From Terriglobia bacterium (GTDB lineage Bacteria > Acidobacteriota > Terriglobia > Terriglobales > Acidobacteriaceae): a DNA stretch of 46,262 nucleotides. Under the pieces are notes generated by a model that did not search any database, was not told the DNA's origin, and was given only the letters and a program-made list of their open reading frames with translations. Made by a program: the position numbers and the translations under genes. Location: contig JBGPJK010000001.1 in NCBI GenBank assembly GCA_041485425.1, positions 1 through 46,262 of the forward strand, in the 5' to 3' direction. Positions 1 through 46,262 of the stretch are shown here, piece after piece (the first letter of the stretch is position 1; each line of letters begins with the position of its first letter).

Positions 1-1
1 A

Positions 2-436
2 TCTGCGTCTTCGAGGAGCCAACTTGAGATTGCGCGACAGTCGTTGGACGCTGCGCTCCGCCTGAATTCGGAAGAGACCGGAACACTTGTTCTGCTGGGT
101 CAGGTGGCACTAGCACAGGCAGACCTCGCGACCGCGGAACAGCACTTTGCGCATGCCTGCCAGGCGAATCCGCGTGCAACGAATGTATGGTTTCTGCGCG
201 GCTACATCGCCTGGAAGCAACGGGACTTCCGGCAAGCGTCGGCAATGCTAGCCACCGCACGCAACGCCCGAGGCCGCGACTGGAAGCCGGCCGGATCGGC
301 CCTCGAAGGCGATGTGCAGCGTCGCATGTACAGCGAATCCGGCTTCCTGAACGTGTTCGAACAGCAATGGGATGGTTCCCCGGACCTTACCCGCTCCTAT
401 GCTCAACTGGACGCCTACCTTCGCCGCTTCCGGTGA
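2..436 (+). CDS. TPR-like repeat protein, C-terminal fragment (gene continues left of the window)
   Basis: The reading frame is open from the window edge (no stop in frame from nt 2) to TGA at 434-436. The translation ...GTLVLLGQVALAQADLATAEQHFAHACQANPRATNVWFLRGYIAWKQRDFRQA... has a TPR-like helical repeat pattern. Confidence 0.5.
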   Translation, partial: SASSRSQLEIARQSLDAALRLNSEETGTLVLLGQVALAQADLATAEQHFAHACQANPRATNVWFLRGYIAWKQRDFRQASAMLATARNARGRDWKPAGSALEGDVQRRMYSESGFLNVFEQQWDGSPDLTRSYAQLDAYLRRFR

Positions 437-615
437 TGGGCGCCATTATAGTCGCAAGGAGGAGTGTGGTTCACACGGACGTGCAGCGGGCAAGCCGGGT
501 GCTTCATGCGGGCCGCGATCAGGTGCTCCCGGATTGCCGGTTTAGCGTTCATGCGTGGAAATTCCTCCGGGGCCTGTGACATCTCATCAGTCACCACATC
601 ACCGTAGATGTTCAT
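415..615 (-). CDS. hypothetical small protein (66 aa) downstream of the SagB-type gene
   Basis: ATG start with GC3-rich, coding-like codon usage. There is no Shine-Dalgarno sequence. The 3' end overlaps the convergent TPR gene by 22 nt. I recognise no motif. Confidence 0.2.
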   Translation of the reverse strand: MNIYGDVVTDEMSQAPEEFPRMNAKPAIREHLIAARMKHPACPLHVRVNHTPPCDYNGAHHRKRRR

Positions 616-702
616 GGTGGTGCGGATGTCCGGAAAAAAGGAGGCTTTGGATCTGATCGCGACGAGATGTGTTGCGGTTGGCTTGAGGCAAGCTGGCTTC
701 CG

Positions 703-2259
703 CTATGCCTGCCAGGGCTTCTGTTTGGCGCTGTTGCCCAGGGCCACCAGAAAAATGGCGCTCCTGCCTTCGGCGTGTGGGGAGAAGAAGCGGGTCACTT
801 CGTCGTCGTAAAAAGTGAGGCCGGTGGCGCCCAGTCGCTGGGCGTAGGCCGCAAGATACAGCTTGCCGCCGAGGATGCCGGCTTCCAGCTGCACGGCGCG
901 ATACCCGCGGTTGCCAAAGCGCTGGAAAATCGGCTGCAAGTCCGCCAGGAAAAAGATATCCACGGCGGCGTCGGCAGGCAACTGTTGCTCCAATCCTAGA
1001 TAACCCGCCTGGTCGCGGAAATTTCCCTGCTTCAAACACTCGAGCATTCCACGGTCGCGGTGGAAAACGTAAGCTCCGGATTCGAGCCCTTCCACGGCAT
1101 GGACAATCAGGTATAGCTGGTTGAACTGAGATCCCATCGGATCGAGGAAGTCAGCTGGCACTCCGCGGGTAGTTCGGTCCAGCATGGTGGAGAGCTGCGC
1201 CAGGCTGATCGGCGTCTGGGCAAACTTGCGGCTGGAACCACGCCGCAGAATGACCTGCTCGATCGGGTCGCGAGGCATTTCTGCATCAGATAAAGGCTGG
1301 AGCTGGACGAGTGGTCCGGCAGGTGGCAGAAGGTTGGTCAGCGGGCTACGACCATGCCACAGCGCAACCTCCTCGGCCGAACACAGCGAAGATGCAGCGT
1401 GCATTTCGCGCATGAGCGGATAGTCAACCTCATGCCGGGAGAGCGGAACGGTTTCGAGGCCGAGAGGGGAGACTTCTGCTGGGGATTGCGGTGGGAAAGC
1501 GGAGACGTGGCCGAGGGCCACCAGCGAGAAGGCCACCTCGCGCTGGGAATCGACATCCAGCAATCCGTTCACCGTCGCGTCCACAAAGCCGCACACTACC
1601 TTGGCGGGCAGCCCCAGGGCGGTGGCGACGGCCAGCAGGTTGGCGAGCAGCGTGCCGTTGTCCCAGCCGAAGTGGCGGTAGGTGCGGGCCTGATACTTCC
1701 AGGCATTGCGCCAGTAAGTACAGGTGCAGACGATGATCAGCGGCGCGTGAGCGATGGCAGGTTCACCGCCGGTGGCCTCGAGCAGGACGCTGCGATAGTC
1801 TCCGGCGCGCAGCCTGCGCAGCCCGAACTCGGCAGGGGCGAAGTGATAGACGCCGGCCTGCAGGTCGGCGAGGTCGCCGCAAACCAGATACAGCTCGACC
1901 TCGTAGAGCGCTCCGGTGCAGGCCGCTGCGCGAAAATAGATTTCGCCGCCGGGATACTTCCTGTGCCGGGTAATACCGGCGGAAAGGTATAGGAGTTGGG
2001 CCACCGCCTCCAAGTCCGGCGCCGCGTCGGTCTGGGCGGGGACGCTCTCGGCGATGGCAGAAAGGGCGGCTATCCCGGTTTGGCGCACCTCGCTGGGCAA
2101 GCGCGACGGCTCCAGCGCGGGGTAGATCTTGAACGGCACGGGCTGGTTGGCAAAGTCTAAGAAATGTGGGTTGGCCCGGATGCTGGCGTAGGAATGCTTG
2201 GTAGCGTTGTGATAACTCCAAGCGGCCTGAGTATTGCGGTTGTCGGGCATAACGGCCAT
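703..2259 (-). CDS. SagB/ThcOx-type dehydrogenase (double nitroreductase-fold protein)
   Basis: 518 aa. The N-terminal WSYHNATKHS motif is typical of SagB-type proteins. The second half has LRRGSSRKF, a nitroreductase-like FMN-binding motif. The size fits two nitroreductase folds. ATG start, TAG stop. Confidence 0.75.
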   Translation of the reverse strand: MAVMPDNRNTQAAWSYHNATKHSYASIRANPHFLDFANQPVPFKIYPALEPSRLPSEVRQTGIAALSAIAESVPAQTDAAPDLEAVAQLLYLSAGITRHRKYPGGEIYFRAAACTGALYEVELYLVCGDLADLQAGVYHFAPAEFGLRRLRAGDYRSVLLEATGGEPAIAHAPLIIVCTCTYWRNAWKYQARTYRHFGWDNGTLLANLLAVATALGLPAKVVCGFVDATVNGLLDVDSQREVAFSLVALGHVSAFPPQSPAEVSPLGLETVPLSRHEVDYPLMREMHAASSLCSAEEVALWHGRSPLTNLLPPAGPLVQLQPLSDAEMPRDPIEQVILRRGSSRKFAQTPISLAQLSTMLDRTTRGVPADFLDPMGSQFNQLYLIVHAVEGLESGAYVFHRDRGMLECLKQGNFRDQAGYLGLEQQLPADAAVDIFFLADLQPIFQRFGNRGYRAVQLEAGILGGKLYLAAYAQRLGATGLTFYDDEVTRFFSPHAEGRSAIFLVALGNSAKQKPWQA

Positions 2260-2602
2260 GTGTAAGTGGTCATCGGCATATTAACCCGTGGCGAACCTCA
2301 GGTCCGGGCGAATCACCCCCGCACCCTAGCTAAATCCCGCCGATATGAGGAACACATTGCGAACGGCGAGGCGCCAGAGCGCGTGAGGAATGGAAAAACC
2401 TGGATCAATCGCTTCCGCCTTGCCGTACTCCTCAAGCGCTTGCGGTCAAAGGAGGAGCCGCAAGGCGCTGGGATAGTGTCCGAGTAGCCGGTTCCCGGCG
2501 GAAGCTGCCGCCCGGGTTTCGCAGACGGCGCTGGTTTCGCAGCCTGGTAGATCCCACCAGGGCGCACTTCACCCCTGGCCATGCCGTGCACTAGCTGTTT
2601 TC

Positions 2603-2632
2603 TGCACGTCGCAAGATTCCCCATCGTATAAT
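2603..2632 (+). promoter_or_regulatory. candidate sigma-70 promoter for the cyclase operon (perfect -10 TATAAT)
   Basis: TATAAT at 2627-2632, 43 nt upstream of the TTG start at 2675. The -35 is weak (TGCACG at 2603-2608, 18-nt spacer). Confidence 0.3.
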
Positions 2633-2674
2633 GACGCGCCATTCCCCCGGGCAACTGCTCCTAGGGAGACGCCT

Positions 2675-4600
2675 TTGTCGGCTTGGAAGCGAGTGTGGAT
2701 CAGTTTGCTGCTGGCGGCCGTTGTCTGCCTGATCGGGGCCGGCGCCCAACAGTCGGCTGTCTTCAGTGACCTGGAGTACTGGGCCTACGATTTCCTGGTC
2801 AACCACAGCGGGTATTCCTCGCCGCCCGACAATATCGTGGTCGTCGATTTCGACGACGCCACCTTTGCCAGCATTAACCGGTATCCCATTCCGCGTGGCA
2901 CCATCGCGCAAGTGATCCGCAGCATCTCGGCCGGGAACCCGCGGGTCATCGGGATGGATATTTTTCTTTCCGAGGAACGCACGCCCAAAGAAGACCAGCA
3001 AATGCGTGACGCGCTGACCAGCGCGGGAAATGTGGTGGTAGCCAGCCAACTGGCCGGCGGCGGTTTGCCCGCCGCCATGCCGCTTCCGTATTTCTGCGAA
3101 CCGCCCGCCCCCGGTTCCGATCCCGGGTACTGCCAGGAGGGCGCGCCGGGAGCGCTGGGCCATGCGTTCGTCAACATGCCGGTGGACAGCGACGGCTTCA
3201 TCCGACGCATGAGCCTGCTTGCCGACGGGGGCCACCCTGCCATTTCCTTTCCACTGTTCTTGGCCCAGCAGTACACCGGGGAGGCGCTGCAGCCCGCGGA
3301 TCACTGGGCGGCGCGTTTCTTGGGCAGGCGCATTCCTTACGCGGAACCGGAGCTTCACACCGTACTCATCGGCGACTGGAGTCTTACCCCGGCGCGAAGC
3401 ATCTCCGCGCTCGCGGTTCTCAACGGACAAGTGGACGTCGCCAGGGAATTCCGGGACAAGCTGGTGCTGGTCGGGCAGGGAAGCGATGCCGCCCACGATC
3501 GCCACTTTACCCCGGTGTTTCGTCCGCGGCGCGCGGGGAATTGGCGGGCGCGCCTCTCCGGCACTGAGATTCACGCCGCAGCCGTCGAGACGCTTCTGCG
3601 CGGGAACCCCGTCTCGGTCGTTTCATCGCGTGCGCTTTGGGCCTTCAACTTCGTGTTCGCGATGTTGCTTGTCTGGCTGCTCCTGCGCTTGCCCCTGCGC
3701 TATGGGGTGCTGGCAGTGCTGGTCGGCATGGCTGGAGCATACGGGCTGGCGCAGGCGCTCTTCACCGGGTGGCATTGGTGGATGCAGTTTGTTACCACCG
3801 AATTTGCGGCAGCGTTGGCGCTGCCGGCGAGTACAACCTACCAGTTCGTGCAGGAACGGTTTCTCCGTTCGGAAATTACCGCCGAGCGCGAACAGATCAT
3901 GGGGCTGTTCTCCCGCTATGTTTCGCCGGAGGTGGCGCGGCAGATCTGGGAGCGGCGCGCGGAAGTCGTGATGGCCGGCGAGGAACGGGTGGCCACGGTG
4001 CTGTTTTCCGACATTCGCAGCTTTACGGCCATGACCGCCGGCAAGCCATCCCCAGTTGTCCTGGCCTGGCTGAACGAATACCTCACGGCGATGGACGAAG
4101 TTATTACCGAGCAGGGTGGGTTCCTGAACAAATTCATTGGCGACGGCCTGATGGTGCTGTTCGGCGTGCCGCTGAGCGAAGGCACCGAAGCGGACGCCTG
4201 CCGCGCGCTGCGAACCGCCGTGCGCATGCTCGAACGAGTGGACGAACTCAATCGCCTGCACAGCAGCGATGGCGAGAAGCCGCCGCTGCGCATCGGCGTC
4301 GGCATTCACACCGGCCTGCTCACCTGCGGCAACGTGGGTTCGCCGCAGCGGCTGGAATACTCCGCTATCGGAGAGACGGTAAACCTGGCCTCGCGCTTGG
4401 AGAGCCTTACCAAAGACTTCCATACCGAGATCGTCATGAGCAGTGCGACCGCCGAGGCCGTCGGGAAACAGTTCGCAAATCTTCGCGACCTGGGAGACGC
4501 GCCCGTGCGCGGTTTCGAGGAGAAAATTCGGTTGTACACTATTGAGCGGGCACGGTCCACGTCTAGTAAGTCATCCGCTTCAGCGTTGGGGGAAGTTTGA
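2675..4600 (+). CDS. CHASE2 sensor domain-containing adenylate/guanylate cyclase (class III)
   Basis: 641 aa. TTG start preceded by GGGAG (2664-2668). The N-terminal signal/TM is followed by a CHASE2-like region (VVVDFDDATF...IPRGTIAQVI...VIGMDIF). TM helices follow, then a class III cyclase core (ATVLFSDIRSFTAMT, FIGDGLMVLFGVP, GIHTGLLTCGNVGS, YSAIGETVNLASRLE). Confidence 0.9.
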   Translation: MSAWKRVWISLLLAAVVCLIGAGAQQSAVFSDLEYWAYDFLVNHSGYSSPPDNIVVVDFDDATFASINRYPIPRGTIAQVIRSISAGNPRVIGMDIFLSEERTPKEDQQMRDALTSAGNVVVASQLAGGGLPAAMPLPYFCEPPAPGSDPGYCQEGAPGALGHAFVNMPVDSDGFIRRMSLLADGGHPAISFPLFLAQQYTGEALQPADHWAARFLGRRIPYAEPELHTVLIGDWSLTPARSISALAVLNGQVDVAREFRDKLVLVGQGSDAAHDRHFTPVFRPRRAGNWRARLSGTEIHAAAVETLLRGNPVSVVSSRALWAFNFVFAMLLVWLLLRLPLRYGVLAVLVGMAGAYGLAQALFTGWHWWMQFVTTEFAAALALPASTTYQFVQERFLRSEITAEREQIMGLFSRYVSPEVARQIWERRAEVVMAGEERVATVLFSDIRSFTAMTAGKPSPVVLAWLNEYLTAMDEVITEQGGFLNKFIGDGLMVLFGVPLSEGTEADACRALRTAVRMLERVDELNRLHSSDGEKPPLRIGVGIHTGLLTCGNVGSPQRLEYSAIGETVNLASRLESLTKDFHTEIVMSSATAEAVGKQFANLRDLGDAPVRGFEEKIRLYTIERARSTSSKSSASALGEV

Positions 4601-5388
4601 TGAAATCCTTGTTGGCCGTTTTCTTTGCAGCTCTCATCTGGCTGCCGTTGCAACAGACAACCCAATCGCCCGCCAGTCCACCGCAGGCAACACAAACACA
4701 ACCGCAGACACAGCCACAAACGGCTCCGAAGCAAAGCAGCCCGGCGGCCAAGCCTCCAATGAAGCATGTGCACGTGCACCTGGAGGGTTTTGAACTCGAC
4801 AAGAAGTCCGCTGACCAGAGCGGCAACACGCAAACCGGCGGCGCCACTCGCGGCGCGGGGCCGACGGTCTTCCTGTCCGCACCCCATCTTGCCAAGCTCT
4901 ACACCCTGACTCCGACCTTCTACTGGACAAGCGGCGTCAAAACAAAAGCGTTTTTCTTTCGCCTGTTCGACGCCGACGGCGACGTCGGGTACGAAGCCCA
5001 CATCCCCGGCTTCAGTCTGCAATATCCGGCTAGCGCCCCCGCACTGGAGCCCGGCAAAACCTATATCTGGACCGTCCAGGCAGGACTCGGCTTGCTGGGT
5101 GGCGGGAGTATACCGGTGCAGTTCGTCGTACTGAGCCAGGCGGAACGCGCAGAGCTGGAGAAGGAATTAGCGGGTGCGGATGCGATGAAGCGCGCGGCCA
5201 TCTTTACCGACCGGCGCCTGTGGTACGACGCGATCGGAGCCTACACCGAACTGATCGCCCAGCACCCGGACATGCCGGGCCTCTACGAAAAGCGTGGGGA
5301 CATCTATGACCAGATCGCGGCGACACAGGCGCTGGCGCAAGCGGATTTTGAAAAAGCGGAGGAATTGCGGGGTGCCGGACAGCACTGA
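4600..5388 (+). CDS. secreted DUF928-like protein
   Basis: The ATG at 4600 overlaps the cyclase TGA by 1 nt (tTGATGa). An in-frame TTG at 4597 is an alternative start, and GGGGGAAG lies upstream. The protein has a signal peptide (MKSLLAVFFAALIWLP) and a PQ/TQ low-complexity linker. PTFYWTS...FFFRLFDADGD...LEPGKTYIWTV...RRLWYDAIGAY matches my memory of the DUF928 signature. Confidence 0.7.
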   Translation: MKSLLAVFFAALIWLPLQQTTQSPASPPQATQTQPQTQPQTAPKQSSPAAKPPMKHVHVHLEGFELDKKSADQSGNTQTGGATRGAGPTVFLSAPHLAKLYTLTPTFYWTSGVKTKAFFFRLFDADGDVGYEAHIPGFSLQYPASAPALEPGKTYIWTVQAGLGLLGGGSIPVQFVVLSQAERAELEKELAGADAMKRAAIFTDRRLWYDAIGAYTELIAQHPDMPGLYEKRGDIYDQIAATQALAQADFEKAEELRGAGQH

Positions 5389-5494
5389 CCGACGCGGGCT
5401 CGGGGACGTTGCTGGCCGCTTATCGCCTGTGGTATACCTGTCGCCACACCTGATCAGCAGCCGAGATGTTCAGCTCCCGAGGAGAATTGTCATC

Positions 5495-5737
5495 ATGGAT
5501 TTGGTTCATCGCAAGCAGCAACAGAAAGACACTCGAACCGGCCGCGACTGTCGTTTTTGTCACCAACTCGATCCCGAGTTCGGCAGCCGCACGCCGATGG
5601 ATCGCTGGGTGGTCTCAGAATTGGACGACACCGCGTCGGCGCACCTTAGCGAAGATGGCTACGTGAAGCACCGCATGCTGGAGATGGCGATGCGTTTCGG
5701 GGCCCGGATAGCACCGCTGAAATCCGGAGCCGCTTAG
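5495..5737 (+). CDS. hypothetical protein (80 aa)
   Basis: ATG preceded by GGAGAA at 5481-5486. Codon usage is plausible. I recognise no motif (MDLVHRKQQQKDTRTGRDCRFCHQLDPEF...). Confidence 0.3.
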   Translation: MDLVHRKQQQKDTRTGRDCRFCHQLDPEFGSRTPMDRWVVSELDDTASAHLSEDGYVKHRMLEMAMRFGARIAPLKSGAA

Positions 5738-5836
5738 CGGCAAGAATTACCCTGCTGCCGAAGATAGCCCGTTCTGCCCCGCTGTAACTCATTGACACAC
5801 CACCACAAACGTGGACAACCCTGATCTCCGGCAGAG

Positions 5837-5854
5837 CAACTAAATATTTAGTTG
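5837..5854. promoter_or_regulatory. perfect 18-bp palindrome CAACTAAATATTTAGTTG, candidate BlaI-family operator
   Basis: I checked it as a perfect reverse-complement palindrome. It overlaps the putative -35 of the repressor gene. The same 7-bp arms recur at 7764-7781. Confidence 0.6.
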
Positions 5855-5879
5855 ACGTTTCCGTTTTGCTGCGTCTAAT
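5852..5879 (+). promoter_or_regulatory. candidate sigma-70 promoter of the blaI-like/M56 operon
   Basis: -35 TTGACG (5852-5857), 16-nt spacer, -10 TCTAAT (5874-5879). The predicted transcription start at about 5886-5888 would exclude the ATG at 5882. Confidence 0.4.
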
Positions 5880-5917
5880 AAATGAGGACAGTCAGATCCC
5901 AGCGGGAGGATGGCCGT

Positions 5918-6295
5918 TTGCCGCGCAAGCAATCCGAGACCCTGACCGAAGCTGAGCTACGGCTCATGAACGTGCTGTGGCAGAAGAGGTCCGCCACCGT
6001 TCATGAGGTGATGCAAGCTCTCCCCGAGAAGCCACCGCTCGCCTACAACTCCGTCCTGACCACCATTCGTATCCTGGAAAAGAAGGGATATGTGAAGCAC
6101 GTGAAAGACGGGCGTGCCCACGTCTATATACCGAAGGTGGATCGCACGGACGCGACGCGCTTCGAAATCCGGCACCTGGTGAGCCGCTTTTTCAAGAATT
6201 CCCATGAGCTGCTGGTATTGAACATTCTGGAAGACCAGAACATCGATGCGGAAGAGTTAAATCGCTTGCGCAAGCTGGTGGAAGGGAGCAAGTGA
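5918..6295 (+). CDS. BlaI/MecI/CopY-family transcriptional repressor
   Basis: The winged-helix N-terminus is LTEAELRLMNVLWQKRSATVHEVMQAL...YNSVLTTIRILEKKGYV. I prefer the TTG start at 5918 because GGGAGGA (5904-5910) sits 7 nt upstream, giving a typical ~125 aa protein. The longer ORF from the ATG at 5882 has no SD and lies at or upstream of the predicted transcription start. Confidence 0.85.
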   Translation: MPRKQSETLTEAELRLMNVLWQKRSATVHEVMQALPEKPPLAYNSVLTTIRILEKKGYVKHVKDGRAHVYIPKVDRTDATRFEIRHLVSRFFKNSHELLVLNILEDQNIDAEELNRLRKLVEGSK

Positions 6296-6302
6296 GCCCG
6301 AT

Positions 6303-7724
6303 ATGACGGCAGCGCTCGACCTGCACGCGATTGCACAGATCTCGGCCCAACGCATGGTGGACTGCCTGGTGGGGGGCGTGGGGCTCACGATTTTCGCCGG
6401 GCTATTGCTGCGAGTGGCTCGCCGGCAGAACTCGGGCACGCGATTTGCAGTTTGGTTTTCCGTGCTGGGAGGGATTGCCGTTCTGGCTGGGTTCGGCGGA
6501 GCGTGGGTGAGCGGCTGGGGCGCGGTCCCTTCAGCGGCGATGGCGGAGCGGCCGGCGATCACGGTGCCGAGTTCCTGGGCGCTGTACCTGTTCCTGGCAT
6601 GGGCTGGGGCTGCTGGGGTAGGTCTGGTGCGCGTCGGCGTGGGCCTCTGGCACTTGTACACTTTGCGCAAGACTTGCGTGGCGATTGATCCGGAACGTCT
6701 GGATCCGCTGTCGCGGGAAACCATCGTGCGGTTCCGGGGAGCAAGAGCAGTCACGATTTGCATTTCCGATCGGGTGCAGGCACCCACCGCGATTGGCTTC
6801 GTGAAACCTGCGGTCGTTCTCCCGGGCTGTCTGATGGAAGAGCTATCCACTGCGGAGTTGCAGCAGGTCCTGCTGCACGAACTGGCGCATTTGCGGCGCT
6901 GGGACGACTGGACCAACCTGTTGCAGAAGATCCTCAAGGCTCTGCTCTTCTTTCATCCCGCAGTGTGGTGGATTGAACAGAGGATTTCGCTGGAGCGGGA
7001 GATGGCGTGCGACGACGCCGTGCTGGCAGAAACCGCCAACCCGCGGGCCTACGCGCAATGCCTGCTATCTCTGGCGGAGAGGAGCTTTCTGAAGCGCAGC
7101 CTGGCACTGGCGCAAGCGGCGGTGAGCCGCATCCGGCAGACCTCGGTGCGAGTGGCGCAGATTCTGGACGTGAACCGCCCCAGCGCAACCCGCGTGTGGA
7201 AGCCAGCGGTGTCGCTGGTGGCGATGTTTTCCTGCGCGAGCCTGGTTTTTCTGGGGCGCGCGCCGAAACTGGTCGCATTCACGGATAACCCTGTTCCCAG
7301 GGTAGCTGCTTCGGCACTGTCAGCGTCTCCTGCTGCTCTGCCCGCTACCCCAGGTGCGCGCGTCGATGCGAAGCTTCAGCAGGTGGCGGCCAGCCACGTT
7401 CAGCGGCATTCCTTGCCCACCGCGCGGCCGCTGGTAGGGGAAGCGAAGTCCACGCCACCAGGTCTGAGGGCGAACCGGCCTGCGACATCCGCCATCGCGG
7501 CGAAGTTGACACCGGAGGCCAGCGCACCCAGTCCGTTCCTGGCCGAAGATTCCAGCGCCAGCGACAGTGTCGGGCCGGTCCCAGAAACGTTCCTGGTATT
7601 GGTGGAGAGTCGCAGCTCCGCCGCCACCGGCGCAACCGAGTGGCAGATCGCAGTGTGGCGGGTTACCGTGCTGCGCCAGACCAGCAACCCAGTCGCGAAA
7701 GGAATTTCCCGGAAATCAACTTAA
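6303..7724 (+). CDS. M56-family (BlaR1/MecR1-like) membrane metalloprotease signal transducer
   Basis: 473 aa. Several N-terminal TM helices, a zinc motif LLHELAHLRRWD (HExxH), then FFHPAVWW and EREMACDDAV, which are typical of peptidase M56. The C-terminal ~200 aa are Ala/Pro/Ser-rich with no recognisable penicillin-binding sensor. Confidence 0.85.
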   Translation: MTAALDLHAIAQISAQRMVDCLVGGVGLTIFAGLLLRVARRQNSGTRFAVWFSVLGGIAVLAGFGGAWVSGWGAVPSAAMAERPAITVPSSWALYLFLAWAGAAGVGLVRVGVGLWHLYTLRKTCVAIDPERLDPLSRETIVRFRGARAVTICISDRVQAPTAIGFVKPAVVLPGCLMEELSTAELQQVLLHELAHLRRWDDWTNLLQKILKALLFFHPAVWWIEQRISLEREMACDDAVLAETANPRAYAQCLLSLAERSFLKRSLALAQAAVSRIRQTSVRVAQILDVNRPSATRVWKPAVSLVAMFSCASLVFLGRAPKLVAFTDNPVPRVAASALSASPAALPATPGARVDAKLQQVAASHVQRHSLPTARPLVGEAKSTPPGLRANRPATSAIAAKLTPEASAPSPFLAEDSSASDSVGPVPETFLVLVESRSSAATGATEWQIAVWRVTVLRQTSNPVAKGISRKST

Positions 7725-7763
7725 GCCGTGGGCCAGCAGCCCCGGGTCGAATTATCGGGCAAT

Positions 7764-7781
7764 CAACTAAGGAATTAGTTG
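7764..7781. promoter_or_regulatory. second copy of the operator-like inverted repeat (CAACTAA-GGAA-TTAGTTG) upstream of htrA-like gene
   Basis: It has the same 7-bp arms and the same 4-nt spacer length as 5837-5854. It ends 28 nt before the protease ATG at 7810. Confidence 0.55.
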
Positions 7782-7809
7782 CAATACAAACTACAAGGAT
7801 GGTGACGAA

Positions 7810-9375
7810 ATGAAAGAGTGGATCAGAAAGCATTGGACGACCATAGCCAGGCGATCGCTGCTTGCACCGGCGTTGGCATTGGCGGTAGCGGCATCGTTTG
7901 TAACCTATGAATGCATCAAGCCGGCGGCCGCCACGGCGGCGGTGGCGGCTCCTCCGGCAGCACCGCTGGATGCGGATAGCGTCAGCGCATTGCTGGCGCT
8001 CGACCAGGCGATGGAAACACTGGCCGCGCGGGTTACGCCGGCGGTGGTCAACGTCGCCGTGACTTCCAAGACCAAGCCGGTCTCCGCGCTCAGCGGACAA
8101 GAACCCGATGACGATCAGAGCCAGGATCAGATTCCTCCTGATATCCGCCGCTTCTTCAGTCCGTTCTTCGGGCACCCCATGCAACCTGGCCCGCAGATCG
8201 AGCACGGCATCGGCACCGGGGCGATCATTTCGCCTGATGGCTACATTGTCACCAATGATCACGTGGTACATGGCGCGACCGACATCCGCGTCACTTTGAG
8301 TGACCGGCGCGTACTGCCGGCGAAGCTGATCGGCGCCGATCCGCTCACCGATCTGGCGGTGATCAAGATTCAGGGCACGAATTTTCCCAGCGTTCCCTGG
8401 GGGGACTCGGCCGGGTTGCACCCGGGGCAGACGGTGCTGGCCTTCGGCAACCCACTCGGACTGCGGTTTACGGTGACGCGTGGAATTGTGAGTGCCTTGA
8501 ACCGCGCCAACCCCTACAACGATGATCCGCGCAAGCCCGGCGAGTTCATCCAGACCGACGCCGCCATCAACCCCGGCAATTCCGGCGGGCCGCTGGTGAA
8601 TGCGCGCGGGCAAGTAGTGGGCATCAACACCTTTTTGATCTCGCAGACGGGCGCTTTTTCCGGGATGGGGTTCGCAATTCCCGCGCAGATCGCCCAGCCC
8701 ACGACCGAGACATTGATCAAGTACGGCAAAGTCAGCCACGGCTACATCGGCATCAGCATTAACGATGTCACTCCCGACAACGCCAAGTTCTTCGGCCTCA
8801 AGGAGGCCAGCGGAGCGGTGATTTCGCATGTTGATTCCGATTCTCCCGGCTCCCGCGCGGGGCTGAAAGAGGGAGACGTCATCATCGGGGTGGACGGCCA
8901 GAAAGTGAACGATGCCGGACGTTTGCAAGTCGTGATCGGACAGAAGCAGCCGGGCACCAAGGCCGAACTTGAGGTGATGCGCGATGCCAAGACCATGACC
9001 GTGCCGGTCACCCTGGCCGACATAAGCAAGAGCGACAACGAGCGCGCCAGCACCGGCGAAGAGCACGGCAAGATGCGCTGGGGCATCGGCCTCGCCGATC
9101 TCACGTCCCAACTGCGCCAGCAGATCCAGGCGCCGTCTGATTTGCAGGGCGCGGTGGTGGGCCAAGTCGCGCCCGGCAGTTCCGCCGACAACGCCGGCTT
9201 GCAGCGCGGCGATGTGATCGTGGAAGTGAATCGCAAGCCGATGCACAGCGCCGCCGATGTGAAGGACGCTCTTTCCAACGTGCCCAAGGGACAGGATGCG
9301 CTGTTACTGGTGTGGTCGAATGGCGGCAATACGTTCCGGGTGCTGCATTCGCCGGAAGCTAGTAGCGGGGAATAG
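7810..9375 (+). CDS. HtrA/DegP/DegQ-family periplasmic serine endoprotease with two PDZ domains
   Basis: 521 aa with a signal/TM segment. The catalytic triad context is IVTNDHVV (His), TDLAVIK (Asp) and TDAAINPGNSGGPLVN (Ser). Two PDZ-like segments follow (GAVISHVDSDSPGSRAGLKEGDVIIGVDG and GAVVGQVAPGSSADNAGLQRGDVIVEVN). Confidence 0.92.
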   Translation: MKEWIRKHWTTIARRSLLAPALALAVAASFVTYECIKPAAATAAVAAPPAAPLDADSVSALLALDQAMETLAARVTPAVVNVAVTSKTKPVSALSGQEPDDDQSQDQIPPDIRRFFSPFFGHPMQPGPQIEHGIGTGAIISPDGYIVTNDHVVHGATDIRVTLSDRRVLPAKLIGADPLTDLAVIKIQGTNFPSVPWGDSAGLHPGQTVLAFGNPLGLRFTVTRGIVSALNRANPYNDDPRKPGEFIQTDAAINPGNSGGPLVNARGQVVGINTFLISQTGAFSGMGFAIPAQIAQPTTETLIKYGKVSHGYIGISINDVTPDNAKFFGLKEASGAVISHVDSDSPGSRAGLKEGDVIIGVDGQKVNDAGRLQVVIGQKQPGTKAELEVMRDAKTMTVPVTLADISKSDNERASTGEEHGKMRWGIGLADLTSQLRQQIQAPSDLQGAVVGQVAPGSSADNAGLQRGDVIVEVNRKPMHSAADVKDALSNVPKGQDALLLVWSNGGNTFRVLHSPEASSGE

Positions 9376-9406
9376 TCCGCCAACCCCGCGTTATAACGGA
9401 AAGGAA

Positions 9407-9448
9407 ACGCTGCACTCGCGTGGTCAAGGGACTGCGCCAGTGCAGCGT
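9407..9448. terminator. bidirectional hairpin terminator between convergent genes
   Basis: A perfect 10-bp stem, ACGCTGCACT (9407-9416) with AGTGCAGCGT (9439-9448), has further pairing inside the 22-nt loop. Flanks are T-rich on both strands (gttagtttc on plus, tttcctttcc on minus). It lies between the htrA-like stop (9375) and the minus-strand stop (9450). Confidence 0.55.
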
Positions 9449-9449
9449 G

Positions 9450-10817
9450 TTAGTTTCGATCTCCGAATCTGGTTGCAATCATCAACCCGCTGGGACCGGC
9501 CAGCCGCACGCGCCGCACTTCTCCGAAGCCAACCTCCCGCAGCCAAGCCGTGTATTCCGGTTCACTGTAGCTGCTGCCGGCGCGCGTCCCCACCAGCATG
9601 TTGAGGGCGAACAGGGCGCCAAAGCGAGGCGCGGTCTTGTCCGGCTCCAGGATGAAGTCCTGCACCACCAGCCTGCCGTTCGGCGCCAGAGCCGCGTAGG
9701 CACGGTGGAACAAATCGCGGTTCTCCTCCGGAGAAAACATGTGACAGATGGCGGAGAGCAGAATCAGATCGTAGTCCTCTCCCAAAGGATCATGCAGCAT
9801 GTCGCCCGGCCGCGTGTGCACGCGATCGGAAAGCCCAGCCTTGCGGATGTAATCCCGGGTAAGAGAAAGCACCTCGGAAACATCCAGCACGTCGGCCTGC
9901 AAACCGGGAATGGCTTTCGCGAAGGTGATGGAGTACGCCCCGGATCCGCCTCCCAGGTCCAGCATGCGGCGGAGGCCATCGGTTCCGACCGCTTCGACCA
10001 CCGAGTGGGCACGCTCGCGGGCGTTCCGGTCCATGGCGGCAATGAAGGCTTGGGTCCAACTGCCATCGCGTTTCCCCGTCTGCACCGCAGTTCCCGCGCG
10101 CACACATTCGGTCAGCGTGGACCAGCGCTGCCACAGGTTCGCGGTATGGATCAGGCCGGCACGGGCGTTGTCGCGCGAACCTTCCACAAAAAAGCGGGCG
10201 CTGACCGGCGAGACGTGGAAGCTCCCGTCTTTCTTGTCCAGCAGTTTGAGGCTGGCCAGCGCGTTGAGCAGCATCTCAGTGGCTCGGGGATCGGCCTGAA
10301 TTCTGCCCGCCACCTCTGGCGCCAAAGCGCCCTCGCCCACCGCCGTGAACACGTCCAGTTCCAGCGCCGTCAGCACCGCCCGGCTGCTCATGAACCCGCG
10401 AATGGTTTCGTTCAGATCATCGGGCAGGATGCCTGCTTCGTCGCGCGCCTTCAGCATGGCCAGATAGTGCGCATGATGGTCCTGGATTTCCGCGTTCATC
10501 GCCGGAGCGTCGGTCCATGCCTTGCGCGCCACGATCTTGCCGGAATCGAGGTGTGAGGTCACGATCTCGCGGACGTCCTCGGCTTGGACCTCCCGGTACC
10601 AGGCGCCGTCGGGATAAACGATCATCACCGGCCCGTGGTCGCACAGCCCCAGGCAACCGCTGGTGGTCACATGGACGTCATCCGCCAGTCCGTGGGACTT
10701 CAACTCCCGCTGCAGCGTATCCAGCACGCGCCATGAACCCTTTGCCGGACACGAGGGGACCCCCTCTGGTTTTTCCTGGGTGCAGACGAATACATGAAAG
10801 CGGAACGGTTCCATCAT
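9450..10817 (-). CDS. thioredoxin-like [2Fe-2S] ferredoxin domain fused to a class I SAM-dependent (O-)methyltransferase
   Basis: The N-terminus MMEPFRFHVFVCTQEKPEGVPSCPAKGS...TSGCLGLCDHGPVMIVYPDGAWY carries the four Cys pattern of thioredoxin-like 2Fe-2S ferredoxins. A winged-helix dimerisation-like segment follows, then the SAM motif LDLGGGSGAYSITFA. The start is placed at the ATG-ATG pair (10817/10814). The ORF extends to a GTG at 10883, but that extension looks non-native. Confidence 0.8.
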   Translation of the reverse strand: MMEPFRFHVFVCTQEKPEGVPSCPAKGSWRVLDTLQRELKSHGLADDVHVTTSGCLGLCDHGPVMIVYPDGAWYREVQAEDVREIVTSHLDSGKIVARKAWTDAPAMNAEIQDHHAHYLAMLKARDEAGILPDDLNETIRGFMSSRAVLTALELDVFTAVGEGALAPEVAGRIQADPRATEMLLNALASLKLLDKKDGSFHVSPVSARFFVEGSRDNARAGLIHTANLWQRWSTLTECVRAGTAVQTGKRDGSWTQAFIAAMDRNARERAHSVVEAVGTDGLRRMLDLGGGSGAYSITFAKAIPGLQADVLDVSEVLSLTRDYIRKAGLSDRVHTRPGDMLHDPLGEDYDLILLSAICHMFSPEENRDLFHRAYAALAPNGRLVVQDFILEPDKTAPRFGALFALNMLVGTRAGSSYSEPEYTAWLREVGFGEVRRVRLAGPSGLMIATRFGDRN

Positions 10818-10971
10818 TTCCTCCTGCTGTGGATAACCCCATTCTGCCGTACCCGGGTGGCATCCCGCCGTGACCCCAATCACAGAGCGCTTTCTGGTGT
10901 GCGGACCGGTCTATGCTTTGTCCTTTGAACTTCAGGTCGCGGAATGAGACCTGGTCTTTGTGAGCGCGGGC

Positions 10972-11544
10972 TCAGGACTTGGGCTGGCAGACCGGCACAC
11001 CGTGACTATCATTGGAGATGGCGCACCCGCATTCCATCACCTGTTGCAGCCTGCGGCGAGCGCGATGAAGCCGGATTTTCACGGTTGTCACTCTTACTCC
11101 CAGAAGGTCTGCTATCTCGGGGGCCGTGAGTGAATGGGCTTCGTGCAGGAGGATCACGGCGCGGTAGTGATCCGGCAGGAAATCCAGGCAGCGCTGCACG
11201 CATGCACTCGTTTCCTTCCTTTCGGTGACCTCCAGTACCGACGGAGAAGTCGAAGCTGCCGATTTCACTCGAACGGCGCCCTCCTCGCTGTCCATCGAAA
11301 CCTGCGGCTGGCGCTGGCGTAAGCGATCGAGGCACACGTGGGTGGCAATGCGGTACAGCCAACCGCGAACCGCTTCCGGATCGCGCAGCGAGTCCCGGCC
11401 GCGATACGCACGGAGAAACGTATCCTGGGTCAGATCCTCGGCTTCTGCGGGATTCCTAACCATACGGAGGAGGTAGCGATAGATTCGATCGTGGTAGGTC
11501 TCGAACAACACCCCCGCGTCAATGGTTTCAGCCGCCGGTGGCAT
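10972..11544 (-). CDS. ECF-type RNA polymerase sigma-70 family factor with Cys-rich C-terminal tail
   Basis: Region 2 is FETYHDRIYRYLLRMVRNPAEAEDLTQDTFLRAY. Region 4 is LPDHYRAVILLHEAHSLTAPEIADLLGVRVTTVKIRLHRARRRL. The tail is QQVMECGCAISNDSHGVPVCQPKS. The ATG at 11544 is preferred. An upstream GTG at 11592 is possible. Confidence 0.85.
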   Translation of the reverse strand: MPPAAETIDAGVLFETYHDRIYRYLLRMVRNPAEAEDLTQDTFLRAYRGRDSLRDPEAVRGWLYRIATHVCLDRLRQRQPQVSMDSEEGAVRVKSAASTSPSVLEVTERKETSACVQRCLDFLPDHYRAVILLHEAHSLTAPEIADLLGVRVTTVKIRLHRARRRLQQVMECGCAISNDSHGVPVCQPKS

Positions 11545-11660
11545 CCCACTATTTACTCTCGACAGCTCACGGAAGTCTGCGACGACAATCACGGTTGGGT
11601 GTGACTCGCCGGCACGGGAAAACCGACATGGCGGTGTGTTTCTGTCTTACGCCGTGTCGC

Positions 11661-11990
11661 TCAGCGGTGACCTGCCGTCGCGACTTTCTCTTCTGATGAG
11701 GCAGGCGGTCCGGCGGCGGGGTGCTTACTTTGCATTTCCTTCATCAACGCCTCACGGTCGCACATCTGCTTCATTCGTGGCTCTCCCGGTCGCGCTGTCG
11801 AGATGCCAAACGGTATGTACAGGACGCAGAACCTGACAATGCCGGTCAGCAGGGCCAGCAGGCCGACCACGGCGAGTGCCAGGCCGATGCTGCTCTTGCC
11901 GGTAAGCAACAACAGCCCAGCGACAAAAAGAATCGGACCCAGCGTCACTCGCAAGGCTCTGTCAATCCCACCAACATTACGACGGAACAT
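11661..11990 (-). CDS. DUF2892 (YgaP-like) membrane protein
   Basis: The ATG at 11990 is preceded by AAAGGAG. MFRRNVGGIDRALRVTLGPILFVAGLLLL...GLLALLTGIVRFCVLYIPFGIST is the typical two-helix DUF2892 pattern. The longer ORF to 12107 overlaps the upstream gene and lacks an SD. Confidence 0.65.
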   Translation of the reverse strand: MFRRNVGGIDRALRVTLGPILFVAGLLLLTGKSSIGLALAVVGLLALLTGIVRFCVLYIPFGISTARPGEPRMKQMCDREALMKEMQSKHPAAGPPASSEEKVATAGHR

Positions 11991-12045
11991 GGCTTCACCA
12001 ACTCCTTTCCGTGGCTGCGAACGCGTGTGCCAGAAACCATCCCGC

Positions 12046-12333
12046 TCAGTGGATCTCCACTTCGAGTCCGCCGACCCAGCCCGAGGCCAGGTTGTAGATG
12101 AGAGCACTGATCACTGTGGCGATGCTACCGATAATCCCATACACGATGGGACACAAGATCACGGCGAACAGGCCAATGGCACCCGCAAAAGGCAGGTGCG
12201 CATGAGGGGCAAACGAGACTCCGGCGAGGGCGATCGCACTGCAGAAAACACCGGCGATCAAACCCAAGAGTGCGTACACCACCAGGCCAACCTTGAACGC
12301 AGAAGCGGGACCAATACGCTTGACGACGGCCAT
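12046..12333 (-). CDS. small integral membrane protein (95 aa; DUF3566-like C-terminus)
   Basis: A strong SD (GGAGGAGG) lies upstream of the ATG at 12333. The protein has three hydrophobic helices. The C-terminus YNLASGWVGGLEVEI resembles the DUF3566 ending, from memory. Confidence 0.6.
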   Translation of the reverse strand: MAVVKRIGPASAFKVGLVVYALLGLIAGVFCSAIALAGVSFAPHAHLPFAGAIGLFAVILCPIVYGIIGSIATVISALIYNLASGWVGGLEVEIH

Positions 12334-12425
12334 ATCCTTACCTCCTCCGACCGGGACCAGTGCCCGGTCCTATCCCAAGGACGAAAACGGGAGACAAAAG
12401 GATACGGGGAGGTGACAGGGAACTT

Positions 12426-13799
12426 TCATTCCTCCGGCGGGGTCCGCCATGCGGTCGCACTCTGCACCCCGGGTGCGACTTCCGGGATGACGCCCCGCTC
12501 GCGGTAGATCGGACGCACCGCCTCCCGGATGGCCGGCAAATAGTGTGCGAACCAGCCTGCGCCCAGGATGCAAATCGCGCCCCCGAGGATCAGCGTTTTC
12601 GGCGCGCCGATCCTGCTCGCCAGCGCTCCCGCCAGCAGACTGCCGAACGGGGCCATGCCCATGAACGCCATGGAGTAGAAACTCATCACCCGGCCGCGTT
12701 TGTCCTCGTGCACGATGGTTTGCAGAATCGTGTTGCTGGCGGCCATCTGCTGCATCATGGCTCCACCGGCGATCGGCATCAGCAGCAGCGAGAGCCACAG
12801 CAGGCGGGAGAAGCCAAAGCCGATCAACCCAGCGCCAAAGATCGCCGCCGCGATGGGAAGCACCCCGTCTAGCCCTGCCACGGTTCGACGCGCCGCCAGG
12901 GCCATCGCGCCAATCAGCGCCCCCACCCCGGAGGCGCCCATCAGGAACCCCAAAGTGTGAGGTCCACCGTGCAGCACCGCGCCCGCAAAGATTGGCATGA
13001 GAATGGTGTAAGGCATGCCCACCAGGCTGACCAGCGCGAGCAGCAGAAGAATCGAACGGATCGGCACGGAGCGGGCGGTGTAGCTCCATCCCTCTTTTAC
13101 GTCGTGGAGCACGGCCTGGTTCTTTCTGGCTTGCGGGATGGCCACAATTCTCATGGCCAGCAGCGAGAGGATCACGGCGATGTAGCTGAAACCATCAATC
13201 AGGAAACAATAGCCTTCGCCGACCGCGGCGATCACCACACCGGCAATCGACGGTCCCAGAAGCCGGGCGACATGCACCATGGAGGAATTCAGGGCAATGG
13301 CGTTGCCCAGGTCTTCGCGGTTCTCGATCATCTGGACCACGAAAGCCTGGCGCGCCGGCATGTCGAAGGCATTGATGAAGCCTTGGGCCAGGCTGAGCCA
13401 GATGATGTCCGCGATGGTGATGGTGCCGCGGAGGGCCAGGCCGGCCAACGCGAATGACTGCAGCATGGAGAGAACCTGGGTGATCACCAGGGTGCGATGG
13501 CGGCCCCAGCGGTCCACCCAGACCCCTGCGAAGGGACCTAATATAAAGGTGGGGATCTGTCCGGCGAAACCAACCACTCCCAGCAGGAACGCCGAATGGG
13601 TCAGGCGATACACCAGCCAAGCAGTAGCGATCCGGGTCATCCAGGTGCCAATCAGGGAGATACTCTGGCCGCCGAAGAACAGCCGGTAATTGCGGTAGCG
13701 CAGAGCCCGCAGAACGAACTTCCAGGCCGCGGGGCGCTTGGATTTCACGTCTGCCGCCGCCGCTACCGGTTCGTATTGGCTGAATCTGTTTCCGGGCAT
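12426..13799 (-). CDS. MFS transporter (EntS/MFS_3-like, 12 TM)
   Basis: 457 aa. YRNYRLFFGGQSISLIGTWMTRIA...GPFAGVWVDRWGRHRTL is the typical MFS_3 N-terminus. Hydrophobic helices run throughout. Confidence 0.9.
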   Translation of the reverse strand: MPGNRFSQYEPVAAAADVKSKRPAAWKFVLRALRYRNYRLFFGGQSISLIGTWMTRIATAWLVYRLTHSAFLLGVVGFAGQIPTFILGPFAGVWVDRWGRHRTLVITQVLSMLQSFALAGLALRGTITIADIIWLSLAQGFINAFDMPARQAFVVQMIENREDLGNAIALNSSMVHVARLLGPSIAGVVIAAVGEGYCFLIDGFSYIAVILSLLAMRIVAIPQARKNQAVLHDVKEGWSYTARSVPIRSILLLLALVSLVGMPYTILMPIFAGAVLHGGPHTLGFLMGASGVGALIGAMALAARRTVAGLDGVLPIAAAIFGAGLIGFGFSRLLWLSLLLMPIAGGAMMQQMAASNTILQTIVHEDKRGRVMSFYSMAFMGMAPFGSLLAGALASRIGAPKTLILGGAICILGAGWFAHYLPAIREAVRPIYRERGVIPEVAPGVQSATAWRTPPEE

Positions 13800-14062
13800 G
13801 GAAGAATCTCTTGCTCTTGAATGCCTTCCAATCGTGAAGTGTTTCTCGGGGTTAATCCGGGCCTGATCGCCGTGGCCGTGATACCACCGTCGTCAATGTT
13901 TCACTCCCGCGCATTGCCGGCAGCCTTTCTACCAGCAGCGATGAAGCCACCTGGACCCTCACATCCTAACTGGTCGCTAACGCTATTTCCTGCCGATGAC
14001 AGGCTGGCTGGCGAACCACATGCGGGGCTGTGATGACAGGATGGAGGGGGGGAGCTTTCCAG

Positions 14063-14102
14063 AAAAAAAAGCGGCGCCACCCCCAAACCTGGGAGGCGCC
14101 GC
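14063..14102 (-). terminator. rho-independent terminator of the lactonase-like gene
   Basis: On the minus strand: GCGGCGCC - 16-nt loop - GGCGCCGC, followed directly by T8 (plus-strand A8 at 14063-14070). It lies 34 nt after the stop at 14136. Confidence 0.75.
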
Positions 14103-14135
14103 AATCTGATACTCATTCCGGACAAAACCAGAGTG

Positions 14136-15344
14136 CTACTTCAGAACCGTCGCTAGGCCGTAGGGGAAGTTCCCCGACGGTACTGGCAAAGCAACCGGCG
14201 AGGCCGTCTCGCTCAAGGTGCCGTCGCTGAGCACATTCATTACGTGCAAATTCAAACCAGCAACCACGTACAGGAACTTGCCCGTGGGGTCCAGACGAAG
14301 GTTCGAGGGGCCGCCTCCACCCACTAGCTTAATGGTTTGTAATTCAACCGGGGCCGACGGGTTCGAGGTGTCCACTACCGAGACGTCGAGCGACATGGTA
14401 TTGCCCGAGTACAGGCGGCTCCCGTCGGCATTGATGGCCAGCCAGCAGGGAAGCAGTCCCGAGATAGGCGCTGTGGTGACGAAGGAAAGCATGCCCGTGC
14501 CCGAGCTGTAGCTATATACCGCAATCGCGCTATCGGCGGGCAGTGCTGCAAAAAGGAAATTCTGCGTGGGATGCACCACTTCGCCGAGGAACACGTTAGC
14601 CGTCGGAACGTTCACTGAATTGTTCAACGTCAGCTTCCCGTTCTTTTGGACCCGGTACGAATCGATTTTCGAAGGTACCCCCATGAACTCCTGGACGAAG
14701 GTTAGATGTGCGGTCCCAATCGCCGCCTGGGACGGGGAATCCCCGGTCGGAAATGGCACCTTGGTACCTACATTCGGGCTCATCGTGCCGCTGGAGGACA
14801 CGGTGAAGGTCACTACATTCGGTGCCTTGGAATTGGTCTGTCCGGGATCACTGGACTTATTGACCACCACCAGCAGGCTGCCTCCCCCGCTCAGGACGCC
14901 ATCGAACAATCCCAGGCTAGCCGGTTGTGTGCCCGCCGAAGAAATGGGGAAACCGTTTGGGGTGAGACTCCCATCCGAATTAATCGTGAACGAGGCAACC
15001 GTGTTGCTGCGGCCGTTCACCGCAAACAGCTTGGTGCCCGCTTTGTTGATGATGATCTGTTGGTCGTCGTCGGTTTGGAAACCCAGCGGAAATCCCGGCG
15101 GCGGGATAACACCCGTCCCTCCGGTCGAGTACGGCGATCCGGGCAACAGTGTCAGAGTCCCGGCTCCATCATTGCTATACCCGATCACCGTATTGCCATT
15201 GGCGACCGTACCGATGTTGCTTTCTACGTAGACCGCGTTGATCTGGGCGTGCAGGCTGACCGCCGGACTCATCACCAGCGCCATCAACAGCAGCAGACCC
15301 AGAATGGTTGACCAGCTACCTACTGTCCTGAGAGATTGCTTCAT
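14136..15344 (-). CDS. secreted beta-propeller protein, lactonase (7-bladed, 6-phosphogluconolactonase-like) family
   Basis: 402 aa with a signal peptide (WSTILGLLLLMALVMSPAVSLHA). Blade motifs repeat (LFAVNGRSNTVASFTINSDGSLTP, LYVVAGLNLHVMNVLSDGTLS). The SD AGGGGG lies upstream of the ATG. Confidence 0.7.
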   Translation of the reverse strand: MKQSLRTVGSWSTILGLLLLMALVMSPAVSLHAQINAVYVESNIGTVANGNTVIGYSNDGAGTLTLLPGSPYSTGGTGVIPPPGFPLGFQTDDDQQIIINKAGTKLFAVNGRSNTVASFTINSDGSLTPNGFPISSAGTQPASLGLFDGVLSGGGSLLVVVNKSSDPGQTNSKAPNVVTFTVSSSGTMSPNVGTKVPFPTGDSPSQAAIGTAHLTFVQEFMGVPSKIDSYRVQKNGKLTLNNSVNVPTANVFLGEVVHPTQNFLFAALPADSAIAVYSYSSGTGMLSFVTTAPISGLLPCWLAINADGSRLYSGNTMSLDVSVVDTSNPSAPVELQTIKLVGGGGPSNLRLDPTGKFLYVVAGLNLHVMNVLSDGTLSETASPVALPVPSGNFPYGLATVLK

Positions 15345-15934
15345 TTGTTGCGCCCCCTTTTCGGAAATTCAGAGTTGAAATCCCAGATACCAGCCCCCCG
15401 GGCTAAACGAAGAGAAAAGACGTCGAGTACGGCAAGTGATGCTAGTGGTCGAGCCCAGCCCCCACTGAGGTCCCAAAATCCCGGTTGAGATCAAGGATTT
15501 GCGGTGATCCTGTGCTGGTCCCCCACTGGACCGTAATGGTCCTTGTTAAGTATGTGCTGCACGATCGGTGCCAATTCGAGTTCACGGTGATGGCCTGTTT
15601 TCAGCACAGAACGAGGCTTCGATCTGTGCAGAAGTCCTTAAGCTGCATAAATATGCATAACAGTGAAAGCACACTGCACTCTCCAGAGCCAAGCGCTCGG
15701 AGCCGCCGCTGTCAGAGCCACGAAGCGCTGGCGGCACAGAAAGCTGGAGGGCCCCGTGGGACGCTTGGCGCCACTTGATCTACGTAACCCAGGCGTCGGC
15801 GGATTCCCGCTGCACCCTTGTTGCGGTGTCTGTTTTCGAACACTGCTTCCCACGAACGGACAGTGAGCTCACCTTCCGACCTGGCCCGTTGCTGGCATCT
15901 CCCTAAAGATCAAAGACTTAGTTCTTCTGGTTGC

Positions 15935-15949
15935 TGGCACGACGCTTGC
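15935..15949 (+). promoter_or_regulatory. sigma-54 (RpoN) -24/-12 promoter, exact consensus TGGCAC-N5-TTGC
   Basis: TGGCAC at 15935-15940, gacgc, then TTGC at 15946-15949. It lies in the intergenic region 17 nt before the first ATG (15966) of an operon that ends with a sigma-54 enhancer-binding protein. It is the only full match I found on either strand of the window. Confidence 0.7.
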
Positions 15950-15965
15950 CCTAGCTGATGTTGAG

Positions 15966-17219
15966 ATGGATATTCCCCGCGCCTCTGGAGCCAGGCAACG
16001 CCGCAAGCGGCAGATCCTCTACGCCGCCGCCGGGATCGCGCTGATTGCGCTGGTCACCATGGGCCTGTCGCGCCTGAAGCCGGCTGCCCCCACAGTGGAA
16101 CGATCCACCGTTTGGATCGACACCGTGAAGCGGGGACCCATGCTTCGGCAAGTCCGCGGGCTGGGCACGTTGGTTCCGGAAGAGATTCGCTGGATCCCGG
16201 CGGTTACCGAGGGGCGGGTCGATCGCATTCCGGTCCTTCCGGGAGCGGCGGTGAAGCCCGACACTATCCTGCTCGATCTCAGCAATCCGCAGTTGCAGCA
16301 GGAAGCGCTCGACGCCGAGTGGAAGCTGAAGGCGGCAGAAGCAGATTACAAGAACTTCGAAATGCAACTGGCCAGCCAGGTTCTGGCGCAGAAATCCGAA
16401 GCGGCCAAAGCAGAGTCGGAATACAGCCAGGCGAAGATGCAGGCCGATACCGATGCTGCCCTGCAGAAGCTGGGAGTGATTTCCGAAAACAGCTTGAAGG
16501 TCTCCACCACAAAGGAGCACGAGTCCGCCACCCGAAACCAGATTGAACACCAGCGGCTGGCCAACAGCGGTCAGGTACTGGAAGCCCAACTACAGGCGAA
16601 GCAAGCGGTAGTCGAACAGTTCCGGGCCCTGTCCCAACTCAAGCAATCCCAGCTCGCGGGTCTGCACGTACGCGCGGGCACCGACGGCGTCCTCCAGGAG
16701 CAGACCCTGAAAGTAGGGCAGTGGGTGACCCCCGGGACCACCCTGGCCAAGGTCGTCCAACCGCAGCGCCTGAAAGCTGAGTTGAAAGTTGCCGAAACCC
16801 AGGCCAAGGATATCCAACTCGGGCAGCCCGCCTCGGTTGACACCCATAACGGCGTGATCGCTGGTCACGTAACCCGCATTGATCCGTCTGTACAGAATGG
16901 CACCGTCACCGTCGACGTCGGCCTGGACGGCACGCTCCCGCAGGGTGCCCGGCCCGACCTCAGCGTGGACGGTACCATTGATCTGGAGCGCATCGCGGAC
17001 ATCCTGTATGTGGGCCGTCCGGCGTTTGGGCAGGAAAAGAGTACCGTCGGTCTTTTCAAGTTGGAGCCGGATGGCCAGACCGCCGTGCGCGCCCAGGTTC
17101 AACTGGGGCGCAGTTCAGTGAACACCGTCGAGATTTTGCAGGGATTGAAGGAAGGCGACCAGGTGATCTTGTCCGACATGTCGCGTTGGGACAACTTCGA
17201 TCGCGTTCGCCTGGATTGA
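15966..17219 (+). CDS. HlyD/MacA-family periplasmic adaptor (membrane fusion protein)
   Basis: 417 aa. N-terminal TM anchor (ILYAAAGIALIALVTMGL), lipoyl-like segments (VTEGRVDRIPVLPGAAVKPDTILLDLSNPQL...GVLQEQTLKVGQWVTPGTTLAKV), a long coiled-coil hairpin, and beta-barrel and membrane-proximal domains. Confidence 0.9.
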   Translation: MDIPRASGARQRRKRQILYAAAGIALIALVTMGLSRLKPAAPTVERSTVWIDTVKRGPMLRQVRGLGTLVPEEIRWIPAVTEGRVDRIPVLPGAAVKPDTILLDLSNPQLQQEALDAEWKLKAAEADYKNFEMQLASQVLAQKSEAAKAESEYSQAKMQADTDAALQKLGVISENSLKVSTTKEHESATRNQIEHQRLANSGQVLEAQLQAKQAVVEQFRALSQLKQSQLAGLHVRAGTDGVLQEQTLKVGQWVTPGTTLAKVVQPQRLKAELKVAETQAKDIQLGQPASVDTHNGVIAGHVTRIDPSVQNGTVTVDVGLDGTLPQGARPDLSVDGTIDLERIADILYVGRPAFGQEKSTVGLFKLEPDGQTAVRAQVQLGRSSVNTVEILQGLKEGDQVILSDMSRWDNFDRVRLD

Positions 17220-17250
17220 TCAAGCTTCCACCATCAGGAAAGGAGACCAG

Positions 17251-17949
17251 ATGAGCGATTCGGGCCAGTTGATCCGAATGGAAAACATCACCAAGGTTTT
17301 TTACACGGATGAGGTCGAGACCCACGCCCTCTCGGGGGTTCATCTGGAGATTGGCAAGGGAGAGTATGTCTCGATTGCCGGCCCTTCCGGTTCCGGCAAG
17401 TCCACGCTGTTGGCGCTGATCGGTCTGCTGGATTCCCCGACCGATGGCACCTATACGCTGAATTCCCATTCCGTTGCGCAACTCAACATCAGCGAGCGCT
17501 CCCGCATCCGTAACCGCGAGATCGGATTCATTTTCCAGAGCTTCAACCTTATCGGCGATCTCAATGTGTACGAGAACGTCGAACTGCCGCTGACCTATCG
17601 CGGCATGTCTTCGACCGAGCGCAAGACGCGGGTGCAGCAGGCGCTCGAACGCGTGGGAATGAACCACCGCACCAAGCACTATCCGTCGCAGCTTTCCGGA
17701 GGTCAGCAACAGCGGGTGGCGGTGGCTCGCGCTTTGGCGGGCAGTCCGTCCATCCTGCTGGCGGACGAACCCACCGGCAACCTGGACTCGCGCAACGCGG
17801 AAGCGGTGATGGACCTGCTGCGCGATCTGCACCGCGAAGGCGCCACCATCTGCATGGTTACTCACGATCCGCGCTTCGCCTCGCATGCCGAGCGCCAGAT
17901 TCACCTGTTTGACGGCCGCGTGGTGGAGGAGACGGTCGAGGTGAACTGA
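17251..17949 (+). CDS. ABC transporter ATP-binding protein (MacB/LolD-type), copy 1
   Basis: 232 aa. Walker A GPSGSGKST, signature LSGGQQQRVAVARAL, Walker B plus D-loop [13 protein letters not shown]-loop VTHD. SD AAAGGAG upstream. Confidence 0.93.
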   Translation: MSDSGQLIRMENITKVFYTDEVETHALSGVHLEIGKGEYVSIAGPSGSGKSTLLALIGLLDSPTDGTYTLNSHSVAQLNISERSRIRNREIGFIFQSFNLIGDLNVYENVELPLTYRGMSSTERKTRVQQALERVGMNHRTKHYPSQLSGGQQQRVAVARALAGSPSILLADEPTGNLDSRNAEAVMDLLRDLHREGATICMVTHDPRFASHAERQIHLFDGRVVEETVEVN

Positions 17950-18044
17950 TGGAAGAGTCCCGGTTCGCGGCGTTGGCGGCGATCACCTGACGTTGAGCAT
18001 CGGAACTGCGGGCCACACCGCAGCACTCCGCTACGAGAGAACTT

Positions 18045-20483
18045 ATGGACACTCTGCTTCAGGATATCCGCTACGGATTCCGCATTCTCGCGAAGTCGCC
18101 CGGCTTCGCCATCGTGGCCGTGATGACCCTGGCGCTCGGCATTGGCGCCAATACCGCCGTCTTCAGCGTGATGAATGCGGTCCTGCTCAATCCCAGCGGC
18201 GTTCCTCATCCCGACAGCGTGGTCGCTCTGCGCACCAGATACTCCGTGGGAGACCTCCAGAACATCAACCTCTCGCCGCCAGATTTCGGCGACGCCGTAG
18301 CAGGGAAAGAGGTCTTCACTTCGGCCGCAGTTCTTGCGGGGGCTGCCTTCAACTACAGCGGCAATGGGACGACGCCGGAGCGGCTGAACGGCGCCAAGGT
18401 CTCCTGGCAGTGGTTCGACGTGTTCTGGTCACGTCCTTTGCTCGGCCGTGTGTTTCGCTCTGAAGAAGATCAACCCGGGGCCGACCACGAGGTGGTGCTT
18501 TCCTATCTGACCTGGAAACGCCGGTTCGGCGGCGACCCCGACATCCTGGGACGCTCGCTGCTGTTGAACCAGGAGTCCTACCGGGTGATCGGCGTTATGG
18601 GTCCGGAGTTCAACTGGCCCAACCTGGCGGAGCTCTGGGTTCCGATCGCTTTGCCGCCCGGACGCTACTTCGACAGCAAGTTCCGCTATAACGAATATTT
18701 GTTCAGCGTGGCCCGTCTGCGTCCCGGAGTCACCCCGGCACAAGCGAGTTCCTATTTGCAGCTGCGGGCTGCGCAGCACATCGCGTCCGAGGGCCAGAAC
18801 AGTTACGGCCAGGCTTCCGGCTGGGGTATGTTCTGCATGCCGCTGGTGGAGTTTGTCGCGGGAAACCTGAACCGGCCGCTGCTGGTGCTGCTGGCCGCGG
18901 TGGGAATTGTGCTGCTGATTGCCTGCGCCAACATTGCTGGTTTGCAGCTGGCCCGCGCCTCGGCCCGACAACGAGAGGTCTCCATCCAGATCGCGCTGGG
19001 CGCAGGACGCAGACGCCTGGTGCAGCAGGCCCTGGTCGAAAGTCTGCTGCTGGCGGTGGCCGGAGTCCTGCTTGGCCTGGTGGTAGCCAAAACCGCGATT
19101 CCCCTGTTGTTGCTCCTAGCACCGGAAGGCCTGATGCAGAACGTTCAGGTGCATGTGGGCGGCATGGTGTTGCTGTTTGTTGCAGTTCTCGGAGGAGTCT
19201 GCGCTCTGCTATGTGGCGCCGCACCCGCCTGGCATATGACGCACGTGGAGTTCTACGAGGCGCTGAAGGAGGGCGGCCGCTCGGAGACTTCCAGCCACGG
19301 CCGGCAGCGCATGCGGTCTGCCCTGGTGGTTGGCGAGATCGCGCTCGCCATGGTGTTGTTGGTGGGCGCCGGACTTCTGCTGCGCAGCTTGCAGCAGCTC
19401 GAGCGGGTGGAGACCGGCTTCGATCCCCACGGTTTGATGTCCGCCACGTTGTCTCTCCCTTCCACCGTTTACAAGACCGACGAGCAACAGGCAGCCTTCT
19501 CGGTCGCCGCCGAGGAGCAGTTGAAGAACATACCGGGCGTAACCAGCGCTGCGATGGTTGATGCGCTGCCTTTCACCAACAACGGCGGAAGCGCGTCCTT
19601 CGAGATCGACGGCCGAACCCTGCCGCCCAACGATCCCGGCCCGCATGGCAACATCCGCCTGGTTTCCCCGGATTACTTCAAGACCTTGCGCATCCCGCTC
19701 ATGCGAGGCCGGGTGTTCACCTCTGAAGATCGCCTCAAGACTCAGTTGGTGACGGTGATCGATCAGACCTTGGCGCACCAGTATTGGCCGCATGAGGAGC
19801 CGATCGGTCAGCGCATTTCCTTTGGCGGAAACTCTCCGCGGATCACCATTGTGGGCGTGGTACAGCATGCCAAGAGTTCGTCTCTGGAGTCGGACACGAC
19901 TGAGGGTTTCTACTACCTGCCGTTGGCGCAGTCGCCCTCGCCGTCAGCCTCCATCGTGTTGCGTACCAGCAGTTCCCATCCCGAGATTCTGGCGGGCGCG
20001 ATGCAGTCTGCCATCCGCGCAGCGGACCCAAACCAGCCTCTTTATGATTTCAAGACCATGGAGCAGCGAGTCGATGACTCGCTGATGGGCCGCCGTTTTC
20101 TGGTGATTTTATTGTCGGTCTTCGCCGGACTGGCATTGTTGCTCGCGGCTCTCGGCCTCTATGGCGTGATCACCTACACGGTCCGGCTGCGCACCCGCGA
20201 ACTCGGCATCCGCATGGCGCTCGGCGCCCAGCCGGCGGATGTTCTGCGGTTGGTTCTCGGCAAAGGCGCGCGACTGGCCGCCGTCGGGCTGATTCTTGGG
20301 GTCGTCGCTACTTTCGCCCTCGGACGCTCGCTGTCGAGCTTACTTTTCCAGGTCACCCTGTTCAACCCAATCACGCTGGTACTGACCTCCCTAGTGCTGA
20401 CCTTCACCGTTCTGTTCGCCAGTTACCTGCCCGCGCGGCGCGCGGCGAAGGTCGATCCGGTAGTGGCTTTGCGCTACGAGTGA
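18045..20483 (+). CDS. ADOP-family duplicated FtsX/MacB-type ABC permease, copy 1
   Basis: 812 aa. N-terminus [21 protein letters not shown] plus TM1. Two repeats of a large periplasmic domain followed by an FtsX-type TM bundle. C-terminus [10 protein letters not shown]. This matches the TIGR03434 ADOP pattern as I remember it. Confidence 0.9.
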
Positions 20484-20487
20484 ACCT

Positions 20488-22938
20488 ATGGAAACGCTGC
20501 TCCAGGACATCCGCTACGGCTTCCGCATGCTGCGGAAAACCCCGGGCTTCACCGTGGTGGCAATCGTCACCTTGGCCCTGGGCATTGGCGCGAACGTCGC
20601 TATCTTCAGCTTTGTGGACGAACTTTGGTTACGCCCCATGCCAGTACCCCATGCCGATCAACTGGTGCGGATCTTCACCAGCAATCCCAGCAGCAAGGGA
20701 GAGATCGAACGGGGTTGGAACTCGTACCCGGATTTCGCCGACCTGCGCACCAGTGCCAAGACGCTTTCCGGAGTGGCGTTGATCGAGCGCCGTGGCGCCC
20801 TGTACGACGATGGCGTGCAGAACAACCTGGTGACCGCGGCAGTTCTCTCTGACAACTTTTTCGACGTTCTCCAGCCGGTGCCCGCCTTGGGAAGAACTTT
20901 TACTGAAAACGAACTCAAGAGCCCGCAGGCGCTGCCGGTCATGCTTAGCTATCCGTTCTGGCGCCGCCAGTTCGGAGGCGACGTTTCGCTGGTCGGGCGG
21001 ACCATCGTGGTGGACCGGCAGCAGGTTGCGGTGGTCGGCATTCTGCCCCGCGGATTTCGGGGCACCGAAGCCATGCAGGTGCCGGACCTGTGGATCCCCA
21101 TGACCACGTGGAGGCAGTTCGTTCCTGGCGACCAGCAGCGGCTGGTATCACGAGGCTTCCGCGACTACGAGTTGTTTGGGCGATTGCGGCCGGGCGTAAC
21201 CCTGCAACAGGCCGGCCTCGAACTCGGGGCTCTGGCGAACGCGCTTGCGCAAAGTTATCCGGATACGAACGTCGGCCGCAAGATGACCGTCGTGCCGGAA
21301 AACCAGACCCGCGGGGACTCGACCGCCATGGTCGGCTTTGTGCTGCTCGGGATCGCGGCGCTGGTACTGCTGATTGCCTGTGCCAACGTTGCCAGCCTGC
21401 TGCTCGCACGCGCCGAGCACCGTCGCAAGGAGATTGCCACCCGCGTGGCCTTGGGTGCGGTTCCCGGGCAGATCGTGCGTCAGTTGCTGACCGAGACCAT
21501 GTTGCTGACCGTCCTGGGGACGGCGGCGGCGCTGGCTTTCGGCAATCTTGTGCTCCAGTTGCTTCCTGTAGTGATGCCGCAAAGCAGCGTTGCAGCGGGA
21601 GTCGATGCTTACCTGAGCTTGCGTGGGTTCTTGTTCGCGATGGTCATCGCGGTGGTCTCGTTATTTCTCTTCGGACTTGCACCGGCTTTGCAGGCGTCCC
21701 GCGTGGCTCCGGCGCTGGCCCTCAAGCAATTTGGTGCGACCGGCGCTGCGGCGCGGAGGGGGTTCCGGAGCGTGCTGGTGGTGGCCCAGGTAGCCCTGTC
21801 GGTAGTCATGGTCGTGAGCGCCGGATTGCTGGTGCGCTCGGTGCTGAACGCGCTCAACTCGGACCCGGGTTTTAACGCCCACCAGAACATGCTGGTCTTA
21901 GAACTTGCGCCGGGTTTCGGCACCCGGAGTTCGCAGGATAGCTTGGCGTTTGTGCGCGAGGCGCGGCGGCGCTTGGAGGCTCTGCCGGGTGTGACTGCCA
22001 CCAGCATAGCCATGCGATTTCCCTTTGGCATGAGCGGCAGCGGCGCGACCCGCAAGGTCTTTCTTCTAGGAATCCCGGGTGCTGACGACCGTGAAGGCGT
22101 CACCATCAATTTTGATCCCGTCAGCGAGGGCTTCTTCGGCGTGTTGGGAACACGAATTCTGCGAGGTCGTGCCATCGAGGCCCACGATCTCGAGACCGGC
22201 GCTCACGTGACGGTCGTAAACCAGCGGATGGCCAGCCGCTTCTGGCCGAATGGCGACGCGGTGGGAAAAAGCATTCGCCTGGACAAACTGGATGGCGACG
22301 AGTACCAGGTGATCGGCGTCGCCGAGGTCAGCAAGTACAACGACTACCAGGAAGATCCCATGCCGTTTCTCTACGTTCCCATGCAGAGTGACGACTACGG
22401 CGAACTGGCGCTCGGGGTGAGCACCGGAATCGATCCAGGGACGCTGGCTATGACGGTACGGCGCACGCTGCGCGACATCAATCGCGAGGTGCCGATCCTC
22501 GGAATGCTCACCTGGCGAGACCAGATTCGCGAGGCGCTCTACGAACAAAGGATGACCGCGCGTCTGATCGTCGCTTTGGGCGGGCTGGGTCTGCTGCTGG
22601 CCGCCGTGGGCATCTATGGGCTCATGGCGTTTCTAGTGGCGCGGCGCACCCAGGAGATCGGAATCCGCCTGGCGCTCGGGGCACAGCGCAGCGCGATTCT
22701 CCGGCTGGTGATGCGACACGCGCTTGGACTGACTGCGGTTGGGCTGGCAGCCGGGATTCTGGGTTCGATCGCTGCGACCCGCGCGCTGCGCAGCTTCTTG
22801 TTCGGTGTGGCACCCACGGACGTGCTGGTCTTCGTGGGTGCCATAACGGTTCTACTGGTGGTGACTTTTGCGGCGACGCTGGTGCCTGCGATGAGGGCCA
22901 TCCGCGTTGACCCCATGGTGGCGCTGCGCTACGAGTGA
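20488..22938 (+). CDS. ADOP-family duplicated FtsX/MacB-type ABC permease, copy 2
   Basis: 816 aa. [21 protein letters not shown] ... [10 protein letters not shown]. There is a 4-nt gap to copy 1. Confidence 0.9.
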
Positions 22939-22941
22939 AAA

Positions 22942-25395
22942 ATGATGAATGGGTTCATACAAGACTTGCGTTATGCGTTCCGCTTATTACGGAAGAGGCC
23001 CGGCTTCTCGGCGGTTGCGATCCTGACGCTCACGCTCGGCATCGGCGCGACTACGGCCATTTTCAGCGTCGTGTATGGCGTGCTGCTGCGTCCCCTTCCA
23101 TACGAGAGACCGGACCAGATCGTGGATTTGCGGGAAGTCAATGCGCAGGGCCACCTCATGCAATTCGCAGATCCGAACTTTGAAGATGTGCGCGCGCAAA
23201 GCCGTTCTCTCCAGGCTCTCGCGGAATATAATGCCTGGACCTCATCAGTTTCGGGTGGCGCGCAGCCAACGCGCAGCATGCTCGCGGCTGTCTCCAAGGA
23301 CTTCTTCCCGGTGATGAGAGTTCAGCCCGTTCGAGGCCGCAGCTTCTTGCCGGAAGATCAGCGTTTCGGCGCGGCTCCAGTGGCGCTGGTAAGTTACGGA
23401 TACTGGCAGCAATTTCTGGGCGGAACTGCGGACCTGTCGGCGATCAAGCTAACCATTGAGAACCATTCTGCGTCGGTGATCGGCGTGCTTCCGCCCGCGT
23501 TCGACTTTCCATCCAACAGCGGAATCTGGGTGCCACGGGAGCTGTACGAGGAGTTGCCGAGCCGCACCGCTCACAACTGGCAGGTGGTTGGGCGCCTTCG
23601 GGACGGTGTATCGCTTGCTCAGGCCCGCAGCGAGCTGACAACGATCGCCCACAGGCTAAAACATCAATATGGGCAGGACACGATGATGACGAATGGGTCT
23701 CTCGTGCCGCTGCGTGACGCCCTGACAAGCAGCATTCGCCTCGGCTTAACGATTCTTCTTGGCGCCGTTGGCTTTCTGTTGCTGATCGCCTGCGCCAATG
23801 TCGCCAATCTGCTGCTTGCGCAAGGAGCGGCTCGGGAGAGGGAACTCGCAATCCGGACCGCCGTAGGTGCTGAGCGTGGCCGGCTCATTCGCCAGTTTCT
23901 CACCGAGGCCTTGCTGCTCTCGTTGGCGGGCGGGACGCTTGGCCTGATTGCCGCCGTCTGGGGAGTCCGTGCGCTGCTTGCCGTCGCACCCCACATGCTC
24001 CCGCGGCTGGAGGATGTAGGAATTAACTTCCCGGTGCTGCTGTTCGCGATGGCGATTGCGTGTCTGGTGGCGGCCGGGCTGGGCGTATTCACCGCGCTTC
24101 GCGCCACTTCACATGACGTGCAGCATTTCCTCGAAGGGACACGCTCGGGCACTTCCCGGGGAGGCGCGCAGCGCGCCAGCAGAACGATCATCGCCGGCCA
24201 AGTCGCAATTACGCTGGTTCTGCTGGTGGGTGCCGGACTTCTCGGACGAAGTCTGTTACGCGTGCTTTCGGTGGACCCCGGATTCCGTGCGGAACACGCT
24301 TTGACCGTGGATCTGGCTCTCGCGTCCCCCGAACACGACACCGACAAAGTTCAGCGTGTGCAGTTTCTGGATCAGTTGTTCTCCCGCCTGCGGGGAATTC
24401 CGGGCGTGGAAGAGGTCGGCGGCACTAGTGACTTGCCGCTCACCCAGAGCCTCTCTGACGGCATTTACCTCCTCATGAACCCGGGCGAGGAAACTCCCAC
24501 CGACATGAAGACGCTCGAACAGATGTTTCATGATCCCGACCGCACCGGCGACGCGGACTACGCTTCAGCGGACGGCGGCTATTTTCGCACGCTCGGAATT
24601 CCGCTGGTACGCGGACGCCTGTTCAACGACACCGACACAATGAACTCGCCGCACGTAGCCTTGATCAGCCAATCGCTGGCCAAGGAAAAGTGGCCCAACC
24701 AGGATCCCCTGGGTCGCCTGATCGAGTTCGGCAACATGGACGGCGACCTTCGACCCTTAACCGTGGTGGGAGTAGTCGGAGATGTGCATACCGCTGCTCT
24801 GGAACGCCCGGCCCGGCCGACCATTTACGTGGATTTTGCCCAGCGGCCACAGAGCACGGCGAACTTCGCGGTCGTCATGCGCACGGCGGCTGACCCAGCA
24901 GCCGTGATCGCGACGGCTCGCCAGATTGTCCGTGAGCTTGATCCTGATATTCCTCCGAAGTTTGAAACCTTCGATCAGGTTGTGTCCGCGTCCCTGAGCG
25001 CCAGGCGTTTCAATTTGCTGCTGGTGGGAATCTTCGCGGCAGCAGCTCTGCTACTCGCTATTGCGGGCATTTACGGAGTGACGGCTTATTCGGTCACGCG
25101 GCGCACCAGTGAAATCGGGGTTCGCATGGCCCTGGGCGCCACCCCGGCCGGGGTTTTGCGCCTGGTTTTGGGACAAGGGATGCTGGTGATTTCAGCCGGC
25201 GTGATTGCCGGTCTCCTCGGCTCGCTGGCCCTGACTCGCACCATGAATTCGCTGCTATTCGGCTTGACCGCAACTGACCCAATAACGTTTGCTGCGGTCG
25301 TTGTGTTGTTGATTCTGGTAGCGCTGGTCGCCTGTTACATCCCCGCACGCCGCGCCGCCAAAGTCGATCCCATGGTCGCCCTGAGGTACGAGTGA
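22942..25395 (+). CDS. ADOP-family duplicated FtsX/MacB-type ABC permease, copy 3
   Basis: 817 aa. MMNGFIQDLRYAFRLLRKRPGF ... [10 protein letters not shown]. There is a 3-nt gap to copy 2. Confidence 0.9.
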   Translation: MMNGFIQDLRYAFRLLRKRPGFSAVAILTLTLGIGATTAIFSVVYGVLLRPLPYERPDQIVDLREVNAQGHLMQFADPNFEDVRAQSRSLQALAEYNAWTSSVSGGAQPTRSMLAAVSKDFFPVMRVQPVRGRSFLPEDQRFGAAPVALVSYGYWQQFLGGTADLSAIKLTIENHSASVIGVLPPAFDFPSNSGIWVPRELYEELPSRTAHNWQVVGRLRDGVSLAQARSELTTIAHRLKHQYGQDTMMTNGSLVPLRDALTSSIRLGLTILLGAVGFLLLIACANVANLLLAQGAARERELAIRTAVGAERGRLIRQFLTEALLLSLAGGTLGLIAAVWGVRALLAVAPHMLPRLEDVGINFPVLLFAMAIACLVAAGLGVFTALRATSHDVQHFLEGTRSGTSRGGAQRASRTIIAGQVAITLVLLVGAGLLGRSLLRVLSVDPGFRAEHALTVDLALASPEHDTDKVQRVQFLDQLFSRLRGIPGVEEVGGTSDLPLTQSLSDGIYLLMNPGEETPTDMKTLEQMFHDPDRTGDADYASADGGYFRTLGIPLVRGRLFNDTDTMNSPHVALISQSLAKEKWPNQDPLGRLIEFGNMDGDLRPLTVVGVVGDVHTAALERPARPTIYVDFAQRPQSTANFAVVMRTAADPAAVIATARQIVRELDPDIPPKFETFDQVVSASLSARRFNLLLVGIFAAAALLLAIAGIYGVTAYSVTRRTSEIGVRMALGATPAGVLRLVLGQGMLVISAGVIAGLLGSLALTRTMNSLLFGLTATDPITFAAVVVLLILVALVACYIPARRAAKVDPMVALRYE

Positions 25396-25396
25396 T

Positions 25397-27817
25397 ATGG
25401 AAACTCTTCTTCATGACCTTGGCTACGGCTTTCGCATGCTGCGCAAGTCTCCCGGCTTCACCGCCGTCGCCGTGCTTACGTTGGCCCTCGGTGTGGGCGC
25501 CAACACCGCCATCTTCAGCGTGGTGAATGCGGTGTTGCTGCATCCGTTGCCTTTTGGTGAGCCCGAACGGGTGGTGGCCGTATTTGAAACCAATTTCTCC
25601 CGCGGATTTTTCCAGGAAACTCTTTCCCCGGCCAACTTCCTCGATCTCAGCCAGCAGAATCAGGTTTTCAGCGCGGTGGCAGCGTACCTGCGTGGTCCGA
25701 TGGCGCTGACCGGGCGCGGCGAAGCCACTAAGGTCCGCGCAGTGACGGCTTCACCCAGCTTGTTCGCGGTTCTTGGCATCACGCCGTTCATAGGCCGAGG
25801 CTTCATCACGGGAGACGGACAGGCAGGGCATGACCACGTGGTCGTCCTGAGTCACCAGTTATGGACAACACGGTTTGGGGCCGATGCTGGCATCATCGGG
25901 AAGATGGCGCGGCTGGATGGCGAGGATTACGTCGTTGTCGGGGTCATGCCGGCTGAGTTCCAGTTTCCACTTTCCGGTTCCGACGTTTGGGTGCCGCTCC
26001 ATTTCAAGGACAGCCTTTGGGCGCAGCGAGGCGCGCATTTCCTCTCCGGCGTGGCACGGCTGAAACCCGGAGTTTCCCTCGCCAAAGCGACCGCGGACCT
26101 CGAGACCATCGGCGCCCGGCTGGCTGCGGAATACCAGAGGACGAACAAGGGTTTCAGCTTTGGAGCGCTCGAGTTCCGGAATGCGTTGGTCGGCGACGTC
26201 AAGCCCGCACTGTTGATCCTGCTGGCTTCGGTAGTGCTGGTCGTACTGATCGCGTGCGCCAATATCGCGAACCTGTTGCTGGCTCGTGCCAGCGAGCGTG
26301 ACCGCGAGGTGGCGATTCGCACCGCTCTGGGCGCAACGCCCTTCCGTTTGGGACGGCAGCTCTTGACCGAGAGCCTTCTGCTGTCGACCCTGGGGGCCGC
26401 TGCTGGACTGATTCTGGCGGCGTGGGGGATCAAGATTATTCTACTGTATGGCCCCCGGGACATTCCGCGGATCCAGGGCGTCCACATTGACGGCAGCGTC
26501 CTGGCCTTCAGCGCGGTGCTAGCAGGAATCACGGGAGTGATCTTCGGCATCTTTCCGGCGCTGCGGGCGGCCCGCCCGGACCTGAACCAGTCGCTGAAAT
26601 CCGGCACCCGGACCACTGGGGACCGCGAGGGCAGGTGGTTGCGCAGCTCTCTGGTCGCCAGCGAGCTTGCTCTTTCGCTGGTACTGCTGGCGGGCGCAGG
26701 ACTTTTGCTGCGGAGTTTCCTGCAATTGCAGTCGGTGGACCCTGGGTTCAATCCGGTAGACGTTTTGACCTTCGACCTCTCGCTGCCCCAGGTGGGCTAT
26801 CCCAACGGCGGCCGCGTTGCTGCCTTCAGCAACGACTTGCTGCAGCGCCTGCAGGCTCTGCCCGGCGTCGAGTCGGCAGCCGTCGTGAACCCCCGGCCAT
26901 TGAGTGGAGACGACTACAGCAGTTCATTCACGATCAAGGGGCAACTCTCCGCTCCGGGCGACGACGACCGCAGCGCACAAGTGCGCATCGTAAGCCGCGA
27001 CTATTTCCGCACCCTGCAGATTCCGCTGTTGCGCGGCCGGCTGTTCCAGACTACCGACCGCCGCGATGCTCCCCCGGTCGTCGTGCTGAGCCGTAATGCC
27101 GAAAAGAATTTTTTTCCAAGGGTTGATGCGCTTGGGCAGCAGATGAACTTCGGTGCGCGCATCGGCTACGACAAGGTCGGCGGGGAGATCGTCGGCATTG
27201 TCGGTGATGTCCACGATTTCGGTCTCGACGTGGCGCCTCCTCCGGATGCCTACGTACTACAGGACCAGGCTGGGGTCGGTGAGATGAGTCTGCTGGTGCG
27301 CACCGAAGGAGACCCGACCACCCTGGCCGCGGCCGTGCGCGAACAGGTGCATGCCGTCGACAACAACCTGCCGGTCGCGGCCATGTCCACCATGGAAGTC
27401 GCCATGGGCGAATCGCTGGCGCAACGGCGGTTCTACATGCTGTTGTTGGGCCTGTTTGCTGCCATCGCCATCTCTCTGGCGGCTGTAGGCGTGTATGGCG
27501 TGATGTCTTATTCCGTCGGACGCCGGACGCAGGAGATCGGTATCCGCCTGGCGCTGGGCGCCAGACACCAGCAGGTCCTCAAGCTGGTGATGACGCAAGC
27601 CGCACGCCTGGTGGCTGCCGGACTGATTGTGGGGCTGGTCGTCGCTGCCGCGAGTGGCCGGGCGCTGGCCGGGCTTCTGTTCGGGATCAGCGCTAGTGAC
27701 CCGCTAATCCTTGGAGGCGTCTCCGCTACCTTGGCGGTGGTGGCGATGCTGGCCGGCTATTTACCCGCCCGCCGCGTATTGAAGGTCGATCCGTTGGTGG
27801 CGCTAAGAGACGAATAA
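25397..27817 (+). CDS. ADOP-family duplicated FtsX/MacB-type ABC permease, copy 4
   Basis: 806 aa. [21 protein letters not shown] ... VDPLVALRDE. There is a 1-nt gap to copy 3. Confidence 0.9.
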   Translation: METLLHDLGYGFRMLRKSPGFTAVAVLTLALGVGANTAIFSVVNAVLLHPLPFGEPERVVAVFETNFSRGFFQETLSPANFLDLSQQNQVFSAVAAYLRGPMALTGRGEATKVRAVTASPSLFAVLGITPFIGRGFITGDGQAGHDHVVVLSHQLWTTRFGADAGIIGKMARLDGEDYVVVGVMPAEFQFPLSGSDVWVPLHFKDSLWAQRGAHFLSGVARLKPGVSLAKATADLETIGARLAAEYQRTNKGFSFGALEFRNALVGDVKPALLILLASVVLVVLIACANIANLLLARASERDREVAIRTALGATPFRLGRQLLTESLLLSTLGAAAGLILAAWGIKIILLYGPRDIPRIQGVHIDGSVLAFSAVLAGITGVIFGIFPALRAARPDLNQSLKSGTRTTGDREGRWLRSSLVASELALSLVLLAGAGLLLRSFLQLQSVDPGFNPVDVLTFDLSLPQVGYPNGGRVAAFSNDLLQRLQALPGVESAAVVNPRPLSGDDYSSSFTIKGQLSAPGDDDRSAQVRIVSRDYFRTLQIPLLRGRLFQTTDRRDAPPVVVLSRNAEKNFFPRVDALGQQMNFGARIGYDKVGGEIVGIVGDVHDFGLDVAPPPDAYVLQDQAGVGEMSLLVRTEGDPTTLAAAVREQVHAVDNNLPVAAMSTMEVAMGESLAQRRFYMLLLGLFAAIAISLAAVGVYGVMSYSVGRRTQEIGIRLALGARHQQVLKLVMTQAARLVAAGLIVGLVVAAASGRALAGLLFGISASDPLILGGVSATLAVVAMLAGYLPARRVLKVDPLVALRDE

Positions 27818-27855
27818 CCCCGGGGGTTCGAAGCCCTTTGCGTGAGGTCCAAACC

Positions 27856-28572
27856 ATGATTCAACTGCGAAACATTGAACGGCTCTACAAGACCGGCGCG
27901 GGCGCAACCTATGTGCTCCGCCGCATCAACCTCGAGATCCGTCAAGGCGACTTCGTTACCGTCATGGGCCCCTCCGGAGCAGGGAAGTCGACGCTGCTCA
28001 GCATTCTCGGCATGCTCGACGACGCTTGGACCGGCGAGTACCACTTTCTCGATCACGCCGTCCACAAGTTGGATCGCAAGAAGCGGGCGGACCTGAACCG
28101 TCAGTACATCGGTTTTGTATTTCAGAGCTATCACCTGCTGGACAGCCTCACCGTGTACGAAAACCTCGACGTGCCACTTTCCTACCGCAACATTTCCCGC
28201 GCGCAGCGCGCCAGCATGGTGGCCGAGGCTCTGGACCGTTTCCAAATCGTCGGGAAAAAAGACCTGTACCCCAGCCAGCTTTCCGGCGGGCAGCAGCAGT
28301 TGGTGGGCGTGGCCCGCGCGGTGGTGGGAAATCCAAAGTTGATTCTTGCTGATGAGCCCACCGGCAATCTCCACTCCAGCCAGGCCAAGGAAATCATGGA
28401 GCTGTTCAAGCGGCTGAACGACCAGGGCACGACCATCGTGCAAGTGACGCACTCGGAAGTAAACGCCGCCTGCGGCAACCGCACCATTCAGTTGTTTGAT
28501 GGCTGGATTACCAACGAGCCGAAGGGCGAACCGAACAATGCCCCGGCAGTTGTGGGACAACCTCAGAGGTAG
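27856..28572 (+). CDS. ABC transporter ATP-binding protein (MacB/LolD-type), copy 2, with atypical signature/D-loop residues
   Basis: The ATG at 27856 has GAGG 8 nt upstream (the ORF opens at a TTG at 27838). Walker [10 protein letters not shown]. The signature is [15 protein letters not shown] (Leu where copy 1 has Arg). Walker B plus D-loop is [12 protein letters not shown] (His where copy 1 has Asp). H-loop VTHS. Confidence 0.9.
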
Positions 28573-28577
28573 CCGGC

Positions 28578-31001
28578 ATGGACAAGCTCGCACACGATCT
28601 TCGTTTCGGTTTCCGCATGTTGGTGAAGAATCCAGCATTCGCCATCGTGGCGGTGCTGACCCTCGCGCTGGGCATCGGTGCGAACACCGCGATCTTCAGC
28701 GTGGTGAACGCGGCTCTGCTGCGCGCGCTTCCCTACAAAGATCCGGACCGGCTGGTGCTGCTTTGGAGCAACGAATCCGGCGACGACCGCGACCAGGTTT
28801 CCTACACCGACGTCGACGATTACCGTACGCAGAGCAAGTCCTTCGAAAACCTGGTGACTTTTGGCGACTGGAGCGCCACCTTTACCGGAGAAGGCGATCC
28901 CGCCCGGATTCCCGCCATGCAGGTCTCGGATGGCTATTTCTCGCTGATGGGCGCGAAGTTTGCCTTGGGACGCGAGTTTCTGCCGCAGGAACAGATTGAT
29001 GGCAGGGACCAGGTCATCATCCTGACGTACGGTTTGTGGCAGCGGCGATTCAGCGGCGATCCGCAGGTGATTGGAAAACAAATCACGTTGAGCGGCAAAC
29101 CGTACACGATCGTCGGGGTGACGCCGCAGGACTTTCCCATGCTGCCCTCCACGCTGGTGGACGGGCCGGCGCAGTTCTACCGGCCGGAAGCGGATAAGCA
29201 TAACGACAAGGAACGCTTGTCGCGGCATCTACGGGCAATCGGGCGGTTGAAGCCGGGGGTGACGCTCGCCCGGGCACAGGCAGACTTGGAGGTGATCAAT
29301 CGGCGGTTGGCGCAGCAGTATCCGGACGCTTACGCGACCACCGGCGTCCGGCTGGTCAAGCTCCAGGATGACATTGCGGCGCGCTTGCGTCCGGCGCTGC
29401 TGGTGCTTTTGGGAGCGATCGGATTCCTGCTGCTGATTGCCTGCGCGAACGTGTCGAACCTCCTGCTGGCGCGGGCAACGGTGCGCGAGAAGGAGATCGC
29501 GATCCGGGCGGCACTGGGAGCGAGCCGTTGGCGGTTGGCTCGCCAGGCTTTGACCGAGAGCCTGCTGCTCGCCCTGTGCGGCGGAGCGCTGGGAGTTTTA
29601 CTGGCGCTGTGGGGAACCGGCCTGGTCGTGGCCGTCGGCTCCAAGGTTCTGCCCGAACTGGTTGGGGTCACGATGGACGTGCGGGTTTTAGCGTTCACCG
29701 CCGCGATCAGTGTCTTGACCGGGCTTCTGTTCGGCCTGTTTCCCGCGTTGCAGCTTTCGACAGTCACGCTTCATGACAGTCTCAAAGAAGGAGCGAGGAG
29801 CTCAGGCTCCGCTCACGGACAATTCCGGAAGGTGCTTGCGGTCAGCGAGATCGCACTATCGCTGGTGCTGCTGGCAGGTGCGGGGCTGCTGCTGCGGACT
29901 TTTGCCAAGATCCGTGATGTGGATCCGGGGTTTCGTTATGACCACATTCTGACCATGGACATTGGGCTGCCGTCGGCGAAATATCCCGCGGGCACGGCTA
30001 AGCCCCTGGCGTTCTACCGCGAACTGCTGGGACGCATCAGCGCGCTTCCAGGTGTGGAATCCGCCGGTGCGGTAAGCATCTTGCCGCTGGGTGGGAATTT
30101 CGATACCGCTGGAATCGAGCCGGAAGGATTCGCTTTTGGTCCCGGCCAGATGCCGTATCCCGAGCGTTACATGGTCACCCCCGGATATTTGCATGCGTTG
30201 GGAATCCGCCTGGTGCGCGGGCGGCTGCTTACGGACGCCGACAACGAAAATGTTCCACTCGTCGTCCTGGTTTCTGAAACCGCCGCGCAGCGCTGGTGGC
30301 CCAATCAGAATCCCATCGGCAGACACATCAAGGCACCCGGATTTGATGACAGCCCGCCGCCCTGGCGCATGGTGGTCGGAGTTGTCCAGGACGTGAAGCA
30401 AGCCGGGCTGGATGCGCCGCGCACCATGCAGGTCTATCTACCGCATGCGCAGTACAGAAATGGATACATGACCCTCGTGGTGCGGACCAAGTCCGACCCG
30501 TTGAGCCTTGCCGGGGAAGTACGGCAACAGGTCCGCCAGGTGGATCCCGACCAGGCAGTATCAAACATCGCCACCATGGACCAGGTGCTCTCCGATTCCA
30601 TCGCCTCACGACGCTTCACGACCGTGCTGCTGGGCACGCTGGCAGCTTTGGGCGTGCTGCTGGCTTCGGTGGGCGTGTACGGGATCCTTTCCTACGGCGT
30701 GGCGCAACGGACGCGCGAGATCGGAATCCGGATGGCCCTGGGCGCGGCGCCAACCGACGTGCTGTCCCTGTTCCTGGGCCAGGGGCTGAAATTGCTGCTG
30801 GCGGGTGTGGTGGCGGGAATGCTCGCGGCTCTGGCATTGACCCGGCTGATGAAGGGTTTGCTGTTTGGGGTGAGCGCGAGCGATCCAGCGACATTCGCCG
30901 GGATCGCGCTCTTCCTTGGTGGAGTGGCTTTGCTGGCCTGCTTCTTGCCCGCACGCGCCGCCACCCGGGTCGATCCCATGGTGGCGCTGCGGCACGATTA
31001 G
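28578..31001 (+). CDS. ADOP-family duplicated FtsX/MacB-type ABC permease, copy 5
   Basis: 807 aa. [21 protein letters not shown] ... [10 protein letters not shown]. There is a 5-nt gap after ATPase 2. Confidence 0.9.
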
Positions 31002-31030
31002 AGCAGCTGGGGCAAATCGAACAGGAGCTT

Positions 31031-33529
31031 ATGCACACAGTCATACGTGATCTTCGCTATGGCGCCAGGATGCTGGTCAAGAATCCCGGCTTCACCCTGA
31101 TTGCGGTCCTCACACTGGCTCTCGGCATCGGGGCGAACACGGCAATTTTCTCGCTCGCCGACCAGGTTCTGCTGCGCTATCTTCCGGTGCCACATCCCGA
31201 GGAACTTGTCCTGTTACGATCGCCGGGCCCCAGTCCCGGAAACGTCAACAGCGATTTAGACGAGGCCGCGTCTTTCTCCTATCCGATTTACAAAGACCTC
31301 CGCGATCAGAACCAGGTTTTCACCGGGCTCCTGACGCGCTACGCCATCGGAGTGAGCTTGGCGGGCGGCTCGCAGATCGAACGCGCCCGGGGGGAACTGG
31401 TCTCGGGCAATTATTTCGATGTCCTTGGCGTCCGCCCGGCATTGGGACGCGTCTTCTCCGCCCAGGATGAAACCGCGCCGGGAGCGAACCCGGTCGCGGT
31501 CTTGAGTTACGGCTACTGGCAGCGGCGTTTCGCCGGCAATCCTGGCATTCTCAATCAGACCCTCACTGTGAATGGAACTCCCCTTACGGTTGTGGGGGTC
31601 TCGAGTCCGGGCTTCGCCGGCGTGCAGGTTGGGCAAGTCCCCGATGTGTTCATTCCCATCACCATGAAGGCGCAGATGATGCCCAACACCAGCGAGCTGG
31701 ACAATCGATCCGACGCCTTTCTGGCTTTGCTTGGGCGCTTGAAACCAGGGTTGACGCTGGCCCAGGCGCAGGCGGGCCTGCAGCCGGTCTATCGCCAGAT
31801 TCTGCAAGCCGAGGTACCGCTGCGCAAAATCTCTCAGACAAGACAGGCGGAGTTTCTCGCCAAACCGCTTCTGCTTGAAACCGGCTCCCATGGCCGCCAG
31901 ATTCTGCAGCATGACGCGCGAGCGCCCCTGCTGACTCTCATGGCGATGGTCGGCTTGGTGCTGCTGATCACCTGTGCCAACCTGGCCAGCCTTCTGATCG
32001 CACGCGGAGTGGCGCGGCGGCGCGAGATTGCCGTCCGCATGGCGCTCGGCGCCGATCGCTGGAAGATTGTGCGCCAGCTCCTGGCCGAACCTCTCCTCTT
32101 GTCTGTGGCGGGCGGGGTGGTGGGCCTGATGCTGGGTTCCTGGGCGCTTGCAGCCATTGTGCGCGCCATCCCGTCCGACATCGGCGCCACGGGCCTGAAC
32201 CCTACTCTCGACTGGCGTGTGCTGGTATTTACTTTTGGCGTGTCGCTCCTGGCCGGCCTTCTGTTTGGATTGGCTCCGGCCTTCAGCAGCGCGCGCGTGG
32301 AATTGGCCGACAGCCTGAAGGAGCAGACTTCCACGGGCAATCTGGCTCGCGTCCGGCTGCGCCGTGCACTCATCGTCGCGCAAGTTGCTTTGACCACCGT
32401 GCTGCTGATTGGGGCCGGTCTGTTTGCGCATAGCCTCTACAACCTCAAGACTGTGGACCTCGGCGTCCGTCCCGATCACGTCATCCAGTTCTCGGTCGCA
32501 CCCGAACTGGATCGCTATTCTCCCGCCCAGACCCGCGCCCTGGCGGATCGCATCCGCGACACCATCGCCGTGATGCCGGGTGTCCAGGCGGTGAGCGCTG
32601 CTGCGATTCCGGTGTTCCAGAACAGCGATGCCGGCTCCAACATCACCGTCGAAGGCTACACTTTCGCTCCGAATGAGGAGCCCCATGTGCTGAAGAACTG
32701 GATTGCGGCAAGGTACTTCGGCACCATGGGCACACCCCTGCTGGAAGGCCGCGAATTTACCGAGGCCGATACCTCTCAAAGCCCCGAGGTGGCCATCATC
32801 AACGAAAGCGTGGCCCGGCGCTTCTTCACTGGGCGCGACCCTCTGCAGTATCGCTTGGTCTTCGGCGCCGGCAAGGACGTGCATCCCGATATTCAGATTG
32901 TCGGTGTGGTCAAGGACAGCAAGCATGAAGACCCGCGCGACCCCATTCACCCGTTTGTCTATCTTCCCCTCGCCCAGTTGAAGGACCTTGGCCGGGCGAC
33001 CTTCTACGTGCGTACTGCGCAGGATCCGGGCGTGATGAGCGATGCAGTTCGCAAGTCGGTTGCGTCCATCGATGCCAGCCTGCCCATCTACGATCTGAAG
33101 ACGCTCACCGCACAAATAAATGAGTCTCTATTCACCGACCGTCTGGTGGCATTTCTCTCGGTGGGTTTGGGATTGCTATCCGCGTTGCTGGCAGCGATGG
33201 GACTGTACGGAGTGATGGCGTACACCGTGGCTCGCCGTATCCGTGAAATCGGCATTCGCATGGCGCTGGGAGCCACGCGGGAAGGCGTGGCCTGGATGGT
33301 GTTGCGCGAGGTGGTGCGCATGGCCGCCCTCGGGCTGCTCATCGGAGTGCCCGTAGCTTTTGCCGTCGGGCGCTTCGCGGAAGCGACCCTCTATGGCGTG
33401 AAAGCAGGCGATCCGCCGGCCTACGCCCTGGCCGCCGTCTTTCTGGGTGTGCTGGCCCTGCTGGCAGGCTCGTTGCCCGCCCGCCGCGCCACCGCGGTCG
33501 ATCCCATGGTGGCGCTGCGTTACGAGTAG
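31031..33529 (+). CDS. ADOP-family duplicated FtsX/MacB-type ABC permease, copy 6
   Basis: 832 aa. MHTVIRDLRYGARMLVKNPGF ... [15 protein letters not shown] lies upstream of the ATG. Confidence 0.9.
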   Translation: MHTVIRDLRYGARMLVKNPGFTLIAVLTLALGIGANTAIFSLADQVLLRYLPVPHPEELVLLRSPGPSPGNVNSDLDEAASFSYPIYKDLRDQNQVFTGLLTRYAIGVSLAGGSQIERARGELVSGNYFDVLGVRPALGRVFSAQDETAPGANPVAVLSYGYWQRRFAGNPGILNQTLTVNGTPLTVVGVSSPGFAGVQVGQVPDVFIPITMKAQMMPNTSELDNRSDAFLALLGRLKPGLTLAQAQAGLQPVYRQILQAEVPLRKISQTRQAEFLAKPLLLETGSHGRQILQHDARAPLLTLMAMVGLVLLITCANLASLLIARGVARRREIAVRMALGADRWKIVRQLLAEPLLLSVAGGVVGLMLGSWALAAIVRAIPSDIGATGLNPTLDWRVLVFTFGVSLLAGLLFGLAPAFSSARVELADSLKEQTSTGNLARVRLRRALIVAQVALTTVLLIGAGLFAHSLYNLKTVDLGVRPDHVIQFSVAPELDRYSPAQTRALADRIRDTIAVMPGVQAVSAAAIPVFQNSDAGSNITVEGYTFAPNEEPHVLKNWIAARYFGTMGTPLLEGREFTEADTSQSPEVAIINESVARRFFTGRDPLQYRLVFGAGKDVHPDIQIVGVVKDSKHEDPRDPIHPFVYLPLAQLKDLGRATFYVRTAQDPGVMSDAVRKSVASIDASLPIYDLKTLTAQINESLFTDRLVAFLSVGLGLLSALLAAMGLYGVMAYTVARRIREIGIRMALGATREGVAWMVLREVVRMAALGLLIGVPVAFAVGRFAEATLYGVKAGDPPAYALAAVFLGVLALLAGSLPARRATAVDPMVALRYE

Positions 33530-33562
33530 AAATCGATCCTGGTACGGAGCTGCGGGAGACTA

Positions 33563-35542
33563 ATGAGCAGAAAAAACCGTGTCGAGTTCGAGCTGCGCCG
33601 TGGGATTGGCTCAGCTCTCCGGGCTGGTGTCCTTGTGTCGTTGTGGGCTGCGATTGCCGTTGCACAATCGGTGCCCGCCTACGTAAAACCAGCCTCCCAT
33701 TTTCCCAACTTGATCGGGCCATACATCGCCCGCCAGGTTCCAGAGCCCACGTTCGGCAATACGCCGCGCCTGGAGACTCTCATGAAGGACGGCAAGCTCA
33801 TGCTATCGCTCAGCGATGCCGTCACCCTGGCGTTGGAGAACAATCTCGATCTGGCCATCGCCCGCTACAACCTCAACATTGCGGATACCGACATCCTGCG
33901 TGCCAAGTCGGGTGCGAGCGTGCGCGGAGTGGCTACGGGACTGGTGCAGGGCACGCCCGGCGGTGGCATCGGCGGCTTCGGCACCGGCGCGTCCGGCGCC
34001 GGAGCCGGGGGCACCACTGGCGGAGCCGGCGGCGCGGGCACCGGAGCCTCCGGTCTGGTGGAGTCCACCCTCGGAACCGGAGCGCCGGTTGACACCTACG
34101 ATCCAATCTTGAATGCCGGTCTCAGGATCGAGCACGGCACTTTTCCCCTCTCCAGCAACGTGCTCAGTGGACAAGTCCCCTTCTTGCAGCAGAATCTGGG
34201 AATCGCGAACTTCAACTATTTCCAGGCCTTCCGTTCCGGCACCAGCATGTCGGTTGATTTCGACAACTCCCGGAGCACCGACAATACAACCACCAGCACT
34301 CTGGTGCCGCAGGTGCAGTCCGGCTTTCGTTTTACCCTGCGACAGCGGCTCCTCTCCGGTTTCGGCCTTGGACCGAACACACGGTTCATTCGCATCGCGC
34401 ACAACAACCGCGAAATCTCTGACGTTGCCTTCCGCAATCAGGTGATCGCGACGGTGTCGCAGATCCAGAACATCTATTGGGACCTGGTCAACGCCTACGA
34501 GGACGTGAGAGTCAAAGAGCGTTCCCTGGCGCTTGCCGATAAAACCCTCTCCGACGATCGCGAGCAGGTGAAGCTTGGAGCACTGGCGCCCATCGAAGTC
34601 TTGCGCGCAGAGAGCGAAGTAGCAGCCCGCAACCAGGACCTCCTGCTTTCGCAGAACGAGTTGCAGTTGCAGGAATTGCTCATCAAGAACGCAATCACCC
34701 GCGATTTGAGCGACCTGGTGGTGGCTTCGGCGCCGGTCGTGCCCACCGATACCATGAGCATCTCCGAGCAGGAAGCGGTGACGCCGGTGCAGGATCTGAT
34801 CGGAGATGCGCTCTCCCACCGTCCTGAACTCGCGGAGGCTCGCATTGATCTTCATAACCGCGACCTCAGCCGCAAAGCCACGGCGAACGCCATGTTGCCT
34901 ACCATGGATCTCATCGCCTGGTACGGGGCTTCTGGAATTGCGGGTGAGCAGAACCTGAACAACACCAGCTTGCCGCCAGGTACGATTTCACGCTCGGGGT
35001 TCCCCAATGCCTTCGCGACCCTGTTCCGAAACGATTTTCCCGACTACGCCATCGGTCTGAACATCACCATCCCGCTGCGCAACCGGGCCGCACAGGCTGA
35101 CGAAATACGGTCCCAGTTGGAGTACCGCCAGGCGCAACTTCGTCTGCAACAATTGCAGAACCAGATCGGGATCGAAGTCCGCAATGCGCAGTTTGCCCTG
35201 CAGCAGAATCGGGCCCGGGTCAACACTTCCCGCAAGGCGCGCGAACTGGCGCGGCAGACCCTGGAAATCGAGCAGAAAAAGTATGGCCTCGGCGCCTCCA
35301 CCAGCTACCAGGTTCTGCAATTCCAGAGAGATCTGGCGCAGGCCGAGTCGAACCTGGTGACGGCCATGTCGGCCTACGAGAAATCGCGCGTCGAGCTGGA
35401 TCGCGTCACCGGCTTGACCCTGTCCCATAGCGGCATCGAACTCCAGGACGCCGAGAGCGGCCATGTTGGGGTCGTTCCCAGCCTGCCTGGTGTGGCTCCA
35501 CGGTCCGACCCTCCTTCTATCGAAGGGCCGCCTCCGAGTTAG
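33563..35542 (+). CDS. TolC-family outer-membrane efflux duct with Gly-rich insert
   Basis: 659 aa with a signal peptide (VLVSLWAAIAVAQS). LSLSDAVTLALENNLDLAIARYNLNIADTDILRAK is the canonical TolC/OEP N-terminal helix. A second OEP repeat is present (IEVLRAESEVA..., YEKSRVELDRVTG). A Gly-rich low-complexity segment spans aa ~121-175. Confidence 0.9.
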   Translation: MSRKNRVEFELRRGIGSALRAGVLVSLWAAIAVAQSVPAYVKPASHFPNLIGPYIARQVPEPTFGNTPRLETLMKDGKLMLSLSDAVTLALENNLDLAIARYNLNIADTDILRAKSGASVRGVATGLVQGTPGGGIGGFGTGASGAGAGGTTGGAGGAGTGASGLVESTLGTGAPVDTYDPILNAGLRIEHGTFPLSSNVLSGQVPFLQQNLGIANFNYFQAFRSGTSMSVDFDNSRSTDNTTTSTLVPQVQSGFRFTLRQRLLSGFGLGPNTRFIRIAHNNREISDVAFRNQVIATVSQIQNIYWDLVNAYEDVRVKERSLALADKTLSDDREQVKLGALAPIEVLRAESEVAARNQDLLLSQNELQLQELLIKNAITRDLSDLVVASAPVVPTDTMSISEQEAVTPVQDLIGDALSHRPELAEARIDLHNRDLSRKATANAMLPTMDLIAWYGASGIAGEQNLNNTSLPPGTISRSGFPNAFATLFRNDFPDYAIGLNITIPLRNRAAQADEIRSQLEYRQAQLRLQQLQNQIGIEVRNAQFALQQNRARVNTSRKARELARQTLEIEQKKYGLGASTSYQVLQFQRDLAQAESNLVTAMSAYEKSRVELDRVTGLTLSHSGIELQDAESGHVGVVPSLPGVAPRSDPPSIEGPPPS

Positions 35543-35553
35543 GACAATCAGCC

Positions 35554-36969
35554 ATGGGAGTGAACAGCGTAGAATTCATGAGCCAAGTAACCGTGATGAC
35601 TGCCACCAGCAACCCTCGAGTGTTGATCGCTGATGACCAGCGCGACGTGCTGGAAGCCTTGCGCCTTCTGCTCAAGCGCGAGGGATTCACCATTGAGACC
35701 ACGGCCTCTCCCGCGGGCGTTCTCGACGCGCTGCAATCGCGCGAATTCGACGCCGCCCTCATTGACCTGAACTATGCCCGCGATACCACGTCCGGCCAGG
35801 AAGGCCTGGACTTGCTTTCGCGTATCCAGGGGATTGACAGCACCCTTCCCGTGATCGTGATGACGGCCTGGGGCAGTGTGGATGTGGCGGTCGAAGCCAT
35901 GCGGCGCGGCGCCCGCGACTTCATCCAGAAACCCTGGGAAAATGCGCGTTTGCTGGCGGTGTTGCGAACCCAAATCGAACTCAGCGGCGCAGTGCGTCGC
36001 AGCCAGCAACTGGAAGCCGAGAACCGCCTCTTGCGCGCCGAGGGATCCCCTTCCTTCATTGCCGAAGCCGAAGTCATGCAGCCGGTTTTGCGCCTCATCA
36101 GCAAGGTCGGCCCTTCCGACGCCAACGTTCTCATCACCGGCGAGCACGGCAGCGGCAAGGAAGTGGTCGCGCGCACCCTGCATGCGCTTTCCAAGCGCGC
36201 TTCGCGTCCCCTCGTAACCGTCAACACGGGCGGGCTCTCGGAAGGAATCTTTGAGAGTGAGCTCTTCGGCCACGTGCGCGGCGCGTTCACCGACGCCAAA
36301 AGCGACCGCATCGGGCGCTTCGAGTTGGCCCATGGCGGAACTCTTTTCCTCGACGAAATCGCCAACGTTCCGCTATCGCAACAGGCCAAATTGCTGCGCG
36401 TGCTGGAAATTGGCGAAATGGAACGGGTGGGTTCTTCCCGCACCCTGCGCGTCGACGTGCGCATTATTTCCGCCACCAATGCCGACCTGGACAAGGAGAC
36501 TGCCTCGGGCCGCTTCCGCCAGGACTTGCTGTTCCGCCTGAACACGGTGGAGATCCACCTCCCGCCGCTGCGGGAACGGCGGCGCGACATTCCCGTGCTC
36601 GCCATGCACTTCCTGAAGCGTTACGCCGACCGCTATCGCAAGCCCACCTCGAACTTTGACCCGGCGGCAATGCAATTGATGCTGGATTACGCCTGGCCCG
36701 GCAATGTCCGCGAACTTGATCACTCGGTCGAGCGCGCGGTTCTGCTGGCGCAAGGGGACGCGGTGCAGGTCAGCGATCTTGGCCTGCGTGAAAGCCGTGA
36801 AACCATGCCGAAAATGGAAGACCTGAGCCTGGAAGAAGTCGAGTCCCTGCTGGTTCGCAAGGCGATCGACCGTTACGCAGGTAATATTAGCCAGGCGGCA
36901 GAAGCGTTGGGACTGAGCCGCAGTGCGCTCTACCGGCGCCTGCAGAAATATGGAATCGGCAGCACTTAA
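35554..36969 (+). CDS. sigma-54-dependent response regulator (NtrC/AtoC-type enhancer-binding protein)
   Basis: 471 aa. Receiver domain (VLIADDQRDVLEAL...DAALIDLNY...VIVMTAWG). AAA+ domain with Walker A GEHGSGKE, the sigma-54 contact loop GAFTDA, and FLDEI. C-terminal Fis-type HTH (ISQAAEALGLSRSALYRRLQKYGI). Alternative starts are at 35578 and 35596. Confidence 0.92.
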   Translation: MGVNSVEFMSQVTVMTATSNPRVLIADDQRDVLEALRLLLKREGFTIETTASPAGVLDALQSREFDAALIDLNYARDTTSGQEGLDLLSRIQGIDSTLPVIVMTAWGSVDVAVEAMRRGARDFIQKPWENARLLAVLRTQIELSGAVRRSQQLEAENRLLRAEGSPSFIAEAEVMQPVLRLISKVGPSDANVLITGEHGSGKEVVARTLHALSKRASRPLVTVNTGGLSEGIFESELFGHVRGAFTDAKSDRIGRFELAHGGTLFLDEIANVPLSQQAKLLRVLEIGEMERVGSSRTLRVDVRIISATNADLDKETASGRFRQDLLFRLNTVEIHLPPLRERRRDIPVLAMHFLKRYADRYRKPTSNFDPAAMQLMLDYAWPGNVRELDHSVERAVLLAQGDAVQVSDLGLRESRETMPKMEDLSLEEVESLLVRKAIDRYAGNISQAAEALGLSRSALYRRLQKYGIGST

Positions 36970-38362
36970 ACCACGGCAGCAGGGAACCGCGGCCCCGATC
37001 ATTCCGGGAGGCCAGTCGCAAGTCTCTGTTCGACGGAAGCCCAAACGCCGTTTAAGCCACGAAAACAGGGTCCTGCTGCTTGCCTTGGCCGCCGGAATTC
37101 CCGGCTTCCTGGTCTCCGTCATCCTGCTTTGGACCGGCGATTACACCGATAGCACCAGGTGGACGCTCACCGCCCTGATCGTGATGGTCTGGCTCGGCTT
37201 CGCATTTTCCGTGCGCTCCACCGTGATCCGGCCGCTGCAGACGCTCTCCAACATGCAATCCGCCTTGCGCGAAGGAGACTTCTCCTTCCGGGTGCGTGGC
37301 GCGAGTTCGAGCGACGCCCTCGGCGAGCTCATGCTCGAGGTGAACACCCTTTCGCAGATGTTGCGCGAGCAGCGGCTCGGCGCCATGGAGGCCAGCGCCC
37401 TTCTCTCCACGGTCATGACGGAGATCGACGTCGCGGTCTTTGCTTTCGATGGCCAGCATCGGCTGCGGCTGGTCAACCGCGCCGGCGAACGGCTCCTCGC
37501 TCAACACACCGAGCGGCTCCTGGGCAAGACGGCGGACGAACTGGGCATGGCGGATTGTCTGGAAGGAGAGTCAGCCCGCACCCTGGAGCGAAATTTCCCT
37601 GGGATTTCCGGGCGCTGGGGCATGCGGCGAACCACCTTCCGCCAGGGCGGCGTGCCGCACTACCTGGTAGTTCTGACCGACTTGAGTCGTACCCTGCGTG
37701 AAGAGGAAAGGCAAGCCTGGCAGCGCCTGGTGCGCGTACTCGGACATGAACTGAACAATTCTCTGGCTCCCATCTGCTCCATCGCCGGCAGCCTCGAGGA
37801 TATCGTGAAGCGCGAATCCCGGCCCTCCGATTGGGAAGAAGACCTGCGGCGTGGCTTGCGCGTGATCGCTGAGCGATCGGAAGCCCTGGGCCGGTTCATG
37901 AAGGATTACGGTCGCCTCACGCGTCTTCCGAAACCACAACTCCGCCCGGTAGCGGTCGGTGCGCTGATCAACGCCGCGGTAGGACTGGAACGGAGAATGG
38001 CGATTGAGTTGGCGCCCGGGCCTGAACTGATGGTCGAAGCTGATCCCGACCAGTTGCAGCAACTCCTGATCAATCTCATCCGCAATGCCGTGGATGCATC
38101 GCTCGAGACCGGCGGCAGTGTCCGCATTGGCTGGACGAAAAACGGGAACACGGTCAACATCAGTGTCCAGGACCAAGGCCCAGGGATCGCCAATTCCGCT
38201 AATTTGTTCGTGCCGTTTTTCACCACCAAGCCGGGCGGATCGGGCATCGGCCTGGTGCTGAGCCGGCAAATTGCCGAAGCCCACGGCGGCAGCCTCACGG
38301 TGGCCAACCGTCCCGCGCAACGCGGGTGTGAGGCCAGCCTGCAACTGCCGCTGCGGCCTTGA
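36950..38362 (+). CDS. sensor histidine kinase (2 TM, HAMP, PAS-like, HisKA, HATPase_c; NtrY-like architecture)
   Basis: The ATG at 36950 overlaps the regulator gene by 20 nt (the ORF opens at a GTG at 36923). The TM pair is followed by a HAMP (IRPLQTLSNMQSALREGDFSF...LGELMLEVNTLSQML). H-box LGHELNNSLAPI, N-box LINLIRNAVDA, G-boxes DQGPGI and GGSGIGL. Confidence 0.88.
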   Translation: MESAALKPRQQGTAAPIIPGGQSQVSVRRKPKRRLSHENRVLLLALAAGIPGFLVSVILLWTGDYTDSTRWTLTALIVMVWLGFAFSVRSTVIRPLQTLSNMQSALREGDFSFRVRGASSSDALGELMLEVNTLSQMLREQRLGAMEASALLSTVMTEIDVAVFAFDGQHRLRLVNRAGERLLAQHTERLLGKTADELGMADCLEGESARTLERNFPGISGRWGMRRTTFRQGGVPHYLVVLTDLSRTLREEERQAWQRLVRVLGHELNNSLAPICSIAGSLEDIVKRESRPSDWEEDLRRGLRVIAERSEALGRFMKDYGRLTRLPKPQLRPVAVGALINAAVGLERRMAIELAPGPELMVEADPDQLQQLLINLIRNAVDASLETGGSVRIGWTKNGNTVNISVQDQGPGIANSANLFVPFFTTKPGGSGIGLVLSRQIAEAHGGSLTVANRPAQRGCEASLQLPLRP

Positions 38363-38424
38363 GTTAACTGCATCGATTGCCTCGGAATCGGCCTCTGGCA
38401 AGGCTTTTCGGCCCTCGGAATCAC

Positions 38425-38453
38425 TGGACAATCGCCCCAAATTGGTGTAAAAA
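38425..38453 (+). promoter_or_regulatory. candidate sigma-70 promoter for pqqA
   Basis: -35 TGGACA (38425-38430), 17-nt spacer, -10 TAAAAA (38448-38453), about 25 nt upstream of the pqqA ATG. Confidence 0.35.
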
Positions 38454-38478
38454 CAACGGAGCTTGAAGGAGTTCGCCG

Positions 38479-38556
38479 ATGAAATGGACCGTACCTCAGT
38501 TTGAAGAAGTGGCGTTGAACTGCGAAATTAACTCCTACGCGAGTGCTGCGCTGTAA
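38479..38556 (+). CDS. pqqA: PqqA, pyrroloquinoline quinone precursor peptide (25 aa)
   Basis: It is not in the ORF track because it is too short. The ATG is preceded by AAGGAG (38466-38471, 7-nt spacing). The translation is MKWTVPQFEEVALNCEINSYASAAL. It contains the E-x-x-x-Y (EINSY) cross-link motif. It ends 9 nt before pqqB. Confidence 0.85.
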   Translation: MKWTVPQFEEVALNCEINSYASAAL

Positions 38557-38565
38557 TCTGTAGGA

Positions 38566-39489
38566 ATGCGGATTGAAATCCTGGGCTCGGCCGCAGGTGG
38601 CGGTTTTCCACAGTGGAACTGTGGCTGCCGCAACTGCCTGGCGGTTCGCAGCGGGACTTTCCCAGGCAAGATTCGCACCCAGACCCAGGTCGCCCTCAGC
38701 AACGACAATCGGTCCTGGTACCTGCTGAATGCCTCGCCCGATCTGCGTCTGCAGATCGAGGCTACTCCCGCACTTCACCCGCGGGACAGCGGACGAAGTT
38801 CCCCCATTTGCGGTGTTCTGCTTACCAGCGGCGATCTCGATCAAGTTGCTGGCCTGCTCTCGCTGCGGGAATTGCAGCCGTTCCGGATTTATTGCACACC
38901 CTCCCTGCGTCGCATTTTGCGTGAAGACAACAGCGTATTCGCCATGCTGAATCGGGTTCCCGATCAAGTTGTGTGGACGGAAATCATCCCGGGCGAGAGC
39001 TTTGCCTTGCTGTCTGTCGACGGAGAAGAATCGGGCTTGTGCTGCGAACCGCTGCCGCTGGGAACCCGCTATCCTGCTTACGTCAGAGAGCGGCCCACTA
39101 GCCGGTCGCCCGGGGAAGCCTCCCTGGGTTTGATAGTAGGATCGTCAGGCGGACGATTGGCTTACCTTCCGGCGGTTCCGGGAGTGGACGACGCTCTGCT
39201 ACGGCATCTGGATACTGCGGACCTGCTTCTGTTCGACGGTACATTCTGGAGCGACGATGAACTCATCCGCGTGCAGGGTGGTGGATCCACAGCCCGGCAA
39301 ATGGGGCACATCCCCGTATCATCGGAGGAAGGAAGCTTGCGCAAGCTGGCCGGATTGCGGCGGTCCCGCAAAATCTTCGTGCACGTGAATAACACCAACC
39401 CGATGTTAGACCAGTCCAGCCCCGAATACGCCGAGGTGCGTGCGGCCGGCTGGGAGGTGGCGGAGGACGGATGGCACTTCGATCTGTAG
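38566..39489 (+). CDS. pqqB: PqqB, PQQ biosynthesis protein B (metallo-beta-lactamase fold)
   Basis: 307 aa. MRIEILGSAAGGGFPQWNCGCRNC... is the characteristic PqqB N-terminus. Its position between pqqA and pqqC also supports the call. Confidence 0.92.
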   Translation: MRIEILGSAAGGGFPQWNCGCRNCLAVRSGTFPGKIRTQTQVALSNDNRSWYLLNASPDLRLQIEATPALHPRDSGRSSPICGVLLTSGDLDQVAGLLSLRELQPFRIYCTPSLRRILREDNSVFAMLNRVPDQVVWTEIIPGESFALLSVDGEESGLCCEPLPLGTRYPAYVRERPTSRSPGEASLGLIVGSSGGRLAYLPAVPGVDDALLRHLDTADLLLFDGTFWSDDELIRVQGGGSTARQMGHIPVSSEEGSLRKLAGLRRSRKIFVHVNNTNPMLDQSSPEYAEVRAAGWEVAEDGWHFDL

Positions 39490-40232
39490 AGACCGCGTCT
39501 GCGTTCGCTGTACTGTCGCCCGAGGAGTTGCGCGCCCGCCTGCGCCAGGTCGGCGAAGAACGTTACCACCATCGCCATCCCTTTCACCTCATGATGCATG
39601 AAGGCCAACTGAGCCGGGGACAACTGCAAGCCTGGGCCTTGAACCGTTACTACTACCAGAGCCGTATCCCGATTAAGGATGCGATCATCCTTTCCCGCAG
39701 TGCAGAACCGGAGTTTCGCCGCGCCTGGCGCAAGCGTGTAGTGGATCACGACGGCGACGCCACCCACGAGGGCGGCATTGAGCGCTGGATACGGCTGGCG
39801 GAAGCCACCGGCCTCGACCGTGAGCGCGTCATCCGCGGCGACCAGGTGCTGCCCGCGATCCGATATGCCGTGGACGCTTATCTCGAGTTGGTGAGAAACC
39901 GCTCCTTCCTCGAAGCGGTAGCATCTTCGCTGACGGAGCTCTTCTCACGCGACTTGATCGCTTTGCGGATGGATCGCCTGCGGCAGCATTATCCCTGGCT
40001 TTCGGGCGGGCTGGATTACTTCACGGCGCGTCTCGACCAGGCCCCCGAAGATGCCAAGTTTGCCTTGCAATGGGTAACCGAGCATGCGGGCACCCGGGCC
40101 GAGCAGGAGCTGGCCATCGCCGCACTGCGCGCCAAGTGCGACATTCTCTGGGCGCAACTGGACGCGCTTCATTTTGCCTACGTGCAGCCGGGATGGCCTC
40201 CACCGGGCGCGTTCCGTATCCAGGAGTCCTAG
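39471..40232 (+). CDS. pqqC: PqqC, pyrroloquinoline-quinone synthase
   Basis: 253 aa. LRQVGEERYHHRHPFHLMMHEGQLSRGQLQAWALNRYYYQ is typical PqqC. GGAGGA lies upstream. The gene overlaps the pqqB end by 19 nt. Confidence 0.92.
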   Translation: MALRSVETASAFAVLSPEELRARLRQVGEERYHHRHPFHLMMHEGQLSRGQLQAWALNRYYYQSRIPIKDAIILSRSAEPEFRRAWRKRVVDHDGDATHEGGIERWIRLAEATGLDRERVIRGDQVLPAIRYAVDAYLELVRNRSFLEAVASSLTELFSRDLIALRMDRLRQHYPWLSGGLDYFTARLDQAPEDAKFALQWVTEHAGTRAEQELAIAALRAKCDILWAQLDALHFAYVQPGWPPPGAFRIQES

Positions 40233-40234
40233 CC

Positions 40235-40510
40235 ATGGCCCCTCCGGTGGATTCCAGCCAGCCTCGCCTTGCTGCTGGTTGCAGGTGGGGCAAACAGGGC
40301 GACGAGCCGGTCGTACTCTTCCCCGAGGGCATGATCCGCGTGCAGGGGACCGGCCAAAGCGTCCTGGAACTCTGTGACGGCCAGCGCTCCGTCGAGGAGA
40401 TCGTTGGCGTGCTGGCCGGTCGCTACAACAGCGCCGATCCCGCCAAAGTGCGGGAAGACGTGCGCGCTTTTCTGGAAGCTCTGCAGCAGAAGCGCATCGT
40501 GGATTATTGA
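40235..40510 (+). CDS. pqqD: PqqD, PQQ biosynthesis peptide chaperone
   Basis: 91 aa. The ATG lies 2 nt after the pqqC stop. LFPEGMIRVQGTGQSVLELCDGQRSVEEIVGVLAGRY...VREDVRAFLEAL matches the PqqD/RRE fold pattern. The longer ORF from 40070 lies inside pqqC. Confidence 0.88.
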   Translation: MAPPVDSSQPRLAAGCRWGKQGDEPVVLFPEGMIRVQGTGQSVLELCDGQRSVEEIVGVLAGRYNSADPAKVREDVRAFLEALQQKRIVDY

Positions 40511-41595
40511 TGATTCCCAACCCCCTGGCGCTTATCGCTGAGATCACGCATCGCTGCCCGCTGCATTGTGTCTATTGTTCCAATCCCCTGCAGATGGTGG
40601 GCGCTAAGACCGAACTCGCCACCGAAGAGTGGCTGCGGGTCTTTCAGGAGGCCACCCGCCTGGGGATTCTGCACCTTCACCTGACCGGAGGCGAGCCGCT
40701 CGCGCGTACCGACCTGAAAGATCTGGTCGAGGGTGCGCACGCCGCCGGGCTCTACACCAATCTGATCACCTCGGGAATTGGCCTGCCCGAGTCGCGGTTG
40801 CAAGCCCTGGTGGAAGCCGGCCTGGACCACATCCAACTGAGTTTTCAGGACGGAAGAGAGGGACCTGCCAACTGGATCGCTGGCGCCAAGGCTCACGCGC
40901 ACAAAATCGCGCTCGCCCCGGTGATCCGCCGCTTCCGCATCGCTTTTACGGTGAACCTGGTCGTACACCGTCACAATCTCGATCATCTGGAAGAAATGAT
41001 TGCCTTCGTCGAGCAACTTCAACCCGACCGCATGGAAATTGCCCACGCCCAGTATTACGGCTGGGCTCTGAAAAACCGCGACCGCCTGATGCCCACCCGC
41101 GCCCAACTAGAGAACTGCTTGCGCATCGTCGATGCTGCCCAGCAAAGGCTCTCCGGGCGCATGCGCATCGATTGTGTCGTCCCCGACTATTACGCGCGTT
41201 ACCCCAAAGCGTGTATGGGAGGATGGGGCCGCCGCCTCATGCTGATCGATCCTTCCGGGCATGTGCTGCCCTGCCACGCTGCTGGAGTCATCCCCGGCAT
41301 GCAGTTCGACAACGTATGCCATCACCCTTTGGAGTGGATCTGGAACGATTCGCCAGCCTTCCGGCGCTTTCGCGGCGAAGACTGGATGCCCGAGCCGTGC
41401 CGCAGTTGTGACCGTCGCGCCGAGGACTTCGGCGGTTGCCGCTGCCAGGCCTTCCTGCTCACCGGGGATGCCGCCGCGACTGACCCGGTGTGCTCCCTGG
41501 CGCCAACTCACGGCGTAGTGGAAAGCGCTCAACTGCGGGCCAACTCCGGCGAAGCCCAACCTGCAGCGTGGTCCTACCGGCTCAATCCGGAGTAG
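40510..41595 (+). CDS. pqqE: PqqE, radical SAM/SPASM PQQ biosynthesis enzyme
   Basis: LALIAEITHRCPLHCVYCSNP carries the CxxxCxxC radical SAM cluster. The C-terminal SPASM cysteines are present (PCRSCDRRAEDFGGCRCQAF). The ATG at 40510 overlaps the pqqD TGA by 1 nt. An in-frame TTG at 40507 is an alternative start. Confidence 0.92.
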   Translation: MIPNPLALIAEITHRCPLHCVYCSNPLQMVGAKTELATEEWLRVFQEATRLGILHLHLTGGEPLARTDLKDLVEGAHAAGLYTNLITSGIGLPESRLQALVEAGLDHIQLSFQDGREGPANWIAGAKAHAHKIALAPVIRRFRIAFTVNLVVHRHNLDHLEEMIAFVEQLQPDRMEIAHAQYYGWALKNRDRLMPTRAQLENCLRIVDAAQQRLSGRMRIDCVVPDYYARYPKACMGGWGRRLMLIDPSGHVLPCHAAGVIPGMQFDNVCHHPLEWIWNDSPAFRRFRGEDWMPEPCRSCDRRAEDFGGCRCQAFLLTGDAAATDPVCSLAPTHGVVESAQLRANSGEAQPAAWSYRLNPE

Positions 41596-42041
41596 CCCGG
41601 GTTTCAACTGGAACCTCTCATCCAATGGGTGAGAACAGAACCAGGGTCTTCGGGACTTGCAGGAACCCGCTCTCCGGATCAATCCCGAAGCGCGAGAAGC
41701 CGCCCACGCTCCACACATCGCTTGTCTCCGGCAGGACGAAGACCCGGGGTGGTTCACGGTTTCACTCCCAGGGTGGGTAATGGTCTGGCTGAAGCTAAGC
41801 TAGTGGCGCCCGCCGGAGGGTTTGTCTGCAGCTTGTAAAAAGATTGTCAACAAAAGGTTTACCGCCACTTTGGCATCAAAACTGGTAGTAAGCTGCTCTT
41901 GACATTGCGGACTTTGGCTGGAAAAAGAGCATTTACGGAGTACACATGATTAGAGTAGAAGGAAGCCGTGATGCCGCCATCCAGCGGATCCCGGGGAGTC
42001 CGCACGAAGAGCTTTTGTACCCTGACCCGGGAGCGGCCAGC

Positions 42042-42719
42042 ATGGAACGAATTCTGGTTGTAGAAGATGACCGTGCAGTGCAGAAGGCTCTGAAGCGTCT
42101 GTTTGAGACCGAGGGCTTTGCGGTCGAGATCAGCCCGGATGGGAAGTCGGCCCTGGAGGCTTTCCGTGCCGCCGCTCCCGCCGCCATCGTGCTCGATCTG
42201 CGTCTTCCTGCCATGTCGGGCAGAGACGTGTGCCGGGAAATCAAGCAGCAATCGCCTTCCCTCCCCATCATTGTTCTGAGCGCAACCAGTGATGTTTCCG
42301 ACAAAGTGCTGCTGCTCGAACTGGGCGCCGACGACTACGTGACCAAGCCTTTCAGTCCGCGCGAGCTTTTGGCGCGGGTACGAGCCGCGTTGCGGCGCAG
42401 CGTCCGAACGGGCACCGGCGAGACCTTTGGGTTCGACGGAATTTCCGTCGACTTCATCAAAATGGAGGTTACCCGCGACGCTGTGCCGGTGGCACTCACC
42501 GCCCAGGAATTCAAGACCTTAAAATTCCTGGTGCAGAATGCGGACCGTGTCATCTCCCGCGATGAGTTGCTGAATGACGTCTGGGGCTACCAGAATTATC
42601 CCTCCACCCGCACCGTCGACAATCACATCCTGAAGCTGCGCCAGAAGCTGGAGAAAGATCCGGCGAATCCGGTACACTTCCGCACCGTCCATGGGATGGG
42701 TTACAAGTTTGTGCGCTGA
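42042..42719 (+). CDS. OmpR/PhoB-family response regulator
   Basis: The ATG at 42042 is preceded by GGGAG. Receiver domain MERILVVEDDRAV...IVLDLRLPAMSG...LELGADDYVTKPF. Winged-helix output LTAQEFKTLKFLVQN...TRTVDNHILKLRQKLE...VHGMGYKF. The upstream part of the ORF (from 41946) looks non-coding. Confidence 0.92.
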   Translation: MERILVVEDDRAVQKALKRLFETEGFAVEISPDGKSALEAFRAAAPAAIVLDLRLPAMSGRDVCREIKQQSPSLPIIVLSATSDVSDKVLLLELGADDYVTKPFSPRELLARVRAALRRSVRTGTGETFGFDGISVDFIKMEVTRDAVPVALTAQEFKTLKFLVQNADRVISRDELLNDVWGYQNYPSTRTVDNHILKLRQKLEKDPANPVHFRTVHGMGYKFVR

Positions 42720-42777
42720 TGCCGGCAGGAGACCGGACGAGAGACCGCAGGGTTTCTGGGCCAAGGAGAGAGCCAGC

Positions 42778-44592
42778 ATGGTGAAACTTCGGATGCGGAC
42801 CAAGTTCCTGCTCTCCATGCTGCTCATCTCCGCCGGACTCACCTCCACCAGCCTTCTCCTGGTTCGCCGCAGTGTCCAGGCACAAGTCAAGAGCGGAATT
42901 TTCGCCGACCTGCATAACTCCGTCACCACCTTCCAGAACTTCCAGCGAGAACGCGAACTCGCGCTCACTCACGCTGCGGAGCTGCTGGCGGACCTGCCCA
43001 ACCTGCGCGCCCTGATGACCACCCAGGACGAAGCCACCATCCAGGACGCCTCCAACGACCTGTGGCGCCTGGCAGGCACCGACCTTTTCCTGCTGGCCGA
43101 CCGCACGGGACGAGTGGTGGCGCTGCATACCGCATCGCCCGGTTTTACCCGCGCCATGGCCCAGGATGCGCTCGGCACTTCCCTGAACCAGGAGGGGCCA
43201 GGCCACTGGTGGTTCGGCGCCAATCATCTCTACGAAGGTTTTCTCAAGCCCATCTATTTTGGTCCCGCCAGGGACAACCGCCTGCTGGGATTTTTGGTCA
43301 TTGGCTATGAAATCAACGACAATGTTGCCTCGCAGGTGAGCCGCATTGCCGCCAGCCAGGTTGCCTTCTACTACGGCGACACCATCGTCAGCAGCACTCT
43401 TACCCCGGCCAACGAGGCGGAACTTTCGCGACTGCGAGCGGTTCGCTCCGCTCCCGGAGTCGCTGAGCCCGAGGAGGTGCAATTGGGCGACGAGCGTTTC
43501 CTCGGCGCCTCGCTGGAACTGGCTTCGGAAAACACGCCTTCCGTCCGCTTAAGCGTCCTCAAATCCTACGATCAGGCAACCGCCTTCCTCGACAGTCTGA
43601 ATCGCCTGCTGTTGGCGCTGGGGCTGGCCGCCGTGGTGGGAGGAAGTGTGCTGGTGTTCCTTATTTCGCACACCTTTACTCGTCCTCTGGGAAATCTGGT
43701 GGCGGGGGTGCGCGCCCTGGAAACTGGGGATTTTGATTATGCTCTGGATGCCCGCGGCGGCGACGAAGTGGCGGAGGTCACGGCAGCCTTCGATCGAATG
43801 CGCAACAGCCTGCTGAAAACCCAGCAGGAGTTGCTGGAAGCAGAACGGCTGGCCACCATCGGACGCATGGCCAGCTCCATCTCGCATGATTTGCGCCATT
43901 CCCTCGCCGCCATCGTGGCCAATGCGGAATTCCTCTGCGAAAGCCGGTTGTCCTCCGAGCAGCGCGAAGATCTCTACCACGAGGTCCGAGTCGCCGTGAA
44001 CCAGATGACCGACTTGATCGACTCTCTGCTGGAGTTCTCGCGCACCCGGGAATCCCTGCGGCCCACCTATGGCAGCGTCAAGGAAACCGTGGAGCACGTG
44101 GTCCAGACCATTCGTTCGCATCCCGAATTCCATGGCGTGCGGATTGCCGTCAATCAAACCGGCAACAGCGTCGGCTGGTTCGACCCCAGGAAGCTGGAGC
44201 GCGCTCTTTACAACCTCCTGCTGAACGCCTGCGAGGCGGTCACCGGAGATGCGGGGCGCATTGACATCGATTTATGCGAGGTTCCGAACGGGGTGGAAGT
44301 TCGCGTCGCCGACAACGGCCGTGGCATTCCCGAATCTATCCAGGGCAAGCTCTTTGAACCCTTTGTCAGCTATGGCAAGGAGAACGGCACCGGCTTGGGC
44401 CTGACCGTAGTACAGAAGATTGTTCAGGATCATGGCGGTGACGTCGCGGTGGAGAAAACGTCCAAAGAAGGGACCGTCTTTCGCCTGGTGCTTCCTCTCG
44501 CCTCATCCTCCAGCAGCGTCCCCTGGGGTCGCAGGGAGGGGAACCCGGGGCCGCCACCGCTGGCTAAGATAAAGCGCGCGCAATCGGAGTAG
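42778..44592 (+). CDS. sensor histidine kinase (periplasmic sensor, HAMP, HisKA, HATPase_c)
   Basis: The ATG at 42778 is preceded by AAGGAG. TM1, a ~270-aa extracytoplasmic domain, TM2, then a HAMP (RPLGNLVAGVRALETGDFDY...VTAAFDRM). H-box SSISHDLRHSL, N-box LYNLLLNACEA, G-boxes DNGRGI and GTGLGL. Confidence 0.88.
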   Translation: MVKLRMRTKFLLSMLLISAGLTSTSLLLVRRSVQAQVKSGIFADLHNSVTTFQNFQRERELALTHAAELLADLPNLRALMTTQDEATIQDASNDLWRLAGTDLFLLADRTGRVVALHTASPGFTRAMAQDALGTSLNQEGPGHWWFGANHLYEGFLKPIYFGPARDNRLLGFLVIGYEINDNVASQVSRIAASQVAFYYGDTIVSSTLTPANEAELSRLRAVRSAPGVAEPEEVQLGDERFLGASLELASENTPSVRLSVLKSYDQATAFLDSLNRLLLALGLAAVVGGSVLVFLISHTFTRPLGNLVAGVRALETGDFDYALDARGGDEVAEVTAAFDRMRNSLLKTQQELLEAERLATIGRMASSISHDLRHSLAAIVANAEFLCESRLSSEQREDLYHEVRVAVNQMTDLIDSLLEFSRTRESLRPTYGSVKETVEHVVQTIRSHPEFHGVRIAVNQTGNSVGWFDPRKLERALYNLLLNACEAVTGDAGRIDIDLCEVPNGVEVRVADNGRGIPESIQGKLFEPFVSYGKENGTGLGLTVVQKIVQDHGGDVAVEKTSKEGTVFRLVLPLASSSSSVPWGRREGNPGPPPLAKIKRAQSE

Positions 44593-44693
44593 GATTCCCA
44601 CATTACGGCCGGGGCCCGGCCGGTCTGCGAAGCAAGGGCTGATGGCAGCGGCATCATTGGGGTTACTTCCAAGTCTTCTTCGGGAGGCGAATT

Positions 44694-46262
44694 GTGAAGC
44701 AGGGGAATACTTTGTCTGGTTGCATTCGCGCATCCGGTACGCTGGGATTGCTTCTGCTGGCCCTCAGTGTTTCCGCATGGACACAACAAGCCAGCCCGCC
44801 GCCAGCCTCTCAGGAAGACTCCATGGCTGCCGCCGTCCACGATTTGCAGCAGCAGGTCCGCGAACTGCGCGCCGCGGTGGTGGAAATGCGCGCGGAAGCT
44901 GCCCAGTATCGGGCCGAGACCTCGGAACTGCGGCGTCAGCTTCAGGCCACGCGCGGCCAGTCGGTGGCATCCACCGCGCCGCTACCGCAATCGGGTTCCT
45001 ATGGGATATCTCCTGCGCCCACGGCCGATCCAGCGCCCGTCGGCTCTAATTCGAAGCCCGCCCAGGATTCGAAAACGGCGTCATCCGGATCGCTGGAAGA
45101 CCGCGTCGCCTCACTCGAAGATTCGGCCGAACTCCTGAGCGACAAAGTGGATGACCAGTACCAGACTAAAGTCGAAAGCGCGTCCAAGTACAAAGTGCGG
45201 TTTTCCGGCATCGTGTTGCTGAATCTTTTCAGCAATCGCGGCGTAACCGACAACCAGGACGTCCCCAATTGGGCGAACCCACCGGCGCCGTTCGACCCAA
45301 AGGGCAATTTCGGAGCGACCTTGCGGCAGTCCGAACTCGGGCTGGAAGTATTCGGTCCGCGTCTGGCCGGCGCCAAGACCAGCGGCAATGTGCAGTTCGA
45401 CTTCTCCGGCGGATTCCCCAGCACGCAGAACGGGGTCAATTTTGGGATCACCCGGCTGCGCATCGCCAGCATGCGGCTGGACTGGGATCACACTTCCATC
45501 GTCGCCGGACAGGACGACCTGTTCCTGTCCCCACTCTCCCCGACTTCGTTCGCGTCGCTGGCCATCCCCCAGTTCGCTTACGCAGGCAACCTCTGGGGCT
45601 GGATTCCCCAGGTCCGAGTCGAGCATCGCTTCGATCTTTCCAGCGGGCAGAACATCACCCTGCAGGCGGGCATACTTGATAATCTGACGGGAGAGCAGCC
45701 CTACAACCAGTTTCTCCGCAGCCCGCAGGCCGGCGAAAGCTCCAGCCAGCCGGGCTTTGGAGCGCGGGTGGCTTGGACGCGAAGCCTCCTTGGCCGTCCT
45801 TTGACTTTGGGGGCGGCGGGCTACTACAGCCGTCAGGATTGGGGTTTCAATCGCCATGTCGACGGCTGGTCGGGCATGACGGACTGGCTGATTCCGCTCC
45901 TTCCCCGCGTCACTTTGTCCGGAGAGTTTTATCGAGGAACTGCCGTGGGCGGTCTGGGTGGGGGAATTGGCCGAAGTGTCTTGTTTAGCGGAGATCCTAC
46001 ACTGCCAAGTACGCAGTTGCGCGCGCTTGATTCCATCGGAGGATGGTCGCAGGTGAAAGTGAAGGCCACTTCGAAGTTGGAGTTCAACGCTGCTTACGGC
46101 ATGGATAGTCCGTTCGCCGAAGACGTTAGGCCCTTTTCTGGTGAGCAGAATTATTTCGGCTTGCTGTCGCAGAATCGCGGCATCATGGCGAACTTCATCT
46201 ACCGGCCCCGCTCGAACCTGCTGTTTTCGACGGAGTACCGGCACCTGAAGACCTACGCCATC
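44694..46262 (+). CDS. outer-membrane beta-barrel porin-like protein with N-terminal coiled coil, 5' partial (continues right of window)
   Basis: It is not in the ORF track because there is no stop inside the window. I translated it by hand. The GTG at 44694 has GGGAGG 6 nt upstream. The frame stays open for 523 codons to the window edge. It has a signal peptide (GTLGLLLLALSVSAWTQQ) and a coiled coil (VHDLQQQVRELRAAVVEMRAEAAQYRAETSELRRQLQ). Aromatic/Gly-rich alternating beta-strand-like sequence follows (KYKVRFSGIVLLNLF..., NLLFSTEYRHLKTYAI). Confidence 0.75.
   Translation, partial: MKQGNTLSGCIRASGTLGLLLLALSVSAWTQQASPPPASQEDSMAAAVHDLQQQVRELRAAVVEMRAEAAQYRAETSELRRQLQATRGQSVASTAPLPQSGSYGISPAPTADPAPVGSNSKPAQDSKTASSGSLEDRVASLEDSAELLSDKVDDQYQTKVESASKYKVRFSGIVLLNLFSNRGVTDNQDVPNWANPPAPFDPKGNFGATLRQSELGLEVFGPRLAGAKTSGNVQFDFSGGFPSTQNGVNFGITRLRIASMRLDWDHTSIVAGQDDLFLSPLSPTSFASLAIPQFAYAGNLWGWIPQVRVEHRFDLSSGQNITLQAGILDNLTGEQPYNQFLRSPQAGESSSQPGFGARVAWTRSLLGRPLTLGAAGYYSRQDWGFNRHVDGWSGMTDWLIPLLPRVTLSGEFYRGTAVGGLGGGIGRSVLFSGDPTLPSTQLRALDSIGGWSQVKVKATSKLEFNAAYGMDSPFAEDVRPFSGEQNYFGLLSQNRGIMANFIYRPRSNLLFSTEYRHLKTYAI

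Follow-up and report, generated by a model that had tools for sequence, protein, structure and literature searches.

The word "orphan" in the name of the TIGR03434 (ADOP) permease family presumably records that no ABC ATPase gene was originally found next to its members. Six ADOPs occur in one gene cluster of a Terriglobia bacterium, within the 46,262-nucleotide stretch of DNA analyzed here (hereafter, the window), and this cluster departs from the name in having two ABC ATPase genes inside the array. What does such a cluster build, how are its permeases energized, and what switches it on? Most likely, a single switchable operon of this soil acidobacterium encodes an ABC pump that spans the envelope and draws on six alternative modules in the membrane.

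Layout of the gene cluster

Twelve open reading frames on the forward strand pack positions 15966–38362. The original prediction for this DNA had listed thirteen genes; we counted 12 and found no thirteenth. Their order is MFP, ATPase-1, ADOP P1–P4, ATPase-2, ADOP P5–P6, OMP, EBP, and HK. Gaps between genes range from −47 to 33 nt with the sole exception of a 95-nt spacer before P1 (17950–18044), in agreement with the predicted limit of 33 nt, except that the gap before ATPase-2 becomes 38 nt if the ATG start of the gene caller is used. The last ~22 nt of the spacer (18023–18044, ending in CGCTACGAGAGAACTT) resemble the junctions between permease genes, which read CGCTACGAGTGA-N3-ATG, and blastn homology of the spacer to an ADOP/ADOP junction in the related operon L042 begins at 18023. 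Judged by its sequence, this segment is a relic of the 3′ end of an ADOP gene together with a gene junction. The 95-nt spacer contains no significant RNA structure (z = −1.1), and matches to sigma-70-like promoters and terminators within the cluster show no clear excess over shuffled expectation. GC content is uniform along the cluster, the junctions between genes are conserved, and the gaps are tight. We infer that the cluster is transcribed as a single unit.

The full set of adaptor, ATPase, and duct genes that had been predicted is present, as indicated by matches of the MFP, of two ABC_tran proteins, and of an OEP protein. The periplasmic adaptor MFP, a membrane-fusion protein (15966–17219; 417 amino acids), matches HlyD_3 and HlyD_D23 in profile searches, scores 108.9 bits against TIGR01730 (RND_mfp; cutoff 94.9), and contains one N-terminal TM helix (residues 17–35); every related operon encodes a 1:1 orthologue of it. 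The OMP (33563–35542; 659 amino acids), a TolC-family outer-membrane factor with two OEP matches, carries a signal peptide and a Gly-rich insertion, and its scores for the TolC/NodT subfamilies fall below cutoff. Homologues of 70–89% identity are abundant in Terriglobales, and in each of the three contexts examined (L042, L043, and L045) one sits at the corresponding place in the operon. Several related operons (L008–L015) have no TolC gene of their own, which indicates that the duct is not obligatory in the module.

Promoter, upstream palindrome, and regulators

The cluster is preceded by a perfect sigma-54 −24/−12 promoter, TGGCAC-GACGC-TTGC (TGGCACGACGCTTGC; 15935–15949, forward strand), which is the sole perfect match to TGGCAC-N5-TTGC in the 46-kb window. 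It ends 16 nt upstream of the ATG of the MFP gene; because the promoter lies so near this codon, the predicted 5′ UTR is only a few nucleotides long, and the leader would have to be unusually short. A sigma-54 site is also found in related genome loci. Of 73 metagenome loci, 52 have a GG-N10-GC site with a score of 7/10 or more, compared with 18% of control windows, and in loci of the Terriglobales type such sites are concentrated 13–18 nt upstream of the ATG.

Some 90 nt separate the −24 element from a candidate enhancer that lies upstream of it (UAS; 15827–15862, forward strand). This enhancer consists of a 16-bp palindrome, TGTCTG-TTTT-CGAACA (15827–15842), whose left arm departs from the consensus at two positions in the window, and a second block, TTCCCACGAACGGACA (15847–15862); both are conserved in related loci. 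The palindrome consensus TGTNNG-N4-CGNACA has a background frequency of 0.027 per kb and occurs 126–142 nt upstream of the MFP ATG in 26 of 33 related loci, with one more at 200 nt; the second block is found at 116–122 nt in 24 of the 33, with one more at 180 nt. Other acidobacterial classes carry a related block, TGTCCG...TGGGAC-N7-TTCCCA. Its sequence and position make 15827–15862 a candidate binding site for the EBP encoded by the operon. The predicted sigma-54 control is thus borne out by the perfect −24/−12 site and by the conservation of promoter position and palindromic UAS in related loci.

The EBP (35554–36969; 471 amino acids) is an NtrC-type response regulator composed of Response_reg, Sigma54_activat, AAA_lid_14, and HTH_8 domains. 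Its sigma-54 AAA+ module is intact (213 bits for Sigma54_activat). The GAFTGA-type loop of the protein reads GAFTDA, as it does in all 11 EBPs of ADOP operons examined, a variant that is listed as tolerated and compatible with activity (PMC4641369). No copy of rpoN is located within the window. The kinase HK (36950–38362; 470 amino acids from the ATG, with the longest reading frame starting at a GTG at 36923) matches HATPase_c and, weakly, PAS_4. Two TM helices separated by a loop of ~10 residues are followed by a HAMP-like segment, a PAS domain, and a DHp domain, which were read by eye (the PAS match is sub-threshold), and by a CA domain. The two-helix, short-loop topology is kept in nine orthologues, with loops of 8–12 residues. 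The original prediction described the operon as self-regulated. This fits the window, in which the EBP and HK genes lie inside the operon, but it does not extend to all relatives: the pair is not part of the transporter transcript in L124 and in the flavobacterial locus L041, which has one visible ATPase gene and in which EBP and HK are transcribed divergently.

Permeases, ATPases, and the operon family

All six permeases pass the curated TIGR03434 cutoff of 622.3 bits over profile positions 1–803, with scores of 815–985 bits, so the HMM search upholds the predicted family assignment at full length. They are P1 (18045–20483; 812 amino acids; 938.8 bits), P2 (20488–22938; 816; 815.1), P3 (22942–25395; 817; 881.6), P4 (25397–27817; 806; 957.9), P5 (28578–31001; 807; 984.6), and P6 (31031–33529; 832; 943.6). 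Each contains two MacB_PCD and two FtsX domains (Pfam) and no NBD, the ATPases being encoded by two separate genes; the N- and C-terminal halves of a single ADOP are 26–28% identical. An AlphaFold model of P5 (pLDDT 81.6) has eight TM helices, a number with which hydropathy agrees, and TMs 4 and 5 are joined by a direct linker. Its fold matches in the PDB are exclusively type VII ABC permeases, the best being YbbP, MacB, LolC/E, and BceB. Only YbbP (9ge6_A) matches over the full length (E = 1e-19, TM-score 0.44, identity 14%). As modeled, an ADOP is an eight-helix, single-chain type VII (MacB/YbbP-like) permease, a pseudo-dimer of two TM-PCD-3TM units, as had been anticipated from the duplicated domains.

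The six ADOPs are 35–43% identical to each other, and by this measure are old paralogues rather than recent copies. Their conservation is uneven. Segments facing the cytoplasm are well preserved among the paralogues (N-terminal helix, 60%; TM2-3 loop, 53%; TM6-7 loop, 59%; C-terminal tail, 76%), and the periplasmic domains are only 29–30% identical. The conserved cytoplasmic segments would form shared docking surfaces, kept by all six proteins. Orthologues can be traced for several of the permeases: P1 is retained in L042 (88% identity), orthologue-level matches exist for P2 (L084 and L043), P3 (L022 and L030), and P6 (L045 and L060), and P5 has more than 100 orthologue clusters at 65–76% identity.

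ATPase-1 (17251–17949; 232 amino acids) and ATPase-2 (27856–28572; 238 amino acids from the ATG, or 244 from a TTG at 27838), both ABC_tran proteins, are 44% identical and fall into separate orthogroups. DarD is the top NCBIfam match for both; the best matches of ATPase-1 are DarD, LolD, and the MacB NBD. Walker A, Walker B, Q-loop, signature, and H-loop are kept in both proteins. ATPase-1 has all motifs intact, with the D-loop GNLD; ATPase-2 has the D-loop GNLH and the H-loop THS. All 66 orthologues of ATPase-1 have GNLD, and all 29 of ATPase-2 have GNLH. Both orthogroups are represented in every acidobacterial operon sampled, including those with one visible ADOP (L020, L104, and L126), although the ATPases of such operons may also serve ADOPs encoded elsewhere in the genome. 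The ratio of six permeases to two ATPases is not a design feature; the ATPases represent two conserved orthogroups, found together even where there is one ADOP. Because of this joint retention, and because ATPase-2 invariably carries a His where the D-loop Asp would be, the sequences suggest that the two proteins most likely form a heterodimeric motor. Solved type VII systems (YbbAP, BceAB, and LolCDE) all have homodimeric NBDs, even with fused or heterodimeric permeases (PMC5985334), so a heterodimer would be unprecedented in this class.

A survey of gene neighborhoods revealed that this architecture is not singular: it is widespread in Acidobacteriota, common in their metagenomes, and highly conserved and abundant in Terriglobales. 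MFP, ATPase-1, ATPase-2, EBP, and HK have 1:1 orthologues across orders at 49–79% identity. We refer to these constant genes, to which some lineages add the duct, as the chassis. Related operons contain between 1 and 7 ADOPs, most of which match those of the window at the level of paralogues only. In the near relative L042 the chassis proteins are 87–98% identical, yet just one of the six ADOPs is shared; breakpoints in DNA homology fall at gene junctions, which indicates that the permeases behave as exchangeable cassettes. The predicted interchangeability of permease modules on common parts thereby gains real support from comparison, and a chassis with swapped modules offers a first working context for the very large, uncharacterized ADOP family.

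Many other ADOPs do conform to their name, which is also cited in PMC3914696. Those in L005–L007, L017, L019, L023, L024, L028, and L034 lie in arrays or behind a PadR regulator (the latter in L024 and L034) and have no neighboring ATPase gene. Such classic contexts share with the window the protein family and the common tandem arrays, and differ in lacking ATPases; the window's type has a defined chassis (MFP, both ATPases, EBP, and HK, plus TolC in some lineages). In a sample of genome contigs, an ATPase gene lies within 10 kb at 12 of the 37 ADOP loci. "Orphan" fits many ADOPs, yet it is not a family-wide property.

Proposed mechanism and alternatives

We consider it moderately probable, judging from sequence comparisons, that the locus is one sigma-54-dependent operon for an inducible tripartite type VII (MacB-like) ABC pump, with a constant chassis and exchangeable permeases. 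Each ADOP would serve as a complete single-chain pseudo-dimeric permease, probably energized by one ATPase-1 and one ATPase-2 that pair as a heterodimer with asymmetric ATP sites, and would be capped by an MFP hexamer and the TolC-family duct. The six ADOPs would compete for the common motor, adaptor, and duct, and their divergent periplasmic domains would confer different substrate ranges. Substrates most likely leave from the periplasm or from the inner membrane's outer leaflet; one may speculate that these are antimicrobial or otherwise noxious amphipathic compounds, the class that seems most plausible. The short-loop HK, which has no periplasmic sensor domain, may sense a membrane-level or transporter-linked signal and phosphorylate the EBP, which in turn would bind the upstream palindrome and activate the promoter. 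Because the EBP and HK genes would share the transporter transcript, induction would be self-amplifying.

The motor could be arranged differently. If ATPase-1 homodimers drove P1–P4, for example, and ATPase-2 homodimers drove P5–P6, the locus would encode two parallel pumps with only the adaptor and duct in common. Two homodimers are conceivable because both ATPases look catalytically competent; each ATPase gene heads a block of ADOPs in the window, and homodimeric NBD pairs are the rule in the solved structures cited above. Gene order, which is not conserved, argues against this arrangement: in L046 and L047 the gene for ATPase-2 comes after every ADOP, and L103 and L104 have the two ATPase genes side by side. 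The persistence of both ATPases beside a single visible ADOP, and an Asp-to-His change fixed in ATPase-2 only, are better accommodated by an obligate asymmetric pair, and we regard two pumps as unlikely. We are similarly doubtful that the machine, rather than exporting toxic compounds, serves in extraction, trafficking, or secretion, its cargo being, for example, lipids or other hydrophobic molecules of the inner membrane as in YbbAP-TesA, lipoproteins as in LolCDE, or its own peptides or siderophores as in PvdRT and DarBCD. Such a role would be in line with YbbP as the best full-length structural match, with the extraction of hydrophobic compounds from the inner membrane by YbbAP (PMC12646458), and with DarD as the top match of both ATPases together with a weak, end-to-end alignment of the MFP with DarC. 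The conservation and abundance of the operon in Terriglobales would also suit a housekeeping envelope function. Against it, biosynthetic genes, a TesA-like hydrolase, and a LolA-like partner are all absent from the operon and from the conserved portions of related loci, and equivalog scores for DarB, DarC, DarD, YbbP, and LolCE fall far below their cutoffs. Tight sigma-54/two-component control and the rapid turnover of ADOPs between near relatives are a better fit to an inducible, environment-facing role.

It is very improbable that the array is largely redundant, with one or two ADOPs partnering the chassis and the others being drifting duplicates or acting independently, as "orphan" ADOPs would. 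That ADOPs often occur away from ATPases, that close relatives differ in ADOP content, and that ADOP reading frames are fragmented in the related arrays L009, L032, and L040 could be read in this way. The fragmented frames come from MAG assemblies, in which frameshift errors are a plausible cause. None of the six ADOPs of the window is truncated or disrupted, each exceeds the family cutoff, and all have retained the conserved cytoplasmic segments that would serve for docking. In addition, these paralogues are old, and at least P1, P2, P5, and P6 have well-conserved orthologues elsewhere.

Among known systems, the inducible pump that we favor resembles MacAB-TolC of E. coli, A. baumannii, and A. 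actinomycetemcomitans in its MacB-type units of four TM helices and a periplasmic core domain, its MacB/LolD-like NBD, and its jointly encoded HlyD-family adaptor and TolC-family duct. MacB is a homodimer of chains that fuse NBD and permease, whereas here the permease halves are fused (8 TMs) and the NBDs are separate and of two kinds; a single permease is replaced by six alternatives, under sigma-54 and two-component control. Scores for the MacB equivalog NF007826 are correspondingly low (87–137 bits; cutoff 966), and its N-terminal NBD fusion is absent. In YbbAP of E. coli, as here, a duplicated FtsX/MacB-type permease with two periplasmic domains forms one chain, and the ATPase has a gene of its own. 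YbbP differs in having 10 TMs, including two extra helices that link the halves (PMC5985334), compared with 8 in P5; YbbA is a homodimer, and YbbAP has the TesA hydrolase as its partner rather than an MFP/TolC pair (PMC12646458). With ~22 bits for the YbbP equivalog NF041854 (cutoff 999), the similarity is one of fold only. DarBCD, as defined in NCBIfam, likewise combines a duplicated permease of ~777 amino acids (DarB), a periplasmic adaptor (DarC), and an ATPase (DarD), but with one permease and one ATPase inside a RiPP biosynthetic cluster, of which there is none here; scores are 18–29 bits for NF038008 (DarB), 62 for NF038010 (DarC), and 245–267 for NF038007 (DarD), against cutoffs of 700, 450, and 375.

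BceAB-BceRS of Firmicutes is also a type VII ABC transporter genetically coupled to a two-TM kinase with a minimal loop, and BceB is among the structural matches of P5. BceB combines 10 TM helices with a single extracellular domain, and the Bce regulator is of the OmpR type, in contrast to the 8-TM ADOP and the NtrC-type sigma-54 EBP; Bce modules also lack an adaptor and a duct. Sensing of flux through the transporter, as in Bce modules, would be only an analogy. In the searchable literature we found no functional study of this operon type, consistent with the original prediction, which was aware of no characterized system of such architecture. ADOP clusters beside ATP-binding transporter genes are already on record in Psychroflexus torquis, in which a genomic island with about ten ADOP paralogues and such genes is highly expressed as protein (PMC3914696).

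Operon layout and duplicated permeases

The interval 15966–38362 is filled by twelve open reading frames (ORFs) on the + strand, as revealed by ORF calling in the window. In order, these encode the adaptor (MFP), ATPase-1, four duplicated permeases (ADOPs) designated P1–P4 (~810 amino acids each), ATPase-2, the ADOPs P5 and P6, the TolC-family duct (OMP), the NtrC-type activator (EBP), and the histidine kinase (HK). The original prediction had counted thirteen genes. A thirteenth gene was rejected for the sole long gap (95 nt), which carries a relic of an ADOP 3′ end and neither an ORF nor a stable RNA structure. The predicted spacing, with gaps of at most 33 nt apart from the 95-nt spacer before P1, holds for the observed range of −47 to 33 nt and would fail ahead of ATPase-2 if translation begins at the start codon chosen by gene callers (ATG 27856), which leaves 38 nt. 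GC content is uniform over the cluster. Pattern scans of the cluster for sigma-70-like promoters and terminators, which are weak evidence in an acidobacterium, gave matches in no clear excess over the shuffled expectation, and splitting of the operon by internal elements of this kind was rejected on that ground.

Each of P1–P6 contains two MacB_PCD and two FtsX domains and matches TIGR03434 end to end with 815–985 bits against a cutoff of 622, which settles the predicted family membership. Hydropathy analysis indicates 8 TM helices per permease. The AlphaFold2 model of P5 (pLDDT 81.6, pTM 0.74) consists of two TM-PCD-3TM units, together with an N-terminal amphipathic helix, a C-terminal helix, and short helices within both the TM2-3 and the TM6-7 loop. 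These two units and the duplicated domains of all six proteins agree with the earlier description of the permeases as fused pseudo-dimers. When the P5 model was compared with the PDB using Foldseek, type VII ABC permeases were among the significant top matches. E. coli YbbP was the only full-length match; partial or per-half matches included MacB, Spr0695, LolC/E, BceB, HrtB, and YtrF. By sequence, the nearest solved structures to ADOPs are MacB proteins. A sizeable subset of ADOP representatives (for example P0248, P0257, P0258, and P0269) is 870–890 amino acids long and carries an extension of ~70–85 residues ahead of the conserved N-terminal helix.

P1–P6 are 35–43% identical to one another and, by sequence, are old paralogues; this identity and their separate orthologue lineages rule out an array formed by recent tandem duplication. 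The periplasmic domains are the most divergent part (29–30% identity), and TM1 and the cytoplasm-facing segments are far better conserved (53–77%), as expected if all six ADOPs dock onto the same ATPases.

Acidobacteriota are a dominant soil phylum, and ADOPs are among their largest paralogous membrane-protein families. A single search of the ADOP superfamily at E ≤ 1e-30 returned 75,612 representative clusters (50% identity). The literature searched (ADOP, TIGR03434, and MacB with sigma-54) yielded no functional study of an ADOP, in line with the original reading, which knew of no characterized system of such architecture, and no solved ADOP structure was found. Apart from general type VII reviews, the only related work found is a genomic and proteomic note on Psychroflexus torquis, whose ADOP island includes ATP-binding transporters (PMC3914696). 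In membership tests for the MacB, YbbP, DarBCD, LolCE, and Bce modules, the window system fell outside all of them.

Constant chassis and variable permease set

A scan of the genome collection with P4 as query returned 37 loci, all at paralogue-level identity. Ten acidobacterial loci among them contain the same module: MFP, several ADOPs, ATPase-1, an ADOP, ATPase-2, EBP, and HK. One locus from Vicinamibacterales (L020) has a single ADOP between the two ATPases. The other ADOPs of the genome sample lie in ATPase-free arrays, some behind PadR regulators, the classic "orphan" context. The OMP has very many homologues at 70–89% identity in Terriglobales and Terriglobia metagenome-assembled genomes (MAGs), and the order ADOPs-OMP-EBP-HK recurs in all three contexts examined through the OMP search (L042, L043, and L045) as well as in L046 and L047. 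With the MFP as query, a metagenome scan yielded at least 570 relatives. Their contexts contain the same chassis, in variable gene order, with one to at least six ADOPs: one visible ADOP with two ATPases in L104 and L126, two ADOPs in L067, and six in L047. The survey of neighborhoods thus reveals a recurrent operon of chassis and ADOPs, and the MFP and OMP scans make its architecture less singular than first thought. The operon family is real, widespread, and functionally uncharacterized.

The chassis proteins are 1:1 orthologues that are 49–79% identical across orders. Most ADOPs of related loci match those of the window at only 39–48%, and orthologues of P1, P2, P5, and P6 occur sporadically and at differing array positions. 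By sequence, L042 is the closest relative of the window operon, with identities of 98% (MFP), 97% (ATPase-1), 94% (ATPase-2), 92% (EBP), 87% (OMP), and 87% (HK). It encodes only three ADOPs and shares just one of them, P1 (88%), with the window. DNA homology between the two loci runs through MFP, ATPase-1, P1, and the first ~120 nt of P2, breaks there, returns at ATPase-2, and returns again at OMP-EBP-HK. Between the two arrays, gene-junction regions match one another at 72–85%. The 95-nt spacer ahead of P1 (at 18023–18044) and an ORF of 51 codons in L042 (6637–6792) retain relics of ADOP 3′ ends (...LRYE-stop plus junction), which have the appearance of scars from cassette deletion or insertion. 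Together, the breakpoints and relics indicate that the permease set is exchanged by recombination breaking at gene junctions, a pattern that rests on comparison between genomes. The sequences therefore argue for a vertically inherited chassis whose permeases are swapped at these junctions. Junction-driven recombination within the window array was not supported; nucleotide identity between paralogues peaks at ~65% at gene ends, which is too low for efficient recombination there.

Arrays of duplicated FtsX/MacB-type permeases also exist outside Acidobacteriota, each with a single visible ATPase. The locus of Aestuariibaculum sediminum (L041) encodes an MFP and three permeases, the third of them after the single ATPase, alongside a divergent HK-EBP pair. 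In a Pseudomonadales MAG (L037), one ATPase follows a run of eight permeases in tandem.

Promoter, candidate enhancer and chassis proteins

The window contains one perfect match to the sigma-54 −24/−12 consensus, TGGCACGACGCTTGC at 15935–15949, which ends 16 nt before the ATG of the MFP gene. This start codon is confirmed by alignment of orthologue N-termini (MDIPRASGARQ... vs MDIQRPSNARA...). Several acidobacterial orders have genome loci with GG-N10-GC sites ahead of the MFP gene, and L047 has a perfect site 14 nt ahead of the ATG. Among metagenome loci, 52 of 73 have a site scoring at least 7/10 within 120 nt upstream, compared with 18% of control windows. The perfect site, its positional conservation in related loci, and the Sigma54_activat domain of the EBP support the sigma-54 control that had been predicted. 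In Terriglobales-type loci (including L048–L084), the sites cluster 13–18 nt before the MFP ATG; the spacing is 21–28 nt or more in more distant relatives. A −12 element so close to the ATG predicts a 5′ UTR of a few nucleotides that lacks a Shine-Dalgarno sequence, which suggests that the sigma-54 transcript of Terriglobales-type loci is near-leaderless.

In 26 of 33 loci, a 16-bp palindrome (TGTYCG-N4-CGRACA) lies 126–142 nt before the ATG, and one more locus has it at 200 nt; its background rate is 0.027 per kb. A second element, YTCCC..GA...ACA, is found ~20 nt past the palindrome in 25/33 loci. The distance from palindrome to promoter is typical for an enhancer, and the palindrome is a candidate for this role. 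In the window copy (15827–15862), the left arm departs from consensus at two positions. A direct repeat, GTTGCTGGCA, occurs at 15888–15897 and 15930–15939, 42 nt apart, with the downstream one overlapping the −24 element. The upstream copy was rejected as a second sigma-54 promoter; it contains TGGCA and has no −12 TTGC at the right spacing.

The EBP contains Response_reg, Sigma54_activat, and HTH_8 domains. Its sigma-54 contact loop (residues ~243–248) reads GAFTDA, not GAFTGA, and this holds for each of the 11 ADOP-operon EBPs examined, among them that of the flavobacterial L041; an unrelated EBP of L020 has GAFTGA. GAFTDA is listed among the activity-compatible variants (PMC4641369). In the HK, a loop of ~10 residues joins two TM helices, a topology kept in 9 orthologues. 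The region after these helices, read by eye, comprises a HAMP-like segment, a weak PAS region, a DHp region, and a CA domain; Pfam matched HATPase_c and, weakly, PAS_4 only. The MFP scores above the TIGR01730 cutoff. The OMP has a signal peptide, two OEP repeats, and a Gly-rich insertion. An N-terminal extension of the OMP was rejected, its extra length being due to a C-terminal tail and to this insertion, which follows the first helices.

ATPase pair, proposed mechanism and flanking genes

Both ATPases are MacB/LolD/DarD-like. They are 44% identical and form two orthogroups; ATPase-1 orthologues are ~76% identical across orders. Walker A, Q-loop, LSGGQ, Walker B Asp-Glu, and the H-loop His are intact in both. 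The D-loop reads GNLD in 66/66 ATPase-1 sequences and GNLH in 29/29 ATPase-2 sequences, and the H-loop reads THD and THS, respectively. Nucleotide-binding domains (NBDs) are homodimeric in all solved type VII transporters (PMC5985334), and two homodimeric pumps would conform to that precedent. We consider this arrangement unlikely; both ATPase genes occur in every acidobacterial operon sampled, regardless of the number of ADOPs. An obligate ATPase-1/ATPase-2 heterodimer on each pseudo-heterodimeric ADOP is the most economical reading, and a probable one. Such a motor would be new for type VII transporters and, if confirmed, would give the type VII/MacB class of ABC transporters its first example of a heterodimeric NBD pair.

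On balance, we favor an inducible operon whose ADOPs share the ATPase pair, MFP, and duct as alternative MacAB-TolC-like pumps. A membrane-level or transporter-linked signal would cause the short-loop kinase to phosphorylate the EBP, which would then bind the palindrome and switch on the sigma-54 promoter, so that the whole operon is transcribed. Because the regulators would be part of the operon transcript, we propose positive feedback. The ADOPs would compete for ATPase pair, MFP, and duct, yielding pumps of differing periplasmic specificities. Their proposed working mode resembles that of MacAB-TolC, and the parts of the operon come from known families. We infer the substrate class only from analogy with MacB and Bce, inducibility, and cassette turnover; a role in trafficking, extraction, or secretion instead of detoxification appears improbable. 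Large redundancy among the paralogues is far less credible.

It is also conceivable, though doubtful, that a hypervariable system of specificity cassettes uses the operon as its common engine. Any of many single-chain ADOPs might be loaded on the heterodimeric NBD pair, adaptor, and duct; recombination at conserved gene junctions might shuffle the in-operon cassettes among strains; the dozens of "orphan" ADOPs of the genome may act in trans; and the short-loop kinase may sense transporter activity, as in Bce-like flux sensing, to trigger sigma-54 induction. The huge ADOP family would in that case represent a diversifying repertoire of envelope defense.

Beyond the original prediction, the analysis adds exchangeable-cassette evolution, a probable heterodimeric motor, and a defined pair of sigma-54 promoter and candidate enhancer. 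ADOPs thereby gain a concrete and testable working context, in which they are partnered with an adaptor, with two ATPases of distinct kinds, in some lineages with a duct, and with a dedicated sigma-54 two-component switch whose promoter and candidate enhancer can be identified. If confirmed, the pump would be modular, with substrate-facing permeases swapped between close relatives while motor, adaptor, and regulator stay fixed; such exchange would bear on intrinsic antimicrobial tolerance and the chemical ecology of soil bacteria.

A functional link to the flanking genes (MFS_3/beta-propeller upstream, pqq downstream) was judged weak, with synteny in L042 and L046 and none in L043 and L045. 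Genes for an MFS_3 (EntS-like) transporter and a lactonase-like beta-propeller occupy 12426–15344 on the − strand, divergent from the operon. L046 also has both upstream (1608–5238), with the propeller gene transcribed in the direction of the operon; other relatives lack the two genes at this position. A complete pqq operon (38480–41595) follows the kinase gene, as it does in L042. It consists of pqqA (38480–38557; MKWTVPQFEEVALNCEINSYASAAL, with an E-x3-Y motif) and of pqqB (38566–39489), pqqC (39471–40232), and pqqE (40507–41595), all three above NCBIfam equivalog cutoffs, with a pqqD-sized gap between pqqC and pqqE. Downstream of pqq, an OmpR-type two-component pair (41946–44592), unrelated to the sigma-54 pair, encodes a Response_reg plus Trans_reg_C protein and a HAMP-HisKA-HATPase kinase whose genes overlap by 29 nt. 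Farther upstream, a BlaI-like repressor (5882–6295; Penicillinase_R) and a BlaR1-like M56 peptidase/sensor (6303–7724) are followed by an HtrA-type protease (7810–9375; Trypsin_2 and two PDZ domains). The gene for a CHASE2-domain adenylate/guanylate cyclase (2675–4600) overlaps by 4 nt that for a DUF928 protein (4597–5388).
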